Source: Chiloscyllium plagiosum (Eukaryota). From it: a stretch of DNA of 63,574 nucleotides. Location of the stretch: contig NC_057756.1 in NCBI RefSeq assembly GCF_004010195.1, forward strand, positions 9,516,151 through 9,579,724. The letters are read 5' to 3'. The notes beneath the pieces are model-generated. The model was given only the letters and a program-made list of their open reading frames with translations. It was not told where the DNA came from and searched no databases. The translations under genes were made by a program, and so were the position numbers. Below, piece after piece: positions 1-63,574 of this stretch; position 1 is the stretch's first letter; the number at the start of each line of letters is the position of its first letter.

Positions 1-228
1 AGGTATAGGACAGATGTTGGGGGTAGGTTCTTTACTCAGCGAGTTGTGAGTTCATGGAATGCCCTGCCAGTCGCAGTGGTGGACTCTCCCTCTTTATGGG
101 CATTTAAGCGGGCATTGGATAGGCATATGGAGGATAGTGGGCTAGTGTAGGTTAGGTGGGCTTGGATCGGCGCAACATCGAGGGCCAAAGGGCCTGTACT
201 GCGCTGTATTCTTCTATGTTCTATGTTC
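1..228 (+). mobile_element. CR1-type LINE 3' end (ttctatg-tail subfamily)
   Basis: ttctttactcag...tggaatgccct...(ttctatg)n tail, same family as 26930-27977. Confidence 0.8.
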
Positions 229-534
229 AACTATGATCGAATAGTGGAGCAGGTTCAGGCTATGTCAGAAAACAGAGGAGATCAAAGCTGATGGGATTGA
301 CAGGAGAACAAGATAGAAAGTAAAGTGAAGGTGTTGGGGGGGGGGGGGGGGGGGGGAGGATTGAGAGACTGAGCCAATGATGCACTCTGTGAATCACTAT
401 CCATATTCATTTCCGTTCTCATCTAAATTGAAAATGCAAGAGAGAAAATGGCTGTGGCAACACCTGGTGTATGTGGGGGTAAATATTTTTGTTTCTCTGA
501 AGGAGCAAGTTCGAATTGTGAGCCAATATGCAGC

Positions 535-1030
535 ACGAAACTTGAAAGGGTTCAGAAAAGATTTACAAGGATGTTGCCAGGGTTGGAGGATTTGAGCTAT
601 AGGGAGAGACTGAACAGGCTGGGGCTGTTTTCCCTGGAGTGTCGGAGGCTGAGGGGTGACTTTATAGAGGCTTACAAAATTATGAGGGGCATGGTTAGGG
701 TAAATAGGCAAAGTCTTTTCCCTGGGGTGGGGGAGTCCAGAACTAGAGGGCAGAGGTTTAGGGTGAGAGAGGAAAGATATAAAAAAGACCTATGCGTCAA
801 CTTTTTCACACAGAGGGTGATATGTGTATGGAATGAGCTGCCAGAGGAAGTGGTGGAGGCTGGTACAATTGCAACATTTAAGAGGCATCTGGATGGGTAT
901 ATGAATAGGAAGGGTTTGGAGGGATATGGGCCGGGTGCTGGCAGGTGGGACTAGATTGGTTTGGGATATCTGGTCGGCATGGACGGGTTGGACTGAAGGG
1001 CCTGTTTCCGTGCTGTACATCACGATGACT
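535..1030 (+). mobile_element. CR1/HER1 LINE 3' fragment
   Basis: [24 protein letters not shown]...[18 protein letters not shown]. Confidence 0.92.
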
Positions 1031-1609
1031 CCAAGGGACAATAGCATTCTATAGTCACTCGTGCAATACCGGTTAAAGACATGTGTTATCACATAATTCT
1101 GTACATAGTGTACCTGTGTTGGCCGAAACAACGCAGGCAGGAATTCACAGTGACCCTCATTCAATGTAACCGAGTTGTGTGAAGTCATCTTTCACTAGTT
1201 GTAGATGTTTTGATGATGTTGAGCCCAGCATTTCCCATTTAATCCCATTCGTTGTCGAATGTTCATTGTGTTGATGAGGAAAACAGAACATATGTGAAAA
1301 CGTGATGATGGAACTACTCCAAACTTCATCTGTGTTACCTAGATTCCTTCATTGAGCTTATTCCCACTGAGCCTAACTTTGGGCTCTGCTGAATGCGTTG
1401 GACAAAGCCGACCCTTTACGGGAACCTGTCAGCTTTGGAAATGAAGGTGGGCAGCCTGAGAAATGACGGCCAGCAAAGCTGAGAGCATCTGAGCCAGTTG
1501 CAGGTTCATTCTCCCTGGCTTGAACATGCACAGAACTGGATATTGCAGGCAGGTGAAGGTGGAGGGCCTGGAATGCTCTGCAGGAGAGGTCTGGGGGATG
1601 GAGATCCTC

Positions 1610-2220
1610 TGTATGGTTATGAGAATAGGAGTTGGGAGGTCCTGTTGCAGCTGTGCAGGACATTGGTTAGACCACTTTGGAATATTGCTTGCAGTTCTGG
1701 TCTTCCTATCAGAGGGATGTTGCAAAACTTGAAAAGGTTCAGAAAGGATTTACAAGGATGTTGCCTTGGTTGGACGATTGAGCTACAGGGAGAGGTTAAG
1801 TAGGCTTGGGCTGTTTTCCCAGGAGTGTCGGAGGCTGAGGGGTGACTTTTATTGAGGTTTATAAAATCATGAGGGGCATGAATACGGTAACTGGATAAGG
1901 TCTTTTCCCTGGGGTGGGGGAGTCCAGAACTAGAGGGCATAGGTTTAAGGTAATAGGGGAAAGATATAAAAGAGACCTAAGGGGCAACTTTTACATGCAG
2001 AGACTGGCGCATGTATGAAATGAGCTGCCAGAGGAAGTGGTGGAGGCTGGTACAATTTCAGCATTTAAAAGGCGTTTGGATGAGTATATGAACAGAAAGG
2101 GTTTAGAGGGATATGGGCCAAGTGCTAGCAAATGGGACTACATTAGTTTAGGATATCTGGTCAGTATGGACAAGTTGGACCAAGGGTGTGTTTCCATGCT
2201 GTACATCTCTATGACTCTAT
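1610..2220 (+). mobile_element. CR1/HER1 LINE 3' fragment
   Basis: Degenerate ORF2 C-terminus and ctctatgactctat tail. Confidence 0.9.
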
Positions 2221-2305
2221 AATTTCACTGCTGAATGCTGATTACATAATACTAAGGTCTGCTCTGGGGTCGGTGCTTCACCCTGATCAAATCTGTTCTG
2301 TACTG

Positions 2306-2493
2306 AAAATGTGTTGCTGGAAAAGCGCAGCAGGTCAGGCAGCATCCAAGGAACAGGAGAATTGACGTTTCGGGCATGAGCCCTGCCCAAAACGTCGATT
2401 CTCCTGCTCCTTGGATGCTGCCTGACCTGCTGCGCTTTTCCAGCAACACATTTTCAGCTCTGATCTCCAGCATCTGCAGTCCTCACTTTCTCC
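2306..2493. mobile_element. Palindromic Penelope-terminus-derived element with 19-bp target duplication
   Basis: ~70-bp inverted arms (aaatgtgttgctggaaaagcgcagcagg.../...cctgctgcgcttttccagcaacacattt); tcaaatctgttctgtactg at 2287-2305 and 2494-2512. Confidence 0.8.
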
Positions 2494-2704
2494 TCAAATC
2501 TGTTCTGTACTGGGCAGACTTTTACAACATCCTTCCAATAGGAAGGAGACCAGAATTGCATGCAATATTCCCAAAGTGGCCTAACCAATGTCCTGTGCAG
2601 CTGCAACATGATCTCCCAACTCCTCTACTCAATGCACTGACTAATAAAGGAATGTGTACCGAATGCCTTCTTCACTATCCTATCTACCTGCAACTCTACC
2701 TGTA

Positions 2705-4300
2705 CTCATCAATGTTCCTACTAGAGAGGGTGCAAAACTTGATCTACTCTTGGGAAATAAGGAAGGGCAGGTGTCTGAGGTATCAGTGGGGGAGCACTTT
2801 AGGGTCAGCGATCGTAATTCTATTAGTTCTAAAATAGTGATTGATAAAGATAGATCGGGTCTAAAATTTGAAGTTCTAAATTGGAGGAAGGCTAATTTTG
2901 ATGGTATTAGGCAAGAGCTCTCAAAGGCTGATTGGAGGCAGATATTCACAGGTAAATGGACAACTGGAAAATGGGAAGGCTTCAGAAATGAGATAACGAG
3001 AGTCCAGAGACAGTATATTCTTGTTAGGGTGAAAGGAAAGGCTGGTAGGTGTAGGGAATGTTGGATAACTAGAGAAATTGAGGGTTTGATTAGGAAAAAG
3101 AAGGAAGCATATGTCAGGTTTAGACAGGAGAGATCAAGTAAATCCTTATAAAGAGTATAGAGGCAGTAGGTCCTAAGAGGGAAATCAGGATAGCAAAAGG
3201 GGGATATGAGATAGCTTTGGCAAATTTGGTTAAGGAGAACCCAAGGACATTACATTAAGGACAAAAGGGTAACTAAGGAGGGAATAGGGCTCCTCAAAGA
3301 TCAGCAAGGCAGCCTATATGTGGAACTGCAGGAGATGGGGAAGATACTAAATGGGTATTTTGCATCCGTCTTTACTGTAGAAGATACAGAATGTGGGGAA
3401 ATAGATAGTGACATCTTTAAAAAATGTCCGTATTACAGAGGAGGTGGTGCTGGATGTTTTGGAACACATAAAAGCAGATAAATCCCCAGGACCTGATCAG
3501 GTGTACCCTAGAATTCTGTGTGAAGCTAGGGAAGTGATTGTTGGGCCCGTTGCTGAGATACTTGTATCATTGATAATCACAGGTGAGGTGCCAGAAGACT
3601 GGAGGTTGCCTAATGTAATGCCACTATTTAAGAAGGGTGATAAGAAAAACCAGGGAACTATAGACCAGCGAGCTTAAAATCAGAGGTGATCAAGTTGTTG
3701 GAGGGAATCCTGAGGGACAGGATTTACATGTATTTGGAAGGGCAAGGACTGACTAGGGATAGTCATCATGGTTTTGTGCATGGGAAATCATGTCTTACAA
3801 ACTTGATTCATTTTTTTGAAGAAGTAACAAAGAGGATTGATGAGGGCAGAGAGGTGGACGTGATCCAAATGAACTTCAGTAAGGCGTTCGACAAGGTTCC
3901 CCATGGGAGACTGGTTAGCAAGGTTAGATCTCTTGGAATACAGGGAGAATTACCCATTTGGATACAGAACTGGCTTGAAGATAGAAGACGGAGGGGTGAT
4001 GGTGGAGGGGTTCTTTACCAGACTGGAGGCCAGTGACCAGTGGTATGCCACAAGGATCGGTGCTGGGTCCACTATTCATCATTTATACAAATGATTTGGA
4101 TGTGAACATAGGAGGAATAGTTAGTAAGTTTGCAGATGACACCAAAATTGGAGGTGTCATGGACAGCGAAGAAAGTTAGCTCAGATTACAACAGGATCTT
4201 GATCAGATGGGATTTACGAGCTGACAAATGGCAGATGGAGTTTAATTTAAATAAATGTGAGGTGCTGCATTTTGGAAAAGCACATCAGAGCAGGAGTTAA
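2705..4300 (+). mobile_element. Degraded CR1 LINE ORF2 (endonuclease end to RT)
   Basis: PTREGAKLDLLLGN, KSPGPDQVYPR, VPEDWR, HGFVHGKSCLTNL, FSKAFDKVPH, KFADD; frameshifted. Confidence 0.92.
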
Positions 4301-4301
4301 A

Positions 4302-5215
4302 CAATTGATCACTAATTTCTAATTTCCTCCCTCTCCCCCTTCTCCTTGTGGATAATACCTTTCTTCATGGATTCCCACATGCTCCCTGCCAGAAGCGCAC
4401 TGTCATGCACCTCCAGCAGGACCTGGCCAATCAAATCCCATGGAACTGAATACAATTTGTCCAGTCGGCCATCTCTTCTGGGAGTTTTATTATTTTCTAA
4501 GGACTTGAGGGCCTTGTTCAGCTCATCCAGAGATAGCGGCTGATCCAGCCTCTCTCACGAGCTGTCATTTCATGACAGAGGAAAGTGAGGACTACAGATG
4601 CTGGAGAATCCTGATGAAGGGCTTATGCCCGAAATGTTGACTCTCTTGCTTCTTGGATGCTGCCTGGCCTGCTGTGCTTTTACCTCCATGATAGAGGAAT
4701 AATGATTGGGAGGCTGTGCTGTTTGGGGGCTTTGTGTCATGCAGTCTGACAAAAAAGGGTATGCTGATCCTCAGATGTCAAACTGAGATGATGTTACTGA
4801 GCCATCTTCTTCCTTCAGGCTGCTGAGCACAGAGCTCTCCTTTTGGAAGAAGAAATGCATGTCTCATCCTGTTTCACAGAGTGGATCCTGGACCGGAAGA
4901 TTAACTTGGAGGCCTCTGAGGCAAAGAACAAGGCTTGCTGGCTCTTCACTTCCTGGAGATCCTTGTGATATCAACTCCTATTGTCTACACCAGGATTAGG
5001 TTCTGCATGCTTTTCTGGATTTTGGGTAGTTTTCCCTCGCCTGTCTCTCTCTTTCTCTCTGTCTCTCTCTCTCTCTCTCTTTCCTTTGAACACCTTTGTA
5101 AATAGCTTGCCAGCAACAGCATCAATGCACCTGCATAACATATTTCGTGTGGGGAAACTGTCCCGTGTTGCGAAACGAAGAATTACATTCCTCCTCCAGA
5201 TCAGCAAATTTCTTT
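4302..5215 (-). mobile_element. L1/Tx1-clade LINE ORF2 fragment (duplication copy A)
   Basis: Minus strand reads ERLDQPLSLDELNKALKSLENNKTP..DG...WDLIGQVLLEV. Confidence 0.7.
4603..4646 (+). ncRNA. Degenerate minimal hammerhead ribozyme (Penelope terminus)
   Basis: GAGAAUC-CUGAUGA-A-GGGC-UUAU-GCCC-GAAA-UGUU-GACUCUC. Confidence 0.5.
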
Positions 5216-5702
5216 AGAAACAAAAACAAAAATGCTGCAAAAGCTCAGCAGGTCTGGCAGCATCTGTGGAGAGAAATCGGAGTTAACACATTAGGCCCAG
5301 TTACCGTTCCTCAGAACTGATGGTAGGTCAGAAAAGTTGTTTTTTTTGGACAGAAGATTGGGTGGGGAGAGTGGGAAAGGAGTCAAAAAGTGTGCTGGAA
5401 AATCACAGCTGGTCAGGCAGCATCCGAGGAGCAGGAGGGTTGACGTTTTGAGCATAACCTGGGTCCAATCCCATACCCATGCCCATACTTCAGTCCTCTC
5501 ACAACAGCAACAGGATCCTCCTTGTCCTCGCCTACCATCCCACCAGCATCCACATCCAGAGCATCATTAGCCGCTAATTCTTCCACTTCTGCTGGGATGC
5601 TATCATTAGACACATACTCCCCTCCCATCCCTGATTAGTCTTCTGCAGGGACACTCTGGTCCATTCCTTCTTCACTGCCAAGACCACAACCTGCACCCAT
5701 TG

Positions 5703-6030
5703 TGGGCGGCACCGTGGCATAGTGGTTAGCACTGCTGCCTCACAACGCCAGAGACCCGGGTTCAATTCCCGCCTCAGGTGACTGACTGTGTGGAGTTTGC
5801 ACGTTCTCCCCGTGTCTGCGTGGGTTTCCTCCGGGTGCTCCGGTTTCCTCCCACAGTCCAAAGATGTGCAGGTCAGGTGAATTGGCCATGCTAAATTGCC
5901 CATAGTGTTAGGTAAGGGGTAAATGTAGGGGTATGGGTGGGTTGCACTTCGGTGGGGCGGTGTGGACTTGTTGGGCCAAAGGGCCTGTTTCCACACTGTA
6001 AGTAATCTAATCTAATCTAAAAGTAATCTA
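5703..6030 (+). mobile_element. HE1-type V-SINE (tRNA-derived)
   Basis: A/B boxes (tggttagcactg, ggttcaattccc), V-domain gtgggtttcctccgggtgctccggtttcctcccaca, (ctaat)n tail. Confidence 0.92.
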
Positions 6031-6074
6031 ATCACCCTCCTCCTCCTCCTCCTCCTCCCTGCCAACAGCACCAC

Positions 6075-6440
6075 AGCACCTTCCCTTGCAACCACAGAAG
6101 GTGTAACACGTGCCTGTTTACTATGTCCGTCCTCAGTATCTTGCGGCCCAAGCACAACTTCTGGGTGAAGCAGCGCTTTACCTGCACTTTAGTCAATCTA
6201 GTCCACTGCATTTGCTGTTCACAATGTGATCTCCTCTACACTGGGGAAACAAAATGTACACTAGATTACCACTTCTCAGAACACCTACATCTGTCCACAA
6301 AAAAGACCCTGAGCTTCCAGTTGCTTGCCACCTCAACACACAATCTTATTCCCTGGCCAACATCTCTGTCTCAGGCTTGCTGCAGTGCTCCAGTGAAGCT
6401 CAGCGCAAATTAGACTCAATACCAAGTTCAACAATTTTCC
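6075..6440 (+). mobile_element. Penelope-like element GIY-YIG endonuclease remnant
   Basis: FTCTLVNLVHCICCSQCDLLYTGETKCTL..HFSEHL. Confidence 0.8.
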
Positions 6441-7139
6441 TGATATACCCCATCTCCACACGTTAGGCCCTTTGGTCACATGGTCTGCTACTACACACAG
6501 TTCTTTGTTAGCCATTAATAGTCCCCATTTAGCAGCTATTCTTTCTCCAAGACTGACCATTTTGTCCTTTTTTTGACAAGAAAGATTTGAAGGCAGAAGA
6601 GCAGTCTACTAAAACAATTAGATAAACAGCTTGTGAATGGATGTGTGATCAGTTCTCACAGAACCAGTATATTTAATTTTTCAGCAGCAGTTGTTGTTGG
6701 AGTCTGGAAGAAGTGGGAGATATTTTTTTCCTCTCTTTGCTGCAGGAGTTGCATGTGAGACAAATCTGTTTTCTGAATTTGCCTTTTTCCAAGGGTGTGT
6801 TCATGGAATGTTACCATTTTGGAATAGTTACTGAATGGTTAGGACCTGTTTACAAGAAAAATAATCGATTTTATCTGTTAAGTTATTCCAAGTTCCTCCT
6901 TTTTTTGTTTATTTTAGCCAATATATAGTACTTATTTAAATTGTGCTTTGCTTAACTTCAAAATGTTTGACCAGTCAAATTGTATCTGGAACACAACATT
7001 CTGCATTTATTTTTTAAAAATAAGAAAAGGTTAAGCCCTAGGCTACCTTGTTAACATATTTTGAAGGTATCTGGTCTAGTCCATAACATCACTCCTTTGT
7101 TCAACCATTTTTCCCTTCTTTGGGCTCTGTATCCTTCTT

Positions 7140-7712
7140 TGGATACAGAACTGGCTGAAAGAAAGAAGACAGAGGGTGGTGGTGGAGGGTTGTTTTTCAG
7201 ACTGGAGCCCTGTGACCAGTGGAGTGCCACAAGGATTGGTGCTGGGCTCTCTACTTTTTGTCATTTACATAAATGATTTGGATGTGAGCATAAGAGGTAC
7301 AGTTAGTAAGTTTGAAGATGACACCAAAATTGGAGGTGTAGTGGACAGCGAAGAGGGTGACCTCAGATTACAACAGGGTCTGGACCAAATGGGCAATGGG
7401 CTGAGAAGTAGCAGAAATTGGGCGGCACGGTGGCACAGTGGTTAGCACTGCTGCCTCACAGTGCCAGAGACCCGGGTTCAATTCCCGCCTCAGGCGACTG
7501 ACTGTGTGGAGTTTGCACATTCTCCCTGTGTCTGTGTGGGTTTGCTCCGGTTTCCTCCCACAGTCCAAAGATCTGCAGGTCAGGTGAATAGGCCATCCTA
7601 AATTGCCCGTAGTGTTAGGTAAGGGGTAAATGTAGGGGTATGGGTGGGTTGCGCATCGGTGTGGACTTGTTGGGCCGAAGGGCCTGTTTCCACACTGTAA
7701 GTAATCTAATCT
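7140..7712 (+). mobile_element. CR1 RT fragment followed by HE1-type SINE (7420-7712)
   Basis: [29 protein letters not shown] then SINE consensus. Confidence 0.88.
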
Positions 7713-9379
7713 GCACCTATTATTTATTCCTTTCCCCCTGCTCCCACCCTATCTTATGCATCAAAAATAACTTTTTCCTAGCTACCATCAGTTTGTGAGC
7801 AAGAGTTACTGGAACTGAAACATTAATTCTGATTTCTCATCATAGATTCTGCCAGACCTACTGAGATTTTACTGCAATTTCTGTTTTTGTTTCTGATTTC
7901 TAGCATCCAGTTCTTGTGGTTTTTTTTAATTTTTAGGCACTGTATTTCAGAGTCAAATAATTACATCATGATAACAAATTCAAAGTAACTTTAAAATTCA
8001 AGTGGCTTATTTTACCTGTCAAGTTGGCTTCCAGGTGGTTCCGAAAAATAAATTAAATGAATGCAGGAGCATTCATTGTTTACCATCTACTATTGGTAAT
8101 GGTGAATGATGCAGAGTTGCTCATGTGGGTGGTCACAGGTTTAGAAGATGCTAAGGATCTGTGAGTTCTGCAGTGCATCTTTTAGAAGAAACCGACTGCT
8201 GTTACTGAGTGTTGGTGGTGGAGAGAATGAATGTTGATGTGACACTAATCAATTGGACTGCATTGTCCTGGATGGTGTTGTTTCTTGAATGTCATTGAAG
8301 CTGCATACATCCAGGCAAGTGGGGAGTATTCCATCACCTTCTGGCTTGTGCCTTGTAAATAGTGGACAGGTTTTGGGGGGTCAATAGGTGAGTTATTCAT
8401 TACAGTATTCCTGCCCTCTGACCTGCTCTTATAGCCACTGCTAGCCCAATTGAGTTTCTGGTGAATGGTAACATCCTCAGGGCTACCACCTACAAGACGT
8501 GTTGCTTGGATATTAATCCATTCCTATATATTTGCATTAGAATTATCAAAATCTCACTGTGCAAGTGTAAAAGGAAGAAGGAAGAGCTAAGTGGAGAATA
8601 AAGTCTAGAATTCTCAAACAATAAAAATGAACACAGGAAATACAGACTGGTACTGATATGTATAACTATAGATTAGACTGGTGTTACCTTACCATCTGCT
8701 AAGTCAAACATTGGCAAATATGAAATAAGTTTGAAGAAGTTGACTTATGCCATGATCAGATTGAAGGAGAACTTGGTCATGCATTATAAATTCAATCTTT
8801 ACATTAAATAGTGCATCCTTTAAACTACAATGGTGCTTGAAAGTTTAAAATCAGTGGAAAATAATTTATTTTGCTCAGAAACAACTTCCTGATGTGCTTT
8901 CAAAACATCAAGGAAATACTGACATGGATACTTTTCAGGTCAAGAAAGATCAAACATCAAACTATGGCATTTTTAAAAAAAAAACATTGTTCATAAACAG
9001 AGATCTCTAAAAGATAACTAATTTATTGGAAAACAGTTTATCGGATGAATGTCCTGTTCCTTCCCACAATGTAACATCTGGTACCATTCATCTTCACAGG
9101 TAAGTGTTAAAGTCTTTTCTGGAGTGGTGAGGTGCTTCCATTGTCCTGTGGTGCCTCTATGTCTGTCCTACTCAGTGTTTGGCTTTGGTATTACTGGATT
9201 GTGAAACTGCCCGTAGGGCAGTGAGATCTCTATCATGTCCATGAGAGTTTAAAGCATATTCCATTGTCTGCGTGCTGTCTGACCCAGTTTGTGAGCTGCT
9301 CGGGGAATTCTGGGTGTCCTGGTACAATTTGGCCAATTTGCTTTTGTGGGCCTATTGTGGGCTAGCAAATCTTTTCCCA

Positions 9380-10490
9380 CAACATCCCACATCTCGGTGT
9401 AAGATATCCTGTCGAAGGCCCGCTCCTGGTCCAGGCTGACGAGGCAGATGTCCACCCCCCCTGTCCTGTACGTCGGTGCTCGTATCCCTGAGGAGTGCAA
9501 GGCTCTCAGAGATGGTCCTGCCCAGTACAGCACAGGTTTAGTCAGGGTGGGTCACCGATCCCAGAGCAGACCTGATCTGATTGGCGATGACCTTAGACAT
9601 CATTTTGTAATCTGCAGTGAAATTGATCGCCAATTTCTAATTTCCTCCCTCTCCCCCTTCCCGTTGTGGATGATACCTTTCCTTATTGATTCCCACATGT
9701 TCCCTGCCAGAAGCACACTATCCCACAGAGCCAAATACAATTTGGCCAATGGGCCGTGACCTCTGGCAGTTTATTCTTTTCTAAGAGTTCGAGAGCCTTG
9801 GTCACCTCATCAAGAGATAGCAGCTGGTCCAGCCTCTCCTGTTTGCTGTTGACTCATGATAGAGGAAAGTGAGAACACGAGGTGCTGGAGAATCCTGATG
9901 AAGGACTTTTGCCTGAAATGGTGATTCTCCTGCTCCTCGAATGCTGCCTGATCTGCTGTGCATTTTCAGCACCTCACTTTTCACCTCCATGATAGAGGAC
10001 AGGAATGACTGCACTGTCTGTGGGCTTCATGTCATACAGTTTGACAAAAGGGGATTTGCTGATGCTCAGAACTGAGCATGATGTTACTGAGCCATCTTCT
10101 TCCTTCAGGCTGCTGAGCACAGAGCTCTCCTTTTGGAAGAAGAAATGCATGTCTCATCCTGTTTCACAGAGTGGATCCTGGACCGGAAGATTAACTTGGA
10201 GGCCTCTGAGGCAAAGAGCAAGGCTTGCTGGCCCTTCACCTCCTGGAGATTCTCCGTGATATGGACTCCTATTGTCTACACCAGGATTAGGTTTTGCATG
10301 CTCTTCTGGAGTTTGGGAGTTTGCCCTTGTTTCTCTCTCTGTCTCTCTCACTCTCTCTCACCTTTTAAACACCTTTGTAAATAGTTTGCCAGCTACAGAA
10401 TCGTTCCACTCGCATAGCATACTTTTCATGTGAGGCTAACTGTCCCGTGTTGTGAAATGAAGAATTACATTCCTCCTTCAAATCAGCAAA
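9380..10490 (-). mobile_element. L1/Tx1-clade LINE ORF2 fragment (duplication copy B)
   Basis: CLVSLDQERAFDRISY RT motif; colinear with 4302-5215. Confidence 0.72.
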
Positions 10491-10979
10491 TAATTTTAGA
10501 CACAACAGAAGCTGGTGGAAAAACTCAGCAGGTTTGGCAGCATCTGTGGAGTGAAATCAGGAGTTAACACTTCAGGGCCCAGTGACCCTTCCTCAGAATT
10601 GATGGTAGGCCGGAAAAGTTGGTTATTAGGCAGAGGATAGGTTGGGGGGGAGTGGGAAAGGAGTAAATGATAGGTGGCAATAGAGCCCAAAGAGACATGA
10701 TAAAGTTAGACAGACAAAGGAATCAATCTTGGGGAATGAATAGCTGCTAATGGGCACTATTAGTGACGAACAATAGGGTATTGAGTCTGGAAGCGGAGAA
10801 CAATGTGCTGTTATTTCAGATTGTGCAGAGCTTCCCTGGATCACTGACACAAGCCTGAGACAGAGATGCTGACCAGGGAACACGGTGGCGTGTCGAGATG
10901 GCAGGCAATTGGAAGGAGGCCATCTCTGATTCCTCCCTTCCCTTCCTTGAAAAGCCAATTATGGAAATAGGCTAGCCAC

Positions 10980-11780
10980 CAATTTCCACGACAAACCAAT
11001 CGATTCCCAGTTACCTTGACGATACATTCTCACACTCTGCCTCCTGTAAAGACTCGATTCTATTCTCACAGTTCCTCCTTCTCTATTAATTTTGATCTGA
11101 TGATGCCACCTTCCACAAGGGGGCCTCTGAAATGTCTACCCTCTTCCATAATCGAGGATCCCACAACAGCAACAGGGTCCCCCTTGACCACTGCTACCAT
11201 TTCACAAGCATCCACATCCAGAGCAATATTTGCCACTCTTTCTGCCACCTCCACTGGGATGCTCCACATTCCCCTCCCATCCATGATTAATCTTCTGGAG
11301 AGATAGTCTGGCCCACTCCTTCACTCCCAATACCACATTCCTGCTCCCCTCCTCATGACTCCACAACACCCTCTCTTGTAACCACAGAAGGTGTAACGCG
11401 TGTCTGTTTACTACGTCCTTCCTCAGTACCTTACAGCCCAAACACACCTTCTGGGTGAAGCATCACTTTACCTGCACTTTAGCCAATCTAGTCCACTGCA
11501 TTTGCTGTTCACAATGTGATCTCCTCTACACTGGGGAAACAAAGTGTACACTGAATGACCACTTCACAGAACACCTATATCTGTCCACAAAAAAGACGCT
11601 GAGCTTCCAGTTGCATGCCACCTCAACACATAATCTTGTTCCCTGGCCAACGTCTCTGTCTCAGACTTGCTGTAGTGCTCCAGTGAAGCTCAGCACAAAT
11701 TGGAAGAATAGCACCTCATTTTCCACTTGAGAACTCTATTGCCTTGTCGACTCAATATTAAGTTCAACAGTTTTACGGCC
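10980..11780 (+). mobile_element. Penelope-like element remnant (duplication copy B)
   Basis: HFTCTLANLVHCICCSQCDLLYTGETK. Confidence 0.78.
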
Positions 11781-13109
11781 TGAGTATCTTTCCCCTTGAT
11801 ATCCCACACCTCCACACACCAGGCCCTGTGGTCATATGGTCTGCTACTACACACAACCCTTTCTCAGCCACTAATAGTCCCCATTACTAGCTATTCATTC
11901 TGGAAGACTGACCATTAGCTACGATGATGATAGTATGTTTTAAGAGGTTATTTGTCCTTTTTTTAAAAGAAAGGTTTGAAGGCAGAAGTAACGAACAGTC
12001 TACTATAACTTTTAGAGTAAACAGCTTTACAGACTTTTTTTCCCAAGTTGGAACAATAGAAGCAGCCTGAATGGGTGTGTTACCAGCACTTCCAGAAACA
12101 GGTTATTTAATTTTCACCGGCAGTTGCTGTTGGGGTCTGGAAGTTCTTCTCTTTGCTGCAGGAGTTGCATGTCAGACAAATCTGTTTTCTGAATTTACCT
12201 TTTTCTTCTGTATTTATGGGATATTACCACTTTGGAACAGTTACTAAACAGTTAGGACCTGTTTACTCGCAAAATAATCAATCATTCTTTTAAGTTTTCC
12301 AAAGTAAAGTTATTCTAAGTTCCTCTTTGTTTTGTTGAATTTTAGCCACTGTATAGTGCTTGAATAAATTGTGTTTTGCTTAACTTCGAAACGTTTTACC
12401 AATCAAATTGAATCTAGAACACAACACTATTTATTTTTAAAATAAGAAAAGGTTAGGACCTAAGCTACCTTCTTAACATATTTTGAAAGTGTTTCGTCTA
12501 GTCCAAAACACCACTCTTTTGTTCAATTATTCTTCTCTTCCTTGGGCTCTATCTCCACCTATCATTTACTTCTTCCACTCCAAGCCCCACCCTCCCTTAT
12601 GCATCAAAAACACCTTTTTCCGAGCTACCGTCAGTTTGTGAGCAAGGGTTACTGGACCTGAATCATTAACTCTGATTCCTCACCACAGATTCTGCCAGAC
12701 CTGCTGACATTTCACAGCAATTTCTGTTTTTGTTTCTGATTTCCAGCATCCAGTTCTTATTTTTGGTTTAGATTTTAAGAACTGGATTTCAGAGTCAAAT
12801 GATTTCCTCATCATGATAATGAATTCAAAGAAACTTTGCAATTCAAGTGGCTTATTTTGCTTGTCAAGTTGACTTCCAGGTGATTCTGATTTATAAATTA
12901 ATTGAAGATAGGAACATTCATCATTTATGTCTATGTCTACTGGTAATGGTGAATGATGCAGGGAAATTATTCATGTGGGTGGTCATAGGTTTAGAAGATG
13001 CTGTCTAAGGATCTATGAGTTCTGCAGTGCATCTTATAGAAGAAACCTACTGCTGCTACTAAGTGTTCATGGTGGAGAGAATGAATGTTTGTTGATGTAA
13101 CACAAATCA

Positions 13110-14555
13110 GCAAGATATTCGTATCATTGATAGTCACAGGTGAGGTGCCGGAAGACTGGAGGTTGGCTAATGTGGTACCATTGTTTAAGAAGGGTGGTAA
13201 GGACAAGCCAGGGAACTATAGACCAGTGAGCCTGGTGGTGGGCAAGCTGTTGGAGGGAATCCTGAGGGACACGATGTACATGTATTTGGAAAGGGAAGGA
13301 CTGATTAGGGGTCATCAACATGGCTTTGTATGTAGGAAATCATGTCTCACAAACTTGATTTAGTTTTTTGAAGAAGTAATAAAGAGGATTGATGAAGGCA
13401 GAGCGGTAGTTGTGATCTATATGGACTTCAGTAAGGCGTTCGACAAAGTTCCCCATGGGAGACTGGCTAGCAAGGATGGAGCTCATAGAATACAGAAATG
13501 GCTCAAAGATAGAAGACAGAGGGTGGTGGTGGAGGGTTGTTTTCAGACTGGAGGCCTGTGACCAGTGGTGTTCCACAAGGATCGGTGCTGGGTCCACTAC
13601 TTTTTGTCAATTACGTAAATGATTTGGATGTGAGCATAAGAGGTACAGTTAGTAAGTTTGCAGGTGACACCAAAATTTGAGGAGTAGTGGACAGCGAAGA
13701 AGGTTACCTGAGATTACAATAGGATCTTGACCAGATGGGCCAATGGGCTGAGAAGTGGCAGATGGAGTTTAATTCAGATAAATACGAGGTGCTGCATTTT
13801 GGGAAAGCAAATCTTAGCAGGACTTATACACTTAATGGTAAGGTCCTAGGGAGTGTTGCTGAACAAAGAGACTTTGGAGTGCAGGTTCATAACTCCTTGA
13901 AAATTGAGTCACAGGTAGATAGGATAGTGAAGAAGGCATTTGGTATGCTTTCCTTTATTGGTCAGAGTATTGAGTACAGGAGTTGGGAGGTCATGTTACA
14001 GGACCTTGGTTAGGCCACTTTTGGAATATTTCGTGCAATTCTGGTCTCCTTCCTATTGGAAAGATGTTGTGAAACTTGAAAGGGTTCAGAAAAGATTTGC
14101 AGGAATGTTGCCAGGGTTGGAGGATTTGAGCTACAGGGAGAGGCTGAACAGGCTGTTGCTAATTTCCCTGGAGTGTCAGAGGCTGAGGGGTGACCTTATA
14201 GAAGTTTACAAAATCATGAGGGGCATGGATAGAAAAAATATACAAAGTCATTTCCCTGGGGTCAGGGAGTCCTGAAGTAGAGGGCATAGTTTTCAGGTGA
14301 GAGGGAGAAGATATAAAAGAGACCTAAGGGTCAACTTTTTCCACACAGAGGGTGGTACATGTGTGGAGTGAGCTGCCAGTGGTGGAGGCTGGTACAATTG
14401 CAACATTTAAAAGGCATTTGGATGGGTATATGAGTAGGAAGGGTTTGGAGGAATATGGGCCGGGTGTGGCAGGAGGAACTAGATTGGGTTCGGATATCTA
14501 GTTGGCATGGACGGGTTGGACCGAAGGGTCTATTTCCATGCTGTACATCTCTGTG
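13110..14555 (+). mobile_element. CR1/HER1 LINE, RT to 3' end
   Basis: VPEDWRLANVVPLFKKGGKDKPGNYRPVSL...; absent from duplication copy A. Confidence 0.93.
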
Positions 14556-16200
14556 ATGCTGTAAGTGCACTGCATTGTCCTGGATGGTGTTGTGTTTCTT
14601 GAATGTCATTGGAGCTGCATTCATCCAGGCAAGTGGGCCTTATAAATAATGGACAGATTTTGGGGAGTCAGTAGGTGAGTTATTCACTATAGTACGTCTG
14701 CCCTCTGACATGCTGTTGTAGCCACTGTTTATATAGGCAGAAGTGGGTATTGCAGATGCTGGAGATTAGAGTCAAGATTAGAGTGGTGCTGGAAAAGCAC
14801 AGCAGGTCAGGCAGCATGCGAGGAGCAGAAAAATCAATGGTTCAGGCAAAAACCCTTCATCAGGATGTTGAAAACCACCATTCTGGTGAATGGTAGCTCA
14901 GAGATGCTAAAGCTGGGAAATACAGTGAAAGTAACACCAGTGAATGTCAATCAGTGGGTAGGTTCACTCTTAAAGATGATTATAGCCAGACATTAGTATG
15001 GCACCAATGTTACATTCTGCTTTTCAGACAAGGTGGAATTTTGACATTGACTGGTTCCACTTCATTTTGATGCAAAACCATTTTGATAATATGGGTTCAT
15101 AAACTAATTGGAGATGTTTGTATGTTGAGATTTTGGGTTTGTATTGCACTCTCCCAAATGCAAGAAGTGTTGTTTGGATATTAATGCATTCCCATATGTT
15201 TGCATTAGAATTATCAAAATTCTGATGGCCAGTTATCTGTCGCTGTGTGAGGGTAAAAGAAAGGAGGAAGAGCTAAGTGGAGAATAAATTTTGGAATTCT
15301 CAAACAAAAAAAGGGAACACAGGAAATAAGACTCTCCAGTGGCATTGTTATGCATAAAGAGAAGACAGACTGGTGTTACCTTACCATCTGCTAAGTCATA
15401 CATTGGCAAATATAGTTTGAAGAAGTTGACTTATGCCATGAGCAGATTGCAGGTGAACTTGGTCATGAATTATAAATTCATCTTTACATTAAATAGTGCA
15501 TCCTTTAAATTACAATGGTGCTTGAAAGTTTAAAATCAGTGGAAAAATCATCAATTTGCTAGGAAACCACTTCCTGATATGCTTTCAAATCATTAAGGAG
15601 ATATTGTCATGGATACCTTGCAGAACAATAAAAGATCAAACAACTATGGCATTTAAAAAAAATCACTGTTCATAAACAGAGATCTCTGAAAGAGAACTCA
15701 TTTAAGTTGCATTGTAAGATGAGTTCAAAGCTGTATATCTGTTCAGCAAGGTAGCTGTAATTGTTGTTTCCAAAAACCCCTCCATTTCACACCTGGACCC
15801 AACATACCCTTCTCAGCTCTGGAATTGTGGTTTGGAGGGGTGGGTTTCCCTCAGTTAGCTGAGAGGCAGGTCTCCACAATGTTGAGTGTTAGCAAGACTA
15901 ATACCTTTAAATTGTTCATCCCACCCAGTGTAATGGGCAGTATAGAAAACCCACACGAGTGTGGTAGGATCAAGTTGTATGAGGAGGTGTCCAAAATCTC
16001 AAAATTCTGTTGAGATACAGAAAGGCTGATAGGTTAATGGGAGGATAAGGCATTTGATGGCAATGGAAAAAGGGAAGAGGATAGGACCAGGAAAAAAAAG
16101 GTAGGCAAGGAGAATGGATGAAAGGAAGGAATTAGACTTTATCCTCACCCAAAATACTCCTACCAGAAGAACGAATTTCCCACAAATGAAAAAGAACACT

Positions 16201-16233
16201 TTTATTGTATTTTTTCCAACAATACACTTTATT
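16201..16233 (-). terminator. Candidate PRDM9 polyadenylation signals
   Basis: Two minus-strand AATAAA (16228-16233, 16201-16206) about 480-500 nt after the stop codon. Confidence 0.5.
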
Positions 16234-16298
16234 TCAAAAATTCTTAAGAGTATGTCATAAAACATCTCAACTTCCAAATGACAGAAAGTGTAATAAAA

Positions 16299-16490
16299 TT
16301 CAAACTTGTCTGCATATGGCAGAATACACATGTAGGAGATTAAGTACAATTGTAACTGCCTTTTCTTTAAGGCATACAGTCCAAGGGGAAGGTTCAAACT
16401 TGTCTGCATATGGCAGAATACACATGTAGGAGATTAAGTACAATTGTAACTGCCTTTTCTCTCAGGCATACAGTCCAAGGGGAAGGTTCA
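16299..16490. repeat. 94-bp tandem duplication in the PRDM9 3' UTR
   Basis: caaacttgtctgcatatggcagaatacacatg...ggggaaggtt repeated at 16301 and 16395, near identical. Confidence 0.93.
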
Positions 16491-16706
16491 TGTGGGGACT
16501 GGCAACAGTAAAGTGGTTATATTTTCAGTCACCAATGCAACCAAACAGCAAAAAAAAAACAATAATCAGTGACCTTTCACTGTCCCTGTAATGAATCTGT
16601 CGATGGGACAAAGATGAAACACACTCTTTAATCACTTTAATCAGTTAAAACGGAAAAATAAATATTGAAAGCAAGCAAAACAGCAAATTATTTATCATTT
16701 GCTATA

Positions 16707-19285
16707 TCAGGATTCAAAACAGTTTCTCAGGTGAGCTTTAAAAGTTGCTGAATTTTTAAAGTCATTTCCACAATGTCGGCAGGTTTTATAACACGTGTGA
16801 GCTATCAACTGATAGAGATAAACAAAGGTCTCCCCACAGTCAGGACATTTATACGGCCTCGCTCCTGTGTGGGTCTGCTGGTGACGATGGAGGTTCGAAG
16901 CCTGTGTGAAACTCTTTCCACAGTCAGTACATTTATGCAGCCTTTCTCCTGTGTGGGTCCGCTTGTGAGAATGGAGGTACCCAGACCATGTGAAACTCTT
17001 TCCACAGTCAGTACATTTATACGGCTTCTCTCTTGTGTGGGTCCGCTGGTGAGAATGGAGGTCCCCAGACTGTGTGAAACTCTTTCCACAGTCAGTACAT
17101 TTATACAGCCTTTCTCCTGTGTGGGTCCGCTTGTGAGAATGGAGGTCCCCAGACCGTGTGAAACTCTTTCCACAGTCAGTACATTTATACGGCCTCACTC
17201 CTGTGTGGGTCCGTTGGTGACAATGGAGGCTATCAGATCGTGTGAAACTCTTTCCACAGTCAGTACATTTATACGGCCTTTCTCCTGTGTGGGTCCGCTG
17301 GTGAGAATGGAGATGTCCAGACCGTGTGAAACTCTTTCCACAGTCAGTACATTTATACGGCCTCACTCCTGAGTGGGTCCGCTGGTGAGAATGGAGATAT
17401 CCAGACCGTGTGAAACTCTTTCCACAGTCAGTACATTTATACGGCCTCTCTCCTGTGTGGGTCCGCTGGTGAGAATGGAGATATCCAGACCGTGTGAAAC
17501 TCTTTCCACAGTCAGTACATTTATACGGCCTCTCTCCTGTGTGGGTCCGCTGGTGAGAATGGAGATGTCCAGACGATGTGAAACTCTTTCCACAGTCAGT
17601 ACATTTATATGGCCTCTCTCTTGTGTGGGTCCGCTGGTGAGAATGGAGATATCCAGACCGTGTGAAACTCTTTCCACAGTCAGTACATTTATACGGCCTC
17701 TCTCCTGTGTGGGTCCGCTTGTGAGAATGGAGATGTCCAGACCATGTGAAACTCTTTCCACAGTCAGTACATTTATATGGCCTCTCTCTTGTGTGGGTCC
17801 GCTGGTGACAATGGAGATCCCCAGACCGTGTGAAGCTCTTTCCACAGTCAGTACATTTATACGGCCTTTCTCCTGTGTGGGTCCGCTGGTGACAATGGAG
17901 GTTCCGAGTCTGTGTGAAACTCTTTCCACAGTCAGTACATTTATACGGCCTCTCTCCTGTGTGGGTCCACTGGTGACAATGGAGGCTATCAGATCGTGTG
18001 AAACTCTTTCCACAGTCAGGACATTTATACGGCCTTTCTCCTGTGTGGGTCCGCTGGTGACGATGGAGGGTCGAAGCCTGTGTGAAACTCTTTCCACAGT
18101 CAGTACATTTATACGGCCTCTCTCCTGTGTGGGTCTGCTGGTGATGATGGAGGTTCGAAGCGTGTGTGAAACTCTTTCCACAGTCAGTACATTTATATGG
18201 CCTCTCTCCTGTATGGGTCCGCTGGTGACAATGGAGGTCCCCAGACCGTGTGAAACTCTTTCCACAGTCAGTACATTTATACGGCCTCACTCCTGTGTGG
18301 GTCCGCTGGTGACGATGGAGGGTCGAAGCCTGTGTGAAACTCTTTCCACAGTCAGTACGTTTATACGGCCTTTCTCCTGTGTGGGTCCGCTGGTGACAAT
18401 GGAGATGTCCAGCCTGTGTGAAACTCTTTCCACAGTCAGTACATTTATACGGCCTCTCTCCTGTGTGGGTCTGCTGGTGACGATGGAGGTTCGAAGCGTG
18501 TGTGAAACTCTTTCCACAGTCAGTACATTTATACGGCCTCTCTCCTGTATGGGTCCGCTGGTGACAATGGAGATCCCCAGACCGTGTGAAACTCTTTCCA
18601 CAGTCAGTACATTTATACGGCCTCACTCCTGTGTGGGTCCGCTGGTGACAATGGAGGTTCCGAGCCTGTGTGAAACTCTTTCCACAGTCAGTACATTTAT
18701 ACGGCCTCACTCCTGTGTGGGTCCGCTGGTGACAATGGAGGTCCCCAGACCGTGTGAAACTCTTTCCACAGTCAGTACATTTATACGGCCTCACTCCTGT
18801 GTGGGTCCGCTGGTGACAATGGAGGCTATCAGATCGTGTGAAACTCTTTCCACAGTCAGTACATTTATACGGCCTTTCTCCTGTGTGGGTCCGCTGGTGA
18901 CAATGGATGTTCCCAGACCATGTGAAACTCTTTCCACAGTCAGGATATTTATGTACCCTCTCTCCCAAATGGGTTCGCTGGTAGATCCCAGACAATGGGA
19001 AATTCTTACCATGGTCAGTACATTTGTGCAGTCGTTCTTCTTTGTGGATTTCTTGCTGCAAGTGATTTTCATCTGATTTAGTAAATTCTCTATTCTGGAT
19101 GGATTCTGTAAATAATCCCTCCTGATTTTGTTGATGCATACGATCATTTTTATTGAAAGGAGTAGACTGTCCTGCTGAAACCTGACCACATGATACAGGA
19201 TGTCTTCTGATATGCTTCTGAAGAAAACTGGCAGTGGTAAATGCAACATTGCAGTGAGGGCAAGGATAACACTCATCTTCCTCTC
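16707..19285 (-). CDS. PRDM9: PRDM9 terminal exon: post-SET zinc finger, spacer, degenerate fingers, 24 tandem C2H2 repeats and divergent C-terminal fingers
   Basis: Acceptor tcattag|GA GAG GAA at 19285; frame gives [29 protein letters not shown] (post-SET finger), in frame with ORF 16707..19139; stop at 16707-16709. Confidence 0.95.
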
Positions 19286-22200
19286 CTAATGAGCTGCCAG
19301 AGGAAGTGGTGGAGGCTGGTACAATTACAACATTTAAGAGGCACCTGGATGGGTATATGAATAGGGAGGGTTTGGAGGGAAAAGGGCCGGGTGCTGGCGG
19401 GTGGGGCTATATTGGGTTGGGATATCTGGTCGGCATGGACAGTTGGACCGAAGCGTCTATTTCCATGCTGTACATCTCTATGACTCAATGACAGTCAGTA
19501 TGCTTCAAATGGCAATATTTCAGGGCTAGAGAAATTTGGGACATCCCAAATACATCCAAACCTCTGCCAAGATTGCCTTTCTTTCTTTACTTGGAAGTAT
19601 CAGGATGATTTTAAGAAAACAGTTCCTGAATTCAGTACCTACTTCAATGTGTAAACAGTCTGCGACTCAGAGACAACAACAGAGTCAATAAGAAGGGCCC
19701 ACATTATAAAGGTGAAAGGCAGGAAGTTTTGAGAAGATTTCAGAAAAACATTTTTTTACCCAGTGAGTGGTGGGGCTCTGGAATGCACTGTCTGGGTGGA
19801 TAATTGAGGCAAAGAACCTCACAACCTTTAAAGACTACTTGGATAAGCACTTGGAGTGTCACAACAGTCAAGGCAAAGGGCATTGTGCTGCAAAGTGGGA
19901 CTAGTATAAATTGAGAGTTGATTTGTTAGCACAGACTTGATAGGCTGAACAGCCTCTTCTGTATTGTATGATTCTATGACAAGACCTGAGAAGGACTGAC
20001 ACATCAACATGTCATTCTCTAGGGGAATCAGGAAAGGGAATAAAGTCATAGAGACGTACAGCATGGAAACAGACCCTTCAGTCCAACTCATCCATGCTGA
20101 CCAGATATCCCAACTCAATCCAGTCCCAACTGCCAGCACCCGGCCCATATCCCTCTACACCCTTCTTATTCATATACCCATCCAGATGCCTTTTAAATGC
20201 TGCACTTTTATTAGCCTCCACTACTTCCTCTGGCAGCTCATTCCATATACATACCACCCTCTGTGTGAAAAAGTTGCCCCTTAGGTCTCTTTTATATCTT
20301 TCCCCTCTCACCCTAAACCTATGCCACTCTAGTTCTGGACTTGCTCCACCGCAGGGAAAATACTTTGTCTATTTATCCTATCCATGCCCCTCATGATTTT
20401 ATAAACCTCTAAAGGCCACCCCCTCAGCCTCTGACAATTCAGGGAAAACAGCCCCAGCCAATTTAGCCTCTCCCTATAGCACAAATCTTCTAGTCCTTGT
20501 AAATCTTTTCTGTTCCCTTTCAAGTTTCACAACATCCTTCTGATAGGAACAGGACATTGGTTAGGCCACTGTTGGAATATTGCGTGCAATTCTGGTCTCC
20601 TTCCTATTGGAAAGATGTTGTGAAACTTGAAAAGGTTCAGAAAAGAATTACAAGAATGTTGCCAGGGTTGGAGGATTTGAGCTACAGGGAGAGGCTAAAC
20701 AGGCTGGGGCTGTTTTCCCTGGAGTGTCAGAGGCTGAGAGGTGACCTTATAGAGGTTTACAAAATTATGAGGGGCATGGATAGGGTAAAGAGGCAAAGTC
20801 TTTTTCCTGGGGTCGGAGTGTCCAGAACTAGAGGGCATAGGTTTAGGGTGAGAGGGGAAAGATATAAAAGAGACCTAAGGGGCAATGTTTTCATGCAGAG
20901 GGTGGTATGTATATAAAATGTGCTGCCAGAGGAAGTGGTGGAGGCTGGTACAATTGCAACATTTAAAAGGCATTTGGATGGGTATATGAATAGGAAGGGT
21001 TTGGAGGCATATGGCCAGGTGCTGGCAGGTGGGACTAGATTGAGTTGGGATATCTGGTCGGCATGGACGAGTTCGACCGAAGGGTCTGTTTCCATGCTGT
21101 ACATCTCTATGACTCTATGAGGAAGGATACCAGAATTGCATGCAACATTCCAAAACTGGTCCAACCAATGTTCTGTACAGCCACAACATGACCTCCCAAC
21201 TCCGACCAAGAAGAAATGAGGAACAATACCACCAGACCTCCAGTCCAGAGAGGACCTTTTGCAGTATAAACATAATTTAGCTGAACCTAATCTTCATCAC
21301 TCTCTGTGCTCTATGGTAAACACAAAGATCAAACAGTCAATTATCTGTGTTCTCTGGTGAATTTTTTTTAAAACCAGTTAATATAATTCTATCCTTAGCT
21401 GCTTTATCACAAAATCAAATAAGTTAAACATCTTTAATGAACATCTCTGAAACCTTCAAGGCACAACATGGAAAACATTCACGCCTTCCATTTGACATTA
21501 CGCAACTGAAGTCTCCCATTTTGAATCTGTTCTGGTAAATCTCCACTGAACATGCCTCAGCACATTGTCATTTTTTTCCAAATCGAGATGCCCAGAATTT
21601 GAAACAGCATTCCATCTGAAGTCAAAAAGGCCATTTATAAAGGTTTCTCAAAGCGCATTTGTGTCACGTCAGTAAGTCCTTATCGATGTATTAAATGCCT
21701 TTCTGAGTTATGTGAATCTCCAGATTCCTCTTCATGCATCAACTTTTAATCAATGCCACTGAATTTACATAATCACTCCTCACACTACTCTGAATTGAAT
21801 TTCATCTGCTGTGTCTTCCCACTGTATGTCGATCTGCATCTTCCGGTGGTCCTCCACGCTCCTCTTCACTATTTACTATATTTTCAAGTTTTGGCAGCTG
21901 CAAATACGATCAGGTATCCAAAAACAGGTCATTAATACATAGAATCAGCAGGAGGTCCAGTACTGTCCACTGGAATGAACCAGATTATAACCATCTAATA
22001 AGCAGACATTCCATCCAGAATTATTCTTTACTTCCTGATACTTAAACCTATTTTATGTTCATGTTGCCACTCCTCCTTCACTACAAGGATTTCTATTCAA
22101 CTAACAATTCTATTATGTGGCAATTTATCAAACAATGTTGATATTAAAACAAACAGAAAATGGCTAATTTTATTAAGTTCTCAATTTTGGACAGAATCCT

Positions 22201-25200
22201 TACCTTTTGGATTTTGTTTCATCATCCACATTGCTGTCCATTTGATTCCAAGCTCCTTGGCATATTCGTCACCATACCAGACCAGCAGCTCGCACCGAGG
22301 AGGAACACGCTTGCAGGTTCTGTAATAAATTTTGCCATGGTGCTGAAAGGCTACAAGATTCTGCTCCTCTTCCTTTCTGGCACAGTTAACAAATCTGGAA
22401 CATAACAAGTGAATACTTAACTGACCAAACGTCAGTTCAAATTGTTGCATGAACACAGGTTGAGAAGCAGAACAAAAATGTGTCAGAATGACAGGGCATA
22501 CCTCTATCCATTACAAAATTACAATGCATGCTATGCATACTGTACAAGATAATTGTGTCAACATTTCAAAGGAGATGGGGAGGGATTTTAGAAGGGCAGC
22601 ATGGTAGTTAGCATTGCTGCCTCACAGTGCCAGGGTCCTAGGTTCGATTCCCTCCTTGGGCCACTCTCTGTATGGAGTTTGCACATTCTCCCTGTGTCTG
22701 CGTGGGTTTCCTCCGGGTGCTCCGGTTTCCTCCCACAGTCCAAAGATATGCAGAACAGGTGAATTGGCCATGCTAAATTGCCCATAGTGTTAGGTGCATC
22801 AGTCAGGTGTAAATATAGGGTAGGGGAATGGGTCTGGGTGGATTACTGTCCGGAGGGTCAGTGTGGACTGATTGGGCTGAATGGCCTGTTTCCATGCTGT
22901 AGGGAATCTAATCTAAAAATAGAAGAGAGGATAGATTTACCCAAAAATATGGGTTTCCCAGTTTTCTCATCGAACTTCTGCAATTCTTCTTCCGAAAAAC
23001 ACCCAAATGTTTGGACCAAAGCTTTTGTTAGATACCTTAGATTCATCATCCTTCAGCATAGAGACAGACCCTTTGGCCCAAACTGGTTCATGCTAACCAA
23101 AATGTCCACCCATGCTAACCCCATTTTCCTGCATTTGGCCCATATCCTTCTAATCATTTCCTATCCAAGTATTTGTCCAAATGCCTTTTAAATGCTGTTA
23201 ATGTACCCGCCTCAACCACTTCCGCTGGCAGCTCACTAACATTAACAATACCACCCACTGTGTAAAGTAGTTGCCCCTCTTTTATTCTTTCCTGTCTAAC
23301 CTTTAACTGATGCCCTGTAGTTCTCAATTTCCCAACCTTGGGAAAAAGACTGAGTGCATTACCCCATCCATGCCTCTCATGATTTTCTGTCCTTCTGTAA
23401 TATCACCCCCTCTGCCTCCTACTATCTAAAACAAAAAGTGCTAGCTTGCCCAACCTCTCCCTATAACTCAGACCCTTGAGTCCTGGCAATATCCCTGTAA
23501 ATTTCTTCTGCACTCTTTCCATTTAATGATTTGGAGATGCTGGTGTTGGACTGGGGTGTACAAAGTTAAAAATCACACAACACAAGGTTGAGCTCAAAAA
23601 CTGCATGAATTTATGTAAAACTCCGTTATCTCACTCTTTAGATTAGAATCAATCTAAACATCATGGCATAGACAGCGAACACAGGGGGCCAACACCTTCA
23701 ACATATTGTCTAGCTATCACTATTGTTAACAGCTAACCCGAGAATGCAACTTTAAAGAAGGTTTTGTGATTTACACATGAAAGAAGTGAAACTATCACTG
23801 TATTCTAACAGATGAAAGGCTTAACAGACAATCAATTTTTCAATGTATAATTTCAGTTACATCACACTGTAAATTTTTGCTATAAAATTCTGTGTTACGA
23901 TCGAGCCCTCCACTATCACGAGATGAAGGAGCGTCGCTCCGAAAGCTAGTGTGCTTCCAATTAAACCTGTTGGACTATAACCTGGTGTTGTGTGATTTTT
24001 AACTTTCCATTTAATAACATCCTCCTGACAGCAAAGTGACCAAAACTGAACACAATACCCAAGTGCTGTACAATGTCTATACTCAATGTGCCAAAAGCTT
24101 TCATCACTGAGCTCTCTACCAATGACTCCACTTTGATAGAACCATGCACCTGAACTCCAAGTTCGCTCTGTTCCACAACACTCTTTAAAGCCCTATCATT
24201 CACCGTGCAACTCCTACCTGGATTTGACTTTACAAAATGCAAGACTTCACACTTATCTATATGAAACTCTATTGCCATTTCTCGGCTGATCAAGGTCCTG
24301 CTGCAATTTTTCTCACTGTCCATGATACCTACTTTTTGATAATCTTCCTCACTGTCCATGACACCTATTTTTGTGTCATCTTCAAACTTACTAATCATGT
24401 TGTACAGTGGCTCAGCAGTTAGCATGTTGCCTCACAGAGTCAGGGACCAGTGTATGATTCCAGCCTCAGGCAAATGTCTTTGTGAAGTGGAGTTTGCACA
24501 TTCTCTGCATGTCTGGTGGGTTTCCTCAGGGTGCTCAATGCAAAGATGAGCAGGTTAGGTGAATTAGCAATGTTAAATTGTGCATAGTGTTCAGGGATGT
24601 GTAGAATCGGTGCATCAGTCAGGGTAAATGTACAGTACTAGGGCTGTGAGATAGGCCTGGGAGGGTTACTCTTCGGAGGATCAGTGTGGAGATGTTAGCC
24701 CTGTGTCAAGGTTCAAGGGCGTTCGCACCCATAATCCTCTGACAGAAGAAATTCCTGATTATTTCACTCTTACATTTCACATCCCTTCAGTCTGAGACTG
24801 TGCCCTCTGGTTCGAGATTCTCCCATGAGGAGAAACATCCTCTCAGCATTTATCTTGTCAAGCCCTTTAAGAAGTCTCTACATTTCAATTAGATCACTTC
24901 TCTTTCTTCTAAACTTCAGTGAGTAGAGACACAATCTGTTTAGCCTTTCTCATGAGACAATCCCTCCATGCCAGGGATCATCTTCATGAACCTTTGTTGA
25001 ATTGCTTCCAACGAAATTACACACTCTCTTAAATAAGGGATCCAAAACTGCTCACACTCCTCCAGGTGCAGTCTCATCAGCACCTTGAACAGGTGAAGTA
25101 ATACTTCCCTAATCTGATGCTCCAACCCCTTTGAAATAAGGGCCAGCTTTCTATGTTTTGTCTGCAAGTACCTCAAGTCCCTTTATGTTGCAACTTTCTG

Positions 25201-28200
25201 TCAGTATGGATAGATTTTGTGATGTTCATTGCATTATTTATACATAGTTTCAATATAATTTAGTCCAAGGTTGGATTTTGAATGGATAACATATTGATTA
25301 TTCTGTGCATCGGTGAAAGTTTTGATAATTGAACTACTAGTCAATCTCCAGTCATAAGTCCTAGGCTGAAGATGGTTGTATAAAACAGCATAATAGAGGA
25401 GAGACGACTGTAAAAACAGACTACCTTAGTTTAGGAAATTTATTGAAAATCCAAGACCACAAATGTTTGGATAATGCCCTGAAGTTATTTCAAACTAAGA
25501 GTAATTAATCACAGGCACTTGAAAGCTCCAGGAAAATGTTATCAGCTTTTTTTAGACTTAGAGTTGAAGTCACAGATAACTTAAGCATATTGATACATTA
25601 GGAGACTTTTCTTTGATTTGAGCACTGCACACAGGATGTTTCTCAATACTGTAATTAAGTGTTTTGCATTGGTATTTTGTGTTGAGTGAGATTATACTTT
25701 CACTGTGTTCGAAGTTTTACATGTTGTGACATATGTAAAAGTATTGGTTTATTCTATTTTATCATCATTTGTTCTGGTTAATAAATTTTACTTTGATTAT
25801 TAAAACCAAATCTGCAATATTGTGTGCTTATGTTTCAGTGAGAGACCATCTTGCTAAAACCAAGACAAAATATAACCTACCAAGCCGGATATCAATCTGA
25901 CCAGTAATTACTTCACCAGTAATAACATGACGTAAGATCATAACAGTTATTATATGTGATGCTTCAGGGTAAGAGAAACTGGCTGAGAGCCAAGTACACA
26001 AGTTCTGACAATATTATATCTGTCTTCCCTTACCTCATCCAATTTGATTTAGATTCATCCTTTGCATCAATGTATTCAACATCTTGCTTTCCTTTACTGA
26101 TCTGAAGAAAGGTATTTTGATAAAACAATTTGATTGTTAAAAGGAATCAAATATATCTTTTATTTAGCCATTGATCTAATTTTATTTACAAGAACTGCAT
26201 GCAGTGGCTTCACGTTTTTAGTGAAAGCTTAACAATACCGTCCTTTACTTTTTGTGATTATAGCTTCGTGTCAGTGAATCCAGAGCTCCATATAAACTAC
26301 AAAGCCACAAAGTAGTAAACAGTTTCAGGGAGATTTGAACAGTCAGGAAAGAATCCCAAACTAATTCAAATCGCCTTTGGTGTTTGTCATGTCGCTATTT
26401 TTCTTATAGTTCCTTCTACCCCTCGCCTACTCTGCAATTCTCAATCAGAAATTTCAAGGTTCTGATACATTGTTCCCCAGTTGGTCAATTGCCCACTATG
26501 AGGAATACCAGAATATTAGTTCCATAAACACTCAATGTATTAAATTGAAAATTTATTTTTAATAAGGACTGCCAATCTTTGAATTATCTCCCCATGCTGG
26601 CTATGGAAGCTCAGTGTTTGAGTATATTTCAAGCAGATGTTGATGCTTCTTGCAATAAATCATGTAATCATCAATGAAATTGTGTGGGTAAAGGGAACTT
26701 AAGTGTCTGATTCACCGTGATCAAATTCAATGATGGACCAGGCTTGAGGGAGTGAATGGCTTCCTCTGGATCCTGTGAAGGAGGAAAGAAACAGAGGAAA
26801 TGCAAAATCAGTTTAGGAGAGAATGAGAAAAGGAAGTGAAGGCCAAAGTAATCCAATAAGAAGTGGTTGACTTGTTGCCAATCTTGTTGCCAAGATTAGA
26901 TCATACACAATACAGGTAGAACAAAGTTCTGGCTTTCTGAAAGAAGGCAGCAACTAGCGGTTGATGGAAAATATTCAGCCTGGAGTCCGGTTATAAATGG
27001 TACGTATCTGTTTTGGGACCACTGCTGTTTGTCATTTTTATAAATGACTTGGACGCAGGCATAGGTGGATGGGTTAGTAAGTTTGCAGATGACACTAATG
27101 TCGGTGGAGTAATGACAGTGTGGTAGAATGTTGCAGGTCGCATGGGGACTTGGATAAACTGCAGAATTGGCTGAGAGGTGGCAAATGGAGTTCAATGCAG
27201 CTAAATGTGAGATGATGCACTTTGGGAAGAAAAACAGGAAGGTAGAGTACCGGGTCAGTGGAAAGATTCTTGGCAGTGTGGATGTCCAGAGGGATCTTGG
27301 AGTCCATGTACATAGATCCCTGAAAGTTGCCATCCAGGTTGATAGTGCTGTTAAGGAGGCATACAGTGTGTTAGGTTTCATTCGTAGAGGGATTGAGTTC
27401 CGGAGCTGCAATATCATGCTGCAACTATGCAAAACTCCAGTGTGGCCACACTTGGAATACTGTGTACAGTTCTGGTTGCTATATTTCAGGAAGGGTATGG
27501 AAGCATTGGAAAAGATGCAGAGGAGATTTACCAGGATGCTGTCTGGGCTGGAGGGAAGGTCTTATGAGGAAAGGCTGAGGGACTTGGGTCTGTTCTCATT
27601 GGAAAGAAGAAGGCTAAGAGGGGATTTGATAGAGACACACAAGACTATCAGAGGATTATATACAGTAGACAGTGAAAGTCTTTTTCCTAGGATGACGACG
27701 TCAGCATGTACAAGGGGGCATAACTACAAATTGAGGGGTGATAGATTTAAGACAGATGTCAGAGGTAGGTTCTTTACTCAGAGAGTGGTAAGGGTGTGGA
27801 ATGCCCTACCTGCCAATGTCGTTAACGCAGTCACATTAGGGAGATTTAAACAATCCTTGGATAAGCACATGGATGATGATGGGATAGTGTAGGGTGACGA
27901 GTTGAGAATAGTTCACAGGTCAGCGCAACATTAAGGGCCAAAGGGCCTGTTCTACGCTGTATTGTTCTATGTTCTAAGGTTGTTGGATGCAGAACTGGCT
28001 TGAAGGTAGAAGGCAGAAGGTGGTGGTGGAAGGTTGCTTTTCAGACTGGAGTGTGTGCCACAAGGATCTCTTCTGGGTCCACTGCTTCTCATCATTCATA
28101 CAAATGACGGGATGAGAACATGGGAGGTACAGTTAGTAAGTTTGCAGATGGCACTAAAATTGGAGTTGTAGTGGACAGCGAAGAAAGTTACCTCAGAGCA

Positions 28201-31200
28201 CATCTGGATCTTTAGACGGGCCAATAGGGCGAGGAGTGGCAGATGGAGTTTAATTTAGGTAAATGTGAGGTGCTGCATTTTTGAAAGGCAAATCAGGGCA
28301 GAACTTATACACTTACTGGTAAGCTCTTGGGGAGTGTTGTTGAACAAAGAGATTTGGAGTGCAGGTTCATAGTTCCTTGAAAGCAGAGTCACAGATATAC
28401 AGGGTGATGGAGAAGATGGTAGTACACTTGCCTTTGTTGGTCAGTAGAAAACTTAAGTAGGCCAATCTTAACTTACGAACCATTACGTCTTTGGGTTTGT
28501 TCAATGCCAAGTACATTACTGTCTAACTTGATTCCCCTGGCTGTCCATTCATTGTCAAGACTGGAGAAGCAACCAGAAACAGAAACCTTAAACTTTTCAC
28601 AAATATTTTCCAATGAGTCCTCAGCTTCTTTAAAACATGCAAGAAACCTGATAATGATGACAGGCACTCACCACCCATGAATAGCCACTGACAGCAGCTG
28701 ATTCTTCATTTGATGTGATTCCTTCATAGGGTCCAAAATGAACTCCTTTAGGAATAGCCTTTCCTTCATTCCACACACCAAGACCAGCCTTTCTAATTTT
28801 TGATATCGCAATGCTGAGGCCCTCTGGAAGGGTTAAACGTGCTCGATCTGGTTGATTGAATTCAACAACTGTGTCCTTTATGAACACTGGAGGACCATGC
28901 ACAGGACACTCTTCAACAAAAAATGTCTCGCAATCTTCGCAAACTGTTGAAACACACAAAATTAAAGATGGATCAGGATTTCAGTTTATTACTCAATATT
29001 TATGAAGGTGACAGGGCCAGCATGGAGAAAGCTCTCAGAAACACGTTCAATCCATTCATTGTCAAGAGGGCAACACAGATTTCAAGGAACGGTAACAACG
29101 CAAGAAATGCCACTAACCTTGAGCCAACCTCCACTTACAGTTATGGAGATGTACATAATGGAAACCGACCCTTTGGTCCAACTTGTCCATGCCGACCAGT
29201 TATCCTAACCTAATCTAGTCTCATTTGTCAGCACTTGGCCCATATTTCTCTAAACTTTTCCTATTCATATACCCATCCAGATGCCTTTTAAATGCTGTAA
29301 TTGAACCAGCCTCCACCACTTCATTTGACAGTTCGCTGCATACATACACCATCCTCTGCATAATAAGGTTACCCCTAAGATCCCTTTTCTATTTTTCTCT
29401 TCTTACCCTAAACCTATAGCTCTGGCTTCCTCCACCCCATGCAAAAGATTGTCTATTTATCCTGTCCATGCCCTTCATGTTTTTATAAACCTCTATAAGG
29501 TCAGAATATGAACAGCATTAGCTCTTAGGGGTAAGGTACTGGCATCAACAGAGATTGGCTGACTGGCAGAACAGAGTGGGGATAACGAGGTCTTTTTCAG
29601 AATGGCAGCTGGTGACTAGCGGAGTTCCATGGGACTTCATGTCGGGACCACAACTATTAATGTTAACAATCTGGATGGAAGAACTTAAGGCATCGTTGCT
29701 CAGCTTGAAGATGACACAAAGGTAAGTGGAGGGACAGGCAATGCAGAGGAAGCAGCAAGACTGCAGAAGGACGTGGACAAGTTACAAGAGTGGGCAAAGA
29801 AATGGCAGATGGAATACAATGTCTGAAGAGTGAGGTTATGCATTTAGGTTGGAATACAGACATAGATGATTTTATAAAGAGGCAAAGGCTTTGGAAATCT
29901 GAAGTACAAAGTAACTTGGGAGTCCTGGTTCAGGATTCTCCTCAGGTTAATATGTAGGTTCAGATGGCAGTCAGGAAGGCAAAGAGAATGTTGACATTCA
30001 TTTCAAGAGGGCTACAACACCAGAGCAGTGATATACCTGCTGAAGCTGTAAACGGGTCTGGTCAGACCACATTTCAATATTTTAGGTGGTTTTGGGTTCC
30101 GTATCTAAGGAAGGATGTCCTGGCCTTGGAGGGTTCCAGTGGAGGTTTCCAAGAATGAATGAAACTTACAGAACACTGAGAAACCTGGGCAGAGTGGTTG
30201 TGGAGATAAATGTTTCCACTGGTCGGAGACAGGGTGGTTAATCTATGGAACTAATTGTTGCAGAGGGAGCATCTTGTGATCATTTGTAGTTGGTGATGAG
30301 GAAACATAAGTGCTTGTTTCTGGACAAACACGGGGTTTTTCCCTTGCCAGGCTATATTGCTGCAGCAATGGTCTAATTTCTCAAAGCATGTCATATCAAC
30401 CCTTCCAATAAATTCTTCCTGAAGAATTGGCTAGGTCACTTTTCACGTACACAGAAAATCATCATCACAAAGTTCCCTTTCTTCAGTGTAAATCTTTCTC
30501 TCTTTATTTCTCAAACTGTATCTTCGCTCTTCCTTTTTATTGTGTGTTTCCTCACTTGAAGATTCCAAAGTGTTTCCAGAACAGACAACTGTGGAAGAAA
30601 TCAGAAAGATTTGAATAATCCCTGAAAAAATCCAACTCTTTTTGTTGTTTTATAGAAAGGGTATTTTCTGTTTCAAGTTCAGAATCTGTAGATAATTATA
30701 TATAACAAGACACTGAGTAAGTTTGATGAATCACTGCTGGAGTAGACACATTGCCATCAAAAGCTTATCCTCACTAAAATATAAAAATAAAGTAAAATCC
30801 AAAATCAACAAATCTATTCAGAAATTCCTTTATTCCTGGACAGATACCTTTGATGGATTCTTCTTGAGCCTCAAATTCACTCATCGCAGTATTAGTTTCT
30901 CGTTTGATCTTTTTAACTGAAACTGTCTCTTCCAAAACTGAGGGAGTGCCCTCACTGAAGCTCCTTAAACCTGCATCTTTGTCCTCCTGTAAATGGGATG
31001 CAATTGCCAATTGTCCTTCCTCGTTCTGAAATGTAAAATGTAATTTTTACATATTGTAACTCTCAACTTTCTCTGATCACCAGATTATGCTTTCCATTTG
31101 GTCTTGTTTCATACTTAATAAACCAAGGTTCCCAACCACCCATTTGAGAAATGTATTCTCTCTCTCCAGTTACATATTTTAGGAATTCCCTTGTTTGAAA

Positions 31201-34200
31201 CTATCCTTTTGTATTTCACTTAAGTAAAGTTAATCTTCCAAGTAAGTTGCATGTCTTTCAATCTGCTGTTAATTGAAAATTTCAGGTTCTCAGGGTGCAT
31301 TTATTGATAATCAACATCAAGAGGAGGTAATTTACAATGTCACTAGATCATGAAATTTAAAATGACAAATCTGCAAGTGGAGAATAGGATTAGAGATAGG
31401 AACAAAATAGAATCAAGTTCGCAGTAACTCTGGGCAGAAATACCACCAAGGATAAAAGGAAACACTGAAGCTGGAAATCTGAGATCAACACACAAAATAT
31501 TCAAGTGCGTACTAGGTCATTTTGAGTTGGAAGAGTAGATAATGATGTAAGTATTTCAGCTACAGGGAGAGGCTGAATACACTGAGGCTGGTTTTCCCTG
31601 GAGATACAGAGGCTGAGGGGTGACCTTATAGAAGTTTATAAAATCATGAGGGGCATGGGTAGGATAAATAGAAAAGACCTTTTCCCTGGGGAGAGGAGCC
31701 CAGAACTAGAGGCCATAGGTTTAGGGTGAAATAGGAAAGATATCAAAGGGACCTAAAGTACAACTTCTTCACACAGAGGGTGGTGCCTGCATGGAATGAG
31801 CTGCCAGAGGAAGTGGTACAATTACAGCATTTAAAAGGCATCTGGATAGGTATATGAAAAGGAAGAATTTCGAGGGATATGGGCCAAGTGCTAGCAAATG
31901 GGACTAGATTAGGTTAGGAAATCTGTTGGCAGGGACAAATTGGACCAAAGGGTGTGTTTTCGTGCTGTACGTCTCTATGACTCTGATTCTAATATATCTT
32001 TCAGATGTTGACAGGGTTGCAATGAATATCCAATAGTTTCTTTTTGACTTGATATGTTACCTGGTAACAACTCTGCGCGGACCAAATTACCTTTTTGCTG
32101 TTCTCTTTCTTTGTCTTCTTGGTACCATCATTCTTGAAAGGTGGCTTAAAGGTTCTCACCTCTTTAAAAGAATTTCAATTTCATTTTAGATTTTCTAAAG
32201 TTGAAGCTTTTTTCCATTAGTAACACTGACAATCCTTAACATTTTCAAAGCAGAATCAAATATAATGTAGCTAAGAAGCATATTTGCGTTAATTCTAAAT
32301 GCACCTGCATATACATACGTAAAGTCAAATACTCAATTGACTTGACTTTGCAAGTTATAAATGTAAAGTGACTGCCTCCAGCTTGCTCATGGCTCACACA
32401 AAATTAAAATAAAACATTTTAAGATTTTTAACAAAGGAAACAAATTCAACTTACGTAGTGGGTTTTTCACAAGACATTTAGGTGTCCAATCTTCATCTGA
32501 ATCACTAGACTCATACACACAAGGTCGATTACCTCTGCCATGTCTCAACATGAATGCTGGCTTTGGTACATTCAATCCTGTAAAAATTTAAATATTTCAA
32601 TCATTGGCCATTTACAATTGTCAATATTTATTTTTACTTATCAGAGTGAAATAAGAAACCTGTTGAATCCAATCATTTCAGAATCTCAGGTAAGAGCAAT
32701 ACAGGACATCCTTCCATGATGGCACCCAAATATTCATCCAGCTACAATTAAGCAAGTTAAAAGAAGCTGTCACATTACGCCAGATTACTTGAAACACAGC
32801 ACCCAGACCAATGGACATCCAACAGCCTTTAAATTTATTTTTCCCTTCTAGTGTGTGACCAACTGCAGGGTCAAAATGAAGGCAGCATATTGTGATGCCT
32901 CAATGTACAGGAAAAGGAAAGATATCAAAGATGCAAAGGTTACCTCCATTATTTCCAAGTGATTTTTTTTTATCTTGAGTCAGCACTTTAAAATGTATAA
33001 GGTTTACTACAATGAGCAAAGGAAAACAACACAAGCACCATGTCAAAGATAAACATGGACAGCACGAGTCTGAAATAACATTAAATTTTGCAAAGAATCC
33101 ACATTTCAGTCAGCAGCTAAGTGTGGAAAGAGGCACTTTCAAACTAATGTCAAAGGATAAAGATTTTTTTCTGCTTTCTACAAATACCATTCTCATTATA
33201 AATGACAGTGTTTCATTGTGGTTTAACACTACTCATATCAATTAGAAATCAGTTCACGTTGATTGTGTTTCAGGAGTGATTGGAATATGTCCTTTCAGGG
33301 AAGCAAAATTGAAAGGCAGAAGTATATATATTCCAGCACCTTGCTAGCAGTGAGAGCCAGAAAGGAAGTGTGCACCCCAGCATCCTTAGCCTGGAAGGTT
33401 AAATTTGGTTCAAAATGATTTTAAAATATGAAATCAAACAGCATCTCAATGTAAGTTATTTAGTAAAATGCGCTGATTAATTGAGAGCAATAAGCTAGTC
33501 TTGCAGCACTTGATCAGATTTGTGGGGCAGCACTTGATCAGATTTGTGGGCGGCACGGTGGCACCGTGGTTCGCACTGTTGCCTCACAGTGCCAGAGACC
33601 CGGGATTTCAATTTCCGCCTCAGGCAACTGACTGTGTGGAATTTGCACATTCTCCCAGTGACTGCGTGGGTTTCCTCCGGGTGCTCTGGCTTCCTCCCAC
33701 TATCCAAAAATGTGCAGGTTAGGTGAATTGGCTACGCTAAATTGCCGATGGAAATGTGTTGCTGGAAAAGCGCAGCAGGTCAGGCAGCATCTAGGGAACA
33801 GGAGAATCGACGTTTCGGGCATTAGCCCTTCTTCAGGAATGAGGAAAGTTGGTCCAGCAGGCTAAGATAAAAGATAGGGAGGAGGGACTTGGGGGAGGGG
33901 CATCNNNNNNNNNNNNNNNNNNNNNNNNNNNNNNNNNNNNNNNNNNNNNNNNNNNNNNNNNNNNNNNNNNNNNNNNNNNNNNNNNNNNNNNNNNNNNNNN
34001 NNNNNNNNNNNNNNNNNNNNNNNNNNNNNNNNNNNNNNNNNNNNNNNNNNNNNNNNNNNNNNNNNNNNNNNNNNNNNNNNNNNNNNNNNNNNNNNNNNNN
34101 NNNNNNNNNNNNNNNNNNNNNNNNNNNNNNNNNNNNNNNNNNNNNNNNNNNNNNNNNNNNNNNNNNNNNNNNNNNNNNNNNNNNNNNNNNNNNNNNNNNN

Positions 34201-37200
34201 NNNNNNNNNNNNNNNNNNNNNNNNNNNNNNNNNNNNNNNNNNNNNNNNNNNNNNNNNNNNNNNNNNNNNNNNNNNNNNNNNNNNNNNNNNNNNNNNNNNN
34301 NNNNNNNNNNNNNNNNNNNNNNNNNNNNNNNNNNNNNNNNNNNNNNNNNNNNNNNNNNNNNNNNNNNNNNNNNNNNNNNNNNNNNNNNNNNNNNNNNNNN
34401 NNNNNNNNNNNNNNNNNNNNNNNNNNNNNNNNNNNNNNNNNNNNNNNNNNNNNNNNNNNNNNNNNNNNNNNNNNNNNNNNNNNNNNNNNNNNNNNNNNNN
34501 NNNNNNNNNNNNNNNNNNNNNNNNNNNNNNNNNNNNNNNNNNNNNNNNNNNNNNNNNNNNNNNNNNNNNNNNNNNNNNNNNNNNNNNNNNNNNNNNNNNN
34601 NNNNNNNNNNNNNNNCGAAGGAATTGGGAGAATGGGATGGCGTTTTTACAGGGGGCAGGATGGGAGGAGGTGTAGTCCAGGTAGCTGTGGGAGTCGGTTG
34701 GTTTGTAGTAGATGTCCGTGTTGATTCGGTCGCCTGAGATAGAAATAGAAAGGTCGAGGAAGGGGAGGGAGGAATCTGAGACTGTCCAGGTGAAATTACG
34801 CTAAATTGCCCATAGTGTTAGGCAAAGGGGTAAACGTAGGAGGATGGGTCTGAGTGGGTTGCTCTTCGGAGGGTTGGTGTGGACTTGTTGGGCTGAAGGG
34901 CCTGTTTCCACACTAAGTAATCTAATCTAATCATCTAATGGCAGTTGTCTTTTCCCAAGGATGGGAGTTTAAGATCAGGAGGAATCCCGTCGCAACCCGG
35001 AACCTTGCCTGAGGCCAGGCGGTCAATGGCCTTGCTGAGCTCTTCTAGACTGATGGCTCTGCACCTAGTTCGTACATGCTCAGCAAGCACATGATGGCAT
35101 CAGGTGGTGAAGCGAATACAGTAGACATCAGAATATTGTTCAACCCACCTCTCCATCTGCTGGCCTGTGTTTGTGATTACTTCCCCAGTAGAGGATTTGA
35201 GGGGGGCTGTCTTGCTCTGAGCTAGCCCTCGTGCCTTCTTGATGCCTTTGTATACTCCCCTAATGTTCCCAGTCTGAATTTTCTCACTTAGCTGTGTCCC
35301 ATACCAGTTAGTGCAATGCCTGACTGTCTGCTGAACTTGGTTCCTGGCAGCCCTGAGAATCTGCAGGTTCTTCCCGCTAGCTGATCACTTGTACTCAGCA
35401 AGGGCGACACGCTTGGCTTCAACAACGGCGGTCATCTTGTTCGTCTTAGCCTCAAATCAGTCTTTTTTCTTGCTGGTCTTCTTCCCAAAGATAGCCAGGG
35501 ATGTGTGGTGTATGGTATCCTGCAAGGTTTCCAACTTCTCTGTGCCAGAGTCTCAGTTTTGTAACGCACTATGTTCTCTCTCAAAAGCCTCGAAGAACTG
35601 TTGCACAAGGTTTGGTTGGGACATCTTGTTGACATTGATGCACGGGTTCCCCTGTTGCTTAGTGTGATGGAATCTCTTAGGTTGCAGCCTAATCTTGCAA
35701 CACACTAAGGAGTGGTTTGTGTCACAGTCACACTATGATAAAAGCGTGCGTGGAGAACATGTTTGATGATGGCAGATCTAACTCGGATCAGATAAAGTTG
35801 GTGCCAATGCTTTGAGCGCCAGTTCTCCTTGTGCTGAGGCTTTGTCTGAAAGTAGGAGTTAGTGACACACAGTTCAAGCAGTCATTGTCCATTCTCATTC
35901 ATTTTGCCAACGCCAAAATGCCCAAGGCAGAATGGCCATGAGTCATGCTCTGCACCCACTATGGCATTGAAGACACCCAGAAGAACAAATTGCTCCTTCC
36001 TCATGGTGTAGGAAGGACTGGACTGAAGGAAAAAGGTTTAGTGTTAATTTACAGGAATATGGTGGCCCCTTAGGAATTTGTCATGGGTGGACTTGTTCAG
36101 AAAATCGGGTCAGAGACAGAAGTTTCTTGAGGGTCGGTTGTGGGTTGACAACTAACCCAGCCAAAGACAGAAGTCTCGATATAGGGTTACATAAGGATAA
36201 AAGAATTAGGAAAAACTAAAATCTAATCTGGTCAGAGGACATACTCTGAAACAAGCTCTGATTGACAATTAAGGCTGTGTAAATTCTTTATTGGGATTTA
36301 GGCATAAATTCATCTTACATTTTAAAAGATGGGACAATGACTAGACAAGAGTGACAGAGATTCCCCAGTACAGTACATGTATAAACAGAATTTGGAAAAG
36401 GGAAAAGACAATAGAGTATTGAGCACACAGTTGACTAAATATCTGGGCACTGATAAATGGCCATAAGGGGATACCTGGAATGTAGCTGCAATCAAAGAGG
36501 CCGAAAGGAAAATACAAGATAAAAAGGTGAGTGATAAATGGAAGGGAATGATTAGGGAAAGGAAACAGGAGACCAAGAGAAGGCAGGACTAAACAAAAAT
36601 TAAGAGTTGGCAAGATAATGCATGTAAGAGAGGGACTGGGTTATCTACGACGACGGAGGCATAAAAGAAATGGGAAGTTTTGAAAGCTGAGTGTTATTGA
36701 TGTAACAAACAAAAGGAATTAAAACCAGACCCAAAACCTGAGAGCACTCTCCAACTGGCAGTAACTCAAAAGGATGAGGGTAAAGGCTTAAACTGTCTAG
36801 ACGACCTGTCCAGAATGGATGCACTGTTTTTAATTCTGACGATGAGGATCCCGTTAAGGGTGGGTCCTGGGGAAATCCGCAACCATATGGCCCACCACTC
36901 AAGGGTGATGGGCAATCATCACCTGACCCATCAGCCCCCCACTTGAAAATGATAAATCTTCTCCGGACAATGGGGGGGGGGTGATTAGCCCACCAGGACA
37001 TGGTCTCAATCCCGCTGATGCAGCAAAAAGCAGAGATAATCGCAGAGAGCCTGACAGATCAATTAAGTTTGCTGATCATTCCACCAACAATGATGATATC
37101 TCTCGGGGGAATAGACGGGTGGATGAGTTCACCCAGCAAGGAGCGCAAGAACAGCACCACCCTATTAGCGCAGCATCCTTATCACAACTTTACAACACTG

Positions 37201-40200
37201 CAGCCCTGCCCAAAAGTGAGAAGGTAAAGAGCTTACAGGGGGAAACCCCTGTGGTCAAAAACCACATGTGGCAATGTAGTGGGTGTACCAATGTAGGGGG
37301 TGCAACACGTCTTTGGCTAACCTCGAATAGTAAAGTTTGTGTATCTGATTCCTTCTTCCCCACCCTGCTTGATTATGTTCACTCATTAATTCATGCGGGC
37401 AAAAGGGGAATGGTAAAATTATGTAATGCAACCTGGTGGCACCCGAAAATGAATAAGGAAACTGGTGAATTGTGGCATTTTGCAATATATGTGCCAAGCA
37501 CAACCCAGGAAAATCGGTGCCAGATCCAGGAGGGAAAACATCGCTTCCGCAACAACCTTTTCAATGTATTCGACTTACTTTTGTAGAACTACCGCGTGTG
37601 CATTGTTACAAATATTGTTTGGTTATTATTGATGTTTTTAGCTGCTGGATGGAAGCACAGCCCACAACGGATGGGATTGCGGAAACCACCATTATGATCT
37701 TGCTACGGCATGGGAATTTGGGATCATTTTGAGATTCAGTTTTCCTGAAATCATCAGTTCTGATAATGGCGCCCATTTTGTGGCAAAGATAAATAAGGAA
37801 CTGGGTGAGCATTTTACTATCAGACAGCAGTTCCACTGTGAACTGCAGCCGCAGATATAGTGGAAAGGACTAATGGGGTCCTATAAAAAAAGTTAGCAAA
37901 GCTGGCTGACGAGATTGATCTAACCTGGTTAAAGGTCTTAACACTAGCCCTTTCTGAAATGAGGGTCACCCCGCACTCCACGATTAAATTGACTCCAGCA
38001 GAATTGATATACAGCAGGCCACTAAGGACTCCCTGGGAAACCAGACGGAACCCAACAATCACTTGTGATCTACATACAATGAATGAGAAATTAATAACAT
38101 ATGCTCAATCTTTAACAAAATCTGTTTTAGCTCTACATTCCCAAGTTCAGGAGGCCCAGAACGGTAACGACGGATTGGAGGAAGTGCCTGCCCTCAGCCC
38201 GGAGACCTGGTCCTAATACAGAACTGGGGACGCAAGAAGTTAGAGCCATGGTGGAAAAGACCATTCCAAGTTCTGCTCACTTCTCCCACTGCTGTGAAGG
38301 TCGAAGGGCTATCCAACTGGATTCAGCAATTAGATTGCAAGAGAGCTGTCCCACCACCACAGATGACTAGGAGAGCTACGACCACCAAGGACTGATTTTA
38401 ACCATGCTTGTCTTGCTCCTTGTATCTTTTCAAACATTTTCTGTTGTGAGTCTGCAGGATAATTTATTCTGGTGCACCCATCTTAAAATTCACGGTCGGG
38501 AAAGGGAATATGTTATCCCCTATCGCTTTCAACCACCTTAATGTTAGTTGCTACGCCTGTTTGGTCACTAACCAGGGGCCAGCTCTGCACCCTCCTTAAA
38601 GTCTCCAACAGTACCAAAGTACAGGAGAATGCATGGAAGACCACCCTGGTAGGGAAAGCCCTGTGTTGGAGTCTGACATCGTCAGAGACACCTGAGAAAG
38701 TGGATAACCTAACTTGTTGTCGGAGAAATTAGGTCTATAGGGAATTTGTACATATGCCAAGGTCCCGGCTGAAGTGGAGAAACCGAACAAACAGGCGTCC
38801 CAATCTCACTCGACAATATAACTATGACAATGGCACTAGTTACCCGATGTGCCACAACGGAAAGGGATGGACGTCTGGAATGGTAATTGTATCCCATAAC
38901 ATCTCTTGTGTGCTGAAGCACTGCCTCCAACACAGCTGTGACTTAAGTAGCGAACAATATCATTGTTCCTGTAACAAGTCCCAAGTGTGTAGACCTCACT
39001 CGAGGCACTCAGGTAGTGTGTGGCAATAGACATGGGATCATGTCCAGGTCGTGAACTAGTCTTTCAGAGTTAAAAATCATAATCCCAATGAGCAATGGTC
39101 ACCTACAGATAATTGGCTCGAGGTAGGTTATTCTCGGGAGAAATAGCCTAGAAATTCCACTGGTTACCAAGTGACCGGTGGATTTATGTTCATGTTCAAT
39201 GGTACCTATGCTACCACTGTTAGGAAGCTTCCCACCCGATTGGTACTGTTAGACCAATAACCATTCCCTGTCCTTATGATATCAAAGTCCCTCATTGACT
39301 TTCATCCCTATCTGTCTCCGAGGAATTTTGTGAGCAGTGGAAGGATCCTAAGATCCTTGATCCTCCATGGGGTACGGTTTCCTAGGTACCCTCAGTCTTG
39401 GTGGGTCAGGAGTGATAGTCACCAAGAACAGAAACTTTCTAATCTGTGGCCTCACCATCCTAGGAAACGCCACCATCAAGGCGCTTGATAGCATGAATAA
39501 GGAACTCAGGGAATTGCGACTCTTTGCCTTACAGAACCATTATGCCCTAGATTAACTCTTGGCTAAAGAGGATGGCATATGTAAGGTGATTAGTAACATG
39601 TGCATTATTAATATCACTGACTTCTATTACAACGTGACCCAAGAGATAGAGACCATAAACACCTACATTGAAGGAATTCAGAAGGACCCCCTGTGGGATG
39701 GTGGCCTTTTAATTTACTGGGTAATTTCTGGGGCATGATTAATCATTATGTCTCTATTATTCTGTTGTTTGTAGGGGCTATATTTCGGCTTAAATGTTTG
39801 CATGGTATTATTTCCAGCCAACAACCTTTTTGATGTGTGATTATGGAATAATCAAGGGGGATTGTAAAAATGGTACATTTTAGGATACACTTTAGCTTGC
39901 TTGAAACTGATATGTTAAACAAAATGGTGTCAGGGCAGGGCATGATTAGCTTGAACATGTCCAAGTGTAAACAAAAACTACTGTGAACAGCAAGATAACA
40001 AGTACACGTGACAAAAGGCTTGTCCCAACATGTCCCAGCAGTAACTGAATTGGGGGCAGTTGCACACGAAACTGCAGGAAATGCCTCTTTTTTAAAGAAA
40101 AAAATATAAAAAGCCTGGACTTGTGTAATCACACTGGAGAGCACTTGCAGCAGTGCCTATTGTGTAAGCACACACTCTGGATTGCTGGGCTCCCCCGCCA

Positions 40201-43200
40201 CATGGTGAGAAGCAATCAATAAAGGATCTTTAATAATTTCTTTTTCTTGTTCTCTCATTATTAGTAGGAAAACCAAGTGAGCTTTAACAGCATTAACCCC
40301 TCTCTCCTCCAAACTCCTCAGAGCACATTAACCCCTCTCCTACCCCATCCCTCAGACTGGATTAACCTGTCTATCCTCACCCCTCAGACTGCATTAACCC
40401 CTCTCTCCCTCAGACCACATTAACCCCTCCCTCCCCCATCCCTCAGGCCGCATTATCCCCTCTCTCCTCCTCCATTCCCTAAAACCGCATTAACCTCTCT
40501 CTCCTTCCCCATTCCTCAGNNNNNNNNNNNNNNNNNNNNNNNNNNNNNNNNNNNNNNNNNNNNNNNNNNNNNNNNNNNNNNNNNNNNNNNNNNNNNNNNN
40601 NNNNNNNNNNNNNNNNNNNNNNNNNNNNNNNNNNNNNNNNNNNNNNCGATCCCTCACGCACATTAATCTCCCTACCTACCCCCCCCCCAGGGCCCGCACA
40701 ATCTTTCGGACCACTTCCTAAGATTAGCTTACTGCTCCCATTGCATAAAGGCCTCTGTCAGTGCTAGCAAGAAGGAGCTGTACCACAGGCCATGTGGGAA
40801 GCCAAGATCATTGCCCTCTCCAAAAACAAGGGTGAGAGGAGCAACTGCAACACCTGCAGAGGTATCTCTCTCCTCAACACTTTCAGCAAAGCCTTTGCTT
40901 AGGGTCATCTTGACTCACCTGCAGAAACTGGCAGAATGTGAATACCCAGAGTCACAGTGCAGTTTCAAGCTGAAAGGACAACAGTGGACATGATCTTCTC
41001 CCTTCACCAACTGCAGGAGAAGTGCAGAGAACAGAAAATGCCCTGTATGTCGCTTTCATCGACCTCACCAAGGCACTGACCTGGTCAGCAGGTCTTTTCA
41101 AGGTTCTCCTGAAGATCGGCTGCCCACCGAAACTGCTGAGCATGATAGAATCTTTCCACAGTAACATGAAAGGGACAGTAGTCAATCGCAACACTTCTAA
41201 GCCCTTCCACATCTGCAGCGGTGTCAAACAAGGCTGCATCCTCACTCACACTCAGGGATTTTTTTTTGCAGTGGTCCTGAAACATGCCTTTGGAGGGGAT
41301 TTACCTATGCACTTACCTATCAGATGGCAGGATCTTCAACCTGGCCTGCCTTAGACCCAAAACAAATCTAGGCGCGGCACTCGTCAGGGACATGCTGCTT
41401 GCCGATGATGCTGCAGTTGCAACATACACCCAGCAGGAACTCCAGTTACTGACAGTCCGCCTCTCTCATGCTTGCAAGGATTTAGAACTGTCTGTCAGTC
41501 TGAAGAAGACAAGCGTCCTGGGTCAGGACACAGAGGCACTGCCGGTCATCACCATCAATAACTACGAACTCAATGTCATCCACCAATTTACCTATCTTTA
41601 CTGATAACCACTCCTTGGATACAGATATCGACAAGAGGATCGGGAAAGCAGCCTCAACTCGTGCTCACCTCACAACTCTAGTATGGACAAATCCCAAGCT
41701 GACGGTGAAGACAAAAATGTCAGTCTACAATGCCTGTGTCATAAGCACACTGCTGTACAGCAGTGAAGCGTGGATTACAAATTCCAAACAGGAGAGAAGA
41801 CTGAACACATTCCACTTGAGGAGTATCCGCTGTATCCTAGGCATATTCTGGCAAGACAGAGTGTTCAACGCAGTGGTCCTATCTCACACTGGCCTTCCCA
41901 CATTGCACACTCTTCTCAGGCAGCAGAGACTGCGCTTGCTGGGCCACGTCCACCGCATAGAGGACAGCAGACTCCCAAAGGATATCCTCTATGGATAGCT
42001 TGCATCCGGAAAGAGATGCACTGGGCAACCCCAGCGGCTACAAGGACATTTGCATGAGGGACCTGAAAGCGCTTGGTATCGTTACGGAGTCCCAGGAATG
42101 GCTAGCAGCTGACTGCACAAGATGGAGAAGCATCCTGAACCAACACCTTAAAACAGAGGAAACAAAGCTGATGATCCCTGCAGTGGACAATTGGACATGA
42201 AGGAAGCAGTGCAGCAGTTCTAGCAGATCAACGACCACATACAGATGTAACCGCTGCAACCAGGACTACCACTCCAGCATTGGTCTCTTCAGTCATAAGT
42301 GACATTGCTTCAGGGAAGCAAAGCCAGAACGAGGATGCAACCCATGGTCAGCCATGACTAAAAAGGGCCTCACCTCACCTCACTGATTAATTAGGATACA
42401 GGGGCCAGAAACTCCTACATTCAATGTTTGGTGTGCTTTTTACTCACCTCTAGCACAGTGACAATAGAAATGCCATTGGTGGTTTTATTTTCGGTCAGGT
42501 GGAGATATAATTGTCATTTGAGAGGGGTCACTTGATGATACCATGGGCTTTAAGAGGTTATTTTATCCTATTGGTTTTGAAGAGTGATTTTAAGTCAAAG
42601 CCGCTGAGCAGTCAACCAGAGCCACTAAACTATGGAACAAGAGAAGAAGACTGAATGGGTGTGGTCAAGCTGTCACAGAACCAGAATATTTAGTTTCAGC
42701 AGTTGCTGTTGGCATCTCAAAGAAGTGGAAACTATTTTTCCCTTTCAGTTACAGCCAAAACTGGGGATTCTCTTCTTGTTGCTGGAATTGCATGTGAGAC
42801 AATCTATTTTCTGAATTTGCCTTTTGTCAAGGGATTGTTTATGGGATGATATTGGAACAGTTAATTAGTGACATTTACTGCTTTTACTATTGTTTGTTTT
42901 CCAATAGGATCAAGTTATTCCAGTTTCTTCTTTCTTTTGTTCAATATTAACTATCGTGGATAAATCTGACAACACCAGGTCATAAGTTTATTTTTGACCT
43001 TGTACAACCCAGTCCAACACCAGCACCTCCACATCAGTACTTTAAATCTAGCATTTTGGCCAACTGATTTGAATCTGGAACGCAATACTTTACATTTACC
43101 TTTAAAGGAAGAAAAAGTTAGGGCCTGGTCTGTGTTCTGAATATTTTGAGGGGGTTTAGTCTGGTCCATAACACAAAATAGTTTTTCAATTGAAAGCTAA

Positions 43201-46200
43201 GTCTATGGTGGTCCAATGAGCAAATAACCACACTGCTGCTTAAAATCACATTGCTAAAACTCAGATAGGATTTCTCACTTTTGTACTCTGGAAAATTCAG
43301 AACCTTCATCTGCGATTTAACAATGAGAAAATCAATATTCAGAAGTTCCAAGGCCCAGGACAGCAATTTACTTCTCACAACAGGTCTAATGGGTGTTAAT
43401 AATGCAAAATGGAAAATCCCAACCCAACGTCTGTCTTCACAAGACAAGACTGACCAGAACAATGCAATATTCAGAGAAGCCAGCACATGTCAAAAGTTGT
43501 CAGGAAAGGCAGCTTCACAGATGGAAAGCAAAAAACATTGACTTTGTACAAACCTATTGCAAGCATGGCCTCATAGTTCCTCTTCACATTCTTATAGCGT
43601 GTTTTTTCCCATTCACTTAGCTCTGCCCACTCATCTTTAGAAAAATGATGGGCAATATCTTTAAATTGGTCTTTAATCTGAAAATATAAAATCATGGTAA
43701 TTCTTTATATGTCTCATAAGTGATTGTGTAATCTTCACAAACTAAAGACTTACAAATATGGGATAAGCTACCTTTCCAGATCGACCATTCTTTATTAGAA
43801 TATCCTCCAGGTCCTCAGAGTGGGCAGGCAATAAACACTGGTAGAAAAATTACACAACAAACAACTATCTTACAAGACATTTCAATGATGGAGTTGTTGT
43901 TCATATGGGTACTGTAACAGAGTAAAAATAAAGCTATATAAGTCCACATATCCATTCATTTCACTCAAAAATGCTACCACCTGGCCAGACACCTCTTCGA
44001 AGACCATCCTTAACAGTCACTCCATGTTAGCTGTTGTAGCAAATTCTGCAGGTTTTTTCTGGACCTTGGACAGTTTCTGCCATGACTGCCCTTTTGAGAG
44101 TGAAGAAGCTCTGCATGTCCACCTTCATTGAGTCACCAATAGACATTCAAGGAAGGTTTTCACTGTTTCAATCTTTGTCATTTCTTCACAATTCCCTCTG
44201 TGTTCTGGGGTCAATGATTTACTGCACAATGCTACGACCTCCTGTAACTTGCTGATCTTCTTGTACATGACAATGAGCTATTCGGAGACAACAATCAGAG
44301 ATGACTGGAGTGACATCAACAAAGTTACAACCAGAAGAATACAAAGCCACCTGGCCTTGACCAGTTGCATCAGCATAGTGCTCCAACTGCAGACTTGCTT
44401 GAGACATTGCATAACTTGGCATCATTTCCAGTTTTCATCAGGACACTCGATGTGGCATTGAGCCTTTCCAGATGAACTAGCTGCACTGAAGTCAAAGTTG
44501 ACATTAAGTCTGCATTGTCAACACTGTAGATGTCACCAACAGTAGTGGGATCTGCAGAAAAAAATGCCATTTGTGCATTGTTTTGACTCAGGGTACATAT
44601 TTTAGTTAACTGAAGCAGAGGATCTTGTACCAGAGGATCAGCTATGTGAAAGTGCCCAACTATCACTTCTGACTTCACAGGTACTGAAGTTGCTGCCTGC
44701 CTGACAATACCCACGATGTGAATTATTTTCTCCTTTTATCCTTAATTCCATGACATGGATGTGCCTGGCGAGCATTTATTACCTGAGGTGAAAGTGAACT
44801 GCCTTTTTGAAGCCTTGACATCTACGGGCCTTACAGAAGAAATTACGGGATTTCGATCCAATGACACAAATCGATGCTCATGGTGCGATCATCACAACCA
44901 CAGTCTGTTGTTTCAGCAAACCTGCATGTCACTTTTTACTTTTGAAAAATGCTGACACCAGGATTGTGCTGCCAACTGTAGCCAAGCCTGTGAATGTATC
45001 TAGGAGATGGACCTTGAAATATTGGGGCCAATGACTGTTGAAAGCCTCCATGGATATCCCAGAAGACCATTCCTCTTTGACTCTAAGGCACAGCCATTTG
45101 CTTGCAGCACTGGCAGGTGAGTTACTATGTAAAGGCTGCTGGCACATGGCACAGGTGCAAGCTTTAAGTAGTTTACAGCATACAGCAGGATGTCTCCCCT
45201 ATTACTTAAAGGGGGTTCACCATCAAGCCAAGATGTCTGCCTTTGAATACGCACTAAGAAACAAAGCAGGACACTGAGGTGCTAACTGACTGAGCGCTAA
45301 AAGAACAAGTGATCAGAACCCAATCTGACAGCTGGGTGTATTTAAATAGCAGCAGTGAAATGATAATTGTCAATGTCTCAAGCTAAACAGTTTTAAATGT
45401 CCTATCAGTGGATTGAACAGATGCCATGCCATTTTTGAGAGTCTGGACATTGCTGAATGGCAGCATCCGTGGACATGGCACCCAAATTAGGCACAAGCGA
45501 GGACTGCAGATGCTGGAGATGGAGTCAATGGTATGGTGCTGGAAAAGGTCATGCAGTATCTGAGGAGCAGGAGAATTGATGTTTTGGCTAAAAGCCCTTC
45601 ACCAGGCATGAGGCTGTGAGCCGAGGGGCTGCTGAAATAAACGGGAGGGGAGTGGGGCTGGGGAGAAGGTAGCTGAAAGTGTGATAGGTGGGGTTAATGA
45701 TGATAGAATGGAGAGGAGAAGGGAGAAGTTACGTGGGAAGGAAGATGGGCAGGTGATGAGGGCGGTGCTGAGTTGGAAGGTTGGAACTGGGATAAAGTGA
45801 GGGGGTAGGAAAATAAGGAAACTGGTGAAATCCACATCGGGACCCTCCAACCCAACGGCACCAAAGAGGAAGGCGAAGCATTCTTCCTCCAGGTGTCAGA
45901 TGGTTAGGGAGTGGTGATGGGAGAGGCCCAGGACCTGCATGTCCTTTGTAACTGTGAGGGGGCATTGAAGCTTTTGGCTACAGGGCAGTGCATTTGGTTG
46001 GTGCTGGTGTCCTGGAGATGTTTTCTGAAGTGCTCTGCAAGTTGGGGGCCCAAGATGATGGCCCTCATAACCCAGAACTGCAAAAGTGCATTTATGCCAT
46101 TCGGACCAAAGGATACAAACATCTGGCTGCATCTGGTGACAGAGTGGCAGCTGCGATAGATTAGCAGGCCCAGCCGTCTCACAGTATGCTATAAATGAGT

Positions 46201-46811
46201 GATCCTGTACTCCATGACATTCATCGTTGGTCCTCAGCACACAGAGTAATTTGATAGGGACCTTGAGCTCACTCCGAGTGCACCTTCCTCAGGTAGAAAC
46301 TTCAATGTCTCCTCTAAAGACACTTCATAGGTAGTCTGGGCTTCCACCTCCAACCTTGCAAACGAGTTCTGTCTTTCATATTATAAATTCTTGGCCTCTA
46401 GCCTCCTTGTGGTGTGTGGTAGGATCAGAAGCTCTATGTTAAGGTGGTGACATATGCCATTTAAAAAGCCATCTTAATGCTGCCAACTGGAATCTTGTCT
46501 TGACATCTGGAACGTTGTGGGGAGAAAGTAGTTTGTTATATCAGACATCTAAAAATACCTCACTTGATATATCAGACGATTTGTCCAGATTAATTGCCAT
46601 TGCTTATATGGCAGAGCCCTTTAAGATATTGCCATGAGGAACACTGACAGCATTGACGTGACTGACCAGCTGAACCTTCCTCACACAAAGCTGCAAAAAG
46701 CCCACTGACTTTCTGGTTTCCACTGAAAATCTCCGATGACTTTACCTCAGATTTCCTCTGCTCTGACAGCGCCTTTCCAACACCTTTCCCATTACTCTTA
46801 GCTTTATCCAT
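16707..46811 (-). CDS. PRDM9: PRDM9 (meiotic H3K4/H3K36 methyltransferase, recombination hotspot determinant), whole spliced CDS span; model join(46746-46811,43754-43837,43554-43677,32455-32577,32091-32161,30848-31025,30451-30588,28672-28943,26034-26101,22204-22394,16707-19285), 3894 nt, ~1297 aa
   Basis: Ordered KRAB, SSXRD, Zn knuckle, PR/SET, post-SET finger and tandem C2H2 array on one strand; all junctions GT-AG with matching phases; 124, 272 and 68 bp exons match the sizes I recall for mammalian PRDM9. The first two coding exons are less certain. Confidence 0.93.
16854..18869 (-). repeat. 84-bp coding minisatellite (24 zinc-finger units)
   Basis: Near-identical [28 protein letters not shown] units; 24 x 84 = 2016 bp. 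Confidence 0.97.
19288..19486 (+). mobile_element. 5'-truncated CR1/HER1 LINE 3' end abutting the PRDM9 last-exon acceptor
   Basis: aatgagctgccagaggaagtggtggaggctgg...ctgtacatctctatgactc, same as other copies; aatga at 19288 and 19487. Confidence 0.93.
20043..21203. mobile_element. Nested CR1/HER1 copies in opposite orientation (minus 20043-20549 plus 21121-21203; plus 20550-21120)
   Basis: Minus copy is broken at ggaa and resumes at 21121 after a plus-strand copy of the same family. Confidence 0.88.
22204..22394 (-). CDS. PRDM9: PRDM9 exon, C-terminal PR/SET (191 bp)
   Basis: ttccag|[63 protein letters not shown]; donor AAAG|gtaagg; contains human Y341 and Y357 equivalents. Confidence 0.96.
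22594..22917 (+). mobile_element. HE1-type V-SINE
   Basis: SINE consensus with ctaatcta tail. Confidence 0.9.
23055..24390 (-). mobile_element. CR1 LINE fragment interrupted by a Penelope terminal element (~23528-24003)
   Basis: [11 protein letters not shown]...KCEVLHF on minus strand; insert bounded by aaaatcacacaacac / gtgttgtgtgatttt inverted repeat. Confidence 0.75.
26034..26101 (-). CDS. PRDM9: PRDM9 exon, middle PR/SET (68 bp)
   Basis: ttcttcag|[34 protein letters not shown]|gtaagg; too short for the ORF track. Confidence 0.95.
26930..27977 (+). mobile_element. CR1 LINE 3' half (second subfamily)
   Basis: ORF 27167..27892 [16 protein letters not shown]...[14 protein letters not shown]; ttctatg tail. 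Confidence 0.92.
28672..28943 (-). CDS. PRDM9: PRDM9 exon, zinc knuckle plus N-terminal PR/SET (272 bp)
   Basis: [24 protein letters not shown]...AGLGVWNEG...HFGPYEG (Y276 equivalent)...SGYSWV; tcaacag| and |gtgagt. Confidence 0.96.
30451..30588 (-). CDS. PRDM9: PRDM9 exon, SSXRD
   Basis: [28 protein letters not shown]|gtacgt; acceptor ttcttccacag at 30589-30591; an alternative in-frame acceptor gives an exon start at 30621. Confidence 0.88.
30848..31025 (-). CDS. PRDM9: PRDM9 linker exon (178 bp)
   Basis: catttcag|AAC GAG GAA...TCC ATC AAA G|gtatct; open frame, phase 0 to 1, fits neighbours. Confidence 0.8.
31555..31985 (+). mobile_element. CR1/HER1 LINE 3' fragment
   Basis: agctacagggagaggctgaa...ctctatgactct. 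Confidence 0.88.
32091..32161 (-). CDS. PRDM9: PRDM9 linker exon (71 bp)
   Basis: ttttaaag|AG GTG AGA...AGC AAA AAG|gtaatt; [23 protein letters not shown]; phase 1 to 0 is exactly what is needed between flanking exons. Confidence 0.72.
32455..32577 (-). CDS. PRDM9: PRDM9 exon, end of KRAB and DSDEDWTP motif (123 bp)
   Basis: ttttacag|[18 protein letters not shown]...[15 protein letters not shown]|gtaagt. Confidence 0.93.
33547..34935 (+). mobile_element. HE1-type SINE interrupted by a Penelope-like insertion spanning the N-gap
   Basis: SINE breaks after tacgctaaattgcc (~33746) and resumes with the same 14-mer at ~34797. Confidence 0.8.
33801..33840 (-). ncRNA. Minimal hammerhead ribozyme core in a Penelope terminus
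   Basis: CUGAAGA-A-GGGC-UAAU-GCCC-GAAAC-GUC-GAUUCUCC; helix I weak. Confidence 0.55.
34971..36003 (-). mobile_element. RTE-clade LINE, 5' part (endonuclease end and linker), inverted
   Basis: [15 protein letters not shown]...[15 protein letters not shown]...SKHWHQL...[28 protein letters not shown]. Confidence 0.85.
38404..39835 (+). pseudogene. env: ERV env pseudogene (gamma-type TM)
   Basis: Signal peptide [16 protein letters not shown]; fusion peptide [12 protein letters not shown]; heptad and ISD-like LQNHYALD; stops and frameshifts. Confidence 0.82.
39863..40289 (+). mobile_element. ERV 3' LTR
   Basis: TG directly after PPT, TATAAAA ~40105, AATAAA ~40218, ends ...tttaaCA. Confidence 0.8.
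40290..40690. repeat. C-rich minisatellite (cattaacccctctc...cctcag), crosses an N-gap
   Basis: About 7 imperfect ~30-bp units before the gap, similar unit after it. Confidence 0.8.
40728..42381 (+). mobile_element. RTE-clade LINE, 3' part (RT to tail)
   Basis: [55 protein letters not shown]; (cctca)n tail. Confidence 0.9.
42533..43173 (+). mobile_element. Solo-LTR-like repeat; related copies at ~6560-7088 and ~11925-12510
   Basis: TG...CA ends; shared tttaagaggttattt start, ttgcatgtgagacaa...ttttctgaatttgcc core and gtct(a/g)gtccataaca end. Confidence 0.6.
43554..43677 (-). CDS. PRDM9: PRDM9 KRAB exon (124 bp)
   Basis: ttttcag|[42 protein letters not shown]|gtttgt; typical PRDM9/SSX ancestral KRAB. 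Confidence 0.95.
43754..43837 (-). CDS. PRDM9: Probable PRDM9 N-terminal exon (84 bp)
   Basis: tttctaccag|TGT TTA...ATA TTT|gtaagt; open phase 0-0 frame, 76-bp intron to the KRAB exon. Confidence 0.6.
45500..46035 (-). mobile_element. Penelope-like element 3' end
   Basis: [28 protein letters not shown]; terminal ctgcagatgctggag motif. Confidence 0.7.
46746..46811 (-). CDS. PRDM9: Candidate PRDM9 start-codon exon ([22 protein letters not shown])
   Basis: Good Kozak context ggaATGG, phase-0 donor GAG|gtaaag, ~0.8 kb downstream of the CpG/TATA promoter; no homology support. Confidence 0.5.
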
Positions 46812-47439
46812 TCCTTCTTGAGAACAGGCACTTTGTTTATTCTACTTGAACCTTGAATTGTAGTTCTCTACACCTTAGTTTTCTCCATGGCTATGTCCTA
46901 AGTCTACTAATTCCTCCCTTACTTTATCATCCTACAGGTGAAAATGAATCCCAAACTCCACCAAATATTTTCCTATCAATAATAGCATCTAATCTTTATT
47001 GAACTAATGTCTGAACTGCACTTTTCTTCTGACTTTCCTTCATCATCTTAGCCTTCTTTCTCACTTAAATGAGATAAGCCAAATCCATCAGGAATTCATT
47101 TTATTCCATTCCTGTAAAAAACAAAGTCACCAAACAAATTTCTGGAATATTAAACACAAGTTACAAACTGAAAAGGAACCAAAACACAACCTAGTGGTTA
47201 TTTTTCTTTTCCGGAAAAAGTCCAATCTTTCCCCTCTCCAATTTCAAAAACCCAAGAAAAACAAATTGTAAAACTGGCCATTCCGTTACCAGTTACCCAT
47301 CCATTTTCCAAATTCGTGTTTAAGTTAACAAAGGGCTCCTTTAATCTAGAGCGAGCAAACTCGCTAAATAACGTGAGGTGATAATAGTCTCTCGTCTTGT
47401 TCTTTTTTTCACCCAGAGATTTATTTCTGACTGCACCCG

Positions 47440-47765
47440 CCCTCACTTATCTGCTCCAGCCTCAATCCCTAACTGTTTGATTCCCCGAAGGTTTGACTAA
47501 ATTGAAATATCCCTCGAGTCCACCCAGTTAAAGAGTTCACTTTTCCCGCGCTCTCTCCCTCTGTCAGCCTCGCGCTTTCTGCCGATCTCCCGCCGACGCC
47601 GCTCCTATTTATAGCCTCCCACGCGCGCGCACCTGTGACAGTTGGCGGCCGTTTTTCTTCAAAAGATCCTCGCGCTCTCCCGCGCGCGGCTCCCAACCGT
47701 CGAAGTCAGCCGCCCTCATTGACGGAACTTCGGCCACGTGCCGCTCCCCGCGCCATGACCTCGTG
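47440..47765 (-). promoter_or_regulatory. CpG-rich promoter of PRDM9 with TATA box
   Basis: Most CpG-dense non-repeat patch in the window; TATAAATA on minus strand at 47606-47613; E2F-type TTTCCCGC 47542-47549, TCCCGC 47588 and 47678; CACGTG 47735-47740; TTTGAA on minus strand at 47658-47663. Confidence 0.75.
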
Positions 47766-48769
47766 GTTTGGGTCTTTGGATGGATGGGGGGGGGGGGGGG
47801 TGTCAGACGTGTTTAAGGCAACAGGCCCTTCGGCCCAAACTGGTCAGTGCCGACCATGGTGCCCACTCAGCTCGTTCCACTTGCCCGCATTTGGTGCAGT
47901 TCCCTCTAACAATGTGTCTATCCAAGTAGGAGACCAAGGTTCAAGTCGTAACCCGCTCCAGAAATGTGGAATTACATCCTGGAACAAGTGGATTAGAAAA
48001 TATTTACAGGAGAGCTCAGGGTGCAAAGACTGTGGCTCAAAAACACTTAATGGGGTTTGAAAAATATAGAATGCCCACCGTGTGGGAGCCTGTCGAGACT
48101 ACACTGACTCTCCAAAGAGCAACCCACTCATACTCTCACCCTGCGTTTTTGATGGCTAATCCACTTGCACATTCCTGGACACTATGGGCAATTCATCATG
48201 ACCAATATAACTAATCTGCACAACTTGGACTGCAGGAGGAAATTGAAGCCACCTGGCAAACACTGGGAGAATATGTAAACTTAACATACACAGTTGCCCA
48301 AGTCTCAAATCGAACCTGGGTCCTTGATGCTGTGAGGCAGCAATGCAAACCACTGTGCACCCCATATATTCCCTCACTGAAGAGCTCTATTTTGTTCAAT
48401 GTGAACATTCCCTTATTTGAATATCCTTTGATACAGACACATAGGAATAGCAGTAAGCCATTCATTTCCTCAAGCCTCTTCTGTGATTCAATAAGGTCAT
48501 AGTTGATCTATGGTCTAACTCCATATACCTGCCTTGGGCCAAATCCCTTGGGAGTCTTACTTAAAAAGCGGAATATCTGAGATTTAAATTTAACACTGAC
48601 CGCTGTTTGAGGAAGAGAATTCCCAAGCTCCACTACCCTGTTTATAGAAGTGCTTCCTAACAGCTCTTTCGAATGGTTGGGTCCTAATTCTTAGATTATT
48701 GTCCCCTCATTCTAAAATGATCAATTAACAATTCAATAACTAACTATCTCAACAGAATAAATTCTTCCT

Positions 48770-49620
48770 ATTCATATACCCATCCAGATGCCTCATCAAT
48801 GTCATAATTGTAATAGCCTTCATCACTTTGTCTGGCAGCTTATTCCATACGCCACCCTCTGCATGTAAGTGTCCCCTCTCACCTTGAATCTATGCCCCCT
48901 AATTTTGAACTTCACTATTCTGGGGGAAAGACCTTCCATATTTACCCTATTCATGCCCCTCATGATTTCATAAACTTTTGTAAGATCACTCCTCAGCTTC
49001 TGACACTCCAGGGAAAATAACCCCTGTCCATTCAGCCTCTCCCTAATGCTCTAACACTCCAATCCTGGTAACATCCTTGAATCTTTTCTGCACCCTTTCA
49101 AGGTTCACAGCACCTTTCCTGTAGCAGGAAGACCAGAATAGAACGCAACATTACAAAAGTGTAAACATTACAACATTACTAACCAATGTACTTTACAGCT
49201 GCAACATGACTTCCCAATTTCTATACTCAATGCATTGACCAATAAAGGCAAGCATACCAAACACCTTCTTCACTATCCTATCCACCTGCGACTCCACTTA
49301 CAACGAATTATGAACTTGAACTCCAAGATCTCTTTGTTTAGAAACTCTCCCCAGGACCTTACCATTAAGCGTACATGATTGGCTTTTCCAAAATGCAGCA
49401 CCTCACATTTATCTAAATTAAACTCCATCTGTCACACCCAAGCTCATTAGCCCATCTGATCAAGACCACGTTGTACTCTGAGGTAACCTTCTTCACTGAC
49501 CACTACACCTCCAATTTTGGCATCATCTGCAAACTTACTAATTGTAGCTCCTGTGTTCGCATACAAATCATTGATATAAATGACAAAAAGCAGTGAACCC
49601 AGCACTGCTCCTTGGGGCAC
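48770..49620 (-). mobile_element. CR1/HER1 LINE fragment
   Basis: VPQGAVLGSLLFVIYINDL...SKFADD on minus strand. Confidence 0.88.
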
Positions 49621-52600
49621 ACAGCTGATCATCTTTGAACATGTTGGCTCCCAAGTGGTTCTGAATGATAAAGTAAATGCTGACAGGAACAATCACTCAT
49701 TCTTTGAGTACCAACTACTCTTAATGATATAAAATGACAGAAACGTTTTTTTCTTTTGTTGCAATCTTATTTATCAGTTGTTTGTTTTGATAATCTGCTG
49801 TTATCATTCAAAGCTAATATTTGTATTTGTTGCGAGTTCATTTCAATGCTTCCACTAACTACCATAAAAATGTTGTTTTAAGATTGATCAATTGCTGTAC
49901 ATTTATCAGAATTATCAAAATTCTGATTGCCAGTTAACCTCTGTGAGAGGGAGAGAATAAAGGATGAGCTCCTAACTGGAAAACAAAACCTAAAATTCTT
50001 AAACTGATGGTTCATGAATGTTCTTCAGGCTGGAGAAAGGTTTGCAGTGAAGATCCCCAGGGGTCAATATTAGGGCACTTGCTTTTCCTGCTACAGATTA
50101 ATGATCTGGATCTTGATATGAAGTGACAAGTTCAAATTTTGCAGATTGAACCAATTGGAAGCTCTGAAGATTTCAATGTGAATCTCCAGATGGATATTGA
50201 CATGTTTGTAGTGCCGCCAGATGCGGTTTGATGCAGAGAAGTGTGAGGTGGTGCACTTTGATTGGAAGAACATCGAAGGACAATATAAATTCTGAAGGGG
50301 GTGCAGGATTGGGGGGACCTGGATTGTTTTACTTAGATCGTTGAACGTGGCAGGACAGGTTGAGAAATACGTTAAAGCATCCAGTGCACAAGAGCAGAGA
50401 TGTGATGCTGAATTTATGCAAGGCATTTGTTACTCCTCAGTTGTAATTTTCTGTACAGTTGTAAATGCCTTACTGCGAGAAGGATGTGAACACATCAGAG
50501 ACAATGCAAAAAGAGTTTACAAGAATGGATCCAGGAATGAGAAACTTTATATTTACCCAGATCATTGAAGGTGGCAGGATAGGTTGAGAAATACATTAAA
50601 GCATTCAGTGTACAAGAGCAGAGATATGAGGTTAAATTTATACAAGACATTTGTTAGACTCAGTTGGAATATTGTGTACAGTTGTAAATGCCTTATTGTG
50701 GGAAGGATGTGAACACATCAGAGACAACACAGAAACAGTTTACAAGAATGGATCCAGGAATGAGAACTTCAGTTATGAAGATAGATCAAAGAAGCTGAGA
50801 CTGCTCTCCCTGTGAGATGGCTGAGGGGAGATTTGATAGAAGTTTTCAAAATAATGAAGGGGTTGGATAGAGTAGGTGAGGGTGGAAGCTAACTGTGCTT
50901 AGAAAAGGATAAAAAAGCAGAGGACCTAGAGTTAAAGCGATTTGCAAAAGAAGCAAATGTGAAAGAGGAAAAGTTTTCTCACAGAGCTCGTAGTTGCGGT
51001 ATAGAACACGCTGCCTGGGACAGCATGGGATGATTGTATATATAGAAATAAAGTTCAACGACATTAGAAAATATCACGAGATTGGCAGTAGGTAATGATG
51101 CTCATGTGCGAAGCTGGTGTAAACACAATGGACCGAATGGTCCTGTGATGGAGACTGGGAGAATGTGGAACATGCTACCTGAGGGAATGGTTGAAGTGGA
51201 AACAGTGAGGGTGATGAGAATAGATTGTCAGGGTGGGAGATTTAAATAAGAAAGGAGGCAAGCATGAATACCAGCATGGATTGGTTTGGCCTAATGGCGC
51301 ATGTATATGCCCTAAAACCCTATGCTGCACAAACTTGTTGTGATGAACCAAAATGGGTAGGGTGGACACCTTGATATGTTGGAGGATGAATAGTCTATGG
51401 GAGGAGGTAGAGCCGTGATAGGATACAATATACAACCAATAAGGTCATTTTCAATTAGATGAAAACAAAATATTTCCACATCAGATTCACAATGACATTA
51501 TATCCCATTTCCATCCTGTTTGGAGCACCTGTAATTCCATGTAGAAACTATAGTGTCTTTGAGGTCCTTCACAAACCACCCATGATTGAGCAAATCCTAG
51601 TCTGCATTGTCGTCCTATAAATTCAGTTGATTTTGGAAATAATTCACACAGTGCAATCACAACCAGTTTAAAGACTGGCTGTGAGTCATCAGGTATTTGG
51701 AACCTGCCAGTGAAACACAGGATACCAGAAGACTCACTGTACCACCTCTCTACCTCCTCTCTCCACCAGCTTTCCCCATCAACAAAAGCCAAGTCACTAA
51801 AAATCATAGAAATATAGAACCTCTACAGTGAGGAAGCAGGCTGTTTGGCCCATCAAATTCACCCTCTGAAGAGCATTCCACCCTGAACCAGCCTCCCACC
51901 TTATCCCTGTATTTCCCATGGCTTATCCACCTAACCTGCACATTCCTGGACACTATGGCCAACTTAACATGGCCAATCCACCCTAACGTGTACATCTTCA
52001 GACTGTGGGAGGAAACTATAGAACCCAAAGCAAACCCACCCAAGCTGGAATCAAACCCAGGTCCCTGGTGCCATGAGGTAGCTGTGCTAACCACTGAGCT
52101 ACCATCACCACCTTTTTCCATATTTTCCTTCACGGAACAGGAGGATTACTAACAAGGTCAGTATTTCTTGTTTCTTCTTAGCTGCCCCTTGAACTATTGC
52201 ACACCACGTTCTATGGGTAGATCCACAGTGCCCTGAGAGACGGGATTCCAGGAGTTAAACCCAAAAACTCTGAAGGAAAGGCGATAACTTTCCAAATCAG
52301 GATGGAGAGTGGCTCAGAGGGGAACTTGCAGGGGTGGTGTTCCCATGTATCTGCTGCCCTCGACCTTCTAGATGGAAGTGGTTGTGGATTTGGAAGGTGC
52401 TGCCTGAGGATCTTTGGTGAATAGCTGCAGTGAATTTTATAGTTTGGTAGAGACTGCTGCCACTGTGTGCTGGTGTTGGAGGGTGATCGTTTAGCTTAAT
52501 GAATGTGGTGCTGATCAAAAGGACTTATCTTTAAATCATATTGAGCTTGAATGTTGGAGTCACACTCATCCAGGCAAATGGGAAGTATTCCATCACAAAT

Positions 52601-53012
52601 GGGACTGGATGAGTTTAGGATATCTGGTTGGCACGGACAAAGGGTCTGTTTCCATGTTGTATGACACTACGACACTCCTGACTTGTCCCCTTGTTGATGG
52701 TGAACAGGAGGCAAATTACTTGCTGTAGGATTCCCAGGCCTTGACATGTTTTATAGCCATTGCATTTATATTGAATTGAATTGTGAATTTGAATTTTTTG
52801 TCACATGTACCAAGGAAAGCTTTGTCTTATGAGCAATACAGGCAGATCACAGAGTTAAGTAGCATAGATAAGTAAATAATAGGTAAACAGCGGCAGAAAC
52901 AAAAACACAGGTACAGATCAATGGTAAGAGTTTGTGAGTCCTTTCAGTAATCTAGCAACAGTAGGGTAGAAACTGTTTTGAAACCGGCTGCCTAACACCA
53001 CACAGTTATATT

Positions 53013-53308
53013 AGATTAGATTACCTACAGTGTGGAAACAGACCTCTCGGCCCAACAAGTCCACACCAATCCTCCGAAGAGTAACCCACCCAAACACATT
53101 CCCCTACATTTACCCCTTCACCTAACACTACGGGCAATTTACCTAAAATGCACATTTTTGGACTGTGGGAGGAAACCGAAGCTCCCGGAGGAAACCCACG
53201 CAGACACGGGGAGAATGTGCAAACTCCACACAGACAGTTGCCTGAGCGGGAATTGAACCTAGGTCTCTGGCAGTGTGAGGCAGCAGTGCAGACCACTGTG
53301 CCACCCAC
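53013..53308 (-). mobile_element. HE1-type V-SINE
   Basis: Reverse complement of SINE consensus with (attag)n. Confidence 0.9.
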
Positions 53309-53738
53309 GATGAATCCAGTTTAGTTTCTGCTCAATGGTCGCTCTCAGGACATTGCTAAGTGGAGGATTCATTGATGGTAATGCTGTTGTGTGTCATGGG
53401 CATATGTTTGATCATTGGCTGCCACTGTGTGATATGCATGTTTTTAAACTCCTCATCAGTCTATTATTCCCCCTCTAATTCTGAAATTCCCTCTCATTGT
53501 CAATGTTTCTCTCACATTCCCAACTATTCCTAACTATCACAATCCCTGATATTCTCTGCTTGTCAAGTGTTGCTGTCCGTGAGTATGGACTGAAATGAAA
53601 TTGAATATTACACAACCTTCCCCAGTGGGATGCAGCAGTCTCATGTTCACATCAAATCAAATAAAAATTACACCACAGAAATATTGCATTGAGCACAAAT
53701 GGCCTGTTTCAAATTCTAATGAACTTCCTCTATTAAAC

Positions 53739-53967
53739 TTAAACCAAACCAGAGTAACGCAAAGATTGAAGTTGACAAAAATCCTCATTTTCATCATCAT
53801 CGTTGACAGACAACTCATCTTCATTGTCATCCTCCTCCTCCTCCTCCCCTTCTTCCACCAAGTCCTCATTTTTCCATGCTTGAAGGACTGAAGGTAAAGG
53901 AATCCCATCAAAATTTAGGCTGGGTTGAACAATCTCATCATCTGGGGAAATGATCAGTGTTTCCATC
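53739..53967 (-). CDS. Candidate acidic exon of an upstream (TRIM-like?) gene or pseudogene
   Basis: cctacag|G ATG GAA...; METLIISPDDEIVQPSLNFDGIPLPS...EEGEEEEDDNEDELSVNDDDENEDF; non-repeat sequence with clean acceptor. Confidence 0.4.
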
Positions 53968-54329
53968 CTGTAGGATCAGATATAAACAAGGAAGTGAGAA
54001 GATGGTGTTTAGAAATGTAATAACTACATACAGTGCCTAATCCTGGCAGAAACAGGTCATTTTGCCCATCTTCTCCATGCTGTCATTTGATCTCAGAATC
54101 CTGTTCTGTTTGGGACAATCTATTTGGAAACTCTGTCTATCACTGGCCCAGGCTGTGTGGTGTTTGGCAGTGGTGCTGGCTTTTCCCTGGGATTCCTTTC
54201 CAATCCAATAAACTCTCCCAATCCCCATCACTCATAGTTTCCAATGTAAGTCTTAGAATTTGAATTCAGTTAAAAACAAAACTGATAAAAGTTTGACAAG
54301 GCTGCTTTTCCCTCTGTGTTTAAATCTCC

Positions 54330-54670
54330 CATTTTTTGTCTGTCTCTCTCAATCCCTCTCTGTCTGACTCTCCCAATCCTTCTCCATCTGTCTCTCCCAA
54401 ATCTCTCTCTGTCTGCCTGATAGAATCCAATTCTTGATTATATACAGTCTGACTCTCCCGGTCTATGTCTATATGACTTTCCCAGTCCTTGTCCATCTGA
54501 CTTCCCCAGTCCGTGTGTCTGACTCTCCCAGTCCCTGTCCGTCTGACTGTTCCAATCTCAGTCCATCTGACTCTCCCAAATCCCTCTCCATCCGCCTGAG
54601 ATTCCTGATCCCTGTCCATCTGACTTTCCCAAGATGCTCTCCCTTTAGAGAGGGAGAGAGAGAGAGACAC
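54330..54670. repeat. CT-rich low-complexity repeat
   Basis: (gtctgactctccca)-like units. Confidence 0.8.
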
Positions 54671-55477
54671 AGCCATGACTGGTGGTGAGTTTAACCAGAT
54701 GGTTACCAGCCCTCAGGCAAAGGGAAATGTTGAGGCAGCAGGGCTTTCATGGTGACTTCAATCAGAAAGGTTATTGAACCACATTGTTGATGGCACTCTA
54801 AGTCTCAAACAAGCCCTGCAGTCAACTGGTGCTCATCCACTTCCCACATTCCAGGGTCTATTATTCCCCCTCTAATTCCTAAATTCCCTCTCATTGTCAA
54901 TGTTTCTCTCACATTCCCAACTATTCCTAACTATCACAATCCCTGATATTCTCTGCTTGTCTGTGTCAAATTACAGTGAAACCACGATGAGTCACATTCA
55001 GAGTTGCCAAATCGCCAGTTGCGCCAAAGTGAGTCAGCCAGTCATTCCGACCAGCAGACCAGGAAATCCAGAAAAAAAGGGATATCCGTGATCAACCAAA
55101 GTCTCAAACTGATCATTGTGGATTTGTCAGCCTCGTGTGCTTGTCACATGACCACACCAAGCAAAACTGGAGCACAGTTAGACCCTGATGGAGCCCAAAA
55201 TCACAGGCAAACCGACAGAGGTGGTCTGGGCCAAGTCCTCCAATGAGAGGCACCAGGAGAGATCTTTAATACTGATAATGATAATGCCACTTGGCAATGG
55301 CCTGGCGATATTATGACTGGATTGTTAATCTGGAGACCCAGGTAATGTTCTGGGGACACGTGTTCAAATCCCACCACGGAAGATGTTGGAATATGAATTC
55401 AATAAGGAGGAGCATAGAACATTATAATGCAGCACAGGCCCTTCGGCCCTCAATGTTGCACTGACCTATGAAACTAA

Positions 55478-55800
55478 TTAGATTAGATTAGATTAGATTA
55501 CTTACAGTGTGGAAACAGGCCCTTTGGCCCAACAAGTCCACACCGCCCCGCCGAAGCGCAACCCACCTATACCCCCTACATTTACCCCTTACCTAACACT
55601 ACGGGCAATTTAGCATGGCCAATTCACCTGACCTGCACATCTTTGGACTGTGGGAGGAAACCAGAGCACCCGGAGGAAACCCATGCAGACACGGGGAGAA
55701 CGTGCAAACTCCACACAGTCAGTCGCCTGAGGCGGGAATTGAACCCAGGTCTCTGGAGCTGTGAGGCAGCAGTGCTAACCACTGTGCCACCCTGCCGCCC
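55478..55800 (-). mobile_element. HE1-type V-SINE (young copy)
   Basis: Near-consensus reverse complement with (attag)n tail. Confidence 0.92.
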
Positions 55801-56922
55801 ACTAATCTGAAGCCCTCTAACCTACACTGTTTCATTATGATCCATATGTTTATCCAATGAACATTTAAATGAACCCACCTGGTTCACTAATATTCTTTAG
55901 GAAAGAAGCTGCCATCCTTATTTGGTCTGGCCTATATGTAACTCCACATCCTCAGTAATGTGGTTGACAATTAGGGCAGCAATGCACACATCATGTGAAT
56001 AAATAAAACTAAAATCCGTACTCTGCTTTACCATCTTTTACCAGATTGCCCTTTGATGTTTCAGCATTTTTGAAGTGTGGATTAGAAAAGTGGACAAAAC
56101 ACTTTAAGAGAAGGAAGGAAGAGGGTCTAGTGAAACCCTGCCCGCATGAAAGCAGCTGTGATCCATCACAATCCCTCCCTGCACCACAAAACTGCACAGA
56201 CAATGGGATTCAATCAAAGGCAACATATGCTGAGCAGACACAGGTGTTTGAGCTTTTCTAGAACAAGATCCCAGCATTATTCAACAGTTGTGTAAAGGGA
56301 CCAAGTGCTGGCAAATGGGACTAGATTAGTTCAGGATATCTGGTTGGCACGTACAAGTTGGACGAAGGGGTCTGTTCCGTGCTGTACATCTCTATGACTT
56401 TAAATTCTTACATTGTTGCTGCGTCATTGTGTTTTCATTTTTTTTCAACACAAAACAAACTTGCAGGCAAATCAGGTTTTATAATGGTTACCTTTTCTAT
56501 CTTAAAGCACCACCTCTGACATTCGAATTAGCATGGTTTTACTATATTCCCTTTATTCCCTACATGTACATTAGAAATCTTACCTCTGCATGAACTCCAT
56601 CATACCCTGGAACACAAAGAATAGTACATGACCATTTGTGACCTGGAATGATTCACACAGACACACTCCCCTCTCTTAACATTGACACTCACTCACTTCA
56701 ACGTGTACATGATAGCACTCAAACTTATGCCTGCACTCACTCATACATAAGCATGCTTGTGCCAACTGTGGACTACTCGAGCATTTACACATGCACACTA
56801 GCAAACATACATACAGAGAGAAATTGAAATTTCACACACCCAAGAATAAAAATCCTCATGTTGGACATGTTCCCCACAGGGTAGATCAGGGACTGACAGT
56901 CTCAATGGACTGAAGTTAAATT

Positions 56923-57215
56923 GGGGTGGCATAATGGCTCAGTGGTTCGCACTGCTGCTCCGTAGTGCCAGGGACCTGGGTTCAATTCCAGCCTCGGGTG
57001 ACTGTCTGTGTTGAGTTTGCACATTCTCCCTGTGTCTGCGTGGGTTTCCTCTGGGTGCTCCGGTTTCCTCCCACAGTCCAAAGATGTGCAAAGCTTCAGT
57101 GAATTGGCCATGCTAAATTGCCCGTAATGTTCAGGGATGTGTAGGTCAGGTGCATGAGTCAGAGGTAATGTACTGTAATAGGTGTATGGAATGGGTCTGG
57201 GTGATTTACTCTTCA
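56923..57215 (+). mobile_element. HE1-type V-SINE
   Basis: SINE consensus. Confidence 0.87.
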
Positions 57216-57379
57216 GAGTACAGAGATGCAGAAGTTATGCTGTAGTTATACAAAACCGTGTTTGGATCCCACTTGGGCACCACACCTTAGGCAGAATATA
57301 TACATCTTGGTGGGAGTACAGTGTAGGTTTACAAAAATTATACTTAGACTTCAGGGGTTATACAAATTAGATGTGTTTT

Positions 57380-58030
57380 CTCTGTCTCACAGAGATAAGA
57401 CACACAGCAGTTACAGACAGCAGTTACAGAGAGACAGCAAAAACAGAGACGAACACAGTCTCACAGAGATAGAGACAGACAGAGTCACAGAGGGACAGCA
57501 GAAACACAGAGTGAGACAGTCTGACAGAGAAAGAGATAGTAGAAACACAGATAGACAGAGATGGTCTGTCTGCCTCTCAGAGACAGAGACAGCACAAACA
57601 TAGACACAGTAACAGAGATAGAGACAGCAGACAGAGAGAGAGAGACAGACAGACATGTAGACACAGTCACACAGATAGACAGCATACAGATACATTTATC
57701 GAGAGGCAGACAGAAACAAACACACAATCTCAGAGATAGAAAAAGAGACAGGAGAAATAAACAGGTACAGTCAGAGAGAGACAGCCAGCAAAAACAGAGA
57801 CAAACAGACAGCAGGAAAATGGTCTCACAGAGATACAAACACAGCAGAAACATAAAGACAAGCAATAACAGTCTTTCTCTCTCTGTCACACACACACACA
57901 CACACACAAAACAGGCAGACACATTCACAGAGAAAGAGAGAGAGAGAGACAGCAGAAACAATCCGACTGGAGAAACTCGGTGGCAGGTGATACATACACA
58001 CACAAGACCCTCATGCAGAGAGAGCAAGAA
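57380..58030. repeat. GA/CA-rich microsatellite region
   Basis: (gaca/gaga/ca)n. Confidence 0.9.
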
Positions 58031-58132
58031 AGACGAGTCATACATAGCCTAGAGGAGAGGGAGGAGGGAGGAATGCACAGGAAGGAACTGGAGCAGAAAA
58101 CTCAATCAGTGATTGAATCAGAAATGTCATAC

Positions 58133-58366
58133 TCTGACAAACTCGAAGTCGTCCCGAAGCCTGGATGCCTCCCGGAACGATTGGATGGTATCCTCGCAAT
58201 GTTCCAGCCTGTGCATGGCCTGTGCCTGGAGGCCGTGGATGGAATCGAGGTGGTCATTCCCGACGTGTTGCATGTCAATCATCAACCGCTCCTTCTCGTT
58301 CTGCAGGAACTCGATCAGGCGGTCGATCTGACCTTCTGCCCTGTCCTTGGCATCAGCGATCTCCAC
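58133..58366 (-). CDS. Coiled-coil exon of a TRIM-like gene (234 bp, phase 0-0)
   Basis: gttcag|VEIADAKDRAEGQIDRLIEFLQNEKERLM...FREASRLRDDFEFVR|gtatga; size, phase and L.EFL..E...L pattern are typical of the TRIM coiled-coil exon. Confidence 0.7.
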
Positions 58367-58539
58367 CTGAACATGGGGACAACACATGCGGTTAGTCAGG
58401 CATCGAAGTGCACCCCGTAGGGTTTTTGTGGTGTAGAGGTAGTGTCCCTACCCCTAGACTGGGAGTCCAGCGTTCACATCCCACTGCTCCAGAGCTGTGG
58501 AATAACATCTCTGACCAGACTGATGAGGAAGAATAGATT

Positions 58540-59045
58540 ACATAGAGTCATAGAGATGTACAGCATGGAAACAGACCCTTCAGTCCAACCCGTCCATGCC
58601 GACCAGATTTCCCAACCCAATCTAGTCCCACCTGTCAGCACCCGGCCCATATCCCTCCAAACCCTTCCTATTCAGATACACATCCAAATGCCCCTTAAAT
58701 GTTGCAATTGTACCAGCCTCCACCACTTCCTCTGGCCATACACATACCACCCACTGTGTGAAAAAGTTGCCCCTTAGGTCTCTTTTATATCTTTCCACTC
58801 TCACCCTAAACATATGCCCCTCTCGTTCTGGACCTTCCAACCCCAGAGAAAAGATCTTGGCTATTCATCCTATCCATGCCCCTCATAATTTTGTAAACCT
58901 CTACAAGGTCACCCCTCAGCCTCCGACGCTCCAGGGAAAACAGCCGCAGCCTGTTCAGCCTCTCCCTATAGCTCAAATCCTCCAACCCTGGCAACATCCT
59001 TGTAAATCTTTTCTGAACCATTTCAAGTTTCACAACATCTTTCTG
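58540..59045 (-). mobile_element. CR1/HER1 LINE 3' fragment
   Basis: [29 protein letters not shown] on minus strand. Confidence 0.9.
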
Positions 59046-61164
59046 AATCATTTTTTTTTAAAAAAATCAAAACTTGTTAAGGGACTCTTGTGGTGTGGTG
59101 GTAATGTCCCTATCTCTGAGTTAAGTGGTCCAGGTTCCAATGCCATGTGCTCTAGAGGTGTTCAGCCGTGCTTCAGAATGGGTTGATTAAAAGGTACAAA
59201 GAGGAACTAGTCCCACCTGCTCCAGAAAACCAACTCTAATCAGGGAAGGAGGTTACAGCGCTGAAAGAATCCACTTGGCCCATTCTGTCTGTGCCGGCTC
59301 TCTTGTAAGAACAATGCAGCCATTCCCACTCCCTCTCCTGGGACCCCAACATGGTTTCTCTCTAATGAACCAATTCCTTTGGAGACGGTCGCTGAAGCAG
59401 CTCTACTGTACTCTCGGGAAGTGCACTCCAGATCCTAATCAGTTTCTAGAGTCACACAGCACGGAAACAGCCCCTTCAGCCCAACTTGTCCATGCTGACC
59501 AGGTACCCCAAAACTGAACTAGTCCCATTTGCCTGCGTGTGGCCCATATCCTTTCCTAGTCATGCATCTGGTCTAATTATACCCACCTCCACTATTTCCC
59601 CTGGCAGCTCATTCCACACACGCACCACCCTCTGTGTGAAAAAAGTTGCCCTTTAGGTCTCTTTTGAATCTTTACCCCTCTCACTCTTAAACCTACGACC
59701 TCTACATTTGGATTCCCCTACCATGGAGAAAAGACCTTGTCTATTTACCCTATCCATGCCCCTCTTGATTCTATAAACCTCTATAAGGTCACCCCTCAGC
59801 CTCTGACGCTCCAGGGAAAACAGCCCCAGCCTATTAAGCCTCTCCTTGTAACTCAGTCGCTCTGGTTTAAACCTTCTTCATTTCTCCATTTCCTCTTTGT
59901 CCAGGCCCCTCATAACTTTGAACACCTCATTAGAATCATATAATTGAGAAGAGGACCTTCGGCCCATCAGATCTGTGCTGTTAAAAACTACTTTAATTTT
60001 TACAGTTGTCCCTCTCACCTGCACTAGGCACATAGCCTTGAATATTGTGGCACTGTAAGTTCTCATCCAAGTATGTTTTGAAGTTTGTGAGGTTTCCCAC
60101 CTCAACTACCCTCCCAGCAGTGCATCCCATACCCCTACCACCCTCTGGCTGAAAACTGTTTTCCTCAAATCCCCTTGAAACCTCCTGCCTTTCATCTTGA
60201 AACTATGCCCCCTTTGCTACTAACCCTTCAACCACGGGGAACAGCTGTTATCTCTCTACCCTGTCCAAGACTCTCAATGAAATCTCTACCGAATCTTCTC
60301 TCTGCTCAGATCTAACCACGCAACAGATGTCCTTCTCCCTTGATCCATCTTCACAAATCATCTTAGCTGCCAAAGCCTGGACAGAGTTTTCACAGCAGGT
60401 TTCTGTATACATCCCTCCCTGATGCAGTGACATCCTTCCTAACTTGCAGTGCACAAAACCAAACACAACAGTCTGGTTTGAGAAATTTATTGTCACGTGT
60501 ATTCAACATAAAATACGGTGAAAAGTGTGTACCATCCGTGTACAGTGCAATTCACACTAATTTAGAATCAAATAAAGAAAACATAACTTAAAAAGTGTCT
60601 GAACTTGGATAAGCTTTGAGGACAAATTCAGCAGAACGTCACTGCTCTTTCCCTCTAAGTGGAGATACCAATGAAGTTACTGCTTGAATATCATCCTTTC
60701 TACAAGAGAAGGAACTTCAATTCAGCTTGAACTACACAACATGAAAACCTTTCCAATTAACATCTCATCCCATAGAACTTACAATCCTACGCATTTCACT
60801 GTTTAAGATACATTGCAGAGTTTCTTGCATTGCAAGTTATTCCACATCTAATAACCTGCTCTGAAAACTCTGTTCAGGCTAAGACACTGCATGATATTTG
60901 ATGATAATTGACACCATTCAAAATCAAACAAACAAAACCACGCCACTCCGCCTCCCAATTTTTAAGTAAGTATTTCCAAGACCTGCATCTGAATTTTATC
61001 CAAAATTTAATCAGTTCTTCCTTGGGTCACACCTTATCCACGCACAGTAGTTCCTCCCCCCTCCCCTTATCCACAGGTGTTACATTCCAAAATCTACCAC
61101 GGATGCCCAAAACTGTGGATAGTAGTGAAGCCTATATTTTGAATTGAAACTTAGGACTTGAAAC

Positions 61165-61686
61165 AATTAGAAACTTATGAATCGTTTATGTGAGAGACGA
61201 TTTTGGTACAAACAACTGAGATGTGCATGACCCCAAAGTCTAAGGGGAATAGAGCCATAGGGGTAGGGTAAAACATGCTTCTCTATAATAAAGGACGAGA
61301 CATCTGCTGCTACGGAATGATAAGACCACTCACGTTGACAGAGTAGAAAAACAAGTCCTTGATTGATAAGACCACTAACTCTGACAGAGAAGAATAAGTC
61401 CTTGACTGATAAGACTACAGGGTAGAAAAACAACCCGGAGACATCTGCTGCAGACTTTGTGATAAGGGTACAGAATGGAAAAATACTGAACGGTTTAGAA
61501 TGTGAACCTTGTGACTCTTTAGAGCCAAAGAGGGGAGGGACTTGTGCTGTATTTAATGAGAAACTTTGTTAGCCTCGGGGCGCCTTTTTCTCAGAAGGGT
61601 GCCCAACTCTGCAGACTTGCTAATAAAACTTTGTTTTCCTGAATTTGTCTAGAGCGATTATTGAGAAGCGATTTTCGTTTCTAACA
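61165..61686 (+). mobile_element. LTR with internal direct repeats
   Basis: Ends gtttctaaCA with inverted match ttagaaac near 61167; repeated aagtccttga(t/c)tgataagac; TATTTAA ~61549; AATAAA 61622; no clear PBS follows. Confidence 0.6.
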
Positions 61687-62169
61687 AGGATTTATAAATC
61701 TGACAGACTAGACGTATTCATACAAGAAGTTCAGAGGAAGCATCAGTAGACATGTTGATTGCATCGCAGAATTTCACGTTATTTTCCAATACATTCCCAA
61801 AAGATATTTAGCCAATCTGGATAAGGCAAAGTTATAAATATTATCCAACAGTTTAAGAAAGGGTGAAGATAGAACATAGAACATGGAACATAGAACAATT
61901 TAGCACAGAACAGGCCCTTCGGCCCACGATGTTGTGCCGAACTTNNNNNNNNNNNNNNNNNNNNNNNNNNNNNNNNNNNNNNNNNNNNNNNNNNNNNNNN
62001 NNNNNNNNNNNNNNNNNNNNNNNNNNCGTGGGACACAGGAATCCAAAGACCGGGGGTGCCTGCAAAGGGACCTGGGCGATCACGGGACTGAAGGTCCGGG
62101 AATTGGTTAAATAGTGATAGATTATCACGGGATAATACAGGAATCTCCGATTTTACAAAGTCCTCGGCA

Positions 62170-63574
62170 ATGTGAAATAAGGGATCCAAGGCGAATAAGG
62201 GAAAGGTAGGCTTGAGCGTAGACAATGAAAAATACCCCGGGGTACCTGCCGATAGTCCGTTAGGTATAATGTTAAATAATTGGGATCAGGGTAGGAGAAA
62301 AGGAAAATCTAGAAAGAAGATGGTGAGATACTGTCAAATGTGGTCCCAAAAACGTATTCAGGGAGACTCAGTGTGGTGGCCTAAATTCGGCACTGATGAA
62401 GACTGGGTCCGGCAAGCTCTAATTTTATATGTCAATTCGAAACCTAATGTTACTCGGGAGGAAAGTGATTACGCCCTTTGTTGGCTAACAGTCACACTAT
62501 CTTGCAAAATGAAGGTAGCCAATGAAGACTCGAAAGGGCAGAAAGATCACTTACCGCCGCCCTACGTGACCCCGTCTGCCCCGCAAAATAGTCCTTCGGG
62601 TGGCGACGATTCAGGGGAAGGGGAAGAAAGCGGGGAGGAACCACCAGGTGCCTCAGGAGTACAGACTAGATCTCAAGCTGAAAAGAGTCACAGACGAAAC
62701 TCTGTCCTGATTGCAAGAATGAATTCACTCCAGGAAGTGCCCATGGGAGGCGCGGAAGGAGGGACGGGATATGTGAACGTCCCCTTAACGAGTACTGAAG
62801 TACGGGATTACAAGAGGGAGATGAAGGGCCTACTGGAGAACCCCATGGGCCTGGCTGAACAATTAGATCAGTTCCTGGGGCCAAATACTTACACGTGGGA
62901 TGAGATGTATTCCATCATGGGAACATTGTTCTCTAGCCAGGAGCGACAGATGATACGACAAGCTGCGCTGTTGGTCTGGGAGAGAGAGGGAGGAACAGGA
63001 GGGGAGCAGAAATTTCCCCTCACCGACCCCGGGTGGGATAAGCAAACGGAAGAAGGATGACGCAACATGAGGGACATGCGGGAATATTGGATAAAAGGAA
63101 TAAGGCAGGCAGCCCCGAATGGGCACAATTTTACCAGGGCCTTTGGGAATCATCAAAACCCGGAGGAAACCCCTACAGACTTCCTAGACAGAATTAGGAA
63201 GAACTTGCAGCAGTTCGCTGGGGTGGACCCTGAGACGGACGTGGGACAACAACTCATACGGGTACAGTTTGTATCAAAAGCCTGGCCGGACATACGAAAG
63301 AAGTTAGAGAAAATGGATGATTGGAATAGTAGACCTCTAAGTGAACTACTACGGGAGGCGCAAAAGGTGTTTGTGAGAAGGGACGATGAGAAGCAAAAGA
63401 AGGCGACAAAGATAATGATGCAGACGGTGCAACAAGTGACAGCTGGAAGGAGGGAAAAGGGGGAGCCGTGGCAGGAACCGGAAAGGGGAGAGTCGTGGCA
63501 AGAGCAGAGGAAAAGAGGACCGGGGCCGGAACAAAGGAAGGGTGGAGGAACTCGAGGCCGCGACAGGGAAACGA
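62170..63574 (+). pseudogene. gag: Gamma-like (HERV-I-related) ERV gag with two in-frame stops, runs off the window
   Basis: M*NKGSK start (likely GGA to TGA), VPADSPLGIML, WWPKFGT, PPPY and PSAP late domains, TGA at 63058-63060 then in-frame MHR QNPEETPTDFLDRIRKNL and PDIRKKLEK. Confidence 0.9.

Follow-up and report, generated by a model that had tools for sequence, protein, structure and literature searches.

Tandem PRDM9 copies in the bamboo shark Chiloscyllium plagiosum, one with a LINE fragment at its last splice acceptor

The bamboo shark Chiloscyllium plagiosum carries a tandem pair of copies of PRDM9, the gene that chooses recombination hotspots in mammals. One of them (copy A) lies on the minus strand of the window, the whole 63,574-nucleotide stretch that was analyzed (NC_057756.1, positions 9,516,151 to 9,579,724), and has a LINE fragment at its last splice acceptor. 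The reading that we favor, at a probability of about 0.6, is that copy A likely yields little full-length protein and that the neighboring copy B supplies the RNA spliced from the SET domain to the fingers and likely directs hotspots. PRDM9 is already known from sharks; no study of shark hotspots was among the listed results of literature searches, and PMC11600626 holds nothing on sharks. The locus shows the sequence hallmarks of PRDM9 hotspot choice, and the shark is one that reproduces in aquaria.

Gene model and identity of copy A

The features of the copy A locus, in window coordinates, are as follows.

47385..47790, minus strand: putative promoter, a CpG-island region with a TATA-like box near 47612 (CpG o/e of 1.07 versus 0.24 in introns)
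46746..46811, minus strand: start exon, ATG at 46811, 22 aa; homologous start in other shark models
43772..43837, minus strand: optional in-frame cassette exon of 66 nt, used in C. punctatum models
43554..43677, minus strand: KRAB-A exon (Pfam KRAB, PF01352, 29.7 bits against a cut-off of 20.4)
32455..32577, minus strand: second KRAB-region exon; its copy B counterpart is on unplaced contig C11689
32091..32161, minus strand: short linker exon that restores the phase (exon model)
30848..31025, minus strand: linker exon (exon model)
30451..30588, minus strand: SSXRD-like exon (19.5 bits with a custom profile; Pfam SSXRD unmatched)
28672..28943, minus strand: zinc knuckle and SET exon 1, with the Y276 equivalent at 28728-28726 (sequence match)
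26034..26101, minus strand: SET exon 2 (exon model)
22204..22394, minus strand: SET exon 3, with the Y341 and Y357 equivalents at 22324 and 22276 and sites diagnostic of copy A or B at 22241 and 22358 (RNA contigs with B bases)
19288..19492, plus strand: 205-bp 5'-truncated LINE end, antisense to the gene, occupying the expected pyrimidine tract, acceptor, and base 1 of the finger exon
19286..19287, minus strand: cryptic in-frame TAG acceptor of copy A; 8 nt further upstream is a CAG that is stronger but out of frame
16707..19285, minus strand: last exon, with the post-SET finger, spacer, 26-unit array of 84-bp C2H2 repeats (16834-18952), and stop codon (16709-16707)

The 10 coding exons, all with GT-AG borders, splice on paper into one open frame of 1,269 amino acids (16707-46811) that encodes a KRAB domain, a weak SSXRD, a zinc knuckle, a SET domain, a post-SET finger, and a C2H2 array. 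The exon that holds the start codon has homologs that open the models of Scyliorhinus, Heptranchias, and Mustelus. Inclusion of the cassette exon (43837-43772) gives 1,291 amino acids, and a variant with the cassette retained and an open reading frame of the CpG island in place of exon 2 gives approximately 1,298, which is probably the model of about 1,297 residues described in the earlier note. That upstream open reading frame (ATG 47719) was dropped as the first coding exon, since it enters exon 2 in different frames in the window and in the C. punctatum model. The single open frame of the earlier note thus stands on paper, at 1,269 counted residues, whereas the splicing of the last intron as modeled does not, since the acceptor at 19287-19286 differs from that in RNA and in the congener model; its SSXRD domain also falls below the Pfam cut-off.

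The SSXRD region scores with a profile built from 28 amniote PRDM9s, against which 500 shuffled sequences reached at most 6.3 bits (0/500 as high), and the Pfam profile (PF09514) was not matched in copy A. The residues that match human Y276, Y341, and Y357, whose presence the earlier note had claimed, are Tyr306, Tyr371, and Tyr387, and they are spaced exactly as in the human protein.

The best matches of copy A in the PDB are PRDM9 structures. An IQ-TREE phylogeny of the SET domain (43 rows; 3 of the 40 chosen homologs, P0031, P0006, and P0106, were left out because the domain was not cleanly cut) recovers a PRDM9 clade with support of 100/98 that excludes the PRDM11-like gene and three other PR genes of this genome, and this bears out the proposed identity against PRDM11. 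The shark SET domains form a clade with support of 98/98 in this tree. Copy A is orthologous to the PRDM9 of whale shark and elephant shark, as covered in excerpts of PMC5519329 and PMC8892340, and to shark RefSeq models. It resembles full-length human and mouse PRDM9 (PDB 4IJD, 6NM4, and 4C1Q) in its ten-exon layout, domain order, tyrosine spacing, and homogenized 84-bp array that is diverse at the contact positions, but differs in the SSXRD score below the Pfam cut-off, in the tandem pair versus a single gene, and in the displacement of the last acceptor by a LINE.

The second copy and the last intron of copy A

Copy B is a near-identical paralog 135 kb from copy A, and the KRAB, SET1, and SET3 exons each match twice on C47. 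Its exons 2 to 10 are open, with canonical splice sites, and also keep the equivalents of Y276, Y341, and Y357; the assembled exons of both copies are free of pseudogenizing stops and frameshifts. The introns of the two copies are about 80 to 92% alike and carry different insertions, which, together with B-derived residues common to Hemiscyllium at 11 of 18 sites, led us to reject two haplotypes of one gene. The CpG-island promoter-like region is identical in both over about 400 bp, so copy A is probably transcribed.

Only one copy of the 5' part, the array, and the 3' end of the finger exon was found in a search of the assembly, and none was seen in DNA for copy B. The last intron of copy B, however, runs on along unplaced contig C23725 to less than 650 bp from the acceptor, and the 3' flank of copy B is present. 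The finger exon of copy B is therefore probably unassembled, this being a gappy assembly, and RNA points to its completeness. RefSeq names copy B PRDM9, as a fingerless model of 419 amino acids that ends after SET; annotation thus understates the locus, though in another way than the generic ZNF label that the earlier note had thought possible. Homologue searches with pieces of the finger exon returned no protein record for copy A, which is weak evidence.

The LINE fragment adjoins the second base of the copy A finger exon, and the sole acceptor left there is cryptic and weak. The start of the ancestral pyrimidine tract persists upstream of it, and Cetorhinus models read through that tract. 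In an acceptor model trained on just 19 sites, the TAG of copy A ranks lower than every one of the 19 shark acceptors, and its score is equaled or exceeded by 29% of 190 intronic AGs. Copy A could leave its last intron by four routes, whose products were computed: the out-of-frame CAG would give a KRAB-SSXRD-SET protein of 412 amino acids without fingers, read-through of the intron 417 amino acids, a downstream in-frame site 1,232 amino acids without the post-SET finger, and the weak TAG 1,269 amino acids.

Contigs that join SET to the fingers (22203 to 19287) occur in three of four runs, X4, X5, and X7, from two studies; these runs are not recorded as RNA, carry no tissue label, and are represented by contigs that drop minor variants. 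The spliced junction is 3 nt longer than GT-AG splicing of the genomic sequence of copy A allows, and the C. punctatum model P0123 has the same extra glycine there. X5 and X7 carry both B-diagnostic bases of SET exon 3, and X4 carries the one that it covers. The LINE at the last acceptor and the RNA junctions with paralog alleles make it doubtful that copy A is a complete working gene, a caveat on the complete and apparently catalytically intact gene of the earlier note. Run X1, which has another species label, covers the 5' part of the finger exon but not the junction. Read-through splicing from exon 10 of copy B to the finger exon of copy A was rejected because it leaves the 3 extra bases unexplained. 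The RNA differs from the window finger exon at 1 of 328 bases, which fits gene conversion or assembly collapse and also an allelic difference; either of the first two may keep the finger exons of A and B nearly identical.

Both copies could instead be full length and active, with the pyrimidine-rich end of the LINE serving as the acceptor of copy A through the TAG, which stays in frame and costs one glycine. This is doubtful. The TAG preserves the frame exactly, the other exons and catalytic residues of copy A are intact, dN/dS between the copies is 0.40, and the promoter matches that of copy B; the array is recently homogenized, and the finger exon remains open for 859 codons and has private changes of only 0.5% outside the helix. 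The chance of such an open exon under neutrality is 0.002 at a LINE age of about 7% divergence, which makes long neutrality unlikely, and 0.16 to 0.40 at 1 to 2%, which does not. On the other side, the TAG scores below every true acceptor in the model and below the upstream CAG, and no A-type junction was present among the joints listed for the four runs, weak evidence as contigs lose variants and 90 weaker joints lie beyond those listed. It is likewise improbable that two full-length, intact PRDM9 genes stand side by side, with conversion keeping their finger exons in step and the LINE recruited as an acceptor that tunes fingered versus fingerless output; according to a 2026 preprint, vertebrates retain just one such full-length copy.

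A single finger exon would be expected if copy B were a fingerless, PRDM7-like gene and copy A the working one, its LINE junction being private to the assembled animal or an assembly fault and the B bases in exon 10 having entered copy A of other animals by gene conversion. The single exon in the assembly, the RefSeq model of copy B, the near identity of RNA and window finger exon, the conversion-like tracts of 99 to 100% identity between A and B, and the intact junction of the A-like C. punctatum model are consistent with this arrangement, which we nevertheless consider unlikely. The LINE piece is 6 to 8% from its nearest copies (best other copies 94% alike among 4,193 candidates), old for a private allele, and its edges are precise, one inside the pyrimidine tract and the other at exon base 2, and share no sequence that would explain a mis-join. 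Moreover, the intron of copy B continues along C23725 in the direction of the finger exon, its scaffold is gap-filled at that point, and the B-like PRDM9 model of Hemiscyllium has fingers.

The favored reading, with copy B as the source of the fingered RNA, leaves copy A as a gene that may be drifting to a PRDM7-like fingerless state, and the pair may show a PRDM9 duplicate in the course of losing its fingers to one insertion at a splice site. Genotyping of the assembled finger exon would blend two genes, and the locus tells which copy to type.

The finger array and recombination

In the array of copy A, 23 of the 26 units have all four zinc ligands. The 24 core fingers are homogenized, with a diversity of 0.55 at helix positions -1, 2, 3, and 6 and an identity of 96% outside the helix. 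The Baker array statistic is 0.54 to 0.64, compared with 0.19 to 0.35 in 22 other arrays (rank 1/23), which were drawn from 24 loci that are only the closest of at least 229 matches. Between congeners, the helices have turned over, and pooling of the contact codons gives a pN/pS of 1.0, which does not exceed 1. The helices differ between fingers 2 to 14 and 15 to 24, yet identity outside the helix is equal within and between these halves (0.961, 0.966, and 0.964), which neither supports nor excludes an A/B chimera. Excerpts of PMC5519329 and PMC8892340 (whose datasets may list this species) contain no rapidly evolving shark array, whereas that of copy A is first of 23; its 0.55 equals the 0.552 of the active trout copy in an excerpt of PMC11703093.

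Exons encoding CW domains like those of both reader genes are present in the genome, as the earlier note had proposed to check: a ZCWPW1-like exon at C48:6710280 (best PDB match ZCWPW1, 7e-13) and a ZCWPW2-like exon at C5:3533698 (ZCWPW2, 1e-19), two of seven CW matches, for which the analysis covered the CW exon. Together with the top-ranked array and the spliced SET-to-finger RNA, they support the use of PRDM9 suggested for this lineage. PRDM9-directed recombination is likely in the bamboo shark, probably through copy B, whose array, by analogy with mammals and salmonids, would bind DNA motifs and whose SET domain would write H3K4me3 and H3K36me3, marks that ZCWPW1 and ZCWPW2 would read. The weak SSXRD, the contact-codon pN/pS, and the whale shark, one of three complete orthologs without a rapidly evolving array in an excerpt of PMC8892340, could indicate a PRDM9 that is complete in the lineage yet no longer positions meiotic breaks, but the first-ranked array, the helix turnover, the retention of all catalytic tyrosines, and the CW exons of both reader genes make this very improbable.

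Primate PRDM7, in the excerpts of PMC2082429 and PMC5519329, is likewise a segmental duplicate of PRDM9, and a splicing change there can give a KRAB-SET protein without fingers. In PRDM7 an 89-nt internal duplication is responsible; copy A has the LINE at its acceptor instead and retains an open finger exon, and its fingerless product is a computed one. The Y357 equivalent of copy A is unsubstituted, in contrast to PRDM7-like duplicates. In salmonids, an excerpt of PMC11703093 describes tandem a and b copies of PRDM9-alpha, usually with one functional per species; hotspot function was shown in trout, that of the shark genes being a predicted one, and the assembled exons of both shark copies lack pseudogenizing stops and frameshifts. 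In the SET tree, shark PRDM9 paralogs group by lineage, a pattern like that of birth-and-death turnover.

Structure and placement of the PRDM9 copy in the window

The window is C47:9516151-9579724 in a genome of 3.56 Gb. Its PRDM9 copy (copy A) was modelled from motif scans and inspection as a minus-strand gene of ten coding exons, with GT-AG ends throughout. The computed splice reads through 1,269 codons to a lone stop, and inclusion of an optional 66-nt exon (43837-43772) gives 1,291 amino acids. The single open frame of the earlier note stands on paper, with these lengths in place of its ~1,297 residues.

Coding exons of copy A (GT-AG model) and the LINE end beside the last of them
46811-46746, minus, first of ten coding exons
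43677-43554, minus, second
32577-32455, minus, third
32161-32091, minus, fourth
31025-30848, minus, fifth
30588-30451, minus, sixth
28943-28672, minus, seventh
26101-26034, minus, eighth
22394-22204, minus, ninth (third SET exon)
19285-16707, minus, tenth (finger exon)
19288-19492, LINE end, 205 bp, nearest other copies 94% alike

Within the domain set proposed earlier, KRAB exceeds the Pfam cut-off and the PR domain match is strong, whereas SSXRD receives no Pfam call; its region scores 19.5 bits with a custom profile derived from 28 amniote PRDM9s (at most 6.3 in 500 shuffles). A passage of Baker et al. (PMC5519329) also reports a weak SSXRD in shark. Tyr306, Tyr371, and Tyr387 align to human Y276, Y341, and Y357, the equivalents named in the earlier note.

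The suggested SET phylogeny, a tree of 43 SET domains drawing on 40 chosen homologues among those listed (3 then left out), places copy A inside the PRDM9 clade with support of 100/98; four PR genes of the same genome, one of them PRDM11-like, fall outside it. The assembly holds five further knuckle-plus-PR genes (C16:3968224, C16:61880342, C16:61918332, C16:61996145, and C39:8288391), three of them within 120 kb on contig C16; C16:61996145 is PRDM11-like, and the others have long branches. In the same tree, PRDM9 duplicates cluster by species in Heterodontus (P0010/P0011), Cetorhinus (P0013/P0014/P0017), Pristiophorus (P0016/P0022), and Rhinoraja (P0024/P0028), a sequence pattern that suggests that in sharks and rays these genes duplicated repeatedly or evolved in concert.

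The array comprises 26 units of 84 bp, with all zinc ligands in 23 of them and a Cys-to-Arg change in finger 8. Among the 24 core fingers, non-helix identity is 96%, and helix positions −1, 2, 3, and 6 hold 55% of amino acid diversity. Scores of its two canonical runs are 0.54 and 0.64, within the range for complete PRDM9s in Baker's Table 1 (PMC5519329); those of 22 comparison arrays, drawn solely from the nearest genomic matches, range from 0.19 to 0.35. This bears out the homogenised array noted previously and makes it a fast-evolving one. Pooled over the contact codons, pN/pS equals 1.0, and this test therefore does not support positive selection. The helices diverge widely from those of the C. 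punctatum model. In the assembled array (16834-18952), helix position +6 is mostly Cys or Arg in fingers 2 to 14, as in the C. punctatum array, and Ser in fingers 15 to 24, resembling some Hemiscyllium fingers; the array may be a join of two.

Orthologues from cartilaginous fishes are, as stated earlier, already published (PMC5519329, PMC8892340), and in the homologue search RefSeq names PRDM9 in many sharks and rays. One supplement passage classes whale shark PRDM9 as complete without a fast array (PMC8892340), a source that elsewhere describes co-occurrence of ZCWPW1 and ZCWPW2 with PRDM9. Both reader types, whose presence was to be checked, are represented here by CW exons with ZCWPW2 and ZCWPW1 as best solved relatives (two of seven CW matches). 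Among the papers listed by the literature searches, none dealt with PRDM9 of bamboo sharks or with hotspots in sharks; this locus adds a fast array in a shark, a tandem pair, and a LINE at the window copy's last acceptor.

A second copy 135 kb away

Three exons (KRAB, first SET, third SET) have two matches apiece on contig C47, 135 kb apart, and the RefSeq protein named PRDM9 in Chiloscyllium plagiosum matches the second copy (copy B). The duplicated block spans window positions ~15800 to 50500, with introns 80 to 92% alike. Exons 2 to 10 of copy B (the start exon being 2) have open frames and canonical splice sites; the unplaced contig C11689 carries exon 4, consistent with a scaffold gap. 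Its finger exon was not found in searches of the assembly. The last intron extends on unplaced contig C23725 to window-equivalent 19937, and the 3' flank is present, the intervening scaffold being gaps and unrelated sequence.

The A-B dN/dS is 0.40. Of 18 informative sites, the Hemiscyllium model shares B's residue at 11; of 28, the C. punctatum model shares A's at 19. The duplication is therefore likely older than both splits, with conversion mosaicism. Tracts of 99 to 100% identity, including ~400 bp of the putative promoter, point to gene conversion or assembly collapse. Loss of function in one of two duplicates has precedents in primate PRDM7 (PMC2082429) and salmonid PRDM9 (PMC11703093), and a cnidarian preprint describes vertebrates as retaining a single fully functional copy (10.64898/2026.09.07.749791).

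The last acceptor and the spliced contigs

The LINE end immediately adjoins the AG of copy A's modelled last acceptor. Cetorhinus models reading through the last intron reveal the ancestral tract. Immediately upstream of the LINE, copy A still has the first codons of this tract; the LINE would have replaced about 17 bases, comprising tract, AG, and first exon base. With a small acceptor model trained on 19 shark sites, the leftover TAG scores −2.4, under all 19 true sites and under an out-of-frame CAG 8 nt upstream (0.1). Splicing at that CAG would yield a computed 412-residue protein without fingers.

Four of the 20 runs listed, without tissue label and not recorded as RNA, were aligned to 18960-22600. 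Three (X4, X5, and X7, from two studies) gave one contig each linking 22203 to 19287, with no coverage of unique intron near the SET exon. This alignment recovers the SET-to-finger splice and not copy A's modelled acceptor: the junction is three bases longer and, in the DNA of copy A, would require non-canonical ends. The extra glycine that results is shared by the C. punctatum model. In the third SET exon, where A and B differ at two sites only, both sites show B's base in X5 and X7, as does the single site that X4 reaches, so the transcripts are most simply copy B's. Judged by their length, the contigs from X5 and X7 would extend as far as the SSXRD exon.

Copy A may still splice, because contigs lose minor variants. 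Its finger exon, in the assembled form, is open and newly homogenised; continued use would account for this, as would conversion from B or a collapse of the two copies into one sequence. In this exon, contigs and window differ at only 1 of 328 bases. Neutrality of this exon is unlikely over the LINE's apparent 7% age, and not unlikely over 1 to 2%.

Neighbouring elements

Intron 3 of copy A holds a decayed retroviral remnant (~35700-40700, plus strand) that includes fragments of integrase (rve weak, MLVIN_C strong) and to which nothing in the intron of copy B aligns. A 94-bp near-perfect tandem duplication 3' of A's stop (16299-16490), single in copy B, is possibly an assembly overlap. About 33 kb downstream of A lies a decayed finger exon (L035, C47:9497196-9499870, plus strand) that has many stops and the remnant of a post-SET finger; it is possibly an older dead PRDM9 copy. 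Between A and B lies a rhodopsin-family receptor exon (L033:9340-9999; C47:9629340-9629999), adjoined by a GC-rich minisatellite; in the scaffold, this minisatellite also occupies part of the last intron of copy B. Upstream of A on the same strand, a TRIM-like gene (RING-B-box-coiled-coil; 53969 and 58372, minus strand, on to C47:9602528) lies outside the duplication and is fused to PRDM9 in an older C. punctatum model; its intron holds an endogenous retrovirus gag (Gag_p30, 62176-63573, plus strand) in two frames split by one stop, running past the window end.
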